From an uncultured virus (IMG/VR IMGVR_UViG_3300003690_000005) (taxonomy: Duplodnaviria; Heunggongvirae; Uroviricota; Caudoviricetes), in the IMG/VR virus record IMGVR_UViG_3300003690_000005: a stretch of DNA of 64,000 bases. One strand, given 5' to 3'. This document shows, one piece after another, positions 1 through 64,000 of this stretch. The notes under the pieces were generated by a model, which did not search any database, had not been told where the DNA came from, and was given only the letters and a program-made list of their open reading frames with translations. The translations under genes and the position numbers were made by a program. Each line of letters opens with the position of its first letter. Within the stretch, counting starts at the first letter, position 1.

Positions 1-1
1 A

Positions 2-232
2 GTGAAACCAACAGATCGTGCTATTGGTTGCGATTTGTTTGAATATGCACGTCAGTATGAGGGATTCGGGTATAAAGATTTGTCTGAATCTTGTGGTCCG
101 AACGCCTGTTCTTGTCCGTTAGGTTATCTTGATATGGTGCCTGTCGTGAATCAAGAATGGCGTGATGATGTTCGAGAATATCATAGTAGAAAAGCAGAAA
201 AGCGAGCACGGAAGAAACTACAAGCTGTGTAA
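2..232 (+). CDS. Probably 5'-truncated phage protein, DUF6927-like
   Basis: GYKDLSESCGP..CP..YLD..WR motif; stop directly abuts the first promoter unit. Confidence 0.55.
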   Translation: MKPTDRAIGCDLFEYARQYEGFGYKDLSESCGPNACSCPLGYLDMVPVVNQEWRDDVREYHSRKAEKRARKKLQAV

Positions 233-279
233 TTCTCCAGACTTTTATTTTCGCAGAATAAAGTGAAAGGACAAACAAA

Positions 280-564
280 ATGGAATCAAAAATAACAATA
301 CACATGGTTTTAGATTATTATGATTATGGGACTGCTAGAATCTCACCAGTTGTGGAAGCTTTTACAAATGGTGACAAAGCGCTGGATCGAATTCTGTCGA
401 TTCAAGAGGCTGCCTCTGATTATACATGGGGACCACTGCAACCGCTAGAAGATGATCTGTTCCAAGTAAGAGGAACTAGAATTATTGATTGTAAGTTACG
501 ATCAGTAAGAATTATCGAACTCTGGAACCAAGAAATTACGATACCTATAGTAGATGACACTTGA
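280..564 (+). CDS. Hypothetical early protein
   Basis: ATG 45 nt after CTCCAG, with AAGGA SD. Confidence 0.75.
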   Translation: MESKITIHMVLDYYDYGTARISPVVEAFTNGDKALDRILSIQEAASDYTWGPLQPLEDDLFQVRGTRIIDCKLRSVRIIELWNQEITIPIVDDT

Positions 565-1435
565 TCCAGAAAGAACGCAGTTTGTAATCAACATTCCTGA
601 CAGCCTTCGTCGTGGGAATAGCTACCAGTATAATGTCTTTTTTGACACTAGAATGAAGAAAATTGCAGAGATGGGATATCATGCCCGTCTTTCCATACGT
701 TTCGTGCTTAGTGCACCATTTCTTTTCACCGATTTAGCACTAACAGAATATGAGCAATTCGCTGAACAACTTTTTAATTACAGAATAAATCATCCTGTTG
801 CAGACCTGTCAGTCTATTGTGGTCGTGTGGCAGACAGACTGAAAACTGATTATCTTGATGCTCTGTTGCCACAAGACTGGATCAATGAGGTTCATCCAAG
901 AATTACACATTTAGTCCGTGTGGCTGATAGTATTGAGTTAGACAGCTTTTATGGAGCAGTCGGTAATATGGCGAGTCAGAATGATGGTGATCCAGAGTTT
1001 CCACTGGATGGTCATCATTGGAATTATTTCCAGACGGCACAATCATTTGAGGCATATTATCGGTCTGAGCCACATATCTTGAGTCTTGGTCCGTCAATTC
1101 CTCCAGAGGGATCAAGTAAAGTTGTAGTAAAAGGAGAGGCAAGACATGCAGCAGAAGCTCCAGAAATTCAAAGGCAACAGCCTATTATAAGAACTGTTGA
1201 GAACTGGAATGTTACTGATCCTGATTTATTTGGACGCAATGTAGATGTCTATGCAACAAACGATGAGCATTTAGGAGAGATTTGTTTGAGGGTTCCGCGT
1301 GGCCCGGGTGAAACATTTAAGGGATTAAAAAGTCAGATGCAGGTTGTTCAGGACAAAGGACCACAATACACGTCAAGAGTCATTTTACAAGCAAGATGGT
1401 ACGAAAACAGAACAATGGATGATTGGTTTAGTTGA
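554..1435 (+). CDS. Hypothetical protein (293 aa)
   Basis: Long ORF overlapping the previous stop; ends just before the next promoter unit. Confidence 0.75.
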   Translation: MTLDPERTQFVINIPDSLRRGNSYQYNVFFDTRMKKIAEMGYHARLSIRFVLSAPFLFTDLALTEYEQFAEQLFNYRINHPVADLSVYCGRVADRLKTDYLDALLPQDWINEVHPRITHLVRVADSIELDSFYGAVGNMASQNDGDPEFPLDGHHWNYFQTAQSFEAYYRSEPHILSLGPSIPPEGSSKVVVKGEARHAAEAPEIQRQQPIIRTVENWNVTDPDLFGRNVDVYATNDEHLGEICLRVPRGPGETFKGLKSQMQVVQDKGPQYTSRVILQARWYENRTMDDWFS

Positions 1436-1481
1436 TTCTCCAGCATTTTATTTCTTCAAGATAAACTTTAAAGGAACAAAT

Positions 1482-1904
1482 ATGATTAATTCTCGTGAAA
1501 TCGCATTGGCTAGGCAAGGACATCGTGAAAAGGAACAAACACGAAAACAAGAACATGAACAGTGGGAACAGAAACATAAAGAACGTAAGGTGCAGCAAGA
1601 GAAGATGTTACAATCTTGTTGTCGTGCTACGACTAATGAATATACCCAATGGCTACATGCTTACCTGTCCAGTGGCGGTAAGATAACGCATGTTTATGAG
1701 TGCCCAATGAAAGATATGTATATTGTTAAGGGTAGTATTAAGCATTTGGACATAGTAAAACTCTGTGGTGCATTGGCAGTTTCACTTATTATTCCATCGG
1801 GAGTTTCTGTTAATTATGATAACATTGGCCATAATTGCATTTACCTGTGGGATGGGTTAAAAACGTTAGGTCATTCGGTTCCTTTGTTTAGTGATATCAA
1901 GTAA
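1482..1904 (+). CDS. Hypothetical early protein (start revised to MINSRE)
   Basis: ATG 44 nt after CTCCAG at 1438, with SD. Confidence 0.75.
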   Translation: MINSREIALARQGHREKEQTRKQEHEQWEQKHKERKVQQEKMLQSCCRATTNEYTQWLHAYLSSGGKITHVYECPMKDMYIVKGSIKHLDIVKLCGALAVSLIIPSGVSVNYDNIGHNCIYLWDGLKTLGHSVPLFSDIK

Positions 1905-1957
1905 CTCAGTTTTTCTCCAGTATTTGATTTCTTAAAGATAAACTTGAAAGGATTTAT

Positions 1958-2203
1958 TTGATGGAATTTGACTACACTGAACATGAAAAATCCTCAGCAT
2001 TGATTGTAGACCAATTATGCCCTGTTATTGCAGAGCATATTAGTTCGCATGTTAGTCCTGAATTGTTTAATGCATTAACGAAGCGCTTAGCAGAATTAAC
2101 GACAGAAGAAAAGAAACCTAAAGAGGCTCTTGGTGTTCCTTATAATCCTGACGATAATCCTGATGAAGATAGGTATGATAACCTGCCAATAGATAACAGA
2201 TAA
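1958..2203 (+). CDS. Hypothetical early protein
   Basis: Follows the unit at 1915. Confidence 0.7.
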   Translation: MMEFDYTEHEKSSALIVDQLCPVIAEHISSHVSPELFNALTKRLAELTTEEKKPKEALGVPYNPDDNPDEDRYDNLPIDNR

Positions 2204-2220
2204 ACTTGAAGGAACAAATA

Positions 2221-2580
2221 ATGCTTGACACCGAACACTTCACACTTTTGGCAGGTAGATCTCAAGGTTGGGATAAAGAAGTTGTCCGGAGAACACAGGC
2301 TGGTGAGTCTCTGATAGAAGTACAGAAATGGCAGTATGCACACGGTCGCTTGTCAATGCAGCTTGTTGAATGTGTGCATGGTTGGGGTGTGCGATCAGCA
2401 ACTTCTTTAATGTTGCCATATCAAACAGGTGATAATAATATAAGAATGTCACACCTGGAAGCCATAAAGCGTGGTATGGAATGGGCATATGAAGATGAGG
2501 TTAATCGGGAATTTTTCGCCAGAACAAGTGATTTGCAACCTGGATGGCAGGAATTTGTGAAATCTGTATCATTGGCATAA
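2221..2580 (+). CDS. Hypothetical protein
   Basis: GATAAACTTGAAGGAACAAATAATG partial leader upstream. Confidence 0.65.
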   Translation: MLDTEHFTLLAGRSQGWDKEVVRRTQAGESLIEVQKWQYAHGRLSMQLVECVHGWGVRSATSLMLPYQTGDNNIRMSHLEAIKRGMEWAYEDEVNREFFARTSDLQPGWQEFVKSVSLA

Positions 2581-2859
2581 CGTACATAGAAATGGATAAC
2601 AAATGTATATCTTCATAGGAATTGCGATTGCGATTGTTTTTCTGCTTTGTATCGTTGGAAACGGTCTAAAAGATTCTCCAGCATGTAAATATCGTGGGAA
2701 GCAATGATCCTGATGTGAATATTAGCAATGCTCGACGTATATGAGCAGGTGCAATAGCTTTTATTTCTAAAAAAGAGCGTTCCTAGCAGCTAATCATACT
2801 TTGTTGAGATTCCACGAAAGTTTTGATTCTCCAGTATTTTATTTCTTGAACAATCTAAT

Positions 2860-3006
2860 GGGGCTGGTTGATCCCTTAAGGGTCAAACGACGAGCTTCGC
2901 AATAGGCTGACGAGCCTAGTGTAAAACGGAGACTCCCAGGCGGGATTCAGGGTACGGCGGAATGGTCGTATCACGTGCCGGAATTAACCGGCAGCCCTAC
3001 TTTTTT
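2860..3006 (+). ncRNA. Putative structured non-coding RNA
   Basis: Follows the unit at 2829, which lacks SD/ATG; GGGCT..AGCCC closing stem, 4-5 internal hairpins, then T6. Confidence 0.5.
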
Positions 3007-3057
3007 AACTCCAGACTTTTATTTTCTGCGAATAAAAGCAGAAAGGAAATAATAATA

Positions 3058-3474
3058 ATGTTTGAAGCACAACCAACTGAATACCATGATGCATTTCATG
3101 CAGATAGCGGTACTTTTACATCATTTGATGATGATGCTGGTAATCATGTGTGTGGTCGCATTATAATTATAAGACCGCACACATGGGATCGAGGCTATGC
3201 TTTTGGTGTAGAGGTTCGAGAAAACTATCGACTAATATCGGTACTCGAATTGACAACACGCACGGTGTACGGTGAAAAGTGGTGTTATGACAGTAAGGTT
3301 GCTGATCCGAGCACTGCTTCTTTGGTGAAGGCTTTTGGGTCTGGCGACTTGAGGGGAAAAACAGCAGTAGATGCTGCTCATACACTATTCCGTTATTTCT
3401 ATGATAACGTAGAGAATGTATTTGAAAAGTTTTTCCCAGAGCAATATGCTTTTCGGCAAAATGCAGGCGTATAA
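3058..3474 (+). CDS. Hypothetical early protein (start MFEAQ)
   Basis: Unit at 3009 plus SD. Confidence 0.75.
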   Translation: MFEAQPTEYHDAFHADSGTFTSFDDDAGNHVCGRIIIIRPHTWDRGYAFGVEVRENYRLISVLELTTRTVYGEKWCYDSKVADPSTASLVKAFGSGDLRGKTAVDAAHTLFRYFYDNVENVFEKFFPEQYAFRQNAGV

Positions 3475-3521
3475 TTCTCCAGTATTTTATTTTCTGCGAA
3501 TACAATCAAAGGAGCACAACA

Positions 3522-3989
3522 ATGTCAGCATACGTCGTCGAAGACAAACACATTACCTACCTGCTCGAAGCAGCGGCTTCACCCAGTATTCTTGGTCACC
3601 AGTCAGATTTTAGTTACTGGTTCAATGATGCTCGACACTCTTTCACTGGTGTAGCCACCGAGAGGATCGCAAAAGGTCAGATGCTTTTAGATGCAAACGT
3701 GCGCAGCGTCAGTCATTGCTACGGAAAACATCGCTACGAAAAACATGATGAATACATCGCATACGAGCCAGGTTCGCACGTGTGGGATACTATTGATCCT
3801 GTTCATGTTCTTAAAGCGTGCCACTGTTTCGAGTATCAGTGCAGCGAAACGCCTGATTGGAAAGAATCAGAGGCATATGCTTTTATTCAAGACCTAAAAG
3901 CCCAGGCGGAAAGAATGGTGCCAGGTTACGAAGATGCGGAATGGGGATCGCCAGAGCCAACACCGAATAGAACGCCATCGCTTATATAA
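3522..3989 (+). CDS. Conserved phage hypothetical protein
   Basis: Unit at 3477; LKACHCFEYQCSE motif resembles other phage proteins. Confidence 0.75.
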   Translation: MSAYVVEDKHITYLLEAAASPSILGHQSDFSYWFNDARHSFTGVATERIAKGQMLLDANVRSVSHCYGKHRYEKHDEYIAYEPGSHVWDTIDPVHVLKACHCFEYQCSETPDWKESEAYAFIQDLKAQAERMVPGYEDAEWGSPEPTPNRTPSLI

Positions 3990-4034
3990 CTCCAGAGTTT
4001 TATTTTCTGTGAATAAAAGCAAAGGAGCCTAACA

Positions 4035-4289
4035 ATGCAAGTCGTTAAGATTCTTGTTCATTATACTGCTAATCCGTCACGATGGATTGCGTTTTACCTG
4101 CCTTTTGATAACGATGACGCCGATGAAAAAATGCTTGAAATCATTTGGGAGTTTATGAATCGCACTGATGATCCGCGTCCTCACCTTGATGAATGGGAGG
4201 CACGGTCAATGATGGTTGGAGATACTGTTCAATTTAACGATAAGACATATCGTTGTGAACCGGCAGGCTGGAAAAGGATAGAAAAATGA
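4035..4289 (+). CDS. YodL-like domain protein
   Basis: RSMMVGDTV resembles the YodL RS-h-S-V-x-D-V-V motif. Confidence 0.5.
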   Translation: MQVVKILVHYTANPSRWIAFYLPFDNDDADEKMLEIIWEFMNRTDDPRPHLDEWEARSMMVGDTVQFNDKTYRCEPAGWKRIEK

Positions 4290-4452
4290 GTGAATATCAC
4301 AATAAAGCTAGTGAGCCACTGATGGACTTAATTTTGATCCGTGTGATGAAGGACCACCAGTAGGCTTCTGCACTGCATGTGGTGAGCCTGTCTGGCGGCA
4401 GAATTGTCATGAAGAAGGTTGGTGTGAAGGGTGTCTTGATGAACATGAATGA
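4286..4452 (+). pseudogene. Internally deleted, frameshifted copy of 4737..4967
   Basis: Shares ATGAGTGAATATCACAA and GGACTTAATTTTGATCCGTGTGATGAAGGACC with 4737..4967; the middle is deleted. Confidence 0.75.
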
Positions 4453-4499
4453 TTCTCCAGAGTTTTATTTTCTGCTAATAAAGTCAAAGGAGCCTAACA

Positions 4500-4691
4500 A
4501 TGCGTATTATTAATGCCAGACAGACTTGTCGAGATGGGTCATCAAAGCCTGTCACTGAGTCACAGCAGCAAAGAGATATGATGTGTATCCGTAAGTCTCA
4601 TGCTAAGGCGATGAAAGAGGAGGTTTTCTGGGACATGTTCGGCGGCGTAATCCATGTTGGGAACCGACGCTATCAGGTTGTAGATAATTAA
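4500..4691 (+). CDS. Hypothetical early protein
   Basis: Unit at 4455. Confidence 0.7.
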   Translation: MRIINARQTCRDGSSKPVTESQQQRDMMCIRKSHAKAMKEEVFWDMFGGVIHVGNRRYQVVDN

Positions 4692-4736
4692 CTCCAGAGT
4701 TTTATTTTCTGCGAATAAAGTCAAAGGAGCCTAACA

Positions 4737-4967
4737 ATGAGTGAATATCACAACGAAGCTGGTGAACCTCTGATGACTAATGCACAGATGAGGCTTGAGC
4801 AAGAACTGGATGATATGACTGCTCAAGAAGATGCTGCTGGACTTAATTTTGATCCGTGTGATGAAGGACCGCCAGTTGCCTACTGCACTGAATGTGATGA
4901 ACCTGTCTGGCGACAGAATTGTCTTGATGAAAGAGGCTGGTGTGAAGTGTGTTGTGATGACGGGTAA
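4737..4967 (+). CDS. Small acidic Cys-rich (CxxC) protein
   Basis: Unit at 4692; CTEC and CEVC. Confidence 0.7.
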   Translation: MSEYHNEAGEPLMTNAQMRLEQELDDMTAQEDAAGLNFDPCDEGPPVAYCTECDEPVWRQNCLDERGWCEVCCDDG

Positions 4968-5014
4968 TTCTCCAGTATTTTATTTTCTGCGAATAAACAC
5001 GAAAGGAACAAACA

Positions 5015-5326
5015 ATGAACATTGATAACCTGAATGTCACTCAACTGCTGCAAGTTGTTAGAAAAGCATCACTAGAACTACCGATCTCTGAAGATCGGTC
5101 AGATGCCCTTGACTTATACTTGGTACTGATGGGATCAGCTAGTGTTTATGTGCCCGGTCAGCAGCAGTCAATTGTTATCCCCCGGATTATTATGGACGAA
5201 ATCAAAGGGTTGTGGGAGAAGGAGGAAAGGATTCAGCCTGTTAAATTGCTCTGTGAAACGACTGGGTTGGGTCTGAAGGATGCCAGAGAAGCAATTGAGT
5301 ATTACATGGAGAATGTTGCAGTGTAG
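5015..5326 (+). CDS. Ribosomal protein bL12 (L7/L12) C-terminal-like domain protein
   Basis: IQPVKLLCETTGLGLKDAREAIE resembles bL12 IxVIKxVRxxTGLGLKEAKxxVE. Confidence 0.6.
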   Translation: MNIDNLNVTQLLQVVRKASLELPISEDRSDALDLYLVLMGSASVYVPGQQQSIVIPRIIMDEIKGLWEKEERIQPVKLLCETTGLGLKDAREAIEYYMENVAV

Positions 5327-5374
5327 CTTCTCCAGATAATTATTTTCCTCAATAAGAATGACAGGAGCACAACA

Positions 5375-5812
5375 ATGCAACTTAAATGTCATTCAATTCT
5401 TATCGGCTATTCAGCAACAGGACACAAAAAAGCCAGACAATTTGTCACTGGCGGTCAGGCTCGTTTTTCTGTTCAAAATAACAAAAATACGAGATATGCT
5501 TATAGTATAATACATACAGTCAAGTATCATTGGTATGCTTCTGTCTATACTGGTGGTTATTGGAAATTCATTGGCAAGTTTGATCCTGCTACCGGAGATA
5601 TTGCTCTAAATGAACAAAGTCAATTCCCAGCAAAGGATAAACATGTGGCTGTATTACGATGGGCATTGACCTATATGTGGCAAGACTTTGAATTTCCTGA
5701 AGGGTATGGCGTGCAGCATGAGGGATTGTGCTGTAAGTGTGGTAAACCCCTTGTGTCACAAAGTGAGATTAAAAGAGGCATCGGTGATATATGCCTTCAT
5801 CTCTCCAGATAA
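5375..5812 (+). CDS. DUF6011-like zinc-binding protein
   Basis: CCKCGKPL...SEIKRGIGDIC. Confidence 0.6.
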   Translation: MQLKCHSILIGYSATGHKKARQFVTGGQARFSVQNNKNTRYAYSIIHTVKYHWYASVYTGGYWKFIGKFDPATGDIALNEQSQFPAKDKHVAVLRWALTYMWQDFEFPEGYGVQHEGLCCKCGKPLVSQSEIKRGIGDICLHLSR

Positions 5813-5847
5813 TTATTTCTTGTAGATAAGACCAAAGGAGCATAACA

Positions 5848-6117
5848 ATGGCACGATCTCTTACTAATGATTTTTACAACGCCCTGTTGTTAGACGAACC
5901 GCTGCGACCTGCGATGGTTGTTGATTTTGGGGTTGATACCCTTGATCATCACCGGGCATTGCAGTCAGCAGTTAAAACAGGCGAAGCACCTGTTAATGAA
6001 CTCGATGAGGCTTTGGGAAGTGGCGAGAAACTTAACGCTCTTATAAAGAAGTATGCTTCGCAATGGTCAGAGCATATTACGTTCAAAACTGACTATGATG
6101 GCTTTGAGGAAGAGTAG
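5848..6117 (+). CDS. Hypothetical early protein
   Basis: Unit at 5803. Confidence 0.7.
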   Translation: MARSLTNDFYNALLLDEPLRPAMVVDFGVDTLDHHRALQSAVKTGEAPVNELDEALGSGEKLNALIKKYASQWSEHITFKTDYDGFEEE

Positions 6118-6166
6118 TTTCTCCAGACTTTTATTTTTTGCAGATAAACTTGAAAGGACCACAACA

Positions 6167-6622
6167 ATGCAACTCATTGATGCAAAAAATATGGCTGCAA
6201 GACTGATGAATGAGCATGGATTGATCGCAGATGGCTGGTATTTCGAATGGTCACGCGGCAAAATGACGCTAGGCTCAGCATCAGCAAGTCGCAAAAGGAT
6301 TAAACTTTCTTATCATTATGCAACCTTGAACGATGCAGATGAGGTACGTGATACGATACTGCATGAAATTGCTCATGCTAAAGTCGGTCCCGGCAATGGG
6401 CATAATCATGTTTGGCGAGCAATGTGCATACAAATAGGGGCGAAGCCAACACGATGCAGCACAACTGCCACTTCCCCGCCACCGAATTACCTTGTTGTGT
6501 GTCCCGTGCACGGAACTATTGCTACACGTTATCGTCGCAGAGCAGCGCATAAAATGCTAGAATACTCTTGCAAACGTTGTGGTAAGTCGTCGTTAGGATT
6601 GTTGCAACAAGTCAGCGCTTAA
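6167..6622 (+). CDS. SprT-like zinc metalloprotease
   Basis: TILHEIAH, GHNHVW, C-terminal CxxH/CxxC; start revised to MQLIDAK. Confidence 0.8.
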   Translation: MQLIDAKNMAARLMNEHGLIADGWYFEWSRGKMTLGSASASRKRIKLSYHYATLNDADEVRDTILHEIAHAKVGPGNGHNHVWRAMCIQIGAKPTRCSTTATSPPPNYLVVCPVHGTIATRYRRRAAHKMLEYSCKRCGKSSLGLLQQVSA

Positions 6623-6675
6623 GTCTCCAGACTTTTATTTCTTGTAGATAAACTTAACAAAGAAAGGAACCTATT

Positions 6676-7203
6676 ATGGCAATCGGAACTATCAACAGAC
6701 GGAACAAGACAGTGCAGATCCAGGGTGGAAATGTAAAGATCGGCGAACAGGCTTTTTATCGAGACAGTCATCTAAGCTGGTCAGAGGATTGTAAAATCTT
6801 GAACATCGTGGAAACAAATCCAGTTGTTAAGGTAGGTTACGATCATGGGATCATTGTTATTATCCAGCAGGACGGTCTGGATTTTCCGTCAGAGGTTGAG
6901 CCTACTGATTTGTACACGCAAAAATCTTTGGCTAAGGCAGTAGAAATTGCCAACGGGAAGACTACCACAGTCGGAAGTAGTGTATTTGTGTGGCGCAAGT
7001 GCGGACCTTATTTTTCTCTTGTGAGTAAGAAGGTTGCAGAAACAAACCCAGCCCGAGGAACTCTCCGGTGTACTTATGCTGATAAGTATTGGCCAAGAAT
7101 TGAGTCGCCTACCAGGTGTTTTGCCACTGCTAAAGAGGCTGAAGAAGGTCGTCCGTCAAGAGGTACTGAAATTGGGCGAATGTGGGTGAAGCGTAAGAAG
7201 TAA
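6676..7203 (+). CDS. Hypothetical early protein
   Basis: Unit at 6625. Confidence 0.7.
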   Translation: MAIGTINRRNKTVQIQGGNVKIGEQAFYRDSHLSWSEDCKILNIVETNPVVKVGYDHGIIVIIQQDGLDFPSEVEPTDLYTQKSLAKAVEIANGKTTTVGSSVFVWRKCGPYFSLVSKKVAETNPARGTLRCTYADKYWPRIESPTRCFATAKEAEEGRPSRGTEIGRMWVKRKK

Positions 7204-7398
7204 GTCTCCAGACTTTTATTTCTTGTAGATAAACTTAACAATGAAAGGATGAACAAAGATGAATAACGAATGGTATGGTTATTGTCGGGCAGATTATGAA
7301 GACTGGGTTGCCTGTTGTCGAGAAGATGGTGACGAATTGATTGCTCATTACCCTGACGATTGATAGTGTGTGTGGTTCGGTGTTGTGGTTCGGTGCTC

Positions 7399-7435
7399 CG
7401 CTGCCGGTCCTGAAATATGGTCCGGCAGCGTTTTT
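7399..7435 (+). terminator. Rho-independent terminator
   Basis: CGCTGCCGG...CCGGCAGCG followed by TTTTT. Confidence 0.65.
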
Positions 7436-7485
7436 CATTCTCCAGACTTTTATTTTCTCAAGATAAGAGTGAAAGGACAAACAAA

Positions 7486-7686
7486 ATGAGTTATATCGTG
7501 GTTCTCAATGATGGTGATACATATACGTCTCTTAATGGATGTACTATCGTTGAGGTAGTCGGAGATGGTGAAGTTGATGAACATGAATTAAAAGATATTA
7601 CGGGGTCTACCGTTGGCACAGAAGTGACACAAGATGATGGAACTACTCTGCGGCTTGTTCAACATATCGAACAGCCTACCGAATAA
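7486..7686 (+). CDS. Hypothetical early protein (start MSYIVV)
   Basis: Unit at 7440. Confidence 0.7.
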   Translation: MSYIVVLNDGDTYTSLNGCTIVEVVGDGEVDEHELKDITGSTVGTEVTQDDGTTLRLVQHIEQPTE

Positions 7687-7734
7687 TTCTCCAGACTTTT
7701 ATTTTCTCAAGATAAAAGTGAAAGGATAAACAAA

Positions 7735-7935
7735 ATGACAACCGTTGAAGGAATGACGCTGATTGGACTAGAAGCTCGAATCACAATTAGTGAAATGACG
7801 TTTGATGTTAAGATCAAAAATACCAAACAAGCATGGGGGACTGACCAACTTTTGATTGAGCCTGTTACAGGTTCTGGTAGTACATGGGTTCTGTCTGATC
7901 GTGTTACTCTAAAGAAGGATAAGAAAGATGCCTGA
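7735..7935 (+). CDS. Small hypothetical protein, possibly SH3-like
   Basis: Unit at 7689. Confidence 0.7.
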   Translation: MTTVEGMTLIGLEARITISEMTFDVKIKNTKQAWGTDQLLIEPVTGSGSTWVLSDRVTLKKDKKDA

Positions 7936-8059
7936 TGGATTTGTGGATGAAAATTACTGGGAACTGCACGGGCGTACTGAAGACGACATAGTTGAACCGC
8001 CTGATGAAACTCCAGAAGAAGAATTGTTTGATGATTAAGTAACGAAAGGACACACAACA

Positions 8060-8242
8060 ATGATCAAAATCACAATTGCTACCGATAATGCAGCGTTTGC
8101 AGATAATCCTAATGAGATTGGTGATATACTGCGAAAGTTGGCTGCACAATTTGACAACTTTGACGACTTAACATTGCTTGCCCCCACAAAACTCCGCGAC
8201 TCTAACGGAAGTACAGTTGGGGCATGTAGCAATGTAAGTTGA
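8060..8242 (+). CDS. Conserved small phage protein
   Basis: DNAAF...LRDSNGSTVG motif; AAGGA SD. Confidence 0.7.
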   Translation: MIKITIATDNAAFADNPNEIGDILRKLAAQFDNFDDLTLLAPTKLRDSNGSTVGACSNVS

Positions 8243-8291
8243 TTCTCCAGACTTTTATTTATTCAAGATAAAAGCAGAAAGGAACACAAAA

Positions 8292-8486
8292 ATGATTATT
8301 CTCGACACACCAGAGCAAATCGCAAGAGCAAGGCTCCTCACGCTCAAGCAGGCATTGTGGCTTGAAACTAAGGGGCTGACACGACGTGGCAGAAGTGCAT
8401 ACGCGATTGTCAAAAGTGAGTTTGGTTTTCGTGGCGGCAAGCTAAAGGTATTCGAACAGCTTGAGGCGATGATCAACGAAAGTTGA
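8292..8486 (+). CDS. Hypothetical early protein
   Basis: Unit at 8245. Confidence 0.7.
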   Translation: MIILDTPEQIARARLLTLKQALWLETKGLTRRGRSAYAIVKSEFGFRGGKLKVFEQLEAMINES

Positions 8487-8535
8487 ATCTCCAGTGTTTA
8501 TTTTCCGGGGGAATAAAGCAGAAAGGACCACAACA

Positions 8536-8757
8536 ATGAAAGTCAGAGTGAACAGCACATACCGTTTTGATCCTGTCCCGTGGGATACTCTGGACCCGCC
8601 GCGCGGCGTACAACAGGGTTTCTTGAACAAAGGTGACATCGTTAAGGTCGTCAACCAGCACGGTTGCCCAAAGGCTAACCTGATGGGCCATTGCTTTATC
8701 GAAAAAGATGGAAAGTTTGCAGGACTGGTGCATACTAACAGTTTGCAAAGAAAATAA
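8536..8757 (+). CDS. Hypothetical early protein (start MKVRVN)
   Basis: Unit at 8489. Confidence 0.7.
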   Translation: MKVRVNSTYRFDPVPWDTLDPPRGVQQGFLNKGDIVKVVNQHGCPKANLMGHCFIEKDGKFAGLVHTNSLQRK

Positions 8758-8805
8758 TTCTCCAGCCTTTTATTTTCTCAAGATCAAAGCAGAAAGGGCA
8801 ATACT

Positions 8806-9108
8806 ATGTATAAAACAACGCTAACTACAACACTAGGACCAAAGTTTCAACTCGGTCAAATGGTCGCAACACCAGGTGCCCTTGAAGCACTCGCTAGGAA
8901 CGAACAATACGCTAAACCTTTTTTGTATCGTCATTCACAAGGTGACTGGGGAGATATTGACGACCATGACAAGACAGAAAACGACTGGTCACTAGAAAAT
9001 GATGCGCGTATTCTTTCAGCGTATCACCTGAAGGATAATACCAAGATCTGGATCATCAGCGAAAATGATCGCAGCGCTACGACGATACTATTGCCAAACG
9101 AGTATTAA
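8806..9108 (+). CDS. Conserved plasmid/phage hypothetical protein
   Basis: FQLGQMVATPGA..RH..GDWG..IWII.E.DRS.TTILLP.EY pattern. Confidence 0.75.
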   Translation: MYKTTLTTTLGPKFQLGQMVATPGALEALARNEQYAKPFLYRHSQGDWGDIDDHDKTENDWSLENDARILSAYHLKDNTKIWIISENDRSATTILLPNEY

Positions 9109-9110
9109 AC

Positions 9111-9167
9111 GAGCATTGTGTGGTTCGCACCGTCGCACCTTAACGGGTGCGACGGTGTTTTCTCCAG
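9111..9167 (+). terminator. Terminator hairpin fused to promoter, copy 1 of an identical 57-bp repeat
   Basis: CACCGTCGCACC-TTAACG-GGTGCGACGGTG-TTTT-CTCCAG; identical at 10157..10213. Confidence 0.8.
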
Positions 9168-9207
9168 TCTTTTATTTTCTCAAGATAAAAGTGAAAGGAC
9201 CACAAAA

Positions 9208-9450
9208 ATGACACGAGCCGAAATGACTGATGCGTTGAAGATTGCCAAGTCTGACCGAAGCCTGGCGAATGTTGATACGAGTATCATGTATGGGTATGGG
9301 TTGCCTGACTTTCAGCCAGCCCATGTCACCCTTGAACAAGTAGCCGCAAATATCCGTTGGCAAGCCGGTAGGTTAGACGGCACCTGGGACGTGCAAGAGA
9401 TTAACAATATCGCCAATCTTGGGCGCAAACGGTTCATGATTATCGGATGA
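9208..9450 (+). CDS. Hypothetical early protein (start MTRAEM)
   Basis: Unit at 9162. Confidence 0.7.
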   Translation: MTRAEMTDALKIAKSDRSLANVDTSIMYGYGLPDFQPAHVTLEQVAANIRWQAGRLDGTWDVQEINNIANLGRKRFMIIG

Positions 9451-9509
9451 TATGCATTGTTTCTCCAGCCTTTTATTATTCGCGGATAAAAGTGAAAGGA
9501 CCACAAAAA

Positions 9510-9791
9510 ATGCAAACACTATATCACGCAGGCCCAATCACGAAGGCGGAACTTGAACAAGAACAATTTTTGCAGGCTGAGGTTTACAAAAAGAAAACAC
9601 CAAACGGACCTATCTGGGGATTGTGGACTGATTTGCTTTTTGCAGATGTGCCGAGTGAAGGATTGACAATTACGTCCGTGGTGCAACGCACCCGTGATAA
9701 ACATGGATATATCAGAGTCAGGTGGGGCGAATTAGGTGAAGTGGGTTCTGGGTCTGCTGAGTTTGGCGAAGGTGGTGTAGAGACGATGTGA
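9510..9791 (+). CDS. Hypothetical early protein (start MQTLYH)
   Basis: Unit at 9463. Confidence 0.7.
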   Translation: MQTLYHAGPITKAELEQEQFLQAEVYKKKTPNGPIWGLWTDLLFADVPSEGLTITSVVQRTRDKHGYIRVRWGELGEVGSGSAEFGEGGVETM

Positions 9792-9858
9792 AGTCGATTC
9801 TCCAGCCTTTTATTATTCGCAGATAAAAGTGGCAATAACGCCACGAAGGACACACACA

Positions 9859-10158
9859 ATGAACCGAGTCACACAAGCAATCGAAAAGATGCGAAAGCAA
9901 GTCACAGACCGAATCACATCAGGCAAGACAACGCAAAAACAAGTTGACGTGACGCATAAGTTGCTGGACATGAGTTTCGATGAGTATGCCATCTTTCAAA
10001 ATCATAAGTCAGCGGCTGCGATAAGCGGTAAACTTACACTTGACGAGGCACAGACGATCTATGCAGTGTTGGGTGAGGCAGGACCGGATCGATTTAATCG
10101 ATCAGATGTTGCAACCAAGTCTGTGCTTACGCAAGTCTTTGCAGAATTGATTAAGTGA
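9859..10158 (+). CDS. Hypothetical early protein (start MNRVTQ)
   Basis: Unit at 9800, with a GTGGC..GCCAC leader hairpin. Confidence 0.7.
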   Translation: MNRVTQAIEKMRKQVTDRITSGKTTQKQVDVTHKLLDMSFDEYAIFQNHKSAAAISGKLTLDEAQTIYAVLGEAGPDRFNRSDVATKSVLTQVFAELIK

Positions 10159-10213
10159 GCATTGTGTGGTTCGCACCGTCGCACCTTAACGGGTGCGACG
10201 GTGTTTTCTCCAG
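10157..10213 (+). terminator. Terminator hairpin fused to promoter, copy 2
   Basis: Identical to 9111..9167. Confidence 0.8.
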
Positions 10214-10253
10214 ACTTTTATTATTCGCAGATAAAAGTGAAAGGACTACAAAA

Positions 10254-10448
10254 ATGGCACGTCAAACCAGAGCACAACTCGACGAACAAGTAGCAAAAGA
10301 AATAGCGGCACTACAACCAGCAGATTCGCCATTCGATGTAGAAAATACTCATAGGGCAGCAGACTATAAGTTGCGTGTATTGCTTAGAAAATTGAATTGC
10401 CCAAAGACAGCAAAGGCTTTTGAAAAGTTGGATTTATGGTACGCATAA
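10254..10448 (+). CDS. Hypothetical early protein (start MARQTR)
   Basis: Unit at 10208. Confidence 0.7.
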   Translation: MARQTRAQLDEQVAKEIAALQPADSPFDVENTHRAADYKLRVLLRKLNCPKTAKAFEKLDLWYA

Positions 10449-10514
10449 TTCTCCAGCCTTTTATTATTCGTGGATAAAAGTGGCAACAACGCCAAAAACC
10501 ACAGGACCACAAAA

Positions 10515-10766
10515 ATGGACAATTCGCCACGATTTAATGATGTCATGGAAATAGCAGCAAAGTTTGATACTCATGCCGCAAAAACGGATTGCGGACATAC
10601 GATCAACAAAGGTGATCGTATCGGATATTGTCGCAAGGGTACAATCTCGCATGTATGGTGTGCCGATTGCTGGCGCAAATGGTGTGTCGAGAATGCCGAA
10701 GCGGATGTCTACGAGCAAAGTCTAGGACCAGACTTTGCGCCCGATAATCCAAATGATGTTTGGTAA
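10515..10766 (+). CDS. Small Cys-containing hypothetical protein
   Basis: Unit at 10451; CGH..CxxC. Confidence 0.7.
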   Translation: MDNSPRFNDVMEIAAKFDTHAAKTDCGHTINKGDRIGYCRKGTISHVWCADCWRKWCVENAEADVYEQSLGPDFAPDNPNDVW

Positions 10767-10838
10767 ATGCAACTCCAGCCTTTTATTATTTCTGCAATAG
10801 GGTGTAAGAACCACAACCCCCTAACAGGAGCCGCAACA

Positions 10839-11246
10839 ATGGAACCTATCCAAGCCCTAGCATTTAGCAAGTTTAGCCTGGGGAAAGCAAGAGACGCAGT
10901 TGGACCTGGCGAGTATGATGTCAATGTGCTTGTCAGGGTCAAGGGTAGCGTCAAGGTGGGCAATGATTATGGCCAGCGTATGGTGGCTACTGCTAACCCT
11001 TGGAAGTTGTTAGGGGTAGCGCTAAGCAAGTTGAACGGCGTATCGGTTGATAGTATCGTCCGCGAAGCGGAAGCGAACGGGCTTAACGACGAAGCTATCA
11101 AGGCACAAGCTGCCGTGGCCATTGCTGCCGTCAAGGGTCCGACCGAGAAAACGTGCAAGGGTAAAGTGACAGCGAAACTGACGTTTGAAGTGCCTTCCGT
11201 TAACATTGTCGATGCTGGCGTTGAGGTGGTGAGCAGCGCAGCGTAA
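10839..11246 (+). CDS. Hypothetical early protein (start MEPIQA)
   Basis: Unit at 10773; AGGAG SD. Confidence 0.75.
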   Translation: MEPIQALAFSKFSLGKARDAVGPGEYDVNVLVRVKGSVKVGNDYGQRMVATANPWKLLGVALSKLNGVSVDSIVREAEANGLNDEAIKAQAAVAIAAVKGPTEKTCKGKVTAKLTFEVPSVNIVDAGVEVVSSAA

Positions 11247-11257
11247 ACACTTTACTC

Positions 11258-11295
11258 TACTCGCCGCCGCCAAAAGGCGGCGGCGAGTATTTTTA
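11258..11295 (+). terminator. Rho-independent terminator
   Basis: TACTCGCCGCCGCC-AAAA-GGCGGCGGCGAGTA-TTTTT. Confidence 0.85.
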
Positions 11296-11357
11296 TTACT
11301 CCAGCCTTTTATTATTTCAACAATAAAGTGGCAATAACGCCACGAAAGACACACACA

Positions 11358-11627
11358 ATGAACAACACTACCATCACCACTAGAAAACAAATCGACGGCA
11401 TTTGGCATACCATATGCATCGACGACGCCGACCTCGAAGCGTACAGTCTGCAAGCGGTACGGGCAGCGTCGAGGCGAAGCATCGGCATATCAGCCGCGCC
11501 GATAGACAGTGTGCCAATGGGCAAGCGAACACAGAACTGCCGGGCACATTGGGCGCGTGGCGCGAAACCGGCCAGCAAGAATATCAAGCAAGCAGCCGCA
11601 GAGCGGATGCTGGGGGCAGAAGCATAG
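11358..11627 (+). CDS. Hypothetical early protein (start MNNTTI)
   Basis: Unit at 11299; leader nearly identical to that of 9859. Confidence 0.6.
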   Translation: MNNTTITTRKQIDGIWHTICIDDADLEAYSLQAVRAASRRSIGISAAPIDSVPMGKRTQNCRAHWARGAKPASKNIKQAAAERMLGAEA

Positions 11628-11639
11628 CAGAGCGCTCGG

Positions 11640-11687
11640 TAATCGCGGCGGCGGCTGGTCCCCGCTGCCGCGATTATCTTTTATTTT
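11640..11687 (+). terminator. Rho-independent terminator
   Basis: TAATCGCGGCGGCGG...CCGCTGCCGCGATTA followed by a T-rich tail. Confidence 0.75.
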
Positions 11688-11735
11688 CTCTCCAGCAAAT
11701 AAATAAATGTAGAATACATCAACAGGAGTCAACCA

Positions 11736-11918
11736 ATGAAATACAAAAAAAACAACAGGTGGTATGATAAAAAAGACGGAACCAGGCTGACCGACTGTTG
11801 TGGAGCTTATGCCACTCATGTCGATGCTCAGCTATGTTGTAAGCGATGTTATAAAGTTGTCGAGAGCGGGCAAGGAGATGGAAACAGACATTACAAAATG
11901 TCTCCAGATAATAAATAA
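11736..11918 (+). CDS. Small Cys-rich protein
   Basis: Variant unit at 11690; AGGAG SD. Confidence 0.6.
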   Translation: MKYKKNNRWYDKKDGTRLTDCCGAYATHVDAQLCCKRCYKVVESGQGDGNRHYKMSPDNK

Positions 11919-12412
11919 ATGTAGAATAAAATATAATGAGGAGCAATAAAATGTTTCATCACGATAGAAAGATTCGTCCGCGTCCAAGGTGAACCGTAGG
12001 GGTCAGCCTATCTGCCGTACTGCAAATGCCATGCCAAAGATACTGCCGCCTGTGGTATGCCGTTTGCTGTCAAGGTCCAGATAATTATTGTCTGGAGAAA
12101 AAAGTTTCTTAAAAAAAAAATAATGTGCTGAAAAAAACGTACATTGCATACCCCTAGGTATGGGTCAAGACTATTATACTCTTTCATTCTCACAGGGGAT
12201 ACCTTAATTTTCCCATCTATTTTACAAAATATTTTTTTGCTAAACTTTTTTAATTTTTAAGAATCATGTAAAGGAATCGCCAAATGTGATATTCTTTGTG
12301 CCTAACCTACCCCCCCCCCATCGAGCTTTCAAGGGACTCCTATCCTCAATAAAGGATACCTTACGATTCTAAAAATTTTACAAAAAATATTTTCTATAAA
12401 CTTTTTTAGTTT

Positions 12413-12595
12413 TCAATCTTTATAAGGGTCAATTTCGGAACCTTTTGCCACAACACCACCGACAGGGATAGAATACCCAAGATGATGATCTGCCATCAGG
12501 AGTGCTTGATCACATTCACTTCTACAGTTAGTAATTTGTTCGAGGGCATTTTCTTGCACATCACCGAACACGATAACATCATTAATAATTTTCAT
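12413..12595 (-). pseudogene. rtcB: Truncated RtcB-family RNA ligase (N-terminal 60 aa)
   Basis: LMADHHLGYSIPVGGVVA matches the RtcB MPDxHxGYxxPIGGV motif; minus-strand CTCCAG at 12629-12624; stops early. Confidence 0.7.
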
Positions 12596-12752
12596 AATAA
12601 TATATACTAAAGATTATTAAATACTGGAGAATTGACTACAAACAAGAGACAAATTCATCTTTTGATGTTAAAAATTAAACTCCAGAAGTTTTTATCATAA
12701 TTTAATCTTCTTATTAACGCAACGTTTCACAACCATTTTTAGGAGACATCGA

Positions 12753-13325
12753 ATGTTAAAATCAGTTGAATTATTAGAGCAAATTGCGAAGGAGGCATCT
12801 CGACAAAGAAAAACTGCCGTAAAGTTCATTCACGAACGGCAGTACGGTCAAGCGGCAGTTATTCTCAACGATCTTGAGAGCATGAACGAGATGATGAAAA
12901 GCGTGTTACAGAAGCAGGAGAAGTCAGAAGCAGCGACAAAGCCAAGGCGTAGGAGAAGAGGCATAGTCGTTGCATCTTCAAATCTCACTTCTATAAAGAG
13001 TATCTGTTCAGCGATTTTGAGTGTTCTTAACAGGCATGGGTGCGGATTATCTCCTAAAGACATTTCTGCTCAGGTCCAGGAAGATTTAAAAGACATTTTA
13101 ACAGTAGAAGATTTAGCTCGTTACGGCAAGAGCAGATGTCGTTTAACTGCTAGGATTTACTCAAGCAGGGTAGATTTGCTACACAAGGGTTTCATTACTG
13201 TAAACGGAGCACCTGGATTATCATCTTTATGGGAGATCACAGCAGACGGTAAGGTTCAGGCAGAGAAAGAAGCACGTGAGCAGCAAGAGGCAGAAGTTAA
13301 TTTAGCAATTGAGAATATTGTATAA
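12753..13325 (+). CDS. Mrr N-terminal-like winged-helix protein
   Basis: ILSVL..G.LSPKDI...RIYSSRVDLLHKGFI...LWEITADGK. Confidence 0.6.
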   Translation: MLKSVELLEQIAKEASRQRKTAVKFIHERQYGQAAVILNDLESMNEMMKSVLQKQEKSEAATKPRRRRRGIVVASSNLTSIKSICSAILSVLNRHGCGLSPKDISAQVQEDLKDILTVEDLARYGKSRCRLTARIYSSRVDLLHKGFITVNGAPGLSSLWEITADGKVQAEKEAREQQEAEVNLAIENIV

Positions 13326-13330
13326 CAACT

Positions 13331-13381
13331 AAGCCCTTGGGAAATACACATCGTGGCTACACGGTTCCCAAGGGCTTTTTT
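13331..13381 (+). terminator. Rho-independent terminator
   Basis: AAGCCCTTGGGAA...TTCCCAAGGGCTT followed by a T run. Confidence 0.75.
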
Positions 13382-13529
13382 AGATAAATAGAGCATAATT
13401 TTATTTTTTCGCGGCGAAAAAGTTAGTTAACTCCAGAAGGACAGACATAAAGTTATAATAAGTGCAGGGTTCGCCCCGGCAAGATTGAAAAGTTTTGCTT
13501 GGGGTTTTAAAAGGTCAAGGGTTTAGACT

Positions 13530-13994
13530 ATGTGTATTGATGCACCAAAAGTACAAACTGCCAAGCGCAACATTCCTGTATACAAGGTTGTGATTAAAGG
13601 CAAAAGATCTGGGCTATATAACATATGGTATTCTTTTAACGGATTAAGCAAAGCAGAGGAAAACGACTACGCCTTGATTAGTCAAATTCATCATTATAAA
13701 GCACGGGGATTTGACTCACCAGGGTATGGTTACAGTTGTTTTGATAATATCGCAGAAGCAAAAAAATATCAGCAATCGGCGAAATTGGCGGGCACAGGGA
13801 GATACGAATTTAATTATTTAGATAAAACATGGTATCCTCTGCGTACATCTATATGTAAACTATTGATTCCCATTGGCACACGTTACGCGGCAGGAAAGAT
13901 TGCCCAGTCATTCGTTGGAGAGGGATTAAGAGCAATTAGGGCAGAACGATTAGTACCATTAGCAGAAGACAAACAGCCCAAACGGTCGCCTTAG
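13530..13994 (+). CDS. Hypothetical protein
   Basis: 154-aa ORF followed by a hairpin at about 13988-14032. Confidence 0.7.
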   Translation: MCIDAPKVQTAKRNIPVYKVVIKGKRSGLYNIWYSFNGLSKAEENDYALISQIHHYKARGFDSPGYGYSCFDNIAEAKKYQQSAKLAGTGRYEFNYLDKTWYPLRTSICKLLIPIGTRYAAGKIAQSFVGEGLRAIRAERLVPLAEDKQPKRSP

Positions 13995-14295
13995 ACACAG
14001 CAGGCTTGTCGCTTGCTGTGTCTGGGCGTTTTAAAAAATGATAGTAGAAAATTCGGGATGAAGTTTTTAGGTTATAAGATATTACCTACTCCCGCTCTAG
14101 ATATATAGATTGATACGTCACTATATATCTAGAGCCTTTTTACAAATGAAAACTTTAATTCAAATTTTAGAAGCAATAGATAGTTTTTGGGACAAACATG
14201 CAGCTTTATTTTGCATCATTGTTTTAATTATAGTTGCAGGTTCTCTTCTTGTTATTTGTAGACTTATTCCTTGTATTGCATAGGAGCAACTTACG

Positions 14296-14730
14296 ATGGA
14301 CACAAAAGAGCAAATTCACCGTACTAGATTATTCCACCATAAATCAAGAATAACGATAATGTCTATTACATGTGTTCTGTGTATTTTGATTGGCGGTTGT
14401 ACTATTGTTCACAGAGACTACCGCATACAATCAGGACCACAGAAGATTGAATTCGTATTAGCATACATAGATGGTTCTAATGAATGGTCATTTCTCAGTA
14501 AAATTACACCTGAAGGGCATTACGACTTTACTTACGTAAGTTTTGGATCATTTAAAAACCGCAATGGGAGAGTTGCAGCTAAGGAAAAAGATATTTGCAT
14601 TGATGTAGAATCACCATCTATTAATATCATATGTGATGTAAAAGGGATAGAACCAAATTGGTGTTTAGTTGACAGGAACGGACATTTGGATATTCATTTA
14701 CATTCTTTTGATGAATTAATTGTAAGGTGA
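14296..14730 (+). CDS. Putative lipoprotein/membrane protein
   Basis: Hydrophobic stretch ending LIGGC; SD present. Confidence 0.55.
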   Translation: MDTKEQIHRTRLFHHKSRITIMSITCVLCILIGGCTIVHRDYRIQSGPQKIEFVLAYIDGSNEWSFLSKITPEGHYDFTYVSFGSFKNRNGRVAAKEKDICIDVESPSINIICDVKGIEPNWCLVDRNGHLDIHLHSFDELIVR

Positions 14731-14736
14731 AACGAC

Positions 14737-14940
14737 ATGAATACACGGATGAATGTGCAGTTCAGTAACAAACAGTGGAAAGCTATCGAAGAACTTGCAG
14801 AGGGTCTTGACTCGACGAAAGCTGATGTGTTTAAGACAGCATTAGCACTCCTGTCGGTCGCTTTGCGCGAGAAACGTGCCGGGTATGAAATAGGTGTGAT
14901 CAAAGACAACAAAATTGTGAAGAAGATCATCGGCATTTAA
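14737..14940 (+). CDS. Ribbon-helix-helix (CopG-like) regulator
   Basis: RMNVQF...IEELA....TKADVFKTAL. Confidence 0.6.
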   Translation: MNTRMNVQFSNKQWKAIEELAEGLDSTKADVFKTALALLSVALREKRAGYEIGVIKDNKIVKKIIGI

Positions 14941-14991
14941 TGAACATAGTTTGTTGAAGGAATCTTTATAATTAATTAAGAAAATAAAACT

Positions 14992-15249
14992 ATGAAAACT
15001 ATCAAAACTGCTCAATATGAAATAAATAAAGATAAGATAATGCTTTTAACTTTAGAAGAAATCAAAGCAAAACATAAATCTGTATTTGATTCTGTATTAT
15101 CAGGCGATTCAGACATTACTGATCATGCTGAATTAATGAACGATTTATATGATCATTATGTATATGAGATGCCATATGGGACAGCAAAAGCCAGAACTGG
15201 TGATCCAACAGAATGGATATTAGAAAGGTTACAAAAAGATGTGCATTAA
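14992..15249 (+). CDS. Hypothetical protein with an N-terminal KTAQ motif
   Basis: MKTIKTAQ; AAGG-N31-ATG upstream. Confidence 0.7.
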   Translation: MKTIKTAQYEINKDKIMLLTLEEIKAKHKSVFDSVLSGDSDITDHAELMNDLYDHYVYEMPYGTAKARTGDPTEWILERLQKDVH

Positions 15250-15615
15250 CGCGGAGGAAAACTAAAATTGAAAAACTTCTCCAGTAGTATTAGAGCATAG
15301 TTTATAAAGATACTCTTAGACGAGGCAAGCCCTTGGGTGGGCTGGCGACTGCCAGTCCACCTAGGGGTTTTTAAGACAAAGGACATATTATTTCGATATT
15401 TAATTAACAAGACAAAGGAGAGAAAGTGAAAAAATTATTTTAGGTATTGTCTTTCTTGCGGCAATTTTAATATTTACAGGATGCAGGACTTACAATTTTG
15501 AATTACAGGATCCAGACACAGGCAAGACGATCCGTTTTTCAATGCAACACAGTTTGTCTAATACTTCATTAGGCAGCTTCTAAAGTTGCTACTCCAGTTC
15601 CATGAAAGACATATA

Positions 15616-16419
15616 ATGATAAACTGGGATTTCATGTTTATCCCAAATGCGAACAAAGAAGCACATCTTGGGCATTTGTGGATATGTATGCATACTTTAG
15701 GTTTGTTTCATCATATAAAATACTTGTTAACTGTCAAATATCCTGGTCATTTCAATGTTAGAGCAGGTATTTTGTTTGAAGGTCACGCGGACGAAGAATA
15801 TAAAAGTTCATATATAGACATGTTTAAGTGGTTAGGGCATGAACCAGATTTTATAGATCAGGTATCTACATCTAGTGTAAACAGGCTTGAAAACATTTAT
15901 TTTGGTCATCCTGCACCAGACTTAGATGGTTTCCGCAAATTAATTTATATGCAATCTGTGCCATGGCTTGTAAGAGGATGCGATTTACAAAGCGACAGAA
16001 CATACATTCCCCAAGAGAAAACAATTGCTCGTGCTTTTGGTTTCAGGTTACCACAGATGCTTGTTGTACCTATGTTATGCAAATCAGCAGACAGCTACGC
16101 TGAAGCGGTTACAATTGGTGTTGGCGACGTGCATAGAAACCATCTTGTTTCAACCTATGCTTTTGAGGATATAGATACATTTTTAGGGAAGTTTGCGACT
16201 ACTTTATTAAAAGCCTTAAAAATAAGAGATTACCTAACCGAGCCACTTGGCATCGTTGATCTTGAAGCTTGTAAAACATTCAAAACAGAGTATGACGCAA
16301 AAGCAGAGGACATAAGATTTGACAAATGGAGATTCAGGTTTTGGACTTATGCACATATTCATACTTTTTGCGTTAGTGCTCACAAAATTATTTTAGACGA
16401 GAACTGGTATTCTGCATAA
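15616..16419 (+). CDS. Class I aminoacyl-tRNA-synthetase-like (GluRS/GluQ-like HIGH nucleotidyltransferase), paralog 1
   Basis: PNANKEAHLGH (HIGH-like); WLVRGCDL resembles GluRS HVIRGxD. Confidence 0.5.
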   Translation: MINWDFMFIPNANKEAHLGHLWICMHTLGLFHHIKYLLTVKYPGHFNVRAGILFEGHADEEYKSSYIDMFKWLGHEPDFIDQVSTSSVNRLENIYFGHPAPDLDGFRKLIYMQSVPWLVRGCDLQSDRTYIPQEKTIARAFGFRLPQMLVVPMLCKSADSYAEAVTIGVGDVHRNHLVSTYAFEDIDTFLGKFATTLLKALKIRDYLTEPLGIVDLEACKTFKTEYDAKAEDIRFDKWRFRFWTYAHIHTFCVSAHKIILDENWYSA

Positions 16420-16430
16420 AGGATGCAAAA

Positions 16431-17243
16431 ATGATAAACTGGGATTTTATGTTTATCCCAAACGCAAATAAAGAAGCACACTTAGGACATTTATGGGTGT
16501 GCATGCATACACTTGGTTTTTACCATTATATTAAACACAACGTATCTTGCAAGTGTCCGGGACATTTTAATGTAAGAATGGGTATTTTATTTGAAGAGAA
16601 AGCAGAAGATACATATAAGGAATCATATACTAAGATGATGGAATGGCTTTGGCATTCACCAGATTTTGTGATTCAGGTGCCTGATAATAACTTCGTAGAA
16701 AATCTTTATTCTGATAATATAAACGGGAATTTATATGGTTTCCGTAAACTAATATATTTACAATCTGTCCCGTGGCTTATTAGAGGACATGATATCAATA
16801 CTGATCCTGCTTTTAATCAGCAAGAACGACTTGTTGCCAGTTTCTTGGGACTCAGAATACCTCAAATTTTTCAAGTTCCTATGTTATCTCACAAACAAGG
16901 AGATAAAGAAGTTATTATAGGACGTATAGATGTGCCTAAAGAGTATCTGGTATCAACTTACCTTTCTGAAGATGTTGATACTTTCTTGACTAAATTCATA
17001 GCCAAAACATTAAAAGATTTAGGAATAGAAGATATTGTTTTTAATTTAGAATCAAAAGGAGTAGATACAGTAGACCGGAGACGGAACTTAGATGATAATT
17101 TTAATAAAGCAGATTTAAAGTATGACGAATGGCGTTTCAGATTTTGGGCAAGAAAACAATCTACAGTATCTATTGCTGATCATAGCCATACATTCTGTAG
17201 TCGTAAAGAATCAATTGTATTAGAAGAAAACTGGTATGATTAA
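16431..17243 (+). CDS. Class I aaRS-like protein, paralog 2
   Basis: Near-identical N-terminus to paralog 1; WLIRGHDI. Confidence 0.5.
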   Translation: MINWDFMFIPNANKEAHLGHLWVCMHTLGFYHYIKHNVSCKCPGHFNVRMGILFEEKAEDTYKESYTKMMEWLWHSPDFVIQVPDNNFVENLYSDNINGNLYGFRKLIYLQSVPWLIRGHDINTDPAFNQQERLVASFLGLRIPQIFQVPMLSHKQGDKEVIIGRIDVPKEYLVSTYLSEDVDTFLTKFIAKTLKDLGIEDIVFNLESKGVDTVDRRRNLDDNFNKADLKYDEWRFRFWARKQSTVSIADHSHTFCSRKESIVLEENWYD

Positions 17244-17881
17244 TTTGGTATTGCTGCTTTAGTTTTAAATATTTGCAAAGCATAGTCTATTTTTTCCCAG
17301 TATTTTAAAAACTTTCTTTTTGCTTTTTTGTGGGAAAAAGGTACGATATGAAAATTTGCAGGTTTGGCGTTAACCAATAACCATTTATGTTCAGACGGCA
17401 CCATTAAATCTCTTTTTTCTGTGGCTAAAAGTATATCATCTGCGTCTTTAATGATTTGTATATGTTCTTTTTCACATAAACAGGGGACACCAAGAGCTTT
17501 CATAATCACTTTCATTAGATCGTCTTCTATCTCTGAAAAGCGGGGAAACATTTTTTTGACTGGTTTCGTAACGTCTGAAATCATTGCTTCGGCGCTGTCA
17601 TGGAGCAAACCCCATGCTTGAAGTACAATTGTGGCATCTATGTCATCAATCAATGGATAAAATTCGCCAACTCTTACCTGCGCAAGGTTTTTTACACAAT
17701 CACACACTCTCACGCTATGTTCAGCAACAGAATAAAAATCTGTACAATGCCCGTTGAAGCGACAATTCATACTTAAAGCATGGGCTATATCGAGAATGTC
17801 GATATCTTCTGGCTTAGGTTCTAGAAGAAAAAATTGTTTGCCAGTATAAGTTTGTATCCAACCTGTTTTTGCAGTATCCAC
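17240..17881 (-). CDS. HD-superfamily 5'-deoxynucleotidase (YfdR-like)
   Basis: WIQTYTGK..DIAHALS..CRFNGH..YSVAEHS..LLHDSAEA. Confidence 0.85.
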   Translation of the reverse strand: MDTAKTGWIQTYTGKQFFLLEPKPEDIDILDIAHALSMNCRFNGHCTDFYSVAEHSVRVCDCVKNLAQVRVGEFYPLIDDIDATIVLQAWGLLHDSAEAMISDVTKPVKKMFPRFSEIEDDLMKVIMKALGVPCLCEKEHIQIIKDADDILLATEKRDLMVPSEHKWLLVNAKPANFHIVPFSHKKAKRKFLKYWEKIDYALQIFKTKAAIPN

Positions 17882-17928
17882 CTATATATAATATCATTTT
17901 TTTAGCCACTTTTTCTCGATAAAAAGTT

Positions 17929-19032
17929 ATGATTTATGGAATGTGTAGAATTGGAGACATAGATAATAATTATAAACAGGTCTGTGAACAACTAGAGTAC
18001 ACTACAAATTTAGATGGAGTGGTAATCAATTTACATGAATATAAAATATCTGATAACTTAACACATGTTTGTAATTTTCTTAAAGAACGCAAAATAGATA
18101 TTATTATTGGCTTTAAAGCTACAAGTCATAAAAAATATAAAGAAGATTTTTCACATGCTGAAAAATTTATTGAGGAAATTAAAAAAATAACAAATAAAAT
18201 ATCTTTAGGTAATACAAGGCTCATAGAATGGGTTGGTAATCTAGGAACAACAAAAAGATATCATGAATTTGCTAAGAAGATGGACATTGAATGGATATGT
18301 TCTTTTATTCATAGGGCGTTAAGTCTTGATTGTAGGAATAAATGGTTGGTAAGAAATTATCTCGCAGAGCATAATATCCCAATATTTTGTTATTGTGGAT
18401 ATATATTAGCTGGTTACTTATGGGATGATCATTTGATACCAAGCTTATGGTACACAAGTCTTAGATATAAAAATCTATACAAAGAATTCAATTTGACAGT
18501 GGAAAAGCTGTCAAATTATTTAGAACCTTTAAATATTGTCTCAGGAGCAGGTGGACAAATAGGGATTGTTGCAGGATCTCTACCATATCTGAAACGTTTA
18601 AATTTTAAAGGTTTTATTAGTTCTGTGCCTTTTACTATTAAAGAATTAGATAATCCCAAAGTATATGAGCGGCATGCAGATGGAGTAAAAAGTTGTGGTC
18701 CACTGCCTGATGAAAATGAACGTTATGCATTTAAAAGACCTTCGCATGTTCAACTTAAAAATGAAATTTTGGAAATTTCATTAGAATCTTTTTTTAGGAA
18801 CGGTAGCTCTACAGATAATTTCATTGTTTTATTTACATTCAAGCCATATATGTGGAAAGAGGTATTTCACTCATTAAATTTCAGAGAGATACAAAAAGCA
18901 TTCGAGAAGTACAGAGAAGGATATGATATTATAGTTAATTGCAAAGATAGAAAAATAAGTTTACTGGATTTATGGCAATGTACTAATATTTATTCGTATC
19001 AATGGATGCCTGAGTATTTCGAAAGCTTATAA
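17929..19032 (+). CDS. Hypothetical protein, tandem paralog A
   Basis: Co-linear similarity with 19068..20180. Confidence 0.75.
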   Translation: MIYGMCRIGDIDNNYKQVCEQLEYTTNLDGVVINLHEYKISDNLTHVCNFLKERKIDIIIGFKATSHKKYKEDFSHAEKFIEEIKKITNKISLGNTRLIEWVGNLGTTKRYHEFAKKMDIEWICSFIHRALSLDCRNKWLVRNYLAEHNIPIFCYCGYILAGYLWDDHLIPSLWYTSLRYKNLYKEFNLTVEKLSNYLEPLNIVSGAGGQIGIVAGSLPYLKRLNFKGFISSVPFTIKELDNPKVYERHADGVKSCGPLPDENERYAFKRPSHVQLKNEILEISLESFFRNGSSTDNFIVLFTFKPYMWKEVFHSLNFREIQKAFEKYREGYDIIVNCKDRKISLLDLWQCTNIYSYQWMPEYFESL

Positions 19033-19067
19033 CGACGACAGATCAGTTTAAAGATTGGTAATTAAAA

Positions 19068-20180
19068 ATGATTTATGGTTTATGCGATATTGCACAGATT
19101 GAAAGTGATTATAAGCAAGTTTGCGAACAGATAGAACACACATCGAGTCTGGATGGAGTAATAATTAAATTACATAAATATACAATATCTGATAGTTTAA
19201 TACATATTTGTAATTTTCTTAAAGAACACAAAATAGATATTATCATTGGTATCCAAGTTACTCATCACAGAAAGAAAAAAGAGAATTTCTCACATGCTGA
19301 AAATTTTATTGAAGAAATTAAAAATATAACAAACAAAGTGTGTTTAGGCAACACAAGACTTATAGAATGGGTCGGGAATGGTGGCACCGCGAGAAGATAT
19401 AACGAGTTAGCAAAAAAAACAGGTGTTGAGTGGATATGTCCTTTTACTCATAAATCTCTTTGTTGCGATTATAGAGCAAAAGGGGGAGCATCAACATATT
19501 TAGGAGAACATAGCATTACCATATGTTGTTATTGCGGATATGTGTTGGCAGGTTATTTATGGGATGATTATTTAATACCGAGTTTATGGGGAACAACACT
19601 TAGATATAGGAACCTATATGAGCAGTTTGGCTTAACAGTAGAAGGATTCTCAAAGTTTTTAGAACCTTTAAACATTATATCAGGAGTAGGAGGGCAACCA
19701 GGTATTATTGCAGGGTCTATTCCATATCTAAAGCGTTTAAATTTTAAAGGTGTTGTCTGCTCTATTCCTTTTAATGTTGAAGGGTTAGAGAATACGAAAG
19801 TTTATGATCAACCTGTTGACAAGCCAGCAACTTGTGGTCCTTTGCCAGATGAGAACGGATATTATACATTTAAAAGACCTGCTCGTATAAAACCGAAAAA
19901 TGAAACTCTGGAAATTGAATTAGAATCTTTATTTATAGATAATTCTTTTTTGGATGATTTTATATTATTGTTTGGATTTAAGAGAGATAAGAGGTGGCAG
20001 AATGTTATTAAATCATTAAATTTTAAAAAAATACAAGAAATGTTAGAAAAGTATAGAGAAGGTTATGACATAACAGTTCATTGCAAAGGTGTAAGAGTAA
20101 ATTTACTAGATTTGTGGCAATGTACAAATGTATATTCATATGATTGGACTTGTTTTGAAAATTTGTTTAAAAAGGATTAA
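19068..20180 (+). CDS. Hypothetical protein, tandem paralog B
   Basis: Shares LGNTRLIEWVGN, CYCGY(I/V)LAGYLWDD and LLDLWQCTN with paralog A. Confidence 0.75.
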   Translation: MIYGLCDIAQIESDYKQVCEQIEHTSSLDGVIIKLHKYTISDSLIHICNFLKEHKIDIIIGIQVTHHRKKKENFSHAENFIEEIKNITNKVCLGNTRLIEWVGNGGTARRYNELAKKTGVEWICPFTHKSLCCDYRAKGGASTYLGEHSITICCYCGYVLAGYLWDDYLIPSLWGTTLRYRNLYEQFGLTVEGFSKFLEPLNIISGVGGQPGIIAGSIPYLKRLNFKGVVCSIPFNVEGLENTKVYDQPVDKPATCGPLPDENGYYTFKRPARIKPKNETLEIELESLFIDNSFLDDFILLFGFKRDKRWQNVIKSLNFKKIQEMLEKYREGYDITVHCKGVRVNLLDLWQCTNVYSYDWTCFENLFKKD

Positions 20181-20207
20181 GGCGATTAAATAAGCAAATA
20201 GTAACTT

Positions 20208-20702
20208 ATGGCATCGATAGATAATGTTTTAACTGGACAGCATATAGTCACCACCTCTGACGATGCGTTAGAAATTGTCTATAGCATTAATAACGAGTTT
20301 AAACAATCTGCCACTCAATATGTTTTACAGGGGATACCTCTGACATTACATGAAGATGGCAACGCTCATTATGCGTTGGCTGTGGTGGTTGTAGGAGTCG
20401 TTGGTGACACTATAGACGACAGACCTGATTTTTTCTTTGATGGGCTTTATTTAAGAGCAGTTCGGGTGGGTGATGAACGATATTTCCCAGTTACCGAGAT
20501 GCCAACAGCAAGTAAATCTTTTGCTACATCTGTTTTTAAATCAGGCATAGGTTTATCAGCAAATTCGACTAATAATTTAATTTGTACTAAAATCACTACA
20601 ATTGTAAACTTTGACGAAGAAACAGATTGTTTGATAGGTGGTATGCCTATAAGAGTAGGTAGGTCAGGCGACAATTGGTATCTAATGGTTCGAGAATTAT
20701 AA
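20208..20702 (+). CDS. Hypothetical protein, possibly virion-associated
   Basis: AAAGG-N32-ATG upstream; beta-rich sequence. Confidence 0.65.
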   Translation: MASIDNVLTGQHIVTTSDDALEIVYSINNEFKQSATQYVLQGIPLTLHEDGNAHYALAVVVVGVVGDTIDDRPDFFFDGLYLRAVRVGDERYFPVTEMPTASKSFATSVFKSGIGLSANSTNNLICTKITTIVNFDEETDCLIGGMPIRVGRSGDNWYLMVREL

Positions 20703-21575
20703 TTTCACAGTATCTGGATTAAAATAGATATTATTTACAAGATTCATATATTGCATAATTTTTTGATTCCACAAAAATCCCATTCTACTATCTGACGGAT
20801 ATTTTCTAGATCTTCTGAGATGGGCACCAAACAACTTATCATCTAAAAAGAATTCATGCATTACATTGCTTCCTGACTTTGCTTTTTTAGCCATCCATTT
20901 TTGCATTTTTTCTGGTCCAAAATTAATTAAAATAGCTTTTCTTTGTTGTCTTTTTGCAAAAGGAACTATTTTATTGAGGACATATCCTTGATATCCTGCT
21001 TGTTTATATGCGCGGGGCATTTGCCATCCAGTTTCTAAAAGAAATTTATCTCCTTCGTTGTGTCCGAAAATTTCTGCTGATTCTTGGTTTTCTAAAATTG
21101 TTGTGCAAACAGATGGATCTTTGTCTGTTCCTTGGTATAAATTGATATCTAAAGAATCAAATATTTTTCTGTCAAACAAAGAAAAGACCACACAAGGAAA
21201 ATTTTGGTAGCACTCTTTCTCGTAGTTTAACCCCCATTCGAATCCCACAATTGGAGTTTTATCTGATAGTTTTTTAAGAAGCAAATCGTCCCATGATTTT
21301 AGTAATATAGAAACATCTACATCACAGATAATAGTATAAGGAGATTTAGTTGTTTTGAGTCCTTCATAAAGACATGCAGCATGTCTATATCCTGATGAGG
21401 ATGCAGTTTTTGGTTTTTCTATTCTTGTGAATATTTTAGGAATTTTACAATCATCTAGCGCAACACAAAACCAATTAATTTGATGTTTATTGCTTTTTAA
21501 TAATTCTGCTGTTCCTACAAGCGTTCTAGCATATCCAGACGTTCTTTTGTCACAAACGGTGATAATATCAATCAT
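20697..21575 (-). CDS. GT-A fold glycosyltransferase-like, paralog 1
   Basis: H..CL..GL....SPYTIICDVD (DxD); paralog of 22287..23171. Confidence 0.6.
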   Translation of the reverse strand: MIDIITVCDKRTSGYARTLVGTAELLKSNKHQINWFCVALDDCKIPKIFTRIEKPKTASSSGYRHAACLYEGLKTTKSPYTIICDVDVSILLKSWDDLLLKKLSDKTPIVGFEWGLNYEKECYQNFPCVVFSLFDRKIFDSLDINLYQGTDKDPSVCTTILENQESAEIFGHNEGDKFLLETGWQMPRAYKQAGYQGYVLNKIVPFAKRQQRKAILINFGPEKMQKWMAKKAKSGSNVMHEFFLDDKLFGAHLRRSRKYPSDSRMGFLWNQKIMQYMNLVNNIYFNPDTVKL

Positions 21576-21651
21576 ATTAGCGTATCGGTTAAATTAGAAA
21601 TTAACTTTATTTAATAAAGGTCTATTCGTTCAATTCTTGTAATTGAAAGCC

Positions 21652-22290
21652 ATGGAGCCGAACAATGTAACAATAGACGAGTTGGCGAAATTTTATGGAA
21701 CAGATAAAAGTTCATCTACACACCGTTATACAAAGTATTATCAGAAATATATCGGGGATTGGGTAAATAAGAATCTTAATATATTAGAAATAGGAATGGG
21801 TCATGGTCAGTCAATAAATATGTGGCTGGATTATTTTCGCAACGCGACTGTTTGTTGTTTAGACATAGAGTATGTTAAGGACAAACAATGGAGGTTTATT
21901 CAAAAAGAATTTAAAGATCGATTTGTCGGAGTAGAAGGAGACCAGTCAGATTCTACAGTGTTACAGAAGATTGTCACAGAACAAGGAAAGTTTCATATTA
22001 TTATTGACGATGGTTCACATATATACAGAGATCAACAGATATCGTTGGGTTTTTTATTTCCATTTGTACAGACAGGAGGTTTTTATATTATTGAAGATCT
22101 ACATGTTAAAGTAGACAGAAGCAATAGGAAAAAGAATGCACAGACCCACACGCTATTACGTCGTCTGGTGAAGCACGGTAAAATTGACGTAAAGACGAAA
22201 CTAAAAGACCATGAACGCAAATTTATCGAGGAACACACAAAGTCGTGTTATGTGTGGAATAAAAAAATCGGATTTATAGAAAAAAGCTAA
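21652..22290 (+). CDS. Class I SAM-dependent (sugar O-)methyltransferase
   Basis: YGTDKS..HRY, ILEIGMG, DQSD, IIIDDGSH, GGFYIIEDL. Confidence 0.85.
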   Translation: MEPNNVTIDELAKFYGTDKSSSTHRYTKYYQKYIGDWVNKNLNILEIGMGHGQSINMWLDYFRNATVCCLDIEYVKDKQWRFIQKEFKDRFVGVEGDQSDSTVLQKIVTEQGKFHIIIDDGSHIYRDQQISLGFLFPFVQTGGFYIIEDLHVKVDRSNRKKNAQTHTLLRRLVKHGKIDVKTKLKDHERKFIEEHTKSCYVWNKKIGFIEKS

Positions 22291-23171
22291 ATAATATCGT
22301 TCTTTTTGTATTTTTTCTTAAAATATAATTTTACATTATTCGTCCACATCTGTCCCACCTTAGTGTTAAGCAAATATTTTCTTGAGCGTCTTAAATGGGT
22401 TGCAAATAATCTATCGTCTAGGTAAAACTCATGCATAATATGATTGCCAATTTTTCTTGCCACCCACCTTTTTCTGGTGCGGTAGGGATAATCGCTTTTA
22501 CTAATATCTGGTTCATCCCATGGGATTTGTGCTTTTTTCTCGAAAGGACAAACTTTTTTTAAACAATGTCCTTGGTATCCTGCTCTCTTATAACAATAAG
22601 GCAATTGCCAGCCAGTTTCTAATATAAATTTCTTACCAGTGGGTCTGCCGAAGATTTCTGCTAAACGTTTATTTTTAATCTGTCTCGTATGAAGATGTGG
22701 ATCTCTGTGAGTGCCTTGGTGCAAATCAACATTTAATTTCTTGGCAATATCACTTTTAAATAATGAGAAAGTAATGCAGGGAAAATTCTGATAACATTCT
22801 TTTTCAAACTCGCCTCCCCATTCAAACCCCACAACAGCAACATCTACAGTAAGTTTACTGATCAGTTTATCATCCCAGTCGTGAGTAAGTATCATAACAT
22901 CAGCGTCTGAGAATAAGGTATAAGGGGCAGTTGATGTAGCCAAGCCACTCATTAAACCTTCAGAATGAACAATGCCTGTCTCGTATGCACTAACTTCTAA
23001 GTCAAGAGCTTTTGTAAAACCTTTAGGAACTTTTCTACATTTCGCTGTCGTTACAGCAAGCCAATTAATATTATGTTTTCCGCTTTTAAAATATTCACCT
23101 GTTTTTCGCAGCAGATTTGCGTATTCGTCTGCTCCTTTGCCCAAAACTACAATAACATCAATTTCACTCAT
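22287..23171 (-). CDS. GT-A fold glycosyltransferase-like, paralog 2
   Basis: HSEGL...YTLFSDAD; shares EKECYQNFPC and HLRRSRKY with paralog 1. Confidence 0.6.
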   Translation of the reverse strand: MSEIDVIVVLGKGADEYANLLRKTGEYFKSGKHNINWLAVTTAKCRKVPKGFTKALDLEVSAYETGIVHSEGLMSGLATSTAPYTLFSDADVMILTHDWDDKLISKLTVDVAVVGFEWGGEFEKECYQNFPCITFSLFKSDIAKKLNVDLHQGTHRDPHLHTRQIKNKRLAEIFGRPTGKKFILETGWQLPYCYKRAGYQGHCLKKVCPFEKKAQIPWDEPDISKSDYPYRTRKRWVARKIGNHIMHEFYLDDRLFATHLRRSRKYLLNTKVGQMWTNNVKLYFKKKYKKNDII

Positions 23172-23600
23172 ATATGTTTATTCGACGAAAATTTTCACTC
23201 TTCCTTATAACTCCAGAAGTTTTTGGTGCAGTTTAGTTTTACCGTGCGTCGTTTGACATTCCACTTTAACATTGTATAGGAGACTCTATTATGGATGTCA
23301 CAGAAATTGTTATAGGTGTTGCCGGGAGTGTGGCAGTTACTATTCCATTCTGTTTGTGTTTGGTGTTACTGTGGTTTGCAGGGAAGGGTGTGTATGTCAA
23401 GGCAGAGCAGGACCAGTTGTAGTAAGAGCAGGTCCAAGTGGTTTTGTTTTTGTAATGATGATTGTTGGCACTTTTGTAATTATTGCGTTTGTTCTTATCA
23501 TCTTTCGTTCAGCAATGAGATAAAACAATGCGTATCGCCGCAACTGACTACTTTGTTTCTGTTTACCTGTTTAAAAACGACGGACAAGGAAATTTCACCA

Positions 23601-24278
23601 ATGAATGACATCCAAAACCCTAAAACTTGGAAAAGCCTGAAGGTAGGCGATATAATTTCTCTCAAGGATGAACAAACTATCGCAGACTTAATGGGAAATA
23701 AAGATGATCGGGCTTTAGAGGGTATTGATTTAGAAATTGATGAGATCAAACTGATTGAAATCAAAAACGTTGATTTAGAATTTCTCCTGTTTGAATTTAC
23801 AGCAGCAAGTTTAGACAAATATCAAGTTGCTATTACTTTATTGGTTAAAATTGTTGATGATAAACACATGGATGTAAGAGCTTATTTTCCGCCTGATGAT
23901 TTTAATCCAGACAACAGACAATCTTTATTTGATGAAGGTTGTTTATGGCTATTTGAAGAACCAGAAAACACTGATAATTTGATTCTATCTGAATTAGAGT
24001 TTGCTGATGAGTTTGTCAATGAGTCGCCAGATGGACAGCAAATTACTTTCAAGAAAAAGGGATTGACTTTCTTTGGTGAAAATTCTGAACATTCTATGGT
24101 GCAAGTTACAGAGTGGCTTGCAGATACAGAATGCACTAATCCTGAGGCCATTGCCATTGAATATGGTGGATTAAATAGTGAAGGGAATTTAATTGACGAG
24201 GGCGGTTATATTGTTTTTCTACAAGGCGAAACAATAGGCAATATTACCTCAGATATTGAACTTCTCCAGCAGGCGTGA
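23601..24278 (+). CDS. Acidic hypothetical protein of the pspA-associated cluster
   Basis: Start revised to MNDIQN (AAGGA SD); lies upstream of pspA. Confidence 0.65.
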   Translation: MNDIQNPKTWKSLKVGDIISLKDEQTIADLMGNKDDRALEGIDLEIDEIKLIEIKNVDLEFLLFEFTAASLDKYQVAITLLVKIVDDKHMDVRAYFPPDDFNPDNRQSLFDEGCLWLFEEPENTDNLILSELEFADEFVNESPDGQQITFKKKGLTFFGENSEHSMVQVTEWLADTECTNPEAIAIEYGGLNSEGNLIDEGGYIVFLQGETIGNITSDIELLQQA

Positions 24279-24327
24279 ACAAGAGTTATATGTACTGTCC
24301 AGAAACCCTTACCAAGGAGTCCATTTA

Positions 24328-24816
24328 ATGGAAACTCAAATGATTGGAAACTTAGCACAAGCCTGTGATGCAGCATTAGATCTTGGGCATGACGCTCAGA
24401 TCAAGGAAGGTGCGTTGATCGTACCTGTAGGTGGGTCAGAACACCCATTTGTAGCAGCACTTATAATTTCCGAAGACGGAAAAACATTAAGTGTTAATTG
24501 TCAGATTGCTAAAGTGGGACAACTGCAAAAAGATGAAGATGGTGAAATCAGCAAAGCTTTTCTTTATGCAGCGGTTGAGTCTGGTTCTCGTACATCTCCA
24601 TACTCAATTACTATTTTGAGCGATCAAGATGATGCTGATATGGGTGGAGATGAGAACGAATGGCCAGTTGTTCTCCAAAACTCTATCCCGCTTGTTGGCG
24701 ACTTTACTTCTCGTGAACTTGAAGCGGCTCTTGATGGACTTAGAGAAGCGTTAGTTACTGCTTCTGATATCTTGTCTATTGGTTTAGGCAAAACTAAAAT
24801 CGAAGAAACAGCTTGA
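24328..24816 (+). CDS. YjfI/T3SS-chaperone-fold-like protein
   Basis: AAGGAG SD; size, pattern and pspA neighbourhood resemble yjfI-yjfJ. Confidence 0.45.
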   Translation: METQMIGNLAQACDAALDLGHDAQIKEGALIVPVGGSEHPFVAALIISEDGKTLSVNCQIAKVGQLQKDEDGEISKAFLYAAVESGSRTSPYSITILSDQDDADMGGDENEWPVVLQNSIPLVGDFTSRELEAALDGLREALVTASDILSIGLGKTKIEETA

Positions 24817-25186
24817 CAACTCCCACTAAAAACGTAGGATTCTTCCTTCACAGCATCCTTTTACACAAAACCGGAGTTTTGTATCATGAGACAAGGACTA
24901 CTCCAGAAGATCACTGGGCCTGTCCGACCCTGAATAACTAAATTTAGCCTCTTAAATATTGTGCTTGGTTGTCGCACTAGAATACTCACAATTAAGGAGT
25001 ATACAATGATTGGAAACTTTTACAGGTTTTATACTCTGAAAGAAAATCAAATAAGTGATTTTTTACAGAGCAACCATCAGCCTGATTTAGATGTCAAAGA
25101 ACTAACTATATTATCGACATAACAATATAAATTCCTTCAATGAAATTAAGAATTGTTCAATCCATCCTACGAATGAATTCGTGAGC
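24813..25186 (-). mobile_element. IS200/IS605-family non-autonomous remnant, copy 1
   Basis: TTGAC-AACTCCCACTAAAAACGTAGGATTC end; CTACGAATGAATTCGTGAG hairpin at the other end; 25-bp block identical to copy 2. Confidence 0.6.
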
Positions 25187-25235
25187 AACAGCGTAAGCGT
25201 ATTACAATCTAACTTAAACAAAGGAGTTCACTACA

Positions 25236-25907
25236 ATGCCAAGTTTATTAAAAGCAATCCGTAATAGTTTCAGAGCAAAGAAAGACCAAGCCGCAGCAGC
25301 TTTAGGTGATAACGTTCGAGATGGTAAATTCGCCATCGAAGATTCTGAGAAGCAAGTGCAAAATTTGTCTGCGGCTATTAGGACAGCACGGTCGAATGCC
25401 ATTCAAATTGAATCTCGTCTAAAAGCAGCAAAAGAAGAGGCAAAAAAGTACGGCAACCTAGCCAAACAGGCCGCTGGGGCTGGTAACAAAGACGATGTTG
25501 CTGAGGCAATTACAAAGAAAAACACAGCAGAACAACGTGCCAAACAACTTGAGACTCAAGTTAAAATAAACAATGCTCAGATTGACAATAACCGCAAAAC
25601 ACTTGAGCAGTCGAAAAATAAAATTGCAAGCGCTAAGAGCGATCATTCTATTCTCGCAGCAAGAAAAGAATCCGCAAATGCCCGAAAAGCTCTTGCTTCA
25701 ACATCAGCTTCGTTTGATTCTGACAAGAATCCACTTGCGGCTCTTGATGATTTAAAGAAATCTGTTGAAGCAGATAAAGCAGAAGCTCAAGCGTATGAGG
25801 AAGAGGCTGGTGTTGGCGAAACGACGTTGGAAGATAAGTATGGCAGTGCAGGCGATTCTTCAGTAGACGATGAGGTAGAAAAATTGATGGCAGCAGCGAA
25901 GAAATAG
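25236..25907 (+). CDS. pspA: PspA/IM30 family protein
   Basis: 223-aa coiled coil; A..AG..D.V.EAI..K; C-terminal LEDKY..SSVDDEVEKL. Confidence 0.85.
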   Translation: MPSLLKAIRNSFRAKKDQAAAALGDNVRDGKFAIEDSEKQVQNLSAAIRTARSNAIQIESRLKAAKEEAKKYGNLAKQAAGAGNKDDVAEAITKKNTAEQRAKQLETQVKINNAQIDNNRKTLEQSKNKIASAKSDHSILAARKESANARKALASTSASFDSDKNPLAALDDLKKSVEADKAEAQAYEEEAGVGETTLEDKYGSAGDSSVDDEVEKLMAAAKK

Positions 25908-25934
25908 TTGCCTTTTTAATAAGATCCTCCAAAC

Positions 25935-25972
25935 GGGAGGTACAGGGGCTAAAAATCCTGTGCCTCCTTTTT
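25935..25972 (+). terminator. Rho-independent terminator
   Basis: GGAGGTACAGG...CCTGTGCCTCC-TTTTT. Confidence 0.7.
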
Positions 25973-25986
25973 AAAAGATGTAGGAC

Positions 25987-26754
25987 ATGACGCAGCAAAA
26001 AAAATACGCTGACTTTTTCCCTTACCTAGACAATATTATTCGTCCGTTGGTTTGGTATAGCGTTATTGTCTATATTGTTGAGATCACAACAGGGTCTGAA
26101 CGTAGCTTGACAGGACATCCTTTCTTTCTATGGTCAGAAAGAATTGTTGCTTGCGTCTTTACCTTTGAATATCTTATTAGATGGTATCGAGATAATGGGA
26201 TAAAAGTATCTGGTTATCCGAAGTCTGCTTTGGGTATTATAGATTTGTTGTCTGTTCTGCCATTTTGGGTAGGTTTTGCTGTTCCTGTTTCATGGTTGCC
26301 TATCATTCGTGCAACGCGGATACTTCGACTTTTAAAGTATTTTCGTTATAGCAGATCTCTCCAGTTAGTTGCTTTAGGTTTTTATAGAACATTGCCACAA
26401 TTAAAAGCACTGGGGTTTGCGATGTTTATTGTAGGGTTGTTTTGTGCTGTAGCGGTATATGAAGCAGAAAGACATGCTCAGCCAGAACAATATAATAATT
26501 TATTCAGTGCCATATGGTTTACCATTGTTAGTGCCTCGACCGTTGGATATGGAGATATTTCTCCAATTACACTGTTAGGCAGGGGAATTACCATAATCAT
26601 GCTCGTGGTTACACTGGCCCTTTTTGGTGGAATTATTGGAACTTTAGGTAGTTCTTTTGCAAAGGTGCTAGAAGAAGAGGCTGATCCTACTATTGACCCT
26701 ATTGCGTTGTTCACAAAAGAAAAAACAAAAAGAAAGAAGAAAAACCATGATTAA
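25987..26754 (+). CDS. Voltage-gated-type potassium channel (6TM)
   Basis: TVGYGD filter; S4-like RATRILRLLKYFR; IIDLLSVLPF. Confidence 0.92.
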   Translation: MTQQKKYADFFPYLDNIIRPLVWYSVIVYIVEITTGSERSLTGHPFFLWSERIVACVFTFEYLIRWYRDNGIKVSGYPKSALGIIDLLSVLPFWVGFAVPVSWLPIIRATRILRLLKYFRYSRSLQLVALGFYRTLPQLKALGFAMFIVGLFCAVAVYEAERHAQPEQYNNLFSAIWFTIVSASTVGYGDISPITLLGRGITIIMLVVTLALFGGIIGTLGSSFAKVLEEEADPTIDPIALFTKEKTKRKKKNHD

Positions 26755-27331
26755 GTATTTTTGTGATATTTGTGATAAGCAATTAACAGGTGCTGGTAAA
26801 AAACAGCAATTTTTCAAGATCATCGTTTAGATTTCCATGCAAAAAATTACACTATGCAGATAAGTTTTAAGTTTGATGGTTCGCACCCTATTAGTGGACC
26901 ATCTGAACATATATTATGTGCTCCATGTTTTGACAGATTAATTACTGAAGGTGTTCAAAACAGAAGCAAGGAGATAGAAGAAAATGACATAACATAACAG
27001 CAGAAAAACTTGGGATAAGGAAAAGAAGAGAACAATTTGTTTCAAGAAAGGGAACAACCATGGTGGAAGAAGGTTCGCAACTTGTTGTGAAGTTTAAACC
27101 AAGGCAAAATAATATAGAAATAGAAACACAAGTAAAAGGAAACAAATCAGCAACTAATATGCCGTTTAAACAATTTGCTCGTGATGTTGATGCAATAGAA
27201 GATTCGGCACAAGAGATTATTATAGGCAACCAAACTATTAGACTGGGTGCCAACAATCCTCAGTCTAAAGGAGTTATTGCTTATTTACGAACTGTGTTGC
27301 AACAAACGAGAAGGCTAAAGAAGTCTTCTCT

Positions 27332-27688
27332 TTAGTATCGGTGAGAACTTCGCCACCGGCGTCCACGGTATCCATGGTCACGATGTCCATGGTGCCGTGG
27401 GGGTCCGTGGTATCTATGGTCACGATGTCCATGGTGCCGATGATGTCGATGATGTCCATGATGTCGTGGTGATCTGCCAAAGTCAATAATTACAACAAAT
27501 CTAGTTTCACTGCGACTTGTATAACAAGGGGATAGGCTCAGGGATGCATGTCCAGTGGTTCTGTGTCTATTGATTTCTACTGCTTGTGGTTTATGAGGAC
27601 CACGACGACCACGGTGATTTTGAGCAAATGCTGTGTTGCTCACAAGCAACATAACAAGAATTACAGTCGTAGCGATAATCCATTTCAT
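27332..27688 (-). CDS. Secreted His/Arg/Gly-rich low-complexity protein
   Basis: Signal peptide ending AFA-Q; HHGHR repeats; SD. Confidence 0.7.
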   Translation of the reverse strand: MKWIIATTVILVMLLVSNTAFAQNHRGRRGPHKPQAVEINRHRTTGHASLSLSPCYTSRSETRFVVIIDFGRSPRHHGHHRHHRHHGHRDHRYHGPPRHHGHRDHGYRGRRWRSSHRY

Positions 27689-27797
27689 TGAAATGCTCCT
27701 TTCTTATAGAAAACGTTTATCCTCTACATATTATTCCATTTTTACACGCAAAATCTTTTAAAAGGTTTTTGTTTGTAAAATTAATAAATAATTAGAT

Positions 27798-28349
27798 ATG
27801 ATGCTTAAAAAAGTGGGAAGTTGGATTTCTACTAGCACAGCTATAGCGGCTGCTTTAGCTGTTCTTGCTTTTATAGGGAAAGAGGCATGGTTCATGCACG
27901 CAGATGTTGCTACAATGAAAAGTGTTATCACTGAAGAAAAAATCACTGAATGGAAAACAAGTATTGCAACAGTAAAAACTCTTGTTGAAAGAATGGACAA
28001 AGAAAACGATGCGCAGTGGATACTTTTAAGAAACATTGATGGAAAAATTGAAGAGATTGCGATTCCTGTAGAAGTGATGGAGAAATTAAATACTAATCTT
28101 ATTTTGCCATTTATAGTCAACAGTGCAAGCAAAGATCCAGCTTATTCTATGTATTCCATGTCACCTATGTTAGAAAACATGGAAGCGACAGAAAAAACAG
28201 AAGGAGCAAATGGCAACGGAGAGGCAATCAAAGAACTAAAGGAAACCGTGAATACGGCAAAAGAAGTAATCAGGCGTCCTAGAGTCAAAAAGCCAGTACA
28301 AGAATTTAAAGAAGCATATCTACAACAGCAAGAGCAAATCAAGAAATGA
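27798..28349 (+). CDS. Membrane-anchored coiled-coil protein heading the MNWY operon
   Basis: N-terminal TM; AAAGG-N32-ATG upstream; ATGA overlap with the next gene. Confidence 0.7.
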   Translation: MMLKKVGSWISTSTAIAAALAVLAFIGKEAWFMHADVATMKSVITEEKITEWKTSIATVKTLVERMDKENDAQWILLRNIDGKIEEIAIPVEVMEKLNTNLILPFIVNSASKDPAYSMYSMSPMLENMEATEKTEGANGNGEAIKELKETVNTAKEVIRRPRVKKPVQEFKEAYLQQQEQIKK

Positions 28350-30835
28350 ACTGGTATAAACATTCACTTATTCTGTATCCTCCAGAAAAAATACTAACTG
28401 CTAATAATGTATTTAGCATTGGCAGTTGGTACAAGAAGATTGTATTAGCTGCAATGCAGGCTGAGATAGAAGCCGATGGAATGTTTACAATTTCTGGTTA
28501 CACAGGTCATATCTATCAACAACTGAAGCAGTTTGGTTTTAGAGGATACATGGAAGAAGATCCAACAACAGGCAAGAAGTCCTATAAGTGGAAAAGAGAT
28601 GCTGAAAGTCTTAGAAATGATAGTGACACGTTGCAAGTTCTCCAGCAATTGAGCATACCTAATGTAAATATACTAATGGGTCCACAAGCAGCACCTGTTC
28701 AACAAACTCCAGTTCAACAGCCAATTGGTAGTCCTTGGATTCTTGCTACATTTTTACAGGGCGGTGAGCCTGTGGTTGCTCAGCCTAGTCAAGGTGGTTG
28801 GATGCTACAAGATCGTGATGGACAACAAACACCTACACCGGCAGGATCAATACAAACGGTTGTTCAAAGAGTAACAGATGAACAAGGAAATCCGATTCAG
28901 TCAACGAACCCTGCTGACTTGTTTGCAACATATGATCAGATGCAAACACCTGCTCAAAAAGAAGAGGTTAAAAAAGTAAAGTCAGGTCAAAGACCTAAAC
29001 CAGAAGATGTACGATTTCCTGATGAACATTTAACTCCTTATAATAGAGCGATACGAGATAAATTCTTACAAATAGATGCATCGGGTAATTCACCAGATGT
29101 AATGATTAATGCCCTAGCGGGCACAGGCAAAACCAGTGCCCTAAAAGATTTATCTTCTTTTATTAAACCAGGCGAGAAATGGTTATATCTTGTATTTAAT
29201 AAAAAGAATCAACTAGAAGCTAGTTCTGAATTCCCAGAAGGCGTAGATGTAGCCACTACTCATTCATATCTTGGCTCAGTATTAAAGAATGCTGGTCCAG
29301 ACGTAGGAGGATCAACCAAACTACCTTCTATGACTGACAAGGGCCAAAAAATATATCGCATATTAGATCAGATGCTTCCCAGAGACACAGGAAGGGGGCG
29401 CAATCGTACTTATAATACAATATATCAGCAATTTAGATGGAAAGCTGTTTCTAGAATTAAAAACATCGCTGAGCTTGGCAAAGCATTTGCTGTTGATCCA
29501 AATATACCAGATGCAATACAACAACTTGCAGACATAGTACAAAAATATAACATGGATATGGATATATCTACCGAAAAGGATGGGCAAGACAGAGATTACA
29601 CTCCAGACATGTTAGAGCACGCCAAAGAACTTTTATCATATTCGTTGCCTGATAGTTTGCCCCAAGAATACGACAGGAAAGATGCTAATTTAAGAGACCA
29701 AGATGATACGCTATGGTATGCTGCTATACATTCTGACCAGATTGCTTGGAACAACAATCCTCATTATGACGTTGTGCTGATGGACGAGGTACAAGATTTT
29801 AATCAAGCTCAATTAATTATGGCACAAAAACTACAAGAAGCAGGAGCCAGAATAGTAGCAGTAGGCGACCCCAATCAAGCTATTTATGGTTGGAGAGGAG
29901 CAGACTCTAATGCTTTTGGAAAACTACAAAACATTGTTACAGACGGTGAAGAAGATCCTGCTATGTCTTTGCCTATCAACTTCAGAAGTTTACCTACAAT
30001 TATAGATTTTGTAAAAGAAAATACTCATGTAAAAGATCTTGAGGCTGCACCTCCTGAGTTTTGGGCATCACAAAACATTGATCCAAATTCAGGGCGAGTA
30101 GATATAGAAGTAGATAGTAATGATTTTATGGGTCAAATGCAACAAGAATATACAACTGGAGATAGACATCTGCAACAAGAAACAGCTATTATTTCCAGAA
30201 CCAACGCTCCACTAGTAGAACACGCTTTATCGTTGTTAAGAAACGATATTGATTTCCAGATTTTAGGAAGAGACCTATCAAAAGAACTCACAGACCATAT
30301 TAAAAAAGTAACTTATTTCAGACCTGAAATGAAAAGTATTGCAGATTTAGGGTATGATTTAAATAATTATGTTAATAATCTGCAAGAAGAATGGAGTGGT
30401 AAAGTTAGCAAACAAGATGAATTAAAAGACATAGAAGGGACAACAGAAGCTTTGATGGCGGTATTAGGTCATGTTTCAGAGCCAGGCTTTGAACAAAGAC
30501 CAGACGGCAAAAGAATGAACAATGCCCGTGATTTCTTATCTTACATTGAAGACAAATTACGTGGGCAAGATCCAGACAACGCATCAGACTATGCGAAACT
30601 TAAATCTCAAAAAGAAGCAGATCCAACGGCGATGGTGACACTAACAACTGCCCATAAATCAAAAGGTATGGAATACGAGAGAGTTTTTGTATTAGAGCCT
30701 GGGGCTTTTAATCCTGAAGGTGCTCAAATCAGAACTGAAGCAGAAGCACAACAAGAACGCAACGCTTGGTATGTAAGTCTCACAAGAGCACAAAAACATT
30801 TAATTATTGGGACAGATAAGAAGGAAGAAAGTTGA
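28346..30835 (+). CDS. MNWY-leader UvrD/Rep-like SF1 helicase
   Basis: ALAGTGKT, DEVQD, VGDPNQAIYGWRGA, TAHKSKGMEY, YVSLTRA. Confidence 0.9.
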   Translation: MNWYKHSLILYPPEKILTANNVFSIGSWYKKIVLAAMQAEIEADGMFTISGYTGHIYQQLKQFGFRGYMEEDPTTGKKSYKWKRDAESLRNDSDTLQVLQQLSIPNVNILMGPQAAPVQQTPVQQPIGSPWILATFLQGGEPVVAQPSQGGWMLQDRDGQQTPTPAGSIQTVVQRVTDEQGNPIQSTNPADLFATYDQMQTPAQKEEVKKVKSGQRPKPEDVRFPDEHLTPYNRAIRDKFLQIDASGNSPDVMINALAGTGKTSALKDLSSFIKPGEKWLYLVFNKKNQLEASSEFPEGVDVATTHSYLGSVLKNAGPDVGGSTKLPSMTDKGQKIYRILDQMLPRDTGRGRNRTYNTIYQQFRWKAVSRIKNIAELGKAFAVDPNIPDAIQQLADIVQKYNMDMDISTEKDGQDRDYTPDMLEHAKELLSYSLPDSLPQEYDRKDANLRDQDDTLWYAAIHSDQIAWNNNPHYDVVLMDEVQDFNQAQLIMAQKLQEAGARIVAVGDPNQAIYGWRGADSNAFGKLQNIVTDGEEDPAMSLPINFRSLPTIIDFVKENTHVKDLEAAPPEFWASQNIDPNSGRVDIEVDSNDFMGQMQQEYTTGDRHLQQETAIISRTNAPLVEHALSLLRNDIDFQILGRDLSKELTDHIKKVTYFRPEMKSIADLGYDLNNYVNNLQEEWSGKVSKQDELKDIEGTTEALMAVLGHVSEPGFEQRPDGKRMNNARDFLSYIEDKLRGQDPDNASDYAKLKSQKEADPTAMVTLTTAHKSKGMEYERVFVLEPGAFNPEGAQIRTEAEAQQERNAWYVSLTRAQKHLIIGTDKKEES

Positions 30836-31323
30836 ACTGGTACAAACGAGCAGCATTGCCTACAGACTGGGAAAAGGATGCGTTATATCATGTTTTTATG
30901 ATGATAACTACTAAGTATCCTCAAGCTGCTGACTTGTCTTCTGCAACAACTTCTGGTGTTTTTTATGTTATAAAAAACGAATATTTCAAAGAATTTGCAA
31001 AACATTGGCGTCAACGGGAAAATCTTAATTTACCTATAGATATATTTATATTTTATAACAGCGAAACATATATAAATATAGTGAGAAAGAGAGATAAAGA
31101 CAATTCTGTATGGTTGCAAGGGCATGTTCGCAAACAGGGTGACGAAGATAGCATAAGAAGTATACTATCTAATGATCCTTATGATTATGTAACTCAAATG
31201 GAACAAGCTATCGTTGATTTAAGCAAAGGAGATGATAGTGGAGGTTCTAAAACAAGACCAGAACAACCATATTCACCCAGTGGAATAAAAATTCCACAAG
31301 AAGAAGAGTTAATTGCAGTTTAA
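30832..31323 (+). CDS. MNWY-leader hypothetical protein
   Basis: TTG start in a TTGA overlap; paralog of 31462..31935. Confidence 0.75.
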   Translation: MNWYKRAALPTDWEKDALYHVFMMITTKYPQAADLSSATTSGVFYVIKNEYFKEFAKHWRQRENLNLPIDIFIFYNSETYINIVRKRDKDNSVWLQGHVRKQGDEDSIRSILSNDPYDYVTQMEQAIVDLSKGDDSGGSKTRPEQPYSPSGIKIPQEEELIAV

Positions 31324-31461
31324 ACATATCTCCAGAAAAATTTATTCTTTTTTAATTTGCGTATGACTGAACAACCAGATAATACAGAAATACCTGATTC
31401 TCCTAGTGGAATTGAGGAAGAAGAATTAGTTTCTGTTTAAACATAAAAGAGGAGACCCACT

Positions 31462-31935
31462 TTGCCGGAACAAAAACAAGAACTAAAACAAGACGCTACT
31501 TATCATCTGTTTATGGTCATGTCTCTGCGATATGACAAAATACGTGATCTTTTAGCAGGTGCTGAAATCCGACGTAATACATTTTATATTTCCGAAGACC
31601 ACAACATAGAAGAATTAATGAAAGAAAGACAAGCAGGAAACCCATATCCCATATGCATCTTTTACAATTTGCAAAGATATACAGTTAGAATACAAGACAG
31701 AGAGGATATATGGCGAGTTATAATAGATACCCCATTTGCCCAGATGAGTATAGAATCAAAAAAAACCATAAAGCCTTATGATTTTATTAAGATTCTTGAA
31801 AATATAATTATTAAATATATTGACCCAAATGACCCAGACGACGATGATGATGATAGTAACAATGATCCAGAACAACCATATTCTCCAAGTGGAATAAAAA
31901 TTCCACGGGAAAAAGAAGAATTAGTTTCTGTTTAA
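31462..31935 (+). CDS. Paralog of 30832..31323 lacking the MNWY leader
   Basis: Shares DA.YH.FM and PEQPYSPSGIKIP..EEL..V; strong AGGAG SD. Confidence 0.7.
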   Translation: MPEQKQELKQDATYHLFMVMSLRYDKIRDLLAGAEIRRNTFYISEDHNIEELMKERQAGNPYPICIFYNLQRYTVRIQDREDIWRVIIDTPFAQMSIESKKTIKPYDFIKILENIIIKYIDPNDPDDDDDDSNNDPEQPYSPSGIKIPREKEELVSV

Positions 31936-32288
31936 TATGGCTCAGGTGGACCAAATTCATCAGGTGCTAAGTCGCTTAATTTATTAAGAGCCACCTTTTC
32001 TACATATAAATAAACATCACTTTCGTCTTGAGCGTCTAACTCGCTAAACATATCAGTACTATTTCCTTCGGAGGTTTTAGGATACATATTTACTATCTCT
32101 ACGTCACTTGATTGGTCCGTAGGATACCTTGGATCATAAAGAGAAGGTCTGTATTCTATATCTGCGGTGATATTGACTCTTCTGCCGCTAGATAATTGAA
32201 CACCAACTCCTGTTTCTATTTCCATATCTCTAACAGTTTGAGTAGACTGTGCGATTTTTATATATCCAATAGTTGCTATTTTTTTCAT
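31932..32288 (-). CDS. Hypothetical protein with a KIAQ motif (start MKKIAT)
   Basis: GAGG-N32-ATG upstream on the minus strand. Confidence 0.6.
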   Translation of the reverse strand: MKKIATIGYIKIAQSTQTVRDMEIETGVGVQLSSGRRVNITADIEYRPSLYDPRYPTDQSSDVEIVNMYPKTSEGNSTDMFSELDAQDESDVYLYVEKVALNKLSDLAPDEFGPPEPY

Positions 32289-32396
32289 ATCTTCAATATA
32301 GTGGATTTTGGTCACTAAATCCTCTTTTTATGAAAGATTTATCGATTTTTTTATTGAACAGAATAAACATACAGAAATTGTTCTGGAGTATCCGTA

Positions 32397-32936
32397 TTGA
32401 ATTGGTACAATTTGCTCAAATTCGCAGATAAACGTAATCTCTTACTCCAACAAGGATACAAGGAAAAGATTGTTAATTGGGCTGTGAAACACAAATTTGC
32501 AGAAGTAGATGAAGAAAATTTAGGGATGATGCGAAATTTCAACGGACTATCTGTTAATGTGGAAAATCCCGCAGGGACAGAAAGAGTAGGCGTCAATGAC
32601 AAAGGAGAAGAATGGCGAACTAAAATGGAATATGATTACGGGTTCATATCTTCTGCAAAAGGCGAAGGTGGTGAAGGACTAGATGTATATTTGGGTCCAG
32701 ACGAAGAATCTAAAAAAGTTTATGTCGTCCATCAAAACGACCCTGAAAGTGGTGAATATGATGAAGACAAAGTAATGTTAGGTTTTGCCAGTAAAGACCA
32801 AGCAAAAAGAATTTATTTAAACCACTATGATTCAGATGATTATTTTGGTTCAATTACAACAATAGATTTCTCAGAATTTGAAGATATTGTCAATAGCCCT
32901 GGTGAAGGCAAAGTAACATGGAAGAAAAATAAGTGA
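32397..32936 (+). CDS. MNWY-leader inorganic pyrophosphatase-like protein (polyvalent-protein InPase type)
   Basis: VENPAGTERVG..DYGFI..G.GGEGLDVYLGP..YDEDKVMLGF. Confidence 0.8.
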   Translation: MNWYNLLKFADKRNLLLQQGYKEKIVNWAVKHKFAEVDEENLGMMRNFNGLSVNVENPAGTERVGVNDKGEEWRTKMEYDYGFISSAKGEGGEGLDVYLGPDEESKKVYVVHQNDPESGEYDEDKVMLGFASKDQAKRIYLNHYDSDDYFGSITTIDFSEFEDIVNSPGEGKVTWKKNK

Positions 32937-33448
32937 ACTGGTATAAAAGAGCAGAAAAATCGCTATACCACGGCACAATAAATGACCATGCGGACTCTAT
33001 CCGTCAGTTTGGACTTGAGCCTGCTTTAGGAAATTTTGTTTCTGATGCATATGGTGGAGATTATGATGATGCAGGAGTCTCTTTTGAAGACAATGTTGCA
33101 GAATTAACATATGCTACTGACAAAGAGAATCTTGGTAAAGCAGTAACGGCTATGACACACCATATTGCTAAAAAATTAAATAAAGATTTTCATAAAGTAA
33201 CAGATATCGACATTAGAAACCATGGCATGATTGTAAAAGTAAAAGGATCACCAGGAGCAGCAGTTCCACCCGAACCTTTTGAACAAAGACCAGAAGATTA
33301 TGATTTAGATTGGGATATGATGTCAGCAGAAAGAAACTTATATGCAGTTGAACCCTTAGACTATTATTCAGAAGAAGAGACAGCACCTGAAGATATTGAA
33401 CTAATAACAGGATCTGCTTTAATGCGTTTTTTAGGACATAACTCTTGA
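32933..33448 (+). CDS. MNWY-leader ADP-ribosyltransferase-like protein
   Basis: LYHGT...SIRQFGL.P. Confidence 0.55.
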   Translation: MNWYKRAEKSLYHGTINDHADSIRQFGLEPALGNFVSDAYGGDYDDAGVSFEDNVAELTYATDKENLGKAVTAMTHHIAKKLNKDFHKVTDIDIRNHGMIVKVKGSPGAAVPPEPFEQRPEDYDLDWDMMSAERNLYAVEPLDYYSEEETAPEDIELITGSALMRFLGHNS

Positions 33449-33945
33449 ACTGGTATAGTTTATTAAAATTCGCTGGCATTAAATTATTACACGGGACATC
33501 TTCTAGTTTCAATCAATTTGATTTATCGTTTGCTGGACAACGAGACTGGGGAGATTATGGCGTAGGGGTATACTTAACTCCGAGTGATTATATGGCTAAA
33601 GAATACGCAGCGGAGGCGGTAAAATCTCGTGGAGGAAAGCCAGTTGTGTATTTAGTTGAAGCAAATGTGTCCAGTTTAGCAAACATGGATGATCCAGGCT
33701 TGTTGTCTGATGTATCTAAGAACACAGATGCACCATTTCCTAAAAAGTTAGAAACTGGACAAAAACAAAGTCGCCCTGAACAGGAAAGTAGAAATATAAC
33801 AGAGTTTTTAATACAATTGGGGTATGATGGAGCAAGACATGGAAAGGAATATATAATTTTTGATCCCGCGAAAATTAATATACTAAAATCGTTTGATTTA
33901 ACTAGCAACATAAATGATGTCCCATCTTGGCTTAGCGAAGTTTAA
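33445..33945 (+). CDS. MNWY-leader ADP-ribosyltransferase (ART-PolyVal-like)
   Basis: LHGTS..FNQFD..GVGVYLT...A.EYA..GYDG..EYIIFDP. Confidence 0.75.
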   Translation: MNWYSLLKFAGIKLLHGTSSSFNQFDLSFAGQRDWGDYGVGVYLTPSDYMAKEYAAEAVKSRGGKPVVYLVEANVSSLANMDDPGLLSDVSKNTDAPFPKKLETGQKQSRPEQESRNITEFLIQLGYDGARHGKEYIIFDPAKINILKSFDLTSNINDVPSWLSEV

Positions 33946-33946
33946 T

Positions 33947-34744
33947 ATGAACTGGTATAAAAGAGCACAACAACAGTATCTTCCTTTTTATAATCCTGCC
34001 ACAGATATACCCATGGAGAACCGGAACGCTTATGAACAAAATTTGTTGCAAAACAGGGCAAAAGCATTACAAGAACTAACCATAGAAGAATTTATTGAAG
34101 ATCATGTTAATAATGAAGCAGAATTATATCAATATTTTGAAGAACTAGGGCTAGACTTGCACAAAATAGATGGTTTTCCAAATGCCAGACCAGTTTATAT
34201 CTTTGAGGGTAGAGATGGAAATACATATGTTATAGATGAATTTCCTGAATCTCCTGATATTGTTGAAGCTCGTGGATGGGTTGACAGGATCGACGAGATG
34301 TATTTAGGAGACTATGTAGAAGCACTAGATTCGAATGAAGATTTTTGGCGAGGAGTGGGAGCAGGATATAAACTTTATCATGGAACAAACGAAGAAAACC
34401 TTGAAGAAATTCAACAAAATGGGTTAGAAGCAAGAAATGTAACCAGAGGAATGAGTAATCGTGGGACTGGTGCATCCGTATTTACTTCACCAGATCCTGG
34501 TACAGCAGAATATTCATATGATACAGTTATTGAAATAGACGTAGGGCAAATGAAAGCAGATGGTTATATGCCTCAAGCTGGAGGCGAGGAGCCTTTAGAA
34601 GAATCTGATTTGAGGTCTTCGTTAGCATATAAATTAGGGTTAGAAGATTATTACAGCGAAGGCGATAGCAGTGATGGATTAGCCTCTGACACAGTAATAT
34701 TTTATGGAGGCATCCCTTCTAAATATTTAAGAGTATTAGAATGA
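33947..34744 (+). CDS. MNWY-leader ART-like protein
   Basis: Start revised to MNWYKRAQ; LYHGT..IQQNGL..VFTS..IPSKYL. Confidence 0.6.
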   Translation: MNWYKRAQQQYLPFYNPATDIPMENRNAYEQNLLQNRAKALQELTIEEFIEDHVNNEAELYQYFEELGLDLHKIDGFPNARPVYIFEGRDGNTYVIDEFPESPDIVEARGWVDRIDEMYLGDYVEALDSNEDFWRGVGAGYKLYHGTNEENLEEIQQNGLEARNVTRGMSNRGTGASVFTSPDPGTAEYSYDTVIEIDVGQMKADGYMPQAGGEEPLEESDLRSSLAYKLGLEDYYSEGDSSDGLASDTVIFYGGIPSKYLRVLE

Positions 34745-35208
34745 ACTGGTACAAAAGAGCAGAAGATGAAGACTATATGTATCCTGATAAGGGTCACGAC
34801 TATGACCCTAATTGGGATTATCATATATGGCAAGAACATGAGATAGAAGACAAGGAAGTTATACGTTTTGTTAATATGATGATTGAGCAGTGGAATAATA
34901 AACTATTTCCGCAATTAAAGCTTTTTCGTACAGTAACGGTGCATTTTGGCAACTTGCCAGCAGAACAAGTGGCAACATATGCTAACGGAACGGTATCAGA
35001 ACCAGTTGTTATAGTTGACATAGATAATATAAAAATGATTTGTAAAGAAATGGGAGATGAGAGATACTGTTTAACGCATGTGGGAATTTCTATTTTACAT
35101 GAAATTGGACACGCTATACAAGAAGCCCACGGAAAAGAATTTGAAGAAGATAGTGCAGAAGAGTTTGGGAGAGAATACTTTGACCACGGCAGGATTATAA
35201 TGCCATGA
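34741..35208 (+). CDS. MNWY-leader zincin metallopeptidase
   Basis: ILHEIGH..EEDSAEEF. Confidence 0.7.
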   Translation: MNWYKRAEDEDYMYPDKGHDYDPNWDYHIWQEHEIEDKEVIRFVNMMIEQWNNKLFPQLKLFRTVTVHFGNLPAEQVATYANGTVSEPVVIVDIDNIKMICKEMGDERYCLTHVGISILHEIGHAIQEAHGKEFEEDSAEEFGREYFDHGRIIMP

Positions 35209-35993
35209 ACTGGTATAAAATATCACAATCTGCTATTACTATCTCTATTGATCTCTGGCAAAAATCAATACGAGAATATCTGTCACAATTAGTTGATTTT
35301 TCTATGAGCAAACCAGATGATGGTTTTAGATATACCCAAGAAGCGGCAGATCAAAATTTACAAGAATTTTCCAAACAAACTTATTCAAATATGCAGAAAA
35401 TAGTGAACATAATACAAGAGGCTATCTCAAAACTTCCTGATTGGAGTGAAAGTCCTATCGTTGTAGAAGCAAGAACTTATGATAAGGATAACGACATTGG
35501 AGCAGAAACTGATGCAGAGGTTCATGTCGGTAAAGCATCAGCATGGGGAGGGACAGCAAGCTTTACTCTGTTCACAGGAGATCGTAGAATTATGATAGAT
35601 GATGTGCTTGAAGGGGGAGATACAGATTTCTTTAGTAGTGATTCTACACAATCTGATTATTTTTTACTTGTGCAAGAATTAAGAGACCCAGGCTCTTCAT
35701 CACAAAAAAGCAAAATATTAACTTTATACACTGCAAGACCTGTACAAGACAGACAACTTTTCGAAGGAGCTAATGCTATTCCTTCAAATATATTTTTAAC
35801 AACTGACCCAAGTAGAGCTACAGGCATAGCTTCTGATATGGGGCAGAGAGATGTATGGCAAGTTAAAATAGATGAGCGTAATCTTGTTAACACGTTAGAT
35901 TCACCAGGCGTAAAAGATTATCAAGCAATTGGCAAGGGTTCTCAAGTTCCTATAGATTCTATTATATTGTGGAGCGAAAGTGAATTGGTATAA
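35205..35993 (+). CDS. MNWY-leader protein, possible C-terminal ART-like domain
   Basis: TLYTAR...IFLTTD..RA. Confidence 0.6.
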   Translation: MNWYKISQSAITISIDLWQKSIREYLSQLVDFSMSKPDDGFRYTQEAADQNLQEFSKQTYSNMQKIVNIIQEAISKLPDWSESPIVVEARTYDKDNDIGAETDAEVHVGKASAWGGTASFTLFTGDRRIMIDDVLEGGDTDFFSSDSTQSDYFLLVQELRDPGSSSQKSKILTLYTARPVQDRQLFEGANAIPSNIFLTTDPSRATGIASDMGQRDVWQVKIDERNLVNTLDSPGVKDYQAIGKGSQVPIDSIILWSESELV

Positions 35994-38526
35994 TTTATTA
36001 AAACTTGCTGATTATGAGCAATGGGCTGGGCAAGTTGAGGAAATGGCTCAACAGAACCCATATCCATTTTCATCTTGGTTTGATGATAATGGACGTACAT
36101 ATATGCCATTCGGGGGAATAGAAGAAGGGTTCGACCAAGACGTAAAAGATATTTTAGATGATGCTGGATGCGAGATTACAGACTATAGAGGGGGATATTG
36201 TCAAAAAGGCAAAAATTCTTTTCGTATTGGTAAATTATTAGAACAAGCAAAACGACAAGCTTTAAAAGAATTAGAACAAAAAAACCAAATAGAACAGATG
36301 TACAATCTGGAACGAGAGATGCAAGAAATTACTCAATACTATGATGGAATAATCAATATATTTGTTAACTCATCTTATAGAGTACAAAAATCTGGTAACC
36401 AGTTTATGATAGCGATTAGCCAGAATCCACAAGATGTGGCAATGATGTCTACTGACAGAGACTGGAAAAGCTGCATGGAGCTTGGAGAAGGTTCTCATCA
36501 TCAAGATGTTTTTTGTGAAATAAAAAGCGGTGGCATAGTTGCCTATTTAATCAAAGCAGATGATTTAAATATCCAATCTCCTTTAGCCCGTATACATATT
36601 CGTCGTTTTGCAAACAGACAAGGGCAATCAATTGCGATACCTGAAGACTCTGTGTATGGAAATGAAATCACGGGTTTCCAAGAAGCTGTGCAACAATGGT
36701 TAACAGAAAAACAAGGAGACATATCGCCTGGTATGTATCGAAGACAAGGGGGCGAATATTCAGACACGTTCCAAGACAAAATGCTTGTTGCTCCTACAAA
36801 ACAAGAAGATTTGCTTAAATGGTTTGCAGGTGATGACCCAAATGCAAAATATTCTACATGGATAGTAGAAGATGAATTGTATAGAACAATGGGAGATAAT
36901 CAATTATATGGAGATGACTACGGAATAGAAGACTTTACAAAAGAATTTAAAACGCAGGAAGAAGCTGAAAAATATCTTGAGATTATTAAATTCAACGAAC
37001 AAAGCGATTACGAAAGAGAAAGTGTTGGCGACGGATGGGAAGAATTTGATGAAGAAAAAGGAGAGTGGGTTGAAGAACGTTTTGATTTGCGAGAAAAGAA
37101 AATCGACTATCGCTCAGACATGAAACACGAAGCAGCTAAACAGGTATTAAAATCCGAAAAAGGCACATACCCACCAGAAATGATTCAAAAACTCAAAGAA
37201 TACATTTTCGGACAAGCCCAGAGTAGCTTATTATCTGAATTTATTAAAAAGTATCCTGAATTGCTCACAGAAGATGAAATCAACACACTAGATGACAGGC
37301 GTAATTTAGAGTTCATTGCAGCTTTACCTGAAGAACAACAAACTCAATATAAACTACAATGGCAACAGACTATTGTTAATACAATTGACAACTTGTTACA
37401 AGAAAAACTAGATCAAGGAGAAACTGCTCTTAATGCTGATACTATTCAACATAGAGCCAGATCTGCTTTTAATGACCAAGTGTTAGATCCTATACAGATT
37501 CTTTTCAAAAAACAAATCCCAGAACCTATTATACAAAAATTGATTCAATATGCTAATTCAGTAGAAGATATGGGTTATACAGGTTCTGAAAAAATAGGTA
37601 AATCTCCTATTCCTGGAAGAAACAGAACAACAGACCATGCTACTGCAATACGATCATCTATTGTTCATACATTATCTATGTCAAATGCAGATACCCCAAG
37701 TGTACAAAGATTTTACGAAAGTCTCCTGCCTTTGTGGGATGATACAAGATTTGCTAGAGATAGTTACTTGGCAATTAGCGAAGTTACTTTAGGTATATCA
37801 ATTGCTAAACTCGGCGAAAACGGAAGACAATTCATACCATTTATACAGAAAAAATTACAAAAAGTAGAAGCAGAAAGACAAGAACTTCCACAAGGGTATA
37901 CGAGTGATTATGCGGCAAAAATCAAAATTGAACAGACAGAAAAACAGATCGAGAGATTGTTATATATTATTGATGCATTGCAGAATGGTACTGGTAGGTC
38001 TACTAAATATAAATTCTTTAGATCAGACAAGATTATAAAAACAGGTTCTAGCTGGTATAAAAAGGCTCAAGGACTGGGACAACCAGATTTTGTGGTTAAA
38101 ACACCATGGGCTAAAGAATTTGGAGCAAGTGTGTATCTTAATCCTACTTCTCAAGAACTTTCATTTATATCTAAAGCATACGGAGAAGCAAGAATATATT
38201 TAGTAGGAAATGATCAAATGTATGCATGGAATACAACTGAAGCAATGCATTATCATATAGAAAAAGAGATTGGTATTAGCGGAGGCATTCCTTTGGTAGT
38301 TGGTGTCAGTGGTGGAAAAATTACAGGGGCCGTGGTTACTGATTCTTCAAAAAGAACAGAATGGCACGAGAACCCTCAAGTAAAAAAGGCTGTTTTGAGT
38401 AATGGACCATTTGTTGGAGCGATGCACCCAAGCATAAAAATAGATGAAGAAACATTTGGCTATTATAATGAAGATATCGTGGGAGACTGGGAACAACTAA
38501 AGGACAAAGAAAATGAACTGGTATAA
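35980..38526 (+). CDS. Large MNWY-leader multidomain protein with an internal SSWYKKAQ motif
   Basis: 848 aa; MSTDRDWKSCM..VAYLI..ARI domain; C-terminal module resembles 44649..45152. Confidence 0.8.
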   Translation: MNWYNLLKLADYEQWAGQVEEMAQQNPYPFSSWFDDNGRTYMPFGGIEEGFDQDVKDILDDAGCEITDYRGGYCQKGKNSFRIGKLLEQAKRQALKELEQKNQIEQMYNLEREMQEITQYYDGIINIFVNSSYRVQKSGNQFMIAISQNPQDVAMMSTDRDWKSCMELGEGSHHQDVFCEIKSGGIVAYLIKADDLNIQSPLARIHIRRFANRQGQSIAIPEDSVYGNEITGFQEAVQQWLTEKQGDISPGMYRRQGGEYSDTFQDKMLVAPTKQEDLLKWFAGDDPNAKYSTWIVEDELYRTMGDNQLYGDDYGIEDFTKEFKTQEEAEKYLEIIKFNEQSDYERESVGDGWEEFDEEKGEWVEERFDLREKKIDYRSDMKHEAAKQVLKSEKGTYPPEMIQKLKEYIFGQAQSSLLSEFIKKYPELLTEDEINTLDDRRNLEFIAALPEEQQTQYKLQWQQTIVNTIDNLLQEKLDQGETALNADTIQHRARSAFNDQVLDPIQILFKKQIPEPIIQKLIQYANSVEDMGYTGSEKIGKSPIPGRNRTTDHATAIRSSIVHTLSMSNADTPSVQRFYESLLPLWDDTRFARDSYLAISEVTLGISIAKLGENGRQFIPFIQKKLQKVEAERQELPQGYTSDYAAKIKIEQTEKQIERLLYIIDALQNGTGRSTKYKFFRSDKIIKTGSSWYKKAQGLGQPDFVVKTPWAKEFGASVYLNPTSQELSFISKAYGEARIYLVGNDQMYAWNTTEAMHYHIEKEIGISGGIPLVVGVSGGKITGAVVTDSSKRTEWHENPQVKKAVLSNGPFVGAMHPSIKIDEETFGYYNEDIVGDWEQLKDKENELV

Positions 38527-38848
38527 AAAATCACAACAAAGACTTTATGGGTATAAAGTTGTTGGACTTAAAGACGAGAAGGCTTTTTCTTTGTACGATA
38601 AAAGCGAGATTGGATTGTCCAAAGGAACTGTATATTCTTTTGGAGGAAAAGGTGGATTTCTAGGAACAACAAAAAAATTTGCAATAGATCATTATTCAGG
38701 ATTGACAGACGAAGAAGAATTACTTCTCGTATATGAGTTCCAGCCAGAAGATATTGTTTCTGGCCGCACCGACGAAGAGGGAGAAGTAAGTGTCAGGCGA
38801 GCAAAACTCATCAACATAGAACAAACAAATATGAACTGGCAAACATGA
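38513..38848 (+). CDS. MNWY-leader hypothetical protein
   Basis: MNWYKKSQ. Confidence 0.75.
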   Translation: MNWYKKSQQRLYGYKVVGLKDEKAFSLYDKSEIGLSKGTVYSFGGKGGFLGTTKKFAIDHYSGLTDEEELLLVYEFQPEDIVSGRTDEEGEVSVRRAKLINIEQTNMNWQT

Positions 38849-39663
38849 ACTGGTATAAGAAATCAGCAACTAATTTAAATGAACTCAAGAAGCAATTAGA
38901 TGATCTTCTTGAAGAATATAGTGCTTTAAATATGTTGATTATCCGTGAAGTTGCAACTCCTGAACAAATTCAAAAAGAAAAAGAAGTTGAGCAACAAGCA
39001 AACTATATTGAGAAATTATATAAAGCAGAATATGAAAGGTTAAAGCCAAGAGCAATGCAAGCTATAGAAGAGGGGAGACCACATGAAGTTCCTCAACAAC
39101 ATTTTATAGATTACCACAAAACAGGAAGAATACCAGATGATGCCTACAAAGGATATGAAACTACAGAGGGCATATCGTGGTTAGGAACTAAAGAAAAGTA
39201 TCCTATCTTTCTAAAAAAACAAAAATTTGGAGATGAAGAAATCGAGTTCAGGCAGTCAGACAAAAAAACATTTTACACCAAAACAGATGAAAACAAGGAC
39301 ATAGTGAGAGACAATGAAGGAAATGTTACATATCTATCTCCTGAAGAAATAAAAGCAAAAGGTTTACCAGAAACAGATACATCTATTGTAGTTTTCAATG
39401 AAGCAGGACAACCTATAGGATTGGCTTCAAATGAATTTGGCACAGATGGAGTGTGGGTTGTAAAAGAATATCAAGGAAAAGGTATTGGCACAGATCTATT
39501 ATATGAATTTAGAAAACAATTTCCGTCTAAAAGAAAAATAGGACAAATGACTTCTTCAGGCATAGATATAACAAAAGCGTATCATAAAAGACTTATACAA
39601 GAAGCTTTAAAAAACAAACAACATGTTCCCCAAGAGGTGTTAGACGATTATGAGTTGGTATAA
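38845..39663 (+). CDS. MNWY-leader GNAT acetyltransferase-like protein
   Basis: VWVVKEYQGKGIGTDL (acetyl-CoA motif A). Confidence 0.7.
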   Translation: MNWYKKSATNLNELKKQLDDLLEEYSALNMLIIREVATPEQIQKEKEVEQQANYIEKLYKAEYERLKPRAMQAIEEGRPHEVPQQHFIDYHKTGRIPDDAYKGYETTEGISWLGTKEKYPIFLKKQKFGDEEIEFRQSDKKTFYTKTDENKDIVRDNEGNVTYLSPEEIKAKGLPETDTSIVVFNEAGQPIGLASNEFGTDGVWVVKEYQGKGIGTDLLYEFRKQFPSKRKIGQMTSSGIDITKAYHKRLIQEALKNKQHVPQEVLDDYELV

Positions 39664-40141
39664 GAAAACAGAAATTGAATACCGAAATATGCCGTCTACA
39701 GAGGACTTCGATGACGAGGATAGTGATATTGATGTTTATCAAGCAATGGATGAAGCGGAAAAAGTCTTTCAAAACTCAGGGATTCGTCCTGATAGTAGGA
39801 AAGAAATGACTAATATTGCTTTATCAGACGGAACAGTTATTGGGGCTATTGCGAGTAACTGGTCAGAAGCAACAGATTATGATTTTCCAGTAATGGAGTT
39901 TTCTTTTGATGTAGCAGTAGATAAAAAGTTTAGAGGCTCTGAACAAGTAGGGATGAAGCTAATACAAGAAGCAATTAATACATATGAGGAAGAGAAAACA
40001 ATGTACGAAGAGTCTGATTATAAAACACGTATAAAACTATGGGTAATCAATACTGGGCTAATTCCCATATTGGAAAAATTCTTTGGATTTGAAATAGAGT
40101 CTGATCTGGGACATGGACAGGCACACATGGTAAGGTATTAA
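39650..40141 (+). CDS. MSWY-leader GNAT-like protein
   Basis: DVAVDKKFRG..VGMKLI..FFGF. Confidence 0.65.
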   Translation: MSWYKKTEIEYRNMPSTEDFDDEDSDIDVYQAMDEAEKVFQNSGIRPDSRKEMTNIALSDGTVIGAIASNWSEATDYDFPVMEFSFDVAVDKKFRGSEQVGMKLIQEAINTYEEEKTMYEESDYKTRIKLWVINTGLIPILEKFFGFEIESDLGHGQAHMVRY

Positions 40142-40145
40142 TGAC

Positions 40146-40538
40146 ATGAACTGGTATAAAACAGCACGACAGGATTACGAAATACAAAAGCAAATCCAGT
40201 TGTTGAGAGATAGTCTTAAATCTCAGCATCCAGGACTGGAACTTGATTTATGGTATGCTCACAATCATTATATTGAGCTTGCAAGAATAGAGCTACCTCC
40301 TGAAATGCAGAATCAGGGCTTTGGACACCAAATTATTAAAGATATACAAGAATTTGCTAGACAATTGAACGTGCCAATTGTTTTGCGGCCAGAAGCAGAA
40401 AAAAGAAAAAAGACATCACTAAATAGATTTTATAGAGATTTAGATTTTGTTCCTAATAAAGGCAGAAGTGCAGACCCGACGTTATCTTCGCCGTTTGCAT
40501 CTACTATGTATTGGAAACCTGAAAATGAATTGGTATAA
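40146..40538 (+). CDS. MNWY-leader GNAT-like protein
   Basis: IELPPEMQNQGFGHQII..RFYRDLDF. Confidence 0.7.
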   Translation: MNWYKTARQDYEIQKQIQLLRDSLKSQHPGLELDLWYAHNHYIELARIELPPEMQNQGFGHQIIKDIQEFARQLNVPIVLRPEAEKRKKTSLNRFYRDLDFVPNKGRSADPTLSSPFASTMYWKPENELV

Positions 40539-40902
40539 GAAAAGCCAGAATATAGGTGACAAGATCCAATTTATGTGGACAGGTCGTCCTCGTCAAGGAC
40601 AAGTTACTCAATTGTTGCCAGATGGAAGTGTTGAGGTCGCTACATCTATAGATGAGCCTGATATGCTTGGAAGAAGATTAAGACTTCAAAGAAGTCAGAT
40701 TGTTGACCCGCAAGACTCACAAAATCCACAGGGTTCTATTGAAACGGGAAGTAAAATCGAATTTGACTGGGGAGGACCAACACAAGCAACGGTTCAGCAA
40801 ATTCTTCCAAATAACATACTATCAGTCCAAATCGAATCTGATAATCCTATGTTCCGTAAAGTAATAACTATACCAATGGATCAAGTAAGGCTAGTGGTGT
40901 GA
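40525..40902 (+). CDS. MNWY-leader protein with two SH3/Tudor-like repeats
   Basis: GDKIQFMW.G..Q.Q and GSKIEFDWGG..Q internal repeat; start revised. Confidence 0.65.
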   Translation: MNWYKKSQNIGDKIQFMWTGRPRQGQVTQLLPDGSVEVATSIDEPDMLGRRLRLQRSQIVDPQDSQNPQGSIETGSKIEFDWGGPTQATVQQILPNNILSVQIESDNPMFRKVITIPMDQVRLVV

Positions 40903-41126
40903 ATTGGTATAAAACGGCAAACAAAACAGACAAAATAAAACGTTGGATTAAACAAAATACAGATGATGGAATAGAAGTATGGACAAAAGGTAATAATGTC
41001 TTTTTATCTATAGACGATGGAGCAGAAAGAGATTTAGTTGAAGAATTAGAACATATATTAGGTCAAGACATTGAGTGGGACTATGAGGTGGGGAATCCAG
41101 GAACTGGTTGGGTGAAAGTTTTATGA
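40899..41126 (+). CDS. MNWY-leader small protein
   Basis: GTG start in a GTGA overlap. Confidence 0.7.
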   Translation: MNWYKTANKTDKIKRWIKQNTDDGIEVWTKGNNVFLSIDDGAERDLVEELEHILGQDIEWDYEVGNPGTGWVKVL

Positions 41127-41881
41127 ACTGGTATAAAAAAGCAAACTATGAAGAACTAGATCAGATTTTACACCAAGCAGATTTAAGCCTAAACGAAGAA
41201 TCACAAAGAGCAGTATCAAGTTTTGTGGGACATCCACCACAATCTAAACAAGAACGAAATGATCTTGGCGACGATCCATTTCAACTCTTTGGTATTATGG
41301 ACTCACGGCAACTTGAAGATGCTTTTTCTACTGAAACAACAGAACAGGGTGCAAATGTGCTACAGGATCTTGAACAAAATATGCAACCTGTAAAAGAATA
41401 TCTTTATAGATTATTTGGCGACACTGTTCCTTTACATCGTTATCAGCACCCTTTGTCGGGAAACGAGGAGCCACGAAACATTTTATCTTGGACGCTGAAT
41501 CGTAATTTTGTTGAAGCACATGCTGGTATACGTCCTACGATAAAGGTTTTAAACGACGCAGATATTGAAAAATATGTTCAACAATTTGAAATGAATGGCA
41601 GTGTGCAAGTTGGAAATCATATTTATAGAACAGACACAGAACTCGAAGGCACCGACATGTTTGATTTAGACGGAGAACACATAACAGGCATAGGAGGAGG
41701 ATCAAATGAATTAAGAAAATGGTTGCACGGTCAAAAAGACGACGATTCTCGTTGGAACGATCAGATCGAGAACAAAAACAACGAAAAAAGACAAAACATT
41801 ATATCTCAAAACATACAGATTAAAGACATCGTATGGGCTACAAACAGGGCAGGACAGTGGGAGTTTGTTATAAAAACATAA
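41123..41881 (+). CDS. MNWY-leader protein, possible R-S-E ART-like
   Basis: LHRY...LSWT...QWEF; start revised. Confidence 0.6.
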   Translation: MNWYKKANYEELDQILHQADLSLNEESQRAVSSFVGHPPQSKQERNDLGDDPFQLFGIMDSRQLEDAFSTETTEQGANVLQDLEQNMQPVKEYLYRLFGDTVPLHRYQHPLSGNEEPRNILSWTLNRNFVEAHAGIRPTIKVLNDADIEKYVQQFEMNGSVQVGNHIYRTDTELEGTDMFDLDGEHITGIGGGSNELRKWLHGQKDDDSRWNDQIENKNNEKRQNIISQNIQIKDIVWATNRAGQWEFVIKT

Positions 41882-41900
41882 CGACCACTGTGGATAAAAA

Positions 41901-42962
41901 ATGAACTGGTATAATAGATTAAAATTTGCACAAATATGGAACATTGAAAGCGATGGTGGTTTTCTCGATGAAGTGCAAAAACTATATGAATTAGAATATA
42001 AACGTTCTATGATTAAACAAAATCCTTTCAAAGGCGTAGATAAACGCAAAGAAAACATTCTTGCTAACATAGAAAAAGGTGTTTTAGAGGCAATTGATGT
42101 TGTAAGGGAACCATTGGCCCAAACATTACAACAATGGCTTAAAAGTCACGCTTTAACAGACCCTGACCAGTGGGCAAAACAACGAAACAAACCGGGTTCT
42201 CCTTTTGACAATTGGGATGAATATTATGAGAGCACTAGCGAAGGACCAATAAGTCGTATAATAAGAGTTGTGGATGAATATAATGATTTAACTGAAAAAA
42301 ACTCAATAGGCAGTGCTGCGTCGTTAGCCACACCAAACTGGGATAGAAGTTTTGTACAAATGATGCAAGAAAACGGAAGTTATCATTTTCCCAGCATGAA
42401 AAATATAACTAATACGCTTATTCCTGATAGACAGGAAATGTTAATTCAAGAACTGCAAAGTGAAGGTTTAGAAGAATTTAATAGAACGATGGGAACACAG
42501 TTTGCTACTGAAGAAGAAGCAGAAGAATACATATACCAAGCAACAGCAGAACAATTAGGCATTGATGCTTCAGACCTGTTTGATTATTATGATCTTGAAG
42601 GATTAGCTGAACTGGCAGATCAAAATGGATTATTAGATAATCTTATTTTCGATATAAATAAAAATATTGTATTTCCAGCTTGGTATGGCAAATGGTCTAA
42701 CGAAGGAATAGATGACACCAGAGAAGCAGTAGAACAAATATACCAAGAACTCATGTCTGCCAAAACCATTGATCAAATAATTTCAGCAGTGAATTTGGCG
42801 CTTAACGCGGCTCATCAAACAGGAGATATGATAGATTATTTAGAAGACTATGGTAACGTAGAAGGTAGCTATGGAACAAAACAGTTTTTAGATAATTTGT
42901 CTGCTGGTGAATATGTTGAAAAATGGAATGAAGAACTAAGAGCGATTGGAGTTGAGATATGA
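41901..42962 (+). CDS. MNWY-leader hypothetical protein
   Basis: MNWYNRLKFAQI. Confidence 0.8.
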   Translation: MNWYNRLKFAQIWNIESDGGFLDEVQKLYELEYKRSMIKQNPFKGVDKRKENILANIEKGVLEAIDVVREPLAQTLQQWLKSHALTDPDQWAKQRNKPGSPFDNWDEYYESTSEGPISRIIRVVDEYNDLTEKNSIGSAASLATPNWDRSFVQMMQENGSYHFPSMKNITNTLIPDRQEMLIQELQSEGLEEFNRTMGTQFATEEEAEEYIYQATAEQLGIDASDLFDYYDLEGLAELADQNGLLDNLIFDINKNIVFPAWYGKWSNEGIDDTREAVEQIYQELMSAKTIDQIISAVNLALNAAHQTGDMIDYLEDYGNVEGSYGTKQFLDNLSAGEYVEKWNEELRAIGVEI

Positions 42963-43609
42963 ACTGGTACAATAGATTGAAATTTGCACAGATTTCTGGC
43001 GAATACTGGATCGATGATATTGGCAATGCTATTTTTATAGATGGAGATGTAGGAGATTATAACCATGAAAGTTATGTTATGGAACAAGTAAGGTATAAGG
43101 TTGCAGATTTAGCACACGAAAAAGGTCTAACAGAAAATAATCATTCTAATGATGATTTCATTGATTGGGATATGTTTTTACAAGAAATAAAGAGAGGTAC
43201 TAAGGATAGCGTATATAACACGTTGCTAAAATCAGGTTTAAAGGCAGAACAATTAGATGTTGCATTTGAGCAAAGAGATGCAAGAGCATATGCAGTAGAA
43301 CACTGGGGATGGAAAAGATTAGAAGGAACTAATGTAGAAACTGGGACTTTAACTCCAAACGACATGGATACAATTGCCAGTGGATTATATAATGCGTATG
43401 ACGAAGACGCGACGAACCAAACCTACACTATTTATGTTTATTCTACAAACCAAACTTTAGACATGACATACGAGCAATTAGACAATAAAGAAATGGCAGA
43501 AACAGGAGGACTAGCTCAAACTCAGCAAAAAGCATACGATAAAGCTGTAACAGAATTAGAACGAAAAGATCAACCATCGTTTTATCAGAATAAACCCGAG
43601 GGAGATTGA
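42959..43609 (+). CDS. MNWY-leader hypothetical protein
   Basis: Same 12-aa leader MNWYNRLKFAQI, then an unrelated body. Confidence 0.8.
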   Translation: MNWYNRLKFAQISGEYWIDDIGNAIFIDGDVGDYNHESYVMEQVRYKVADLAHEKGLTENNHSNDDFIDWDMFLQEIKRGTKDSVYNTLLKSGLKAEQLDVAFEQRDARAYAVEHWGWKRLEGTNVETGTLTPNDMDTIASGLYNAYDEDATNQTYTIYVYSTNQTLDMTYEQLDNKEMAETGGLAQTQQKAYDKAVTELERKDQPSFYQNKPEGD

Positions 43610-43629
43610 TTTTAAAACGTTATGTTTGA

Positions 43630-43870
43630 TATCCAAATCTCTTAAATGTTTCTGCTTCCCAAATAACTATTTTTTGTTTCGATTTATCGTTTAGTTCAAA
43701 TTGATCTGGTTTAGTGGAATTATAGAAGTATAGACAAAAGGCAATAATGTCTTCTTATTTATAGGTGATTGGGCAGAAGGCGATTTACTTGAAGAATTAG
43801 AACATACATTGGGTCAAGATATTGAGTGGGACCGTGAGGTAGGAAATCCAGGAACTGGCTAGGTAAAGAT
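43630..43870. pseudogene. Composite scar: a sulfotransferase 3' fragment (minus) joined to a decayed copy of 40899..41126
   Basis: About 43630-43722 matches 46692-46783; about 43723-43868 matches 40973-41118, with stops. Confidence 0.75.
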
Positions 43871-43873
43871 ATA

Positions 43874-44107
43874 ATGAAAATTATATATTCTAATACATTA
43901 CGACAGTGGGCTAGTAAAGTTAATTCTACATGTTTTGCTTTACAAGGTTTGGGATATACATTAGAGTCTATGTCTTGGGATGATATATATAACGCTCTTG
44001 ATGGGAATAACCTTGTTCCAGATAATGTAAATCCTGAAAGATTTACAACAATGGTTGCTAGTGTTGTTCGTAATCCTAGTCTTTTTCAAGAGGTAGATAT
44101 AGACTGA
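43874..44107 (+). CDS. Hypothetical protein
   Basis: TGATG overlap into the next MNWY gene. Confidence 0.6.
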   Translation: MKIIYSNTLRQWASKVNSTCFALQGLGYTLESMSWDDIYNALDGNNLVPDNVNPERFTTMVASVVRNPSLFQEVDID

Positions 44108-44652
44108 TGAACTGGTATAAGGTATTAAAATGTGCTCAAAGTGAATGGTTCGAGCAACTCCGATCCGAGACAGAAGAAAAAAGTAAAGCCCGAGGTTCTG
44201 TTATCAAGACGGAAAGAAAAACAGAACCTTATACCCTTGAATTGTATCGGGGATTTAATACAGATTTAACAAATCTCGAAAGAGAGGGAGACTCGTATAT
44301 ATTAAGTCCTGAAAACAGCGAGCAAGGAATGATGTGGTTTACTCATCAGTTCATAGGTCACTATAATCCACTTGAATATGCTAAATCACATGGAGATCTG
44401 TTGCTTACTTATCCACTGCAATGTATAAAACATTGGGATGAGATAACTTATGAAAATGGTGACGTGGATCAGCGGTTCCCGGAAGACGTGGACTCTCAAT
44501 CCGATTTTACACAAAACAATAGATTTCACTGCCTATATCGTGCATATTGTTTAGAATTACCTGAAGGATGGTATTGGACATACAAAACAGAGAAATTTAT
44601 AGGAACGACAAATAAAATTACTGTTTCTCCTGATATGGTATCAAAATCATGA
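44107..44652 (+). CDS. MNWY-leader protein, possible ART-like
   Basis: MNWYKVLKCAQ; LYRG...MWFT. Confidence 0.65.
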   Translation: MNWYKVLKCAQSEWFEQLRSETEEKSKARGSVIKTERKTEPYTLELYRGFNTDLTNLEREGDSYILSPENSEQGMMWFTHQFIGHYNPLEYAKSHGDLLLTYPLQCIKHWDEITYENGDVDQRFPEDVDSQSDFTQNNRFHCLYRAYCLELPEGWYWTYKTEKFIGTTNKITVSPDMVSKS

Positions 44653-45152
44653 ACTGGTATAAAAAGATAATAGCAAATACATTAACGATTGACAATGAAT
44701 GGGTTACCAGTAAAAGAACCATACCTATAGAATTAAATCCATCATTAGAAATTACTATGCGACTTGCTAATCAATCAAAATGGGGTCAAGCGAGAATGCT
44801 TCCCACTCCTGATGGCTGGTATGTTTGGCCTGCTGATATGGCTATACATGCTGCTGTCATCGGCGCATTGGGTTTAACTAAAAATATTGTTGATTGGGAT
44901 GCCGATGGACCTGTCGCTAAAATTGATAAAGATAATAATCTTTTAATCTGGCTGCCTCCTGAATCAGGAAACAGTCAAATGTCGTTGCCTTGGGCAAATC
45001 AGCTAGAACCGTATAATGATCCAGAATGGAACTATTATGTTCCAGCGCAAGATGATATGACTATATTAAAATCACAGCCTGTTGCAACCGAAGAGGCATT
45101 TAATATAATTGACAAACCTGCGTCTCCATATTATACAAGATGGGGAGACTAA
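44649..45152 (+). CDS. MNWY-leader hypothetical protein
   Basis: LNPS..GQAR..WYVW..AIH. Confidence 0.75.
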   Translation: MNWYKKIIANTLTIDNEWVTSKRTIPIELNPSLEITMRLANQSKWGQARMLPTPDGWYVWPADMAIHAAVIGALGLTKNIVDWDADGPVAKIDKDNNLLIWLPPESGNSQMSLPWANQLEPYNDPEWNYYVPAQDDMTILKSQPVATEEAFNIIDKPASPYYTRWGD

Positions 45153-45868
45153 TGAACTGGTGGTACAAGCTAGCAGCATCGGAATCAATTCTACAGGAGT
45201 TGTTTTTGCAGGTAACAGATACATATTCTAGACAGGACATTTTACCAGAAGTGCTGGACAGATATAGACAGAAATCAGACGAAGGAGTTAGGGAGCAAAT
45301 CGAATGGCTTAAGCAGGAGAAGACTCGTAACTTGAGATATAGAGAGCAGCAACAGGAATCTGAACAGCGTCAAGAATGGCTTGAAGATGTTCCTCTTGAA
45401 ATACATCAAATTGGTGGAACCAAAGCCACAGATAATTATACGCATTGTATGTCGGGGTCCGTAGAAAAAGTTCAGGGCATCATACAGCAAAGTGGAGGTT
45501 TGCCATTAACCAAGGGGATGGAAAACGTAGGGTATGATAGGTATGATAATACTGCATTGCCAAACTACAACAACATCTTTGTTGGATGCGATGAAACATG
45601 GGCTGCTGTCCTTGCAAGGGATTACGACTATTCTGGAGAGTTCGTATCTATTACATTCGGAGAACTGCCAGAAGATTTTTATGTAATTGACGACCCGAAC
45701 CCAATAGACAAAACAAATTTGCCGGATTCTTACGTTATACTGTCTACACAGTCAGTGATACCTTCGCAGAACATAAAGAGCATAGAAGATAGTGGGACAT
45801 GGGAGGATGCGTTGAGCAGTCGTCCTGATATTGAAAATGAGTTTGGAGATGAGGGTTTCGACGAATGA
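45152..45868 (+). CDS. MNWWY-leader hypothetical protein
   Basis: TAATG overlap; start revised. Confidence 0.7.
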   Translation: MNWWYKLAASESILQELFLQVTDTYSRQDILPEVLDRYRQKSDEGVREQIEWLKQEKTRNLRYREQQQESEQRQEWLEDVPLEIHQIGGTKATDNYTHCMSGSVEKVQGIIQQSGGLPLTKGMENVGYDRYDNTALPNYNNIFVGCDETWAAVLARDYDYSGEFVSITFGELPEDFYVIDDPNPIDKTNLPDSYVILSTQSVIPSQNIKSIEDSGTWEDALSSRPDIENEFGDEGFDE

Positions 45869-46146
45869 ACTGGTATAAACATGCACAATCTGGCTTTGGA
45901 TTTCATGGAACAGATACTGATGCTTTGACTAGTATTAAATCAAGAGGATTAAACATAGGTACGTTCTTTTCTTCCAATGAAGATGATATAAGCTCTTACA
46001 CAAATGGTGCGTGGATTAGGTTTCCTTTTCCAAGAAATTTCACAAAAAGAACAGGAAGAGGCGATTATTATACTACTAATGAAATTGTTCCACCTACCCA
46101 AATAGAATATAAAACTGATCTTTGGGATGATTACCAGCCGATTTAA
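45865..46146 (+). CDS. MNWY-leader minimal ART-like protein
   Basis: FHGT...SIKSRGL..FFS..VPPTQI. Confidence 0.55.
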   Translation: MNWYKHAQSGFGFHGTDTDALTSIKSRGLNIGTFFSSNEDDISSYTNGAWIRFPFPRNFTKRTGRGDYYTTNEIVPPTQIEYKTDLWDDYQPI

Positions 46147-46152
46147 TACTTA

Positions 46153-46683
46153 ATGTTTGTTTCTGAACAACATCAATTTATTTATATTAGTATCCCAAAA
46201 ACTGGCAGCAGATCAATGAGACGCTGGCTGTCGAGAAATTATCAAACAAGAAAAATTCATCAAGTACATGCTTGGAATGTTCCTGAAAAATATAAAAGTT
46301 ATTTCATTTTTACGCTAGTCAGTAACCCGTATGACAGGTGCATAAGTTTATGGAAGATGGAAGGCAGACATATAGATTTTACAACATATATGAAAAATAT
46401 TATATTTTTAAAAGAAAACCCTAACCAATGCAAACAACAGGTTCCTGAACAGTATATGTCGCAAAAACCATATATACAATTATCTAATTGTAGCAAATAT
46501 ATAAAATTAGAATGTTTACAAGAGTTAGAATTGTTGCCTTTTGTTCATTCTATAAATGATTTTCCTCATTTCAATCGCCGTATACATAGAGCAATTCATA
46601 AAAATAATTTAACCCAAGAACAAAAACAAATTATATGGGAATACTGTTTGGAAGATTTTGATTTTTTAGATTATAAGGTCTAA
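46153..46683 (+). CDS. Sulfotransferase family 2-like protein
   Basis: FIYISIPKTGSRS (PAPS 5'-PSB); VSNPYDRCIS; EDFDFLDY. Confidence 0.8.
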   Translation: MFVSEQHQFIYISIPKTGSRSMRRWLSRNYQTRKIHQVHAWNVPEKYKSYFIFTLVSNPYDRCISLWKMEGRHIDFTTYMKNIIFLKENPNQCKQQVPEQYMSQKPYIQLSNCSKYIKLECLQELELLPFVHSINDFPHFNRRIHRAIHKNNLTQEQKQIIWEYCLEDFDFLDYKV

Positions 46684-47222
46684 ATTTTATATCCAAATCT
46701 CTTAAATGTTTCTGCTTCCCAAATAACTATTTTTTGCTTTGACTTATCGTTTAACCTACTTTGATCTGGTTTAGTGGAATTAAGAATAGGCAGTTTGTCT
46801 GGTCCTTTCCAGAACTCTAGTAATTTAATTTCATCATCTATGTGTTCAAGATGTAAAACTTTGTCGTATTTGACTGGTCTCATCCAAATTTGCTGCGATT
46901 GGTATTGCGGAACAACCCTGTCTCTTGCAGTTATCCATGAGACAAATTTATTAATATCTTCATTGCGTTTGGCTCTTATGGATTTGCTTGCCGATCTAAA
47001 TTGAGATTGAGTTCTGCCATAAGGATGTCTGCAAACACCGAATATAAAATAGTTTTTATATTCATCAGGAACAACATTGCAATGATATCCACTATTTTTA
47101 GGTGTTTTCTCACCTCGCTGATAAATTCCTTCATACTCTTCTTTTAAAACTTTATACATTGTGTTTGTGCCAGCTTTTGGTGTAGATATGAATACGAATT
47201 TATATTTATGAGATATAATCAT
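46680..47222 (-). CDS. Sulfotransferase family 2-like protein
   Basis: MIISHKYKFVFISTPKAGTNT; RHPYGR; FKRFGY. Confidence 0.8.
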   Translation of the reverse strand: MIISHKYKFVFISTPKAGTNTMYKVLKEEYEGIYQRGEKTPKNSGYHCNVVPDEYKNYFIFGVCRHPYGRTQSQFRSASKSIRAKRNEDINKFVSWITARDRVVPQYQSQQIWMRPVKYDKVLHLEHIDDEIKLLEFWKGPDKLPILNSTKPDQSRLNDKSKQKIVIWEAETFKRFGYKI

Positions 47223-47261
47223 ACAAAGGAAATCGGTAAAAAATAAGCAATAAAATAAACT

Positions 47262-47672
47262 ATGAACTGGTACAAAACGGCTCAACAAATTATTACATTT
47301 GATTTTGATTCTACCTTAACAACACCTGTCTGGTCAGAAGAAGAACAACTATGGGTAGAAGGAAATGAACCCAACTGGGACACAATTACAAAATTAAAAC
47401 AATATGCACAACAAGGTTATGAAATTCATATCGTAACCAGCAGACATGAAAATATGGAAGGTGTTGATGATCGTACATCCGTAAATGATTTTATTAGACT
47501 ATATCGACTTCCAGTAGAAACAGTACATTTTACTAACGGACAGTCAAAAGGACAAACACTACATCAATTAAATTCACAAATGCATCATGATGATGATGCA
47601 AAAGACATTGAATCAGCTAATCTTTTTGATATCAATACCAAAAAAACTCCACACCCTCTTGATGAAAATTAA
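47262..47672 (+). CDS. MNWY-leader HAD-superfamily phosphatase
   Basis: FDFDSTL, IVTSR, HHDDD. Confidence 0.8.
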   Translation: MNWYKTAQQIITFDFDSTLTTPVWSEEEQLWVEGNEPNWDTITKLKQYAQQGYEIHIVTSRHENMEGVDDRTSVNDFIRLYRLPVETVHFTNGQSKGQTLHQLNSQMHHDDDAKDIESANLFDINTKKTPHPLDEN

Positions 47673-48005
47673 TTTTTTAAACTAACTCCAGAAGATTTAG
47701 TCACTTCTTATATTAGGTGTTCAAATTCACTTAAAAGGAGCACCTAATGGGTGGCATAAACACCAACGAATTATTAACAAAGGTGTGATCAAAGAACAAG
47801 GTAGATACGACAAACAACCATCTCAAGAAATCCATACAGTAATATCTGCCTATAGCAAAGAACCAATAACACAAACAATGAAAGATGCAAAACGAGATAT
47901 ACGAGATGGTGTTGTTATAAAAGCTAAAACAGTTGCCAAACGTATGTCTATGTCTCTATTTCACAGAAACAAACTAGAACTAGAAAAAGAACAAGGGTTA
48001 ATAGA

Positions 48006-48212
48006 ATGACAATAGCCACTGTGGATCGTACCGTAGATACTTTTACAAGAGATAGGGTAGCAATACCTGAGAGTATGCAAATTATAGAAGAAGCAGTAAG
48101 ACCTGCTAATAAATCTATGTTTAGAATTATAACCCGTGAAGATGGGATAAAAGAGTTACATGGAACTCTGGTTCTATATAACAACGATGTGACGCAGCAC
48201 AGTTATTTATAA
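48006..48212 (+). CDS. Hypothetical protein
   Basis: Short ORF overlapping the upstream ORF's stop. Confidence 0.45.
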   Translation: MTIATVDRTVDTFTRDRVAIPESMQIIEEAVRPANKSMFRIITREDGIKELHGTLVLYNNDVTQHSYL

Positions 48213-48612
48213 AACTAATAGATCAAGGTATGAAAGCTTTTAAGGTGAACGTCAATTCAGGCGATTTTTGAAGAAAGGTTTTGTTACTATTAAAGGTAAA
48301 AGTGGATTATCTTACCAGATCTTCAGGGTCATGATATTACCTGTGTGTTTAAAGACGGAGAAATGGTTGAAAAATTGTGTGTTTGTTTGGAGGGAAATTT
48401 TCCTCCAACTGATTCTCTAATAATGCGGTATGTTCTTATATTAAGTGATGAAGATGAATTTAGAGATAAATCTATTAAACATCATGTTTTACAGTGCGCA
48501 GAACCTGGTCCAACAAAGAATCCAGCCTCTCTAGTAGATGAATTTAAAAGATTAAAACTGGCAGCTTAAATTCTAAAAGGATTCTTTTAAATAACCAGGA
48601 TACTAATAATAT

Positions 48613-49188
48613 ATGTATTACCAAGCAAAAACTGTAGAACCTGGGATTCCTAGAAAAGTACAGAAATGGCCTTTTGATTGGGATTTTCATATTTTAAATA
48701 CTTGTGAGTTTCATTTTGAAAATTCCAGACTTGAACTTGTAAATGGAGCTTCTTTTTGTAATTTTCTAGTACATTCTGAACAGAATTTTGAAGAATTAAG
48801 AAAAGAACTGAATGTATCTGGTATAGAAGTAAGGTTATTATTTAAAATTGATGAAGATACTTTTTATGCTTGTTTGTTAAAATATGCAGGAAAAAATAAA
48901 GTAGGAGTAGCTATATTTACTGTAAATTATGTAATTGATGAAACTTCTGAATTCCAGGATGTACAATATAATGATATTGTGAATCCAAGAGATGGTACTT
49001 TTCTTTTAGTACATACAGTTGCTTCTATACAGGGAAATTCAGCATATTTTTGTATAAGAGAGACAGAGAAAATAATTCTTGAACATTATGATAAATTTGA
49101 TAATGGAGGGGGAGAAAATGAGTCTCCAGATCCTGTAGATCCTAGTTTTTCTGATGGTATAGAATATACTGTACCTCTTTTACATTAA
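48613..49188 (+). CDS. Hypothetical protein
   Basis: AAAGG-N32-ATG upstream; 191 aa. Confidence 0.65.
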   Translation: MYYQAKTVEPGIPRKVQKWPFDWDFHILNTCEFHFENSRLELVNGASFCNFLVHSEQNFEELRKELNVSGIEVRLLFKIDEDTFYACLLKYAGKNKVGVAIFTVNYVIDETSEFQDVQYNDIVNPRDGTFLLVHTVASIQGNSAYFCIRETEKIILEHYDKFDNGGGENESPDPVDPSFSDGIEYTVPLLH

Positions 49189-49754
49189 CTGTTATGAGTT
49201 GGAAATGGGTAATTACTCCACTCAGCGAACCCTCCGCTGCGCTTTGCTTGCTCCACGCCCGCTTCATTTCGTAATTAGAAGATCGATCAGACTCCAAAGT
49301 CGTCTGATCGAGAAACAGAGGAAATAATCATTCGGATTAATTTCTGAATGTTTGTAAGATATCTAAAGTAATTAGATACTCATTTTTCTAAATCATAAAA
49401 CACCCTTCACGTCAAAAATTTAGAACGAGTGAAACTGAATTCTCGACGATTTTCTTTGTATACAGTAACAATAACAGAACTAAAGCTCATTAGTCAGACG
49501 AATACTTTAGCCCTGGCTGTGCAGAACATGGGGGCATAACCGACAGCAGCTAAGTCTACTGACTACTTACATACCGAACTTCGACTTGATATGTTTGTTT
49601 TACTGCTATTATTATCCCCGCAGTCAGCTTGGGGTTTGCATAGATAACTTTTTAAAGTTCCGTTACGTCTATGCTCGTAGATAATTTACAGACATAATAT
49701 CTTATTGATTATCACCTGTTTAAGGTACATCGGCTCTAAGACGATTTAAAGAAC

Positions 49755-50378
49755 ATGGCTAAATATGAAATTAAAAGTCCATTAACTGGTGAAAGCGAGA
49801 TTATATCAAAACATGCTCACTTTCTTTATCATATTATTCATGAGCGAAAGATAAAAAGAATAATGGAGGTTGGGCTGTGGAAGGCTCATCTGGCAACAGA
49901 AATACTAAGTAGTTCTTGTGGTCAGATTATTGAGCAATATTGGGGTATTGACCCATGGATGCCTATTCCAGATCAAAAATTAACTGATAGTAGAATAAGT
50001 AGGTTTGATCCAGATGGTTCTCTAGGCAGATGGGAAGAAGTCCATTGGTATTGCAGTCAACTTATGATTAAATTTCCACAATTACGTGTTTTAAGGATGG
50101 ATTCTATTAGTGCTGCAAAAATGTTTGAAAATCAAAAATATTTTGATTTAGTTTTTATTGACGGCTCACATGTTTATGAAAATGTTTTGGCTGATATTAA
50201 AGCCTGGATGCCTCTTGTAAAAGAAAATGGTGTATTGGGTGGACATGACTACATGAACGGCAGGGAACAACACAGAGGCGTTACAAGAGCAATTGACGAG
50301 GTGTTTACGAAGGACCAGATCACAAAAGGTAAAGACAGGACGTGGCACGTGAAAATGAGCGAATTAACAGCACTCTGA
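49755..50378 (+). CDS. Class I SAM-dependent methyltransferase (Methyltransf_24-like)
   Basis: MEVGLW, GIDPW, FDLVFIDGSH, GGHDY. Confidence 0.85.
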   Translation: MAKYEIKSPLTGESEIISKHAHFLYHIIHERKIKRIMEVGLWKAHLATEILSSSCGQIIEQYWGIDPWMPIPDQKLTDSRISRFDPDGSLGRWEEVHWYCSQLMIKFPQLRVLRMDSISAAKMFENQKYFDLVFIDGSHVYENVLADIKAWMPLVKENGVLGGHDYMNGREQHRGVTRAIDEVFTKDQITKGKDRTWHVKMSELTAL

Positions 50379-50636
50379 CCCGGCTCGTCCACCTCTTGTT
50401 CTTTTTTCTTCTAAATTAGTATAATCATCGATACTGGGTTCTGCTGGTAGGTCGTCTTCACACAAAAGTTTTGTACCTTTTTGGAGTCCTAATAGATATT
50501 TATAATGTTGAAAATCGGGATTAAAATCTGACCAATTCCCAGTTGGAGGTTTTCTTTTATTCTTTAATATATTGATTAAAGAATCTGGAAGGTGTCCTTT
50601 TGATGAGCAGCCTGGAGTTGAGGTTTTATGAGACAT
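50364..50636 (-). CDS. Hypothetical protein
   Basis: Directly downstream of 50642..51253. Confidence 0.5.
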   Translation of the reverse strand: MSHKTSTPGCSSKGHLPDSLINILKNKRKPPTGNWSDFNPDFQHYKYLLGLQKGTKLLCEDDLPAEPSIDDYTNLEEKRTRGGRAGSECC

Positions 50637-50641
50637 AAGTA

Positions 50642-51253
50642 TTATCCTAATCGTTTAGAGTTAATATCAAGTTTAGAAATATCTTCTTCTGACTCATACC
50701 ACCCTGACGGCATATCAGATATTTGTTTTGAATAATAATCATGGAATGTTTTATACCAATTTGTACGTTTATTATCAGAAGCATGTTTTATTTTTGCGAG
50801 GTTAAAGCCTGTTTGTTGTGATGCAAACTCTTCTGCTTCTTTTTTTAATGTATCTGATTCTGATTTATTAGAGAAAATTGGACCCCAGTGTAATAACTTT
50901 TTATCTTTTGATATAGCCCAAGGGTCTATTAGTGGTGATTTTAATTTACTTATTTCTTCACTAAAATGAATTGCTGCTGGATCAAATCCATTTTCTTCTA
51001 GTTCTTCTTTTGTATTATTGGTACTTATTGCTGTTTTATCTATTGATACAAGATCTTCTGAATGGAAATTTGTCTCCAGAAGTAAATCTACATCTTTTAT
51101 CCTATAATTAGGATTAGTAAAATTAGATGCATAAGACCCCCAGACGGAGATATTATTGACACCTTGTGTTTTTTTAAGATTAGCGACAATTTCGTTTAAA
51201 TAAGGTTTTATGTCTTTAATCTTTGGTAAGGATTTACTATACCAGTTTTGCAT
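50642..51253 (-). CDS. MQNWY-leader Pol-beta-family nucleotidyltransferase
   Basis: VWGSYA...KDVDLLL (hG[GS]...DhD). Confidence 0.7.
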   Translation of the reverse strand: MQNWYSKSLPKIKDIKPYLNEIVANLKKTQGVNNISVWGSYASNFTNPNYRIKDVDLLLETNFHSEDLVSIDKTAISTNNTKEELEENGFDPAAIHFSEEISKLKSPLIDPWAISKDKKLLHWGPIFSNKSESDTLKKEAEEFASQQTGFNLAKIKHASDNKRTNWYKTFHDYYSKQISDMPSGWYESEEDISKLDINSKRLG

Positions 51254-51816
51254 GCTGTTTTTTCGAGTTTAAGTTTTAGTTTTCCTTTATTGGAGTATAA
51301 ACATGGCAATAGAAATTGAATATTTTGAAGAACCTAAACGCATACGCAGGTTTTGTGTTGCTGTTAAAAATCGTGTTGCTTTATGGTGGGGTCAGTTGGA
51401 TTTGGATGGGGTAGAGTTGGTTTGTATGTGTTTATTAGTACCGAGTTTTGGGTTGTTGTGTTTCTTGCTGTTGTTAAAAATCGTGTTGTAGATTTCTGGG
51501 AATGGATGGTGGCATAAAGGATTTCGAGTGACTAATGACGATAGTATAATGTGAGTTGGCAACTATTTTTAAAGTTTTTTAAAGGACTTTTTCCCGATAA
51601 TACGTAAAGTACAATAGCTACCAAATAGTTTTGTTACTGAGTGTAAACTCGATAGCGTCAAGCGGTCAAAACCTACTAGCTTTTAAGTTAGAGGAACCGA
51701 CCGAACGGTAGGCTCAGCTAATCGATAGTGGCAAAGCTGGTATATTACATGAGCCTCCGTAAAAACAACCTGGTGACAAAACCAGTAATTATAAGTAGGT
51801 CGTCAGAGGACTAAAT

Positions 51817-52290
51817 ATGGACAATGAAGAGATTAATTCATATTTAAAGAATTTAATGGGGTCTGATAGCAACAATGATCGTAGAATTTTTAACGATTTG
51901 TTGATGCATTTTCAACTTATTACAAACATGTTTTTGGTGAAAGTTTTTCTTGATTCTCATGAGTCAGAAGATAGAGAAAATTTATTAAATTATTTTATTG
52001 AACATTGGAAAGAGAATTTAGAAACTAATATCTCTATAGGTTTACAGAAACATGAACTTACAGAAAAAGTGATGAAAACTTTTGCTGAGAAATATGGAAT
52101 TGACCCAGGAATCACATCGGCAACAGAAATTCATCAAATCATGGACGAAAATTTAGCATCCGTTGAGCAGGTAATTAGAAGTGTTTTATCCCCATCTCTT
52201 CTGACAGAACCGTGTGAAGAATATGAAGATGAAGAAGAAAATGAGGAATATAATGAAGAAGATGATGGTTTTGATGAATTTAGTGGTTAA
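51817..52290 (+). CDS. Hypothetical protein with an acidic tail
   Basis: GAGGA SD; 157 aa. Confidence 0.7.
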   Translation: MDNEEINSYLKNLMGSDSNNDRRIFNDLLMHFQLITNMFLVKVFLDSHESEDRENLLNYFIEHWKENLETNISIGLQKHELTEKVMKTFAEKYGIDPGITSATEIHQIMDENLASVEQVIRSVLSPSLLTEPCEEYEDEEENEEYNEEDDGFDEFSG

Positions 52291-52558
52291 TTCTACATAT
52301 CTTTCTCCAGAACGATTTGAAATATTTTAGTATATTTGTAAACTCGCCATTAAAAAGGAACAAATATACATGGATATGCATGATCTTTTCTTTGTTTTTA
52401 TTATATTTGGTTTGTTGTTTTTAGCTTTTTTACAAAATTGTTTTTATGGATGGAATTTATTGCCAAAGTCTAAAACAGAATTAATTTTAGATTGTGGACT
52501 TTGGGGAACAACTTTACTTATATTACTTTTTGTTGGTTTTATTAAATAGGATCTAAAG

Positions 52559-52891
52559 ATGCCTGCGCATTATCACGCTGGATGGGATTCTTTTTCTCCT
52601 GCTCCTGGTGAAAAAGAAAAGATGTCTTGTCATGTTTGTGGAGAGGATATGAAGGTTAATAGGAATATGAATGATCCCACGGGGTATGTAGAGTCTATAG
52701 CAAAAAGAGGTCATCCTCATGATAGTTTCTTTTGCAGACATGCTGGAGAAGCATGGCATAATCAAGTTTTGAGTATTAAAATATGTGCAGAAGAACATCC
52801 TTCTAAATCTGTGTCTGATATAATGTTAAAAGAAGCGGATCAAATAATACAAACAAGAGAACCTACAAAAGATCATTCTTTTTTATTATGA
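52559..52891 (+). CDS. Hypothetical Zn-binding protein
   Basis: CHVC...H..F.C. Confidence 0.6.
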   Translation: MPAHYHAGWDSFSPAPGEKEKMSCHVCGEDMKVNRNMNDPTGYVESIAKRGHPHDSFFCRHAGEAWHNQVLSIKICAEEHPSKSVSDIMLKEADQIIQTREPTKDHSFLL

Positions 52892-55411
52892 GCAGTTGCC
52901 AACGAGATATCCGCCATCTATTACAACAGATAAAACTTCTTCTGGTATAATTTCACCAAGAAAAGCTATACCAAATTCATCCCATGTCTCTCGGTTTGTT
53001 TTACCTATTAGCAAAATAGGATCGATACCAAAGTATTTATCAAAATTGTTTTTTCCGTCAGCTAGTTTGTTGAAGGTGTCGAGGTCAGGGATAGGGATAA
53101 AACTTACTTCTTGTTCTTCTCTGTATATACACTTACCATCTATGCATATCCTTGATGGGTAATACATGCTAAACAATTGACCTTTTTTCGGTCGTGGTTT
53201 ATGTGTTCCGTCAGGATCATCTGGGTGGATAATAACAGTGGTGAGTTGTAAATCACTTAATTTAGCAGATGGGTTTGAATCTCCAAATATAACATTATGT
53301 ATACTCACGTCGCTAAGAAATTGAGGGTTTTTGTGAGGGTTACTTGTCAAACCGGGGATTGCTCCACCTCCTACAATGTTTATGTTGTGTATGTTATCAA
53401 GTTTTGAATTAAATATTTCTGTGTTTGTTCTGACGGCACTTCGTATACCTCTCTCCCATCCTTTGATAATACAGTTCTCTACGGTGATATTTTGATAGGA
53501 AGAATTTCTGTTTATGCCTATTGAGTCTTCTCTCCAGCGTCCTATAAAGCGACAATTTTTAATATGTGTGTTAGCACCATATTTTAAAAGAACAGCTTGA
53601 TCATTTCCTACAAGTCCACTAGAAACAATAGGATTGTCGGGAGTTTTCCCATTTTTATTAATAAAATCACCTGTTCCCCACACAGTAAATTCTTCAATAG
53701 GGTTAAAAGTGTTTGCAGTTACTTCGTTTTGCAATGGGGCATGCAACATATTTCTTTGAAGATTTAATCCTGTAGCACAGGCAAAGGCTATGTTGCCTTT
53801 AAACTTTTTAATTCGCAGTTCGTTGCCTTTTACAAGTCCATCTTGTACTCTTATGCTTGGTGTTTGGCTAATATCTTGCCAGTCAATATTTACTACAGGG
53901 AAATTTACGAAATTTTGATTTAATACACCACGGTTTTCTAATGGTTTATCTGGCATTCCTCTTAGCCAGTATTGGAAAGCTGATTCTCTCATACTGCAAG
54001 CGATGTTGTTTTCAATTGCAACACCTGGTCCCTGCATGAAAAATCCGTGTCCTGAGTGCCCAAAGTCATCCATTAGTTGTCTTTTTTCATCGCCATCTCC
54101 TGATCCAACGCCTTTAATAGCAAGGCATTTGCTGATAGATCCGATTTCATTACCTATCTCGCAAGAGAATCCTGAACCTAAAACGTCATAAGACACGCAG
54201 TCTTCTATGATAACATTGGAATTGTGATTTACGTATCCCCAACCAGGACTACCAGCGACAACACATCCTATTACTTCGTTAGGGGCGATTGTTTTTAAAA
54301 TACCTGTTCTATGGAAGTGCATTGGGTATCTTGCTGCTTTATTTATATTTTCTGGGGTTGTTCGGGATGTGCCGTTTAGAGGATCGCTTAAGGGGATAGC
54401 CTTATTTGTTCTACCTATGTTATAAAAACCTACATTGTAGGATTTTACTGCTGGTTTGTGCATAAACATTACATGTCCACGATGTTGAATGTTTGTATTC
54501 TCGCTTGTAAATTGAATGTTTCTAGTTAAATTTGCAAGATATATTCTTAAATCAGGTTCGGGTGGAGTGTGGTTAAATTGCAGTGCAGGGCTAAAGTCAA
54601 TAACATTGCCATTAATACCAGTAATTGTAAGTTCTTCGTCTTCTGATATTATTTTTTTATTTACCATAATTAGTGGCGTAGTCCCAGTTAATACAAGATT
54701 ATCTCCTATCTTCCAGTTAACAGGGGCTATATTTAATGTTAATTGGGTATCATTTATATTGGCACTAGGCAATGAGACAAAAGGTGTTTTTACTGCCCCG
54801 TTCATTTCGGTGATTCCGTGAGATATCATACTTCTGCTAAGTACGTTTGGATCCCAGAGTAGTCTATCAGCGTCAAGAACTGAGCCATTATCAATAAACA
54901 ATATTTTTGCTGTAATGTTATCTGGGATAGGGTTGGTTGCAGTTCCTATATTTATTTTGCCCATTCCGTCAATAACCAATGTATCAACTTTTAATTCTGA
55001 GTCTTCGCTGGTGCTAAATGTTAGAACGCCGTCAACTCTCACTGTAAAAAGTCGTTCAGCTATCATTCCATCAACATTAATTGTAACTCCCATAGCAATA
55101 AGAACTTTAGAATCATCTATTGGGATACCATTAGCATCCCAAGACATTGGATCACTCCAATCTCCTGTGTTGATTGCGGTATGGGTTACATCTTCATGTT
55201 TTACTAAAGAAAATGTAGCCATATGCTCTTCTTGTTTTACTATATCACTTGGATGTGGAGGTGGATCGCTATCGTCGTGATCGTGATCGTGATCCATGTC
55301 CATGTCCATGTCCATGTCCATGTCCATGTCCATGTCCATGTCCATTGTATCTACAAGTTCATCATCTAATTCTTGGTCTTCTGTTTCGTTAGAAAGGGGT
55401 GTTTCTGACAC
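52886..55411 (-). CDS. G8-domain / right-handed beta-helix protein
   Basis: GDWSDP.SW G8 start; [21 protein letters not shown]; PbH-like repeats. Confidence 0.8.
55275..55345. repeat. Hexanucleotide tandem repeats (TCGTGA)3 and (TCCATG)~9, encoding (MD)9(HD)3
   Basis: Read directly from the sequence. Confidence 0.95.
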
Positions 55412-55533
55412 CAGTATGTCTCCTGTGGCATTTGTGTTATATCTATATATATTAATATATACTGTCTTATTCCTTTAGAAATTTAAAAAAGGGAAGATAA
55501 GATATTTATTGGAATTACAATAACAAGATATGC

Positions 55534-56772
55534 TTGGACTTAGATGGATATGTAGATTTGAGCAAAAGTATAAAAAAAATATTAATTGTAGTGGGCAACG
55601 AGACAGACACACAACTGTTACGTACATATTTTTCTGCTATTGAAAATGAGACATATGATCTCTATGTATGTAAAACACTAAGAGATTTTATTGATCTTGA
55701 AACAAAAGATCAATTTGATGCAATATTGCTTGATGTAATATTGCCTGATTCTAGTGACATAATTAATACATTTGAAACTGCGAAATCGTTTGCTCCGAAT
55801 TGTCCTATTATCGTTATAACGGCTTATGATGATAAAAATATTGCAATACAGGCTTTAGGAAATGGTGCTCAAGACTATCTTTTAAAAGATTCTTTAAATC
55901 CAGATGTACTTGAAAGAACAATTAAATATGCTGTGATTAGGTTTGATTTACTAAAAGACATACAAACACAACACGAGCGGTTAGAATCTCTAAATAAAGA
56001 ATTAAGTGCTTTTGCTTATGTGGCTGCTCATGCACTAAAAGAGCCATTACGAACTGTTTCGAATTATATATCTATTTTTTCTGATAAAAACCAGGATATA
56101 GTTGACGCAGAAAGTTCTGCGTATATAGATAAGATATTGATTGCTAATCGGCATTTAAACGAATTAATTTCTGGTCTTCTAGAATATTCTAAAGTATCTA
56201 AACCGCAATACCATATAGTAAACATAAAACATGTGTGTGACGGGGTAATGTTGATGCTGAAAGACATCATAGAGGATAGTAGAGTTCTGATTTCGTGTAG
56301 CGATTTGAACCATAATATACTATGTGACCAGTTGCAATTAGCTCAGGTATTTCAGAATTTAATATTAAATGCTATTAAATTTCAAGATGTTACTCGTACT
56401 GTTGAGATTAATGTTTTGTTTGTAGAAAGACATAGTTATTATGAATTTTCTGTAAGTGATAACGGACAAGGTGTAGATAAAAAAGATTTCAAAAGTATTT
56501 TTTATATGTTTAATAAAGGCTCGCAAAGGTGTACAATGGGAAGTGGCATCGGCTTGTCTGTTTGTCGTAAAATTGTGGAAAGACATGGAGGTAAAATGTG
56601 GGTTGATTCTGAAAAAGGTGTTGGTAGTACTTTTTATTTTACAATCTCTAAGGAAATTATAAATGGAGATAATGGACATAATGGAAGATCGGAAATAGAG
56701 GATATGTTGCATGATGTGAAAAATGGAGTTCGTAATAAACAATATGAGAATGCTCTTGCTTTAGCCATTTGA
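55534..56772 (+). CDS. Hybrid receiver-histidine kinase
   Basis: ILLDVILPD receiver; AAHALKEPL H-box; NLILNAIKF, DNGQG and GSGIGL boxes. Confidence 0.9.
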   Translation: MDLDGYVDLSKSIKKILIVVGNETDTQLLRTYFSAIENETYDLYVCKTLRDFIDLETKDQFDAILLDVILPDSSDIINTFETAKSFAPNCPIIVITAYDDKNIAIQALGNGAQDYLLKDSLNPDVLERTIKYAVIRFDLLKDIQTQHERLESLNKELSAFAYVAAHALKEPLRTVSNYISIFSDKNQDIVDAESSAYIDKILIANRHLNELISGLLEYSKVSKPQYHIVNIKHVCDGVMLMLKDIIEDSRVLISCSDLNHNILCDQLQLAQVFQNLILNAIKFQDVTRTVEINVLFVERHSYYEFSVSDNGQGVDKKDFKSIFYMFNKGSQRCTMGSGIGLSVCRKIVERHGGKMWVDSEKGVGSTFYFTISKEIINGDNGHNGRSEIEDMLHDVKNGVRNKQYENALALAI

Positions 56773-57133
56773 CATACTCCCACAACTAAAGTACATGAGA
56801 TTCTAGGATACAAGCGAAAAATGCTTTTAACAACATTACATTGTTAAAAGACTGACAAGACAATGCCCTGTCTTGTTATCCTGAAGATCAGGATAAATTC
56901 TTGTCAGAGTTTTATTTCTTAAGGCTTCTCAGTATATTAAGTAAATGTTGTTTTACCAATCTTTTCACTATGATTTCTCTAAAAAACTGAGAGTAGCTAT
57001 TCAAACTTTTGCACCAGTGTTCTGTTTTTATCTGGCAACCAGTACTTGACTTGTCAAAGAACTAACTATATTATCGATATAAGAGTATGAATTTCTTTAA
57101 TATAATTTTACGAATAAATTCGTGGGTTTTCTT
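56769..57133 (-). mobile_element. IS200/IS605-family non-autonomous remnant, copy 2
   Basis: TTGACATACTCCCACAACTAAAGTACATGAGATTC, whose reverse complement resembles tnpB-type right ends; TACGAATAAATTCGTGGG hairpin at the other end. Confidence 0.65.
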
Positions 57134-57154
57134 GAAAAATAACTTATAAACAAT

Positions 57155-57226
57155 GTCGCCTTAGTTTAATGGCAGAATATCTCCCTTTCAAGGAGATGGT
57201 GGCGGGTTCAACTCCCCCAGGCGGCA
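57155..57226 (+). tRNA. tRNA-Glu(TTC)
   Basis: Acceptor GTCGCCT/AGGCGGC; anticodon arm TCTCC-CTTTCAA-GGAGA; GTTCAAC T-loop. Confidence 0.8.
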
Positions 57227-57248
57227 TTTTTTTTTGAAAGGATTAGAT

Positions 57249-57929
57249 ATGTCACAAGTTTTAGAATTCCTGACCCCGACAAATGGTATTGATATCGCAG
57301 AAGAAATCATATATAGATTAACCGAAGAGGCAACTCCAGAAAATATGCACTGTGAATATGATGTATCACATGGCAGAGTTGTAGGGTCAAGTGCAAACAC
57401 TTGGTTTGTCTTTGATACCGTAGATGGTGAAATTATAGATGAATTTAAAACGAATATTTTTTCTTTTAATTTAACAGATGAAGAAAAAGAGGCAGTTAAT
57501 AAATTTAAAAATGATATTATTCAATATATCAAGGATACTGGGATAGATGCTATTAGAGGGAAAATAAGAGAAGTGTTAATTCCTGATAGCGATCCAGACA
57601 TGATGCCTTTACATGAGATTAGGATAACGGATGTAGAAATTGTTGATTATTCTTCAGTTCCTTTTTATCATAGGTTTTTAATAAAATTGAAGAAGATACA
57701 AGGGACGAACATTGATACTGAAGCAGTTATAAGAATGCTTGCCGATTATCAAGAAGATACAGGTGAAAAAGACATGGATAAAGCTTTTAAAGCATTAAAA
57801 GATAAGCCTGAATTTGAAGGAGTTTTAGGTGTTGTTCAAGGAGAGAAATTTTTGAATGATGTGAGCATAGCGATATTTGTTGATTATTCTTTCTCTGAAA
57901 CAATCCTTGAAGCAATACAATCGAATTGA
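57249..57929 (+). CDS. Hypothetical protein
   Basis: AAGGA SD before MSQVLE. Confidence 0.7.
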   Translation: MSQVLEFLTPTNGIDIAEEIIYRLTEEATPENMHCEYDVSHGRVVGSSANTWFVFDTVDGEIIDEFKTNIFSFNLTDEEKEAVNKFKNDIIQYIKDTGIDAIRGKIREVLIPDSDPDMMPLHEIRITDVEIVDYSSVPFYHRFLIKLKKIQGTNIDTEAVIRMLADYQEDTGEKDMDKAFKALKDKPEFEGVLGVVQGEKFLNDVSIAIFVDYSFSETILEAIQSN

Positions 57930-58058
57930 AATTTCTTCTCCAGAATTAAAATATCTGTTTTAACACAGCAGCGATGGTGAAATCGGTATCACATAATGAT
58001 TTATTTTAACGAAAAGGTGACTCCTATGTAGGATACTACACTTACATAGGAGTTAAAA

Positions 58059-58481
58059 ATGAGTTATAGCGCGTTGCGTCAGCCTCACACGACGCAAGAG
58101 AAACGTATGTGGTTTGCTTCTTTAGACGAAGCAGGTTGCAACTTATCTCGTGCCCGCAGAAGCCCAAGAAATTTAGCCGATGCTTGGGATGATATTGGTC
58201 GTAGTTCTCATAATTGTTGGAAACAGCACAGAAAAACACAATATCGTGTGAAAGATGCTTTCTCCAGAAGAAAAAAAGATAGTTCTATATATGGTGAGTC
58301 GATGAGCCGTAGAGATCACTGGCATCTTGAACATTACCGTTGTGAGTACAAGAGATGTAAGTCGTGCATAAAAAGTGGTATTTGGAATGATTACGATAAG
58401 CAATTTGCTCGTCGAATGAAGAAAAAAGAGCCGCTTATTGTAGAGTATTATTGGAATTTTTTGAATGGTCTCGTGGTGTAA
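58059..58481 (+). CDS. Conserved basic phage protein
   Basis: RQPHTTQEKR..RARR..LADAWDD..WK..RKTQY; SD lies inside the hairpin at 58021-58051. Confidence 0.65.
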   Translation: MSYSALRQPHTTQEKRMWFASLDEAGCNLSRARRSPRNLADAWDDIGRSSHNCWKQHRKTQYRVKDAFSRRKKDSSIYGESMSRRDHWHLEHYRCEYKRCKSCIKSGIWNDYDKQFARRMKKKEPLIVEYYWNFLNGLVV

Positions 58482-58539
58482 TTTGGTAGCATGACAGATT
58501 GTCTATCTGTTGGTGCCGATTCGATTTAGGTCGAGATCG
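58467..58539 (+). tRNA. tRNA-Asp(GTC), imperfect T-stem
   Basis: GGTCTCG/CGAGATC acceptor; ACAGA-TTGTCTA-TCTGT anticodon arm; TTCGA loop. Confidence 0.7.
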
Positions 58540-58559
58540 TTTAGTTATAGGTTGAAACA

Positions 58560-58856
58560 ATGGAAGACGAACTAAAAGATAATTGGGAAAAGTGGTGTAA
58601 AAACCCTGAATTTACACATCTTGATCTAGGTGTATGGGGCAAAACAGGACACAATGATGGTGGTTTTAAGATTCTGTGGGGCATAGAGGGTATCGGTTTT
58701 GGAGAACTTGTATTTGTTAAAAAAGGTGATAAGGTAGAATGTGACAACGAAACAATGAGTGAAAAATTTTGTAGTATTGTTTTAGAGCAATTTTTAAAGA
58801 AAACGTTTTTCAGGAACGAAGTTCCAGACCACAAACTGACTGTAGAGGAAAAATAA
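58560..58856 (+). CDS. Hypothetical protein
   Basis: In operon with the ligase. Confidence 0.65.
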   Translation: MEDELKDNWEKWCKNPEFTHLDLGVWGKTGHNDGGFKILWGIEGIGFGELVFVKKGDKVECDNETMSEKFCSIVLEQFLKKTFFRNEVPDHKLTVEEK

Positions 58857-59111
58857 ATGGCTAAAAGTATGACAAAAAAGACTGAAGATAAGGTTGCGTT
58901 TACCACTCCAAGCCGGTATGGTTCTCATGCTGCTATGATTGATAACGAACAAACAGAACAATTAAAAGATAAAAACCTTGTAGTTCTCAAAGACGACGCT
59001 GGTTCTTATGTTACAGAACGCAAAAGATTAGATTCAGGTGGAGCAGATCCAAACCGTTACTCTTTACAAGAAACTAGAATATATTCTCTAGAAAAAGCTC
59101 TCAATGGCTAA
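58857..59111 (+). CDS. Hypothetical protein
   Basis: Overlaps the ligase start. Confidence 0.65.
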   Translation: MAKSMTKKTEDKVAFTTPSRYGSHAAMIDNEQTEQLKDKNLVVLKDDAGSYVTERKRLDSGGADPNRYSLQETRIYSLEKALNG

Positions 59112-61185
59112 AGACCTTTTTGAAGATCTTTTTGATTCCGAGTCTGTTATTGTTGAAGCAGATGAGGCAAAACAACTTGAAACCCTCATAGAGCATTTAG
59201 ATACGCTTTACGAGGCAGGTGAAGATTGCATACACCCTGACACAGAGCGGTTGGTTGCTGATGCTCAATACGATGATTATAAAAATAAGTTATTTAAAGC
59301 AAAACCTAATTCGTATATATTTGAAACAGTTACTGCATCTAAATTAGATTCACAGGGAGGCATTGTTGTTCATGACCCTCCTATGACATCAATTTCTAAA
59401 ATTAATGGTACAGACGAAGAGAAAGAAGAAGATCTTACAGAATGGTTAAAAGCGTCAGCAAAATCTGAAAAAGATTTTGTGATGGGATACAAACATGATG
59501 GAGTCGCATGTTCTTTATATTATAAGGATGGTGCTTTAGTATCAGCGGGACTCAGACCCAGAGATGGGATTCATGGTGAAAATGTTGTAGATAATGTTCA
59601 ATTTGTTAAAGACGTGCCATTAGAATTGCCTGTTAAGGTCACATGTGTGATTAGAGGTGAGTTAGAGTGTCTTATCTCTGTATTTAACTCTCTTAATGGT
59701 AGCGACACAGTAGATCAAAGAGTCTTTGCTAATCCAAGAAATTATACAGCGGGAAGCGTTAGACAATTTAAAGACTGCCGTAAAACAGGGAAGAGAAATT
59801 TATCATTTACAGCATATTCTGTTGAGAATCTAGATAATCCGCCCTATAAGACAGAAATAGAAAGAGCAAAATGGGTTAGTGGTGTTCTTGGAATACCTTT
59901 TATTGAACTGGTTTATTTTAAGCACAAAAAATTAGAAGTCATGGAAGAGGTATCTGGCGATCTCGATTTTGAGGTTGATGGAATTGTTATTTCAGTCAAT
60001 GATCTTGAAGAACAAGAACAATTAGGTAGGCATGGAGATCAAGCAACAGGAAACCCCAAAGGAAAGATAGCATGGAAATTCAGAGACGAAATCGCCAGAG
60101 TAATAGTTAAAAATATTCGTTGGCAAGCAGGTAGAACAGGAAAATTGACTCCTGTGCTAGAATTTGATGCGGTTCAATTAGAAGGCACACAAGTAACTCA
60201 ATGTACGGCCCACAATGCCGGTGTCATAATGACACATGCTATACAGTCTGGCGTGGAAGTCGAAATTAAAAAATCAGGGAAGATTATTCCTAAATTTGAA
60301 AGAGTTATTTCTAAAATAGATGGTACTTTTGACTTAAATGTTGATAAGTGTCCTTCGTGTGGATCTGCTGTTGCTATTAATAAAAGTGGTTCTAAAGATA
60401 AAGGCGACTGGACATGTGAATTTGTTTGTAAAAACAAAGAATGTCCAGCAAAGCACATCAAAGGTTTGATGCATTATTTAACAACGATTGGGGTTAAAGG
60501 ACTTGCAGATAGCACAATTAAGAAATTAATAGAGAGCGGGTTGGTTAAGGTTAGATCAGATTTCTATTATCTTGATTTTAATGATTTACAGAATAAGGTT
60601 GGTTTTACTGAAAGACAATCTGCACTTATTTTGGCTAGAATATTTATGCTTTCTAGTCCAGAGAAAAATAAGGACACAGATAAACTTTTATTAGAAGCAA
60701 AGGATAAGAAAACAGTTTCTGTCCCTATAGAAAAGTTTATTGCTGCTTTAGGTATTATAGGTGCAAGCAAAGGAACTGCGAGAGCATTAGTTTCTCATTT
60801 TTCAGGTGATCTTAATAAAATAATGAATGCTTCTATAGATGAATTAGTAAAAGTTGAAGATATTGGAGAGAAAACAGCTATTGCTTTAGAGAAGTTTTTT
60901 GAAGATAATGATGGAGGAATTGATGAATTACTACGATTTGTAGAATTAGAGTTACCGAAGACTGGTAAATTAAGTGGTAAGACTTTTGTATTCAGCGGAA
61001 GTTTTCCAGATGGAAAAGAAACATGGCAAAACGCTGTTGCTGAATTAGGAGCGAAAATAGGAACCTCGGTATCTAACAAAACTGATTATGTTGTTATTGG
61101 TCCTGGTTCTGGTGCTAAAGAGAAAAAAGCTACAGAATTAGGAATAACAAAATTAGACATTGAAGATCTACAGGAGATGTTGTAA
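59104..61185 (+). CDS. ligA: NAD-dependent DNA ligase
   Basis: KHDG adenylation motif, RGE, NPRN, DGIV, GRTGKLTPV, Zn finger, HhH, BRCT. Confidence 0.95.
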   Translation: MAKDLFEDLFDSESVIVEADEAKQLETLIEHLDTLYEAGEDCIHPDTERLVADAQYDDYKNKLFKAKPNSYIFETVTASKLDSQGGIVVHDPPMTSISKINGTDEEKEEDLTEWLKASAKSEKDFVMGYKHDGVACSLYYKDGALVSAGLRPRDGIHGENVVDNVQFVKDVPLELPVKVTCVIRGELECLISVFNSLNGSDTVDQRVFANPRNYTAGSVRQFKDCRKTGKRNLSFTAYSVENLDNPPYKTEIERAKWVSGVLGIPFIELVYFKHKKLEVMEEVSGDLDFEVDGIVISVNDLEEQEQLGRHGDQATGNPKGKIAWKFRDEIARVIVKNIRWQAGRTGKLTPVLEFDAVQLEGTQVTQCTAHNAGVIMTHAIQSGVEVEIKKSGKIIPKFERVISKIDGTFDLNVDKCPSCGSAVAINKSGSKDKGDWTCEFVCKNKECPAKHIKGLMHYLTTIGVKGLADSTIKKLIESGLVKVRSDFYYLDFNDLQNKVGFTERQSALILARIFMLSSPEKNKDTDKLLLEAKDKKTVSVPIEKFIAALGIIGASKGTARALVSHFSGDLNKIMNASIDELVKVEDIGEKTAIALEKFFEDNDGGIDELLRFVELELPKTGKLSGKTFVFSGSFPDGKETWQNAVAELGAKIGTSVSNKTDYVVIGPGSGAKEKKATELGITKLDIEDLQEML

Positions 61186-61463
61186 TGGCTGTTATAGATG
61201 GACAAATAAACTTTAGTAGCCCTGCTTGTTTAGAACAGATGTCTTATTTGAAAAGTAGGTTAAACGAAGCATTAGATAGTTTGAGCGGTATACAGCAACC
61301 ACCTATGTCTACAGATACTAAAGAGGTTTGGGATGAGCATGAAGAGATGTGTGTCAAGGAAACAGAGAAGATTAGAGTAATTGCTGAGGAAATTTTTCTT
61401 GCTTTAACTGGGACTGGTTGCTTTGACTGTAATGAAGTTGTTGCAAAAACTTATGACGATTAA
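61185..61463 (+). CDS. Hypothetical protein
   Basis: TAATG overlap with the ligase. Confidence 0.6.
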   Translation: MAVIDGQINFSSPACLEQMSYLKSRLNEALDSLSGIQQPPMSTDTKEVWDEHEEMCVKETEKIRVIAEEIFLALTGTGCFDCNEVVAKTYDD

Positions 61464-61688
61464 GTGTTATGAACCATCCTCACCCAAAAATCTTTGAGTT
61501 ATCTCCAGAAGAACTTGACGAAGCTTTAAGAGATTATATAATGAAGAAGTGTCCAGATGCTGTTTTGCCACCTAACCGAATAACCTGTAGCCACCCTGAA
61601 CAATACTATGGTGGCAAAAGCTTTTATTATCCTGTTGTGGTGACGACGACATATCACCACGACAAAGACAAAGAAAAAGGATGAGTCT

Positions 61689-62309
61689 ATGAGTTGTCTC
61701 TTCTCAGAACATGAAACAGAACACACTAGAAAACGATTATCTTCTCATCCGAATCATTGTGGAGTATTTTTCAAGCAGTTGTTTATATGCATAGAGGAAG
61801 AGTGTGTGGAAACTCCTGATCGGCGTGTAGAGTTAAAGGTAGTGGATGGTAAATTTGTTTCAGATCGATACCAAGTTGCAATAACAGAAGAAGAGAAAAC
61901 AGGGAAGTGTGTTGAGCACGGGATACATGTTCATGTGCATCGTGATCCGCTTCCCGAAGGTCCAGCGCCTTTTTGCTCTTCTCGTAGTCTGTACTGGAGT
62001 GTTAATGTAGAGGTAACAGGGCGTCTCGAATGTTTTGTATCTGCTGGCCGACGTTTTATTGTTAGTGGTGATGCTGGCCGACGTTTTATTGTTAGTGGTG
62101 ATGCTGTGTTTACAGAAATAGAAATAAACAAAAAAGATTTTACAGATGCTCTGTTAAGTCAGATACCTGCAATGCATGAGCGTGGTATAGGAGAACCAGA
62201 GGTTCTTGTAAAAAGACTAGTTGATAAATATTTCCCAGAAGAAACTCCAGAAGAAATTGAAGAAGTGTATACCGAAGAAGTTGAACCTGAAGAACTAGTT
62301 TTAGTTTAA
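61689..62309 (+). CDS. Hypothetical protein with a 30-bp tandem duplication
   Basis: TGCTGGCCGACGTTTTATTGTTAGTGGTGA x2 at 62042-62101. Confidence 0.65.
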   Translation: MSCLFSEHETEHTRKRLSSHPNHCGVFFKQLFICIEEECVETPDRRVELKVVDGKFVSDRYQVAITEEEKTGKCVEHGIHVHVHRDPLPEGPAPFCSSRSLYWSVNVEVTGRLECFVSAGRRFIVSGDAGRRFIVSGDAVFTEIEINKKDFTDALLSQIPAMHERGIGEPEVLVKRLVDKYFPEETPEEIEEVYTEEVEPEELVLV

Positions 62310-62312
62310 ATT

Positions 62313-62648
62313 ATGTCAAAAACAAAAGTTGTTAATGTTAAAAAGAAAGATTTTGATGTCTATGTCGGCAGAGCAGTGCCTACTTATTACGATGCAAGGA
62401 TACAAGCAGGTAGTGAATTCGCTAATCCATTTAGCATAAATGATCGGGTAACTAGAGATCAGGCTATTGAACAATACAGAGAACATATTATTAGTAAATT
62501 GAAAAAAAATCCTAAGTTGAGAAATCGGTTAATGCAAATGGAAGGTAAAAAATTAGGATGCTGGTGTAGTCCTCGTCGATGTCATGGCGATGTATTGGTT
62601 GAATTAATTGAAGAAAATGTCAAGAAAAGAGACGATGAAGTACTATAA
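62313..62648 (+). CDS. DUF4326 family protein
   Basis: DVYVGR..SEFANPF..GKKLGCWCSP..CHGDVL. Confidence 0.85.
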   Translation: MSKTKVVNVKKKDFDVYVGRAVPTYYDARIQAGSEFANPFSINDRVTRDQAIEQYREHIISKLKKNPKLRNRLMQMEGKKLGCWCSPRRCHGDVLVELIEENVKKRDDEVL

Positions 62649-62823
62649 ACGTGTCGAATTGCAGATATGTATTATAGAGTTTATGTCGTTATTAATTCCT
62701 GTTTTATGTGGTTTATATTCATTCTATCAAGTTGGAATTTTAACTATTTTGTGAAAAAAATTAAAGGTTTGTATTACTGTAAATCGAACTTAGTCTTTAA
62801 CACCCTTTTTTAGGAGTTTCGTT

Positions 62824-63687
62824 ATGTTTAAGTCTTTATGGGCATCGTTGGTGCTGCTTGTTGCAGCGAGTCTCTCGTTTGGAGGAGTGGAAATTGTGCA
62901 AGAGGATCCTGTGGATATCACAGGAACTTTTAGCGTGGACGTGCTGACAAGTTATTTTGACAACGGCATATTGCAAGAAAATGCAGGAATTCTTATTCAG
63001 CCTGCACTTGAGTTTAATATTGCATTGCCGTTTGGTGATGGTTTGCTCGCAAACACTAGCGCAGTCGTAGGGACATGGCACAGCATTCATACAGATAGAA
63101 CTGGATCTATACATGATTCAGTTGCGCCGTGGTATGAAGCTGATGTCTATGTTGGATTAGAAAAAGGTATTGGCGACTTTACGACAGGTGCTTTTGTAGA
63201 AAGAGTTACAAGTCCCAGTGAAGCGTTTGAAGATTATACTGAATTTAATTTTGCAGTAGCATATGATGATTCTAAGTGGTGGGGCGAGCCGATTCTCCCC
63301 GGTTTTAATGGTTTGCAGCCTTCTGCTAATGTAACGGTAGAAGCTGGTGGATCAGTAGATGGTTCTGAGGAAGGAACGCTGTTAATATTGGGTATTGAGC
63401 CAGGTGTTAATATCGTTGCAAGTGAAAGCCAACCAGTTAATTTATATGTACCTGTAAGTGTAGGAATTGATTTAAACGATTATTACCAGTCGTTCGACAG
63501 CGAAACTACAAGTGGCTTGGGTTATGTTGAAGCTGGCTTGAAGCTTCAAACTGTGTTGCCGTTTTTGAACAATGCGACTATTCATGCTGGTCCTTATCTC
63601 GTATATTTCGATAATGATGCTAGAGATTTGAGTGCTGGCGATGATTATGAGGTTGTTGGAAAATTTGGACTTGAAATCCCATTTTAA
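62824..63687 (+). CDS. Outer-membrane beta-barrel (TorF/putative porin-like) protein
   Basis: Signal peptide; SYFDNGILQEN..IQP; WYEADVYVG; terminal Phe. Confidence 0.7.
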   Translation: MFKSLWASLVLLVAASLSFGGVEIVQEDPVDITGTFSVDVLTSYFDNGILQENAGILIQPALEFNIALPFGDGLLANTSAVVGTWHSIHTDRTGSIHDSVAPWYEADVYVGLEKGIGDFTTGAFVERVTSPSEAFEDYTEFNFAVAYDDSKWWGEPILPGFNGLQPSANVTVEAGGSVDGSEEGTLLILGIEPGVNIVASESQPVNLYVPVSVGIDLNDYYQSFDSETTSGLGYVEAGLKLQTVLPFLNNATIHAGPYLVYFDNDARDLSAGDDYEVVGKFGLEIPF

Positions 63688-63730
63688 TCAAGTCTTTTTG
63701 TTGCTGTTCTCTTTATGAGAGGACACCTTG

Positions 63731-63763
63731 GCCACTATGCCTGCGGAGGCTTAGTGGCTTTTT
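63731..63763 (+). terminator. Rho-independent terminator
   Basis: GCCACTA...TAGTGGC-TTTTT. Confidence 0.65.
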
Positions 63764-64000
63764 AATTTAGGAGATAACAATGAACATTGTTGATGATGTG
63801 ATTAACGAGTGTGCTCAGCCGTATGTAAACATGATAGATCTGTTGTTGGATATAAATACTGATATTTGGATTCTTCCGCGAGAACGTGTTTTTATAGATG
63901 CTTTAAATCAAAAATGTAAATCTATCCCTAATTGGTTTTCAAGTCGCGTACAGTCGTTGAAGCTAGAGAGAATTGCTTATGAACGGCTGAGTTCACTCAG

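Follow-up and report, generated by a model that had tools for sequence, protein, structure and literature searches.

An array of genes opening with one peptide

Why should some two dozen unrelated genes of an uncultured marine giant phage open with one and the same short peptide tag, and what does the DNA encoding it do? In the window, the whole stretch of 64,000 nucleotides analysed here, 23 starts carry the tag. A sequence-only reading had taken the tag DNA itself as the working element: a 14-mer leader at 16 starts that would stop any upstream gene in both alternative frames, couple it translationally to the next gene and so let cassettes be shuffled by short homology. Allowing up to two mismatches, the 14-mer has 21 matches in the window, 11 of them exact and all on the plus strand (28346 to 47275), against a mean of 0.9 and a largest count of 4 in 100 shuffles. 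The 16 listed tagged starts are real, but the exact 14-mer stands at only 7 of them. Seven more tagged starts were found (32397, 33947, 40146, 41901, 44107, 45152 and 47262), four being exact 14-mers that end no gene by their own stops. What is conserved is a peptide, N-W-Y…K-x-A/S, with the full form M-N-W-Y and then K-x-A/S within ten residues; the latter motif is present in 21 of the 23 tags. Synonymous changes are tolerated in the tag DNA, and copies of the tag also occur at the C terminus and in the interior of proteins.

All tagged genes lie on the plus strand. The first encodes a UvrD-like helicase cargo (28346..30835), has an ATGA overlap with 27798-28349 and bears a second in-frame tag copy at 28421, a double tag kept in the relative L149. 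A TTG-started gene (30832..31323, -4 overlap) is followed by an InPase cargo (32397..32936, TTG; PF18823, E 5e-40) lacking a same-strand upstream gene, a GTG-started gene (32933..33448, -4) and an ART-PolyVal-like cargo (33445..33945, TTG, -4; PF18760, E 5e-7, at the cut-off). After a 1-nt gap comes 33947..34744, with homologues fused behind an internal tag in P0035 and P0059, then 34741..35208 and 35205..35993 (both -4), the second ending in ELV* inside the next tag. That tag opens an 848-residue protein gene (35980..38526, GTG, -14 overlap), also ending in ELV*, in which a conserved core (residues 1-679) precedes an internal tag and an exchangeable C-terminal cargo. The internal copy, in frame and lacking the Met, lies at 38047..38064; DNA homology to L149 stops here and a different cargo follows. 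The gene at 38513..38848 (-14; homologue fused in P0020) ends in an in-frame tag remnant (38831), 14 nt before the next tag. Weak GNAT matches were obtained for 38845..39663 (-4, ending in ELV*), 39650..40141 (-14, Ser at position 2) and 40146..40538 (4-nt gap, ending in ELV*). Downstream lie 40525..40902 (-14), a 75-residue protein gene (40899..41126, GTG, -4) with a decayed copy at 43722-43878, 41123..41881 (-4), 41901..42962 (19-nt gap; tagged orthologues in four related phages) and 42959..43609 (-4; its P0040 homologue is fused to an internal tag that precedes it). The last genes are 44107..44652 (1-nt overlap with the untagged 43874-44107), 44649..45152 (-4), 45152..45868 (1-nt overlap, two-Trp tag variant), 45865..46146 (-4) and, beyond the range considered earlier, 47262..47672, which has a HAD-like phosphatase match and no same-strand upstream gene.

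Gaps at array junctions, where genes do not overlap, are at most 19 nt. All-against-all BLASTP returned a single cargo paralogue pair (30832 with the untagged 31462-31935) and one tag-only match, and self-BLAST of the array showed repeats at the tags plus a few local duplications only. An integron-like, site-specific cassette system would use a dedicated recombinase and a conserved att site; among the 53 window proteins scanned, no integrase was detected. No MuF or metallopeptidase domain was detected in the array. A literature search that could not reach subscription papers or bioRxiv supplements gave no phage description of the tag; among the listed papers containing 'MNWY', none was phage-related by title and start of abstract, and passages of PMC7824862 and PMC12484599 contained no description of it.

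Overlaps and hidden stops at tagged starts

All 16 overlaps noted earlier, 12 of the NTGA type and four of 14 nt that give ELV* ends, were found at their positions. Stop/start overlaps of 1 or 4 nt occur at 14 of the 23 starts and 14-nt overlaps at four more; the -4 and -14 classes stand at 12:4 in the window and at 31:7 in a tally over the window, the relatives and one hand-added count. Such overlaps could mean that the 14-mer is kept as a DNA or RNA device, whose stops in both frames terminate and couple incoming genes and thereby open the array to cargo. Consistent with this, the tag's own stops end the upstream gene at 16 of the 21 window tags that have one on the same strand, the 38831 remnant and a shorter L013 gene terminate at the next tag's ATGA, and canonical overlaps are commoner in relatives at tags than at other genes (26/52 vs 34/166, p=7e-5). 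Moreover, 18 of 22 window tags use AAC for Asn, against a background of 34%, an excess that survives context correction (p=4e-4).

We nevertheless consider this device highly improbable. The codon that makes the TAA stop, TAT, is not enriched (17/22 vs a background of 0.79, p=0.8), and the second-frame stop at offset 11, present in 17 of the 23 starts, is missing in six. Both other frames are also stopped within about 14 nt in 43 of 189 ordinary starts. The proposal that the DNA serves to provide frame-agnostic stops is not borne out. Overlaps of 14 nt are not significantly commoner at relatives' tags than at other genes (3/52 vs 3/166, p=0.15), half of the relatives' tags (26/52) are preceded by a spacer, and one complete genome carries 15 copies, which occupy both strands and no fewer than six places. 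Both overlap types are also seen in unrelated phage genes that have just the first 14 nt in common with the tag (L038, L093, L099; L057, L100, L101); most loci found with this start pattern are chance matches in unrelated phages and served as controls only. The search pattern fixed AAC and TAT, and pooled codon counts are therefore slightly biased by L063, L064 and L074, which come from one contig.

The hidden stops seem to arise incidentally from the codons of the peptide and not to form a device of their own. Any ATG-A start carries the TGA, and in an A+T-rich genome the codons that encode Met-Asn and Tyr-Lys/Asn would be enough to produce both stops. An upstream gene that lost its stop or spacer would meet the tag's stops first, giving ordinary 4-nt and, less often, 14-nt overlaps. 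Two further candidates were rejected: selection on the TAA stop, given that TAT is not in excess, and a C-terminal signal function of ELV, which ends 6 of 63 tagged homologues, as 14-nt overlaps predict.

The companion claim that most of these starts lack a Shine-Dalgarno site is true for half of them; as a general trait it was rejected, since 8 of the 16 listed starts have an SD-like site. Anti-SD pairing at -5 kcal/mol or better was obtained for these 8 and for 12 of all 23 starts, compared with 11.7% of random array positions (p=2e-4). Overlaps of 4 nt are described as the commonest co-directional class, often with the SD inside the upstream gene, and overlaps as arising mostly when an upstream gene becomes longer at its 3' end (Huber et al. 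2019, PMC6728339; Fonseca et al. 2013, PMC3887535). In the relatives, -4 overlaps are not significantly commoner at tags than at untagged ATGA starts (19/52 vs 26/107, p=0.13); with the window pooled in they are enriched at tags (30/69 vs 26/107, p=0.012), and coupling may thus be favoured. Translational coupling at the overlaps is plausible from the literature. The arrangement resembles termination-reinitiation at ATGA or TGATG, with its 1- or 4-nt stop/start overlap or close spacing, the sole difference being that in this array a single repeated start sequence carries the overlaps time after time and that the 14-nt form gives several proteins an ELV C-terminus. The tag overlaps would probably permit termination-reinitiation; shuffling would not need them.

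Rearrangements among relatives

The array locus of relatives varies in gene number, order and identity, and several breakpoints fall inside tag DNA, in agreement with the cassette gain and shuffling that had been predicted. Eleven rearrangements were analysed, a set that leaves out L019/L022 and L001/L016, not resolved at base level. The homology switch lies cleanly inside tag DNA in four of them, partially in two and elsewhere in five. In the clean events (window/L149, two in L008/L017 and one duplication within L017), DNA upstream of the tag is homologous to one partner and DNA downstream to another, so that one partner's upstream DNA is joined to the other's cargo, in register and remnant-free; the duplicated L017 cassette has both ends at tags and has lost the ATG in one copy. 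Three of these four come from L008 and L017, where most tags are preceded by a spacer; this argues against the idea that hidden stops enable the shuffling. Among the five events away from the tag, one had a tagless partner, three differed in spacer or overlap and one broke inside a gene.

These joins might also reflect survivor bias: illegitimate joins would occur anywhere, only those leaving tag and cargo intact would persist, and the DNA repeat would be mechanistically idle. Tag and gene boundary do coincide in the array, and the five events just mentioned are not tag-to-tag. Nor is the only deletion found in near-identical populations (X2/X3), whose joint, in a contig of run X2, skips 45899-46653 at a 5-nt homology and begins 34 nt into the 45865 gene. 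Exact shared runs at tags are 10-20 nt, shorter than the lengths that Red-beta (23-27) and RecA (31-34) are quoted as needing at minimum for efficient pairing (PMC3945230). Furthermore, synonymous identity in tags exceeds expectation to a similar degree between genomes (0.67 vs 0.57) and within them (0.71 vs 0.60), a pattern expected from a general 5' codon bias. Against survivor bias stand the four remnant-free, in-register joins, the L017 duplication bounded by tags at both ends, and the use of the Asn codon, which besides the AAC excess is uniform inside each genome (0.72 vs 0.60) and not between genomes (0.49 vs 0.58). All together we regard survivor bias as unlikely.

No tag-to-tag joint was listed in the contigs of four runs, which drop rare variants; for runs X3 and X5, only the array parts covered by contigs were considered. 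One 614-nt contig of run X5 matches the window as far as 40150 and departs from it there, at the fifth base of a tag; its far end is not in the window, and it comes from a single run and was not counted. Scans of viral contigs with the 35980 and 41901 proteins singly found no relative, the 41901 protein had no match among cultured phages, and a search of the genome collection yielded a single locus, which is truncated.

Fusions at internal tags

In-frame fusion at the leader, also foreseen by the sequence-only reading, has occurred repeatedly among relatives. The 35980 protein has 120 homologues in the set examined; a second tag ends 24 of them without cargo, and in 16 it is followed by cargo. 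The cargo-bearing homologues are scattered over the tree, and the 16 fused cargos include only one homologous pair. Free-standing array genes are homologues of 5 of the 15 fused cargos from outside the window; in L149, for example, the orthologues of 35980 and 40146 form one protein, in which the latter follows the internal tag of the former. Two tags are kept in 2 of the 16 fusions, suggesting that these arose by loss of a stop and not by exchange.

A probable address for the virus head

The tag most likely labels proteins for loading into the virus head, like the T4 capsid-targeting sequence (CTS). In two relatives, the polyprotein that contains the head protease has more K-x-A motifs than expected (33 vs 18.7 and 42 vs 20.1; 0/1000 shuffles), and the major capsid protein of a relative is 50% identical to phage G gp27; the head genes examined are those of relatives only. 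InPase, ART and GNAT belong to the domains of polyvalent proteins, for which packaging has been predicted (Iyer et al. 2017, PMC5512222). A 35980 homologue, ORF132 of RsoM2USA (31% over residues 25-262, E 1e-21), has been assigned to a virion band. In five relatives, terminase PF03237 gave no match; neither did the gp21-type protease PF03420, in a search whose control was also empty.

Alternatively, the tag could be a motif for degradation or for docking of another kind, or could enhance translation from the N terminus; the array would then be a late operon with incidental turnover. An NWY-type motif is absent from the 28 phage G genes checked, and the ORF132 band assignment is itself worded as 'most likely' (PMC8504454), both of which suit such a reading. 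It is nonetheless improbable: the C-terminal and internal copies exclude a role in translation start, K-x-A is common to the tag and the head-protease polyprotein, and the N-terminal tag on the 35980 core differs between phage groups, clade-specific tags replacing each other on one cargo. A cargo homologue of RsoM2USA carries a T4-type-looking tag, and Atu_ph07 also has a cargo homologue.

A model for cassette exchange

We consider it probable that a selected tag docks cargo into the head, that exchange between copies of its DNA shuffles the cassettes, and that the stops are a by-product. The peptide would be the unit under selection, docking unrelated enzymes into the head during its assembly, after which the head protease would cut the peptide, as in the T4 CTS. 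Because all tagged genes begin with nearly identical 12-20 nt, the tag DNA is also a dispersed short repeat. Rare homology-guided, in-register exchange between two copies may delete, duplicate or replace tag-to-tag cassettes, a mechanism proposed from products seen by comparison; where a copy lies at a protein end, exchange would fuse new cargo to that protein. Such products would be automatically functional, so that selection would enrich them, and in-register exchange would keep the left partner's stop and spacer, making a frame-agnostic stop unnecessary. As a tentative extension, the tag DNA could be a homogenised, recombinase-favoured, 'att-like' coding site at which phage G-like megaphages capture any gene as cargo and chain polyproteins that the protease recuts at the tag; polyvalent proteins would then have a direct and general way of being built and reshuffled.

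If the model is true, one coding stretch of 12-20 nt would serve in a single step as address, cut site and place of viable recombination. This would explain the fast turnover of giant-phage injected enzymes and the rise of multidomain 'polyvalent' proteins from free cargo genes; the hidden-stop component would be ordinary codon arithmetic. Whether phage mosaicism stems from short-homology recombination or from filtered random joins is debated (PMC3945230), and arrays with at least 20 such repeats would make its origin countable.

Comparison with known systems

The ip loci of T-even phages were, reportedly, described as polymorphic by Repoila and colleagues in 1994. The T4 internal proteins IPI-III carry the CTS, and polymorphism of the T-even ip loci is also noted elsewhere (PMC9026906, PMC12373910). 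As in the present array, a short common N-terminal peptide marks proteins that are not related to one another and whose genes cluster in a variable locus. The tag sequence differs, however, ending in K-x-A/S where that of T4 ends in Glu; the relatives' head genes are phage G-like, not T4-like; and T4 has 3 such genes against 23 here, with C-terminal and internal copies in addition and with packaging and cleavage presumed.

PeSL (promoter-early-stem-loop) repeats of T4-type phages, for which mini-circles were demonstrated (Arbiol et al. 2010, PMC2839356), are likewise dispersed short repeats at gene boundaries that guide whole-gene excision, insertion and replacement with mostly viable products. 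In contrast to these intergenic promoter/stem-loop elements, none of which was found around the genes of the array, the tag is 12-20 nt of coding DNA and can fuse proteins in frame. Polyvalent proteins, predicted to be processed into units and suggested to vary by recombination of cassettes (Iyer et al. 2017, PMC5512222), share the InPase, ART and GNAT repertoire; in the array, most of these domains stand alone as tagged genes, and copies of the tag are where fusions can be seen to form.

Results

The 14-mer that opens the tag has 21 matches in the window at two or fewer mismatches, 11 of them exact, where 0.9 would be expected; all lie on the + strand, from 28346 to 47275. A protein-level scan of the window found 23 genes starting with the tag (N-W-Y, then K-x-A/S), as well as additional in-frame copies at 28421 and 38047. 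The conserved unit is the peptide. The 848-aa protein encoded at 35980 has 145 homologues, and its core stops at residue 679. Among the 120 homologues listed, 24 carry a second tag copy behind the core with no cargo, and 16 carry a second copy followed by at least 45 residues; a long tail devoid of tag was seen in only two, both of which also lack the N-terminal tag. Other proteins carry C-terminal copies as well. Since the tag is found at either protein end, it is not a translation signal.

Similar motifs occur outside the array. A lone reverse-strand gene (50642-51253, -) starts with a tag-like N-W-Y motif and has look-alikes in two compared phage loci, L008 and L017. Two tandem paralogue pairs are present (15586-16419, 16431-17243, 17929-20180), the first of which shows N-W-Y just ahead of the stop, possibly as C-terminal tag copies.

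The same core is found in other phage groups behind different N-terminal peptides, many with Glu at the end. One such homologue, ORF132 of RsoM2USA (31% over residues 25-262), was assigned by its authors to a virion band, according to the available text of PMC8504454. K-x-A/S is present in 21 of the 23 window tags. The protease polyproteins of two relatives are enriched in K-x-A (33 vs 18.7 and 42 vs 20.1; 0/1000 shuffles), as is the head protease gp19 of phage G (8 vs 2.4). From the virion-band homologue and this shared motif, we infer that tagged proteins may be packaged and their tag cleaved, by analogy to the capsid-targeting sequence (CTS) of T4 as excerpts of PMC9026906 and PMC12373910 describe it. 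In phage G itself (L210, 9524-36314), several genes of the head region begin with a basic peptide, R-L-x-K-K/T-x-A/S, which may be a counterpart of the tag.

The tag marks genes on phage contigs of up to 548 kb. The head module of two such relatives comprises a portal gene, a gene for a 2000-aa protein that contains a head-maturation-protease domain, and the gene of a major capsid protein, the latter identified in one of the two and 50% identical to phage G gp27. At locus L208 (G003 5356-9043), tagged genes immediately follow the major capsid gene and alternate with two ORFs having an identical 10-residue C-terminus. The window sequence was detected in one hydrothermal-vent run, possibly its source, and in six seawater runs at a share of at least 0.2; four of the six were compared with the window and match it mostly at 99% or more. 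Its cargo includes a UvrD helicase, an InPase, an ART-PolyVal-like domain, weak GNATs and a HAD-like enzyme, and most of the cargo was assigned no family in the domain search of window proteins. In relatives (L149 6380-9967, L002, L018), the UvrD cargo has an in-frame insertion at residue ~512, probably an intein, that is absent from the window. PspA/IM30, ion-channel, G8 beta-helix and hybrid histidine kinase genes (25236-26754, 52886-56772) are an unusual accessory set for a phage.

Gene shuffling at the tag DNA is supported by comparison with relatives. In L149, a locus with ~70% nucleotide identity to the window, the 27798 gene and the UvrD gene are retained, the ORFs of 30832 through 35205, nine in all, are absent, and the 40146 orthologue is fused in frame behind the internal tag of the 35980 orthologue. 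DNA homology between the two reaches the tag and then ends (71% over the preceding 75 nt, 36% after). We resolved 11 rearrangements (across five pairs, and including one duplication within a genome) and scored 60 nt to either side of each: as a breakpoint, the tag accounted cleanly for four and partially for two, whereas five were not at a tag pair. The clean events are window/L149 (z 8.6 upstream; only 2.0 for cargo-side DNA, with 56% protein identity), L008/L017 (two genes missing; z 9.9 up, 3.5 down; exact runs of 20 and 17 nt), L017/L008 (2.5 kb missing; z 7.3 up, 14.0 down) and a duplicated cassette in L017 with tags at both ends (z 10.0 and 10.5). The partial ones are an L014 insert running from an internal to a degenerate tag, and L005/L013, with a degenerate tag on the other gene. 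Elsewhere, one partner had no tag (L003/L026), the spacer or overlap was altered (three events), or the break fell within a gene (one event). In metagenome runs X2 and X3, a joint deletes ~755 nt from 34-39 nt inside gene 45865, with 5-nt homology in X2.

The 16 fused cargos include just one homologous pair. Five match free-standing array genes (40146, 38513, 33947 twice, 42959), and on a 50-protein tree the cargo-bearing fusions are scattered among tag-only forms. Stop loss fits instead as the origin of the two fusions holding two tags in tandem, and two of the tails are short enough that they could be read-through.

Exact shared runs at the exchanges measure 10-20 nt, short of the minimal pairing lengths that the available part of PMC3945230 gives for Red-beta and RecA; such events should therefore be infrequent, and much of the work has to fall to selection. 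We favour a real part for homology, given that the joins are remnant-free and in register. Codon evidence for copying between tags is mixed. Synonymous identity in tags exceeds expectation both within (0.71 vs 0.60) and between genomes (0.67 vs 0.57), and the Asn codon alone follows the copying prediction (0.72 vs 0.60 within, 0.49 vs 0.58 between). AAC is used in 18/22 window tags against a 34% background, and also in 7/13 of the remaining Asn-Trp pairs in the window, of which some are tag remnants.

One contig of run X5 departs from the window at 40150, having covered five bases of the 40146 tag, and its continuation is absent from the window. In a scar region at 43625-43878, a copy of 46685-46786 (3' end of the reverse sulfotransferase-like gene) lies beside a decayed copy of the tagged 75-aa gene, whose right end lies on the first five bases shared with the next start.

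The sequence-only reading took the 14-mer for a frame-agnostic junction, whose hidden stops end upstream genes and enable shuffling. Rechecking the junctions confirmed all its coordinates: at the 23 tagged starts, the upstream gene is ended by NTGA at 12 and by TAA at offset 11 (ELV*) at four, overlaps by 1 nt at two, is separated by 1, 4 and 19 nt at three, and is missing from the same strand at two. That most starts lack a Shine-Dalgarno (SD) site held for half, 8 of the 16 listed having an SD-like site (scored with an anti-SD motif) vs 11.7% of random positions. Any ATG-A start brings TGA automatically, and 107/189 ordinary starts are ATG-A. The TAA stop requires TAT, and the offset-11 stop is missing from six tags. 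Both other frames are stopped within ~14 nt at 43/189 ordinary starts, and both overlap types also occur at unrelated genes whose first 14 nt are identical. In relatives, a spacer precedes 26/52 tags. Against untagged baselines from a crude gene caller choosing the ATG closest to the stop, -4 overlaps there are more frequent at tags (19/52 vs 24/166, p=0.001), but not clearly so against untagged ATGA starts (26/107, p=0.13, or 0.012 once the window is pooled in); -14 overlaps stand at 3/52 vs 3/166. The enabling role was not borne out: an in-register exchange keeps the left partner's stop, so that no frame-agnostic device is needed, and TAT is at background level (17/22 tags vs 79%). Three of the four clean events lie in phages with mostly spaced tags. 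The tag stops do catch upstream genes whose own stop was lost, as at the 38831 remnant; such loss is a known route to short overlaps in the accessible text of PMC3887535. Translational coupling at these overlaps is likely, by analogy to cases documented in excerpts of PMC6728339.

Discussion

Repoila et al. 1994 reportedly attributed shuffling at the T4 ip locus to flanking repeats. The tag array works like that locus, but head type and tag differ; it shuffles in the fashion of promoter-early-stem-loop (PeSL) elements, as the consulted part of PMC2839356 presents them, but its repeat is coding whereas theirs is a promoter. The array thus belongs to neither family, and this tag was not found described in the literature searched. 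The novelty lies in a single sequence being both tag and exchange site, and in C-terminal copies by which free cargo genes become polyprotein-like fusions, a candidate route to the polyvalent proteins treated in the available sections of PMC5512222.

The window holds other repeats as well. ORFs 30832 and 31462 share a Pro/Glu-rich C-terminal tail ending in E-L-x-x-V (31258-31323, 31867-31935), an orphan piece of which remains between them (31418-31440). At 227-11350, a separate intergenic repeat of ~40-55 nt occurs in ~20 copies between small genes, many with SD, and resembles an array of promoter cassettes of the PeSL type; the region also holds longer duplications (4319-4502/4834-5017 and 9104-9215/10150-10261).
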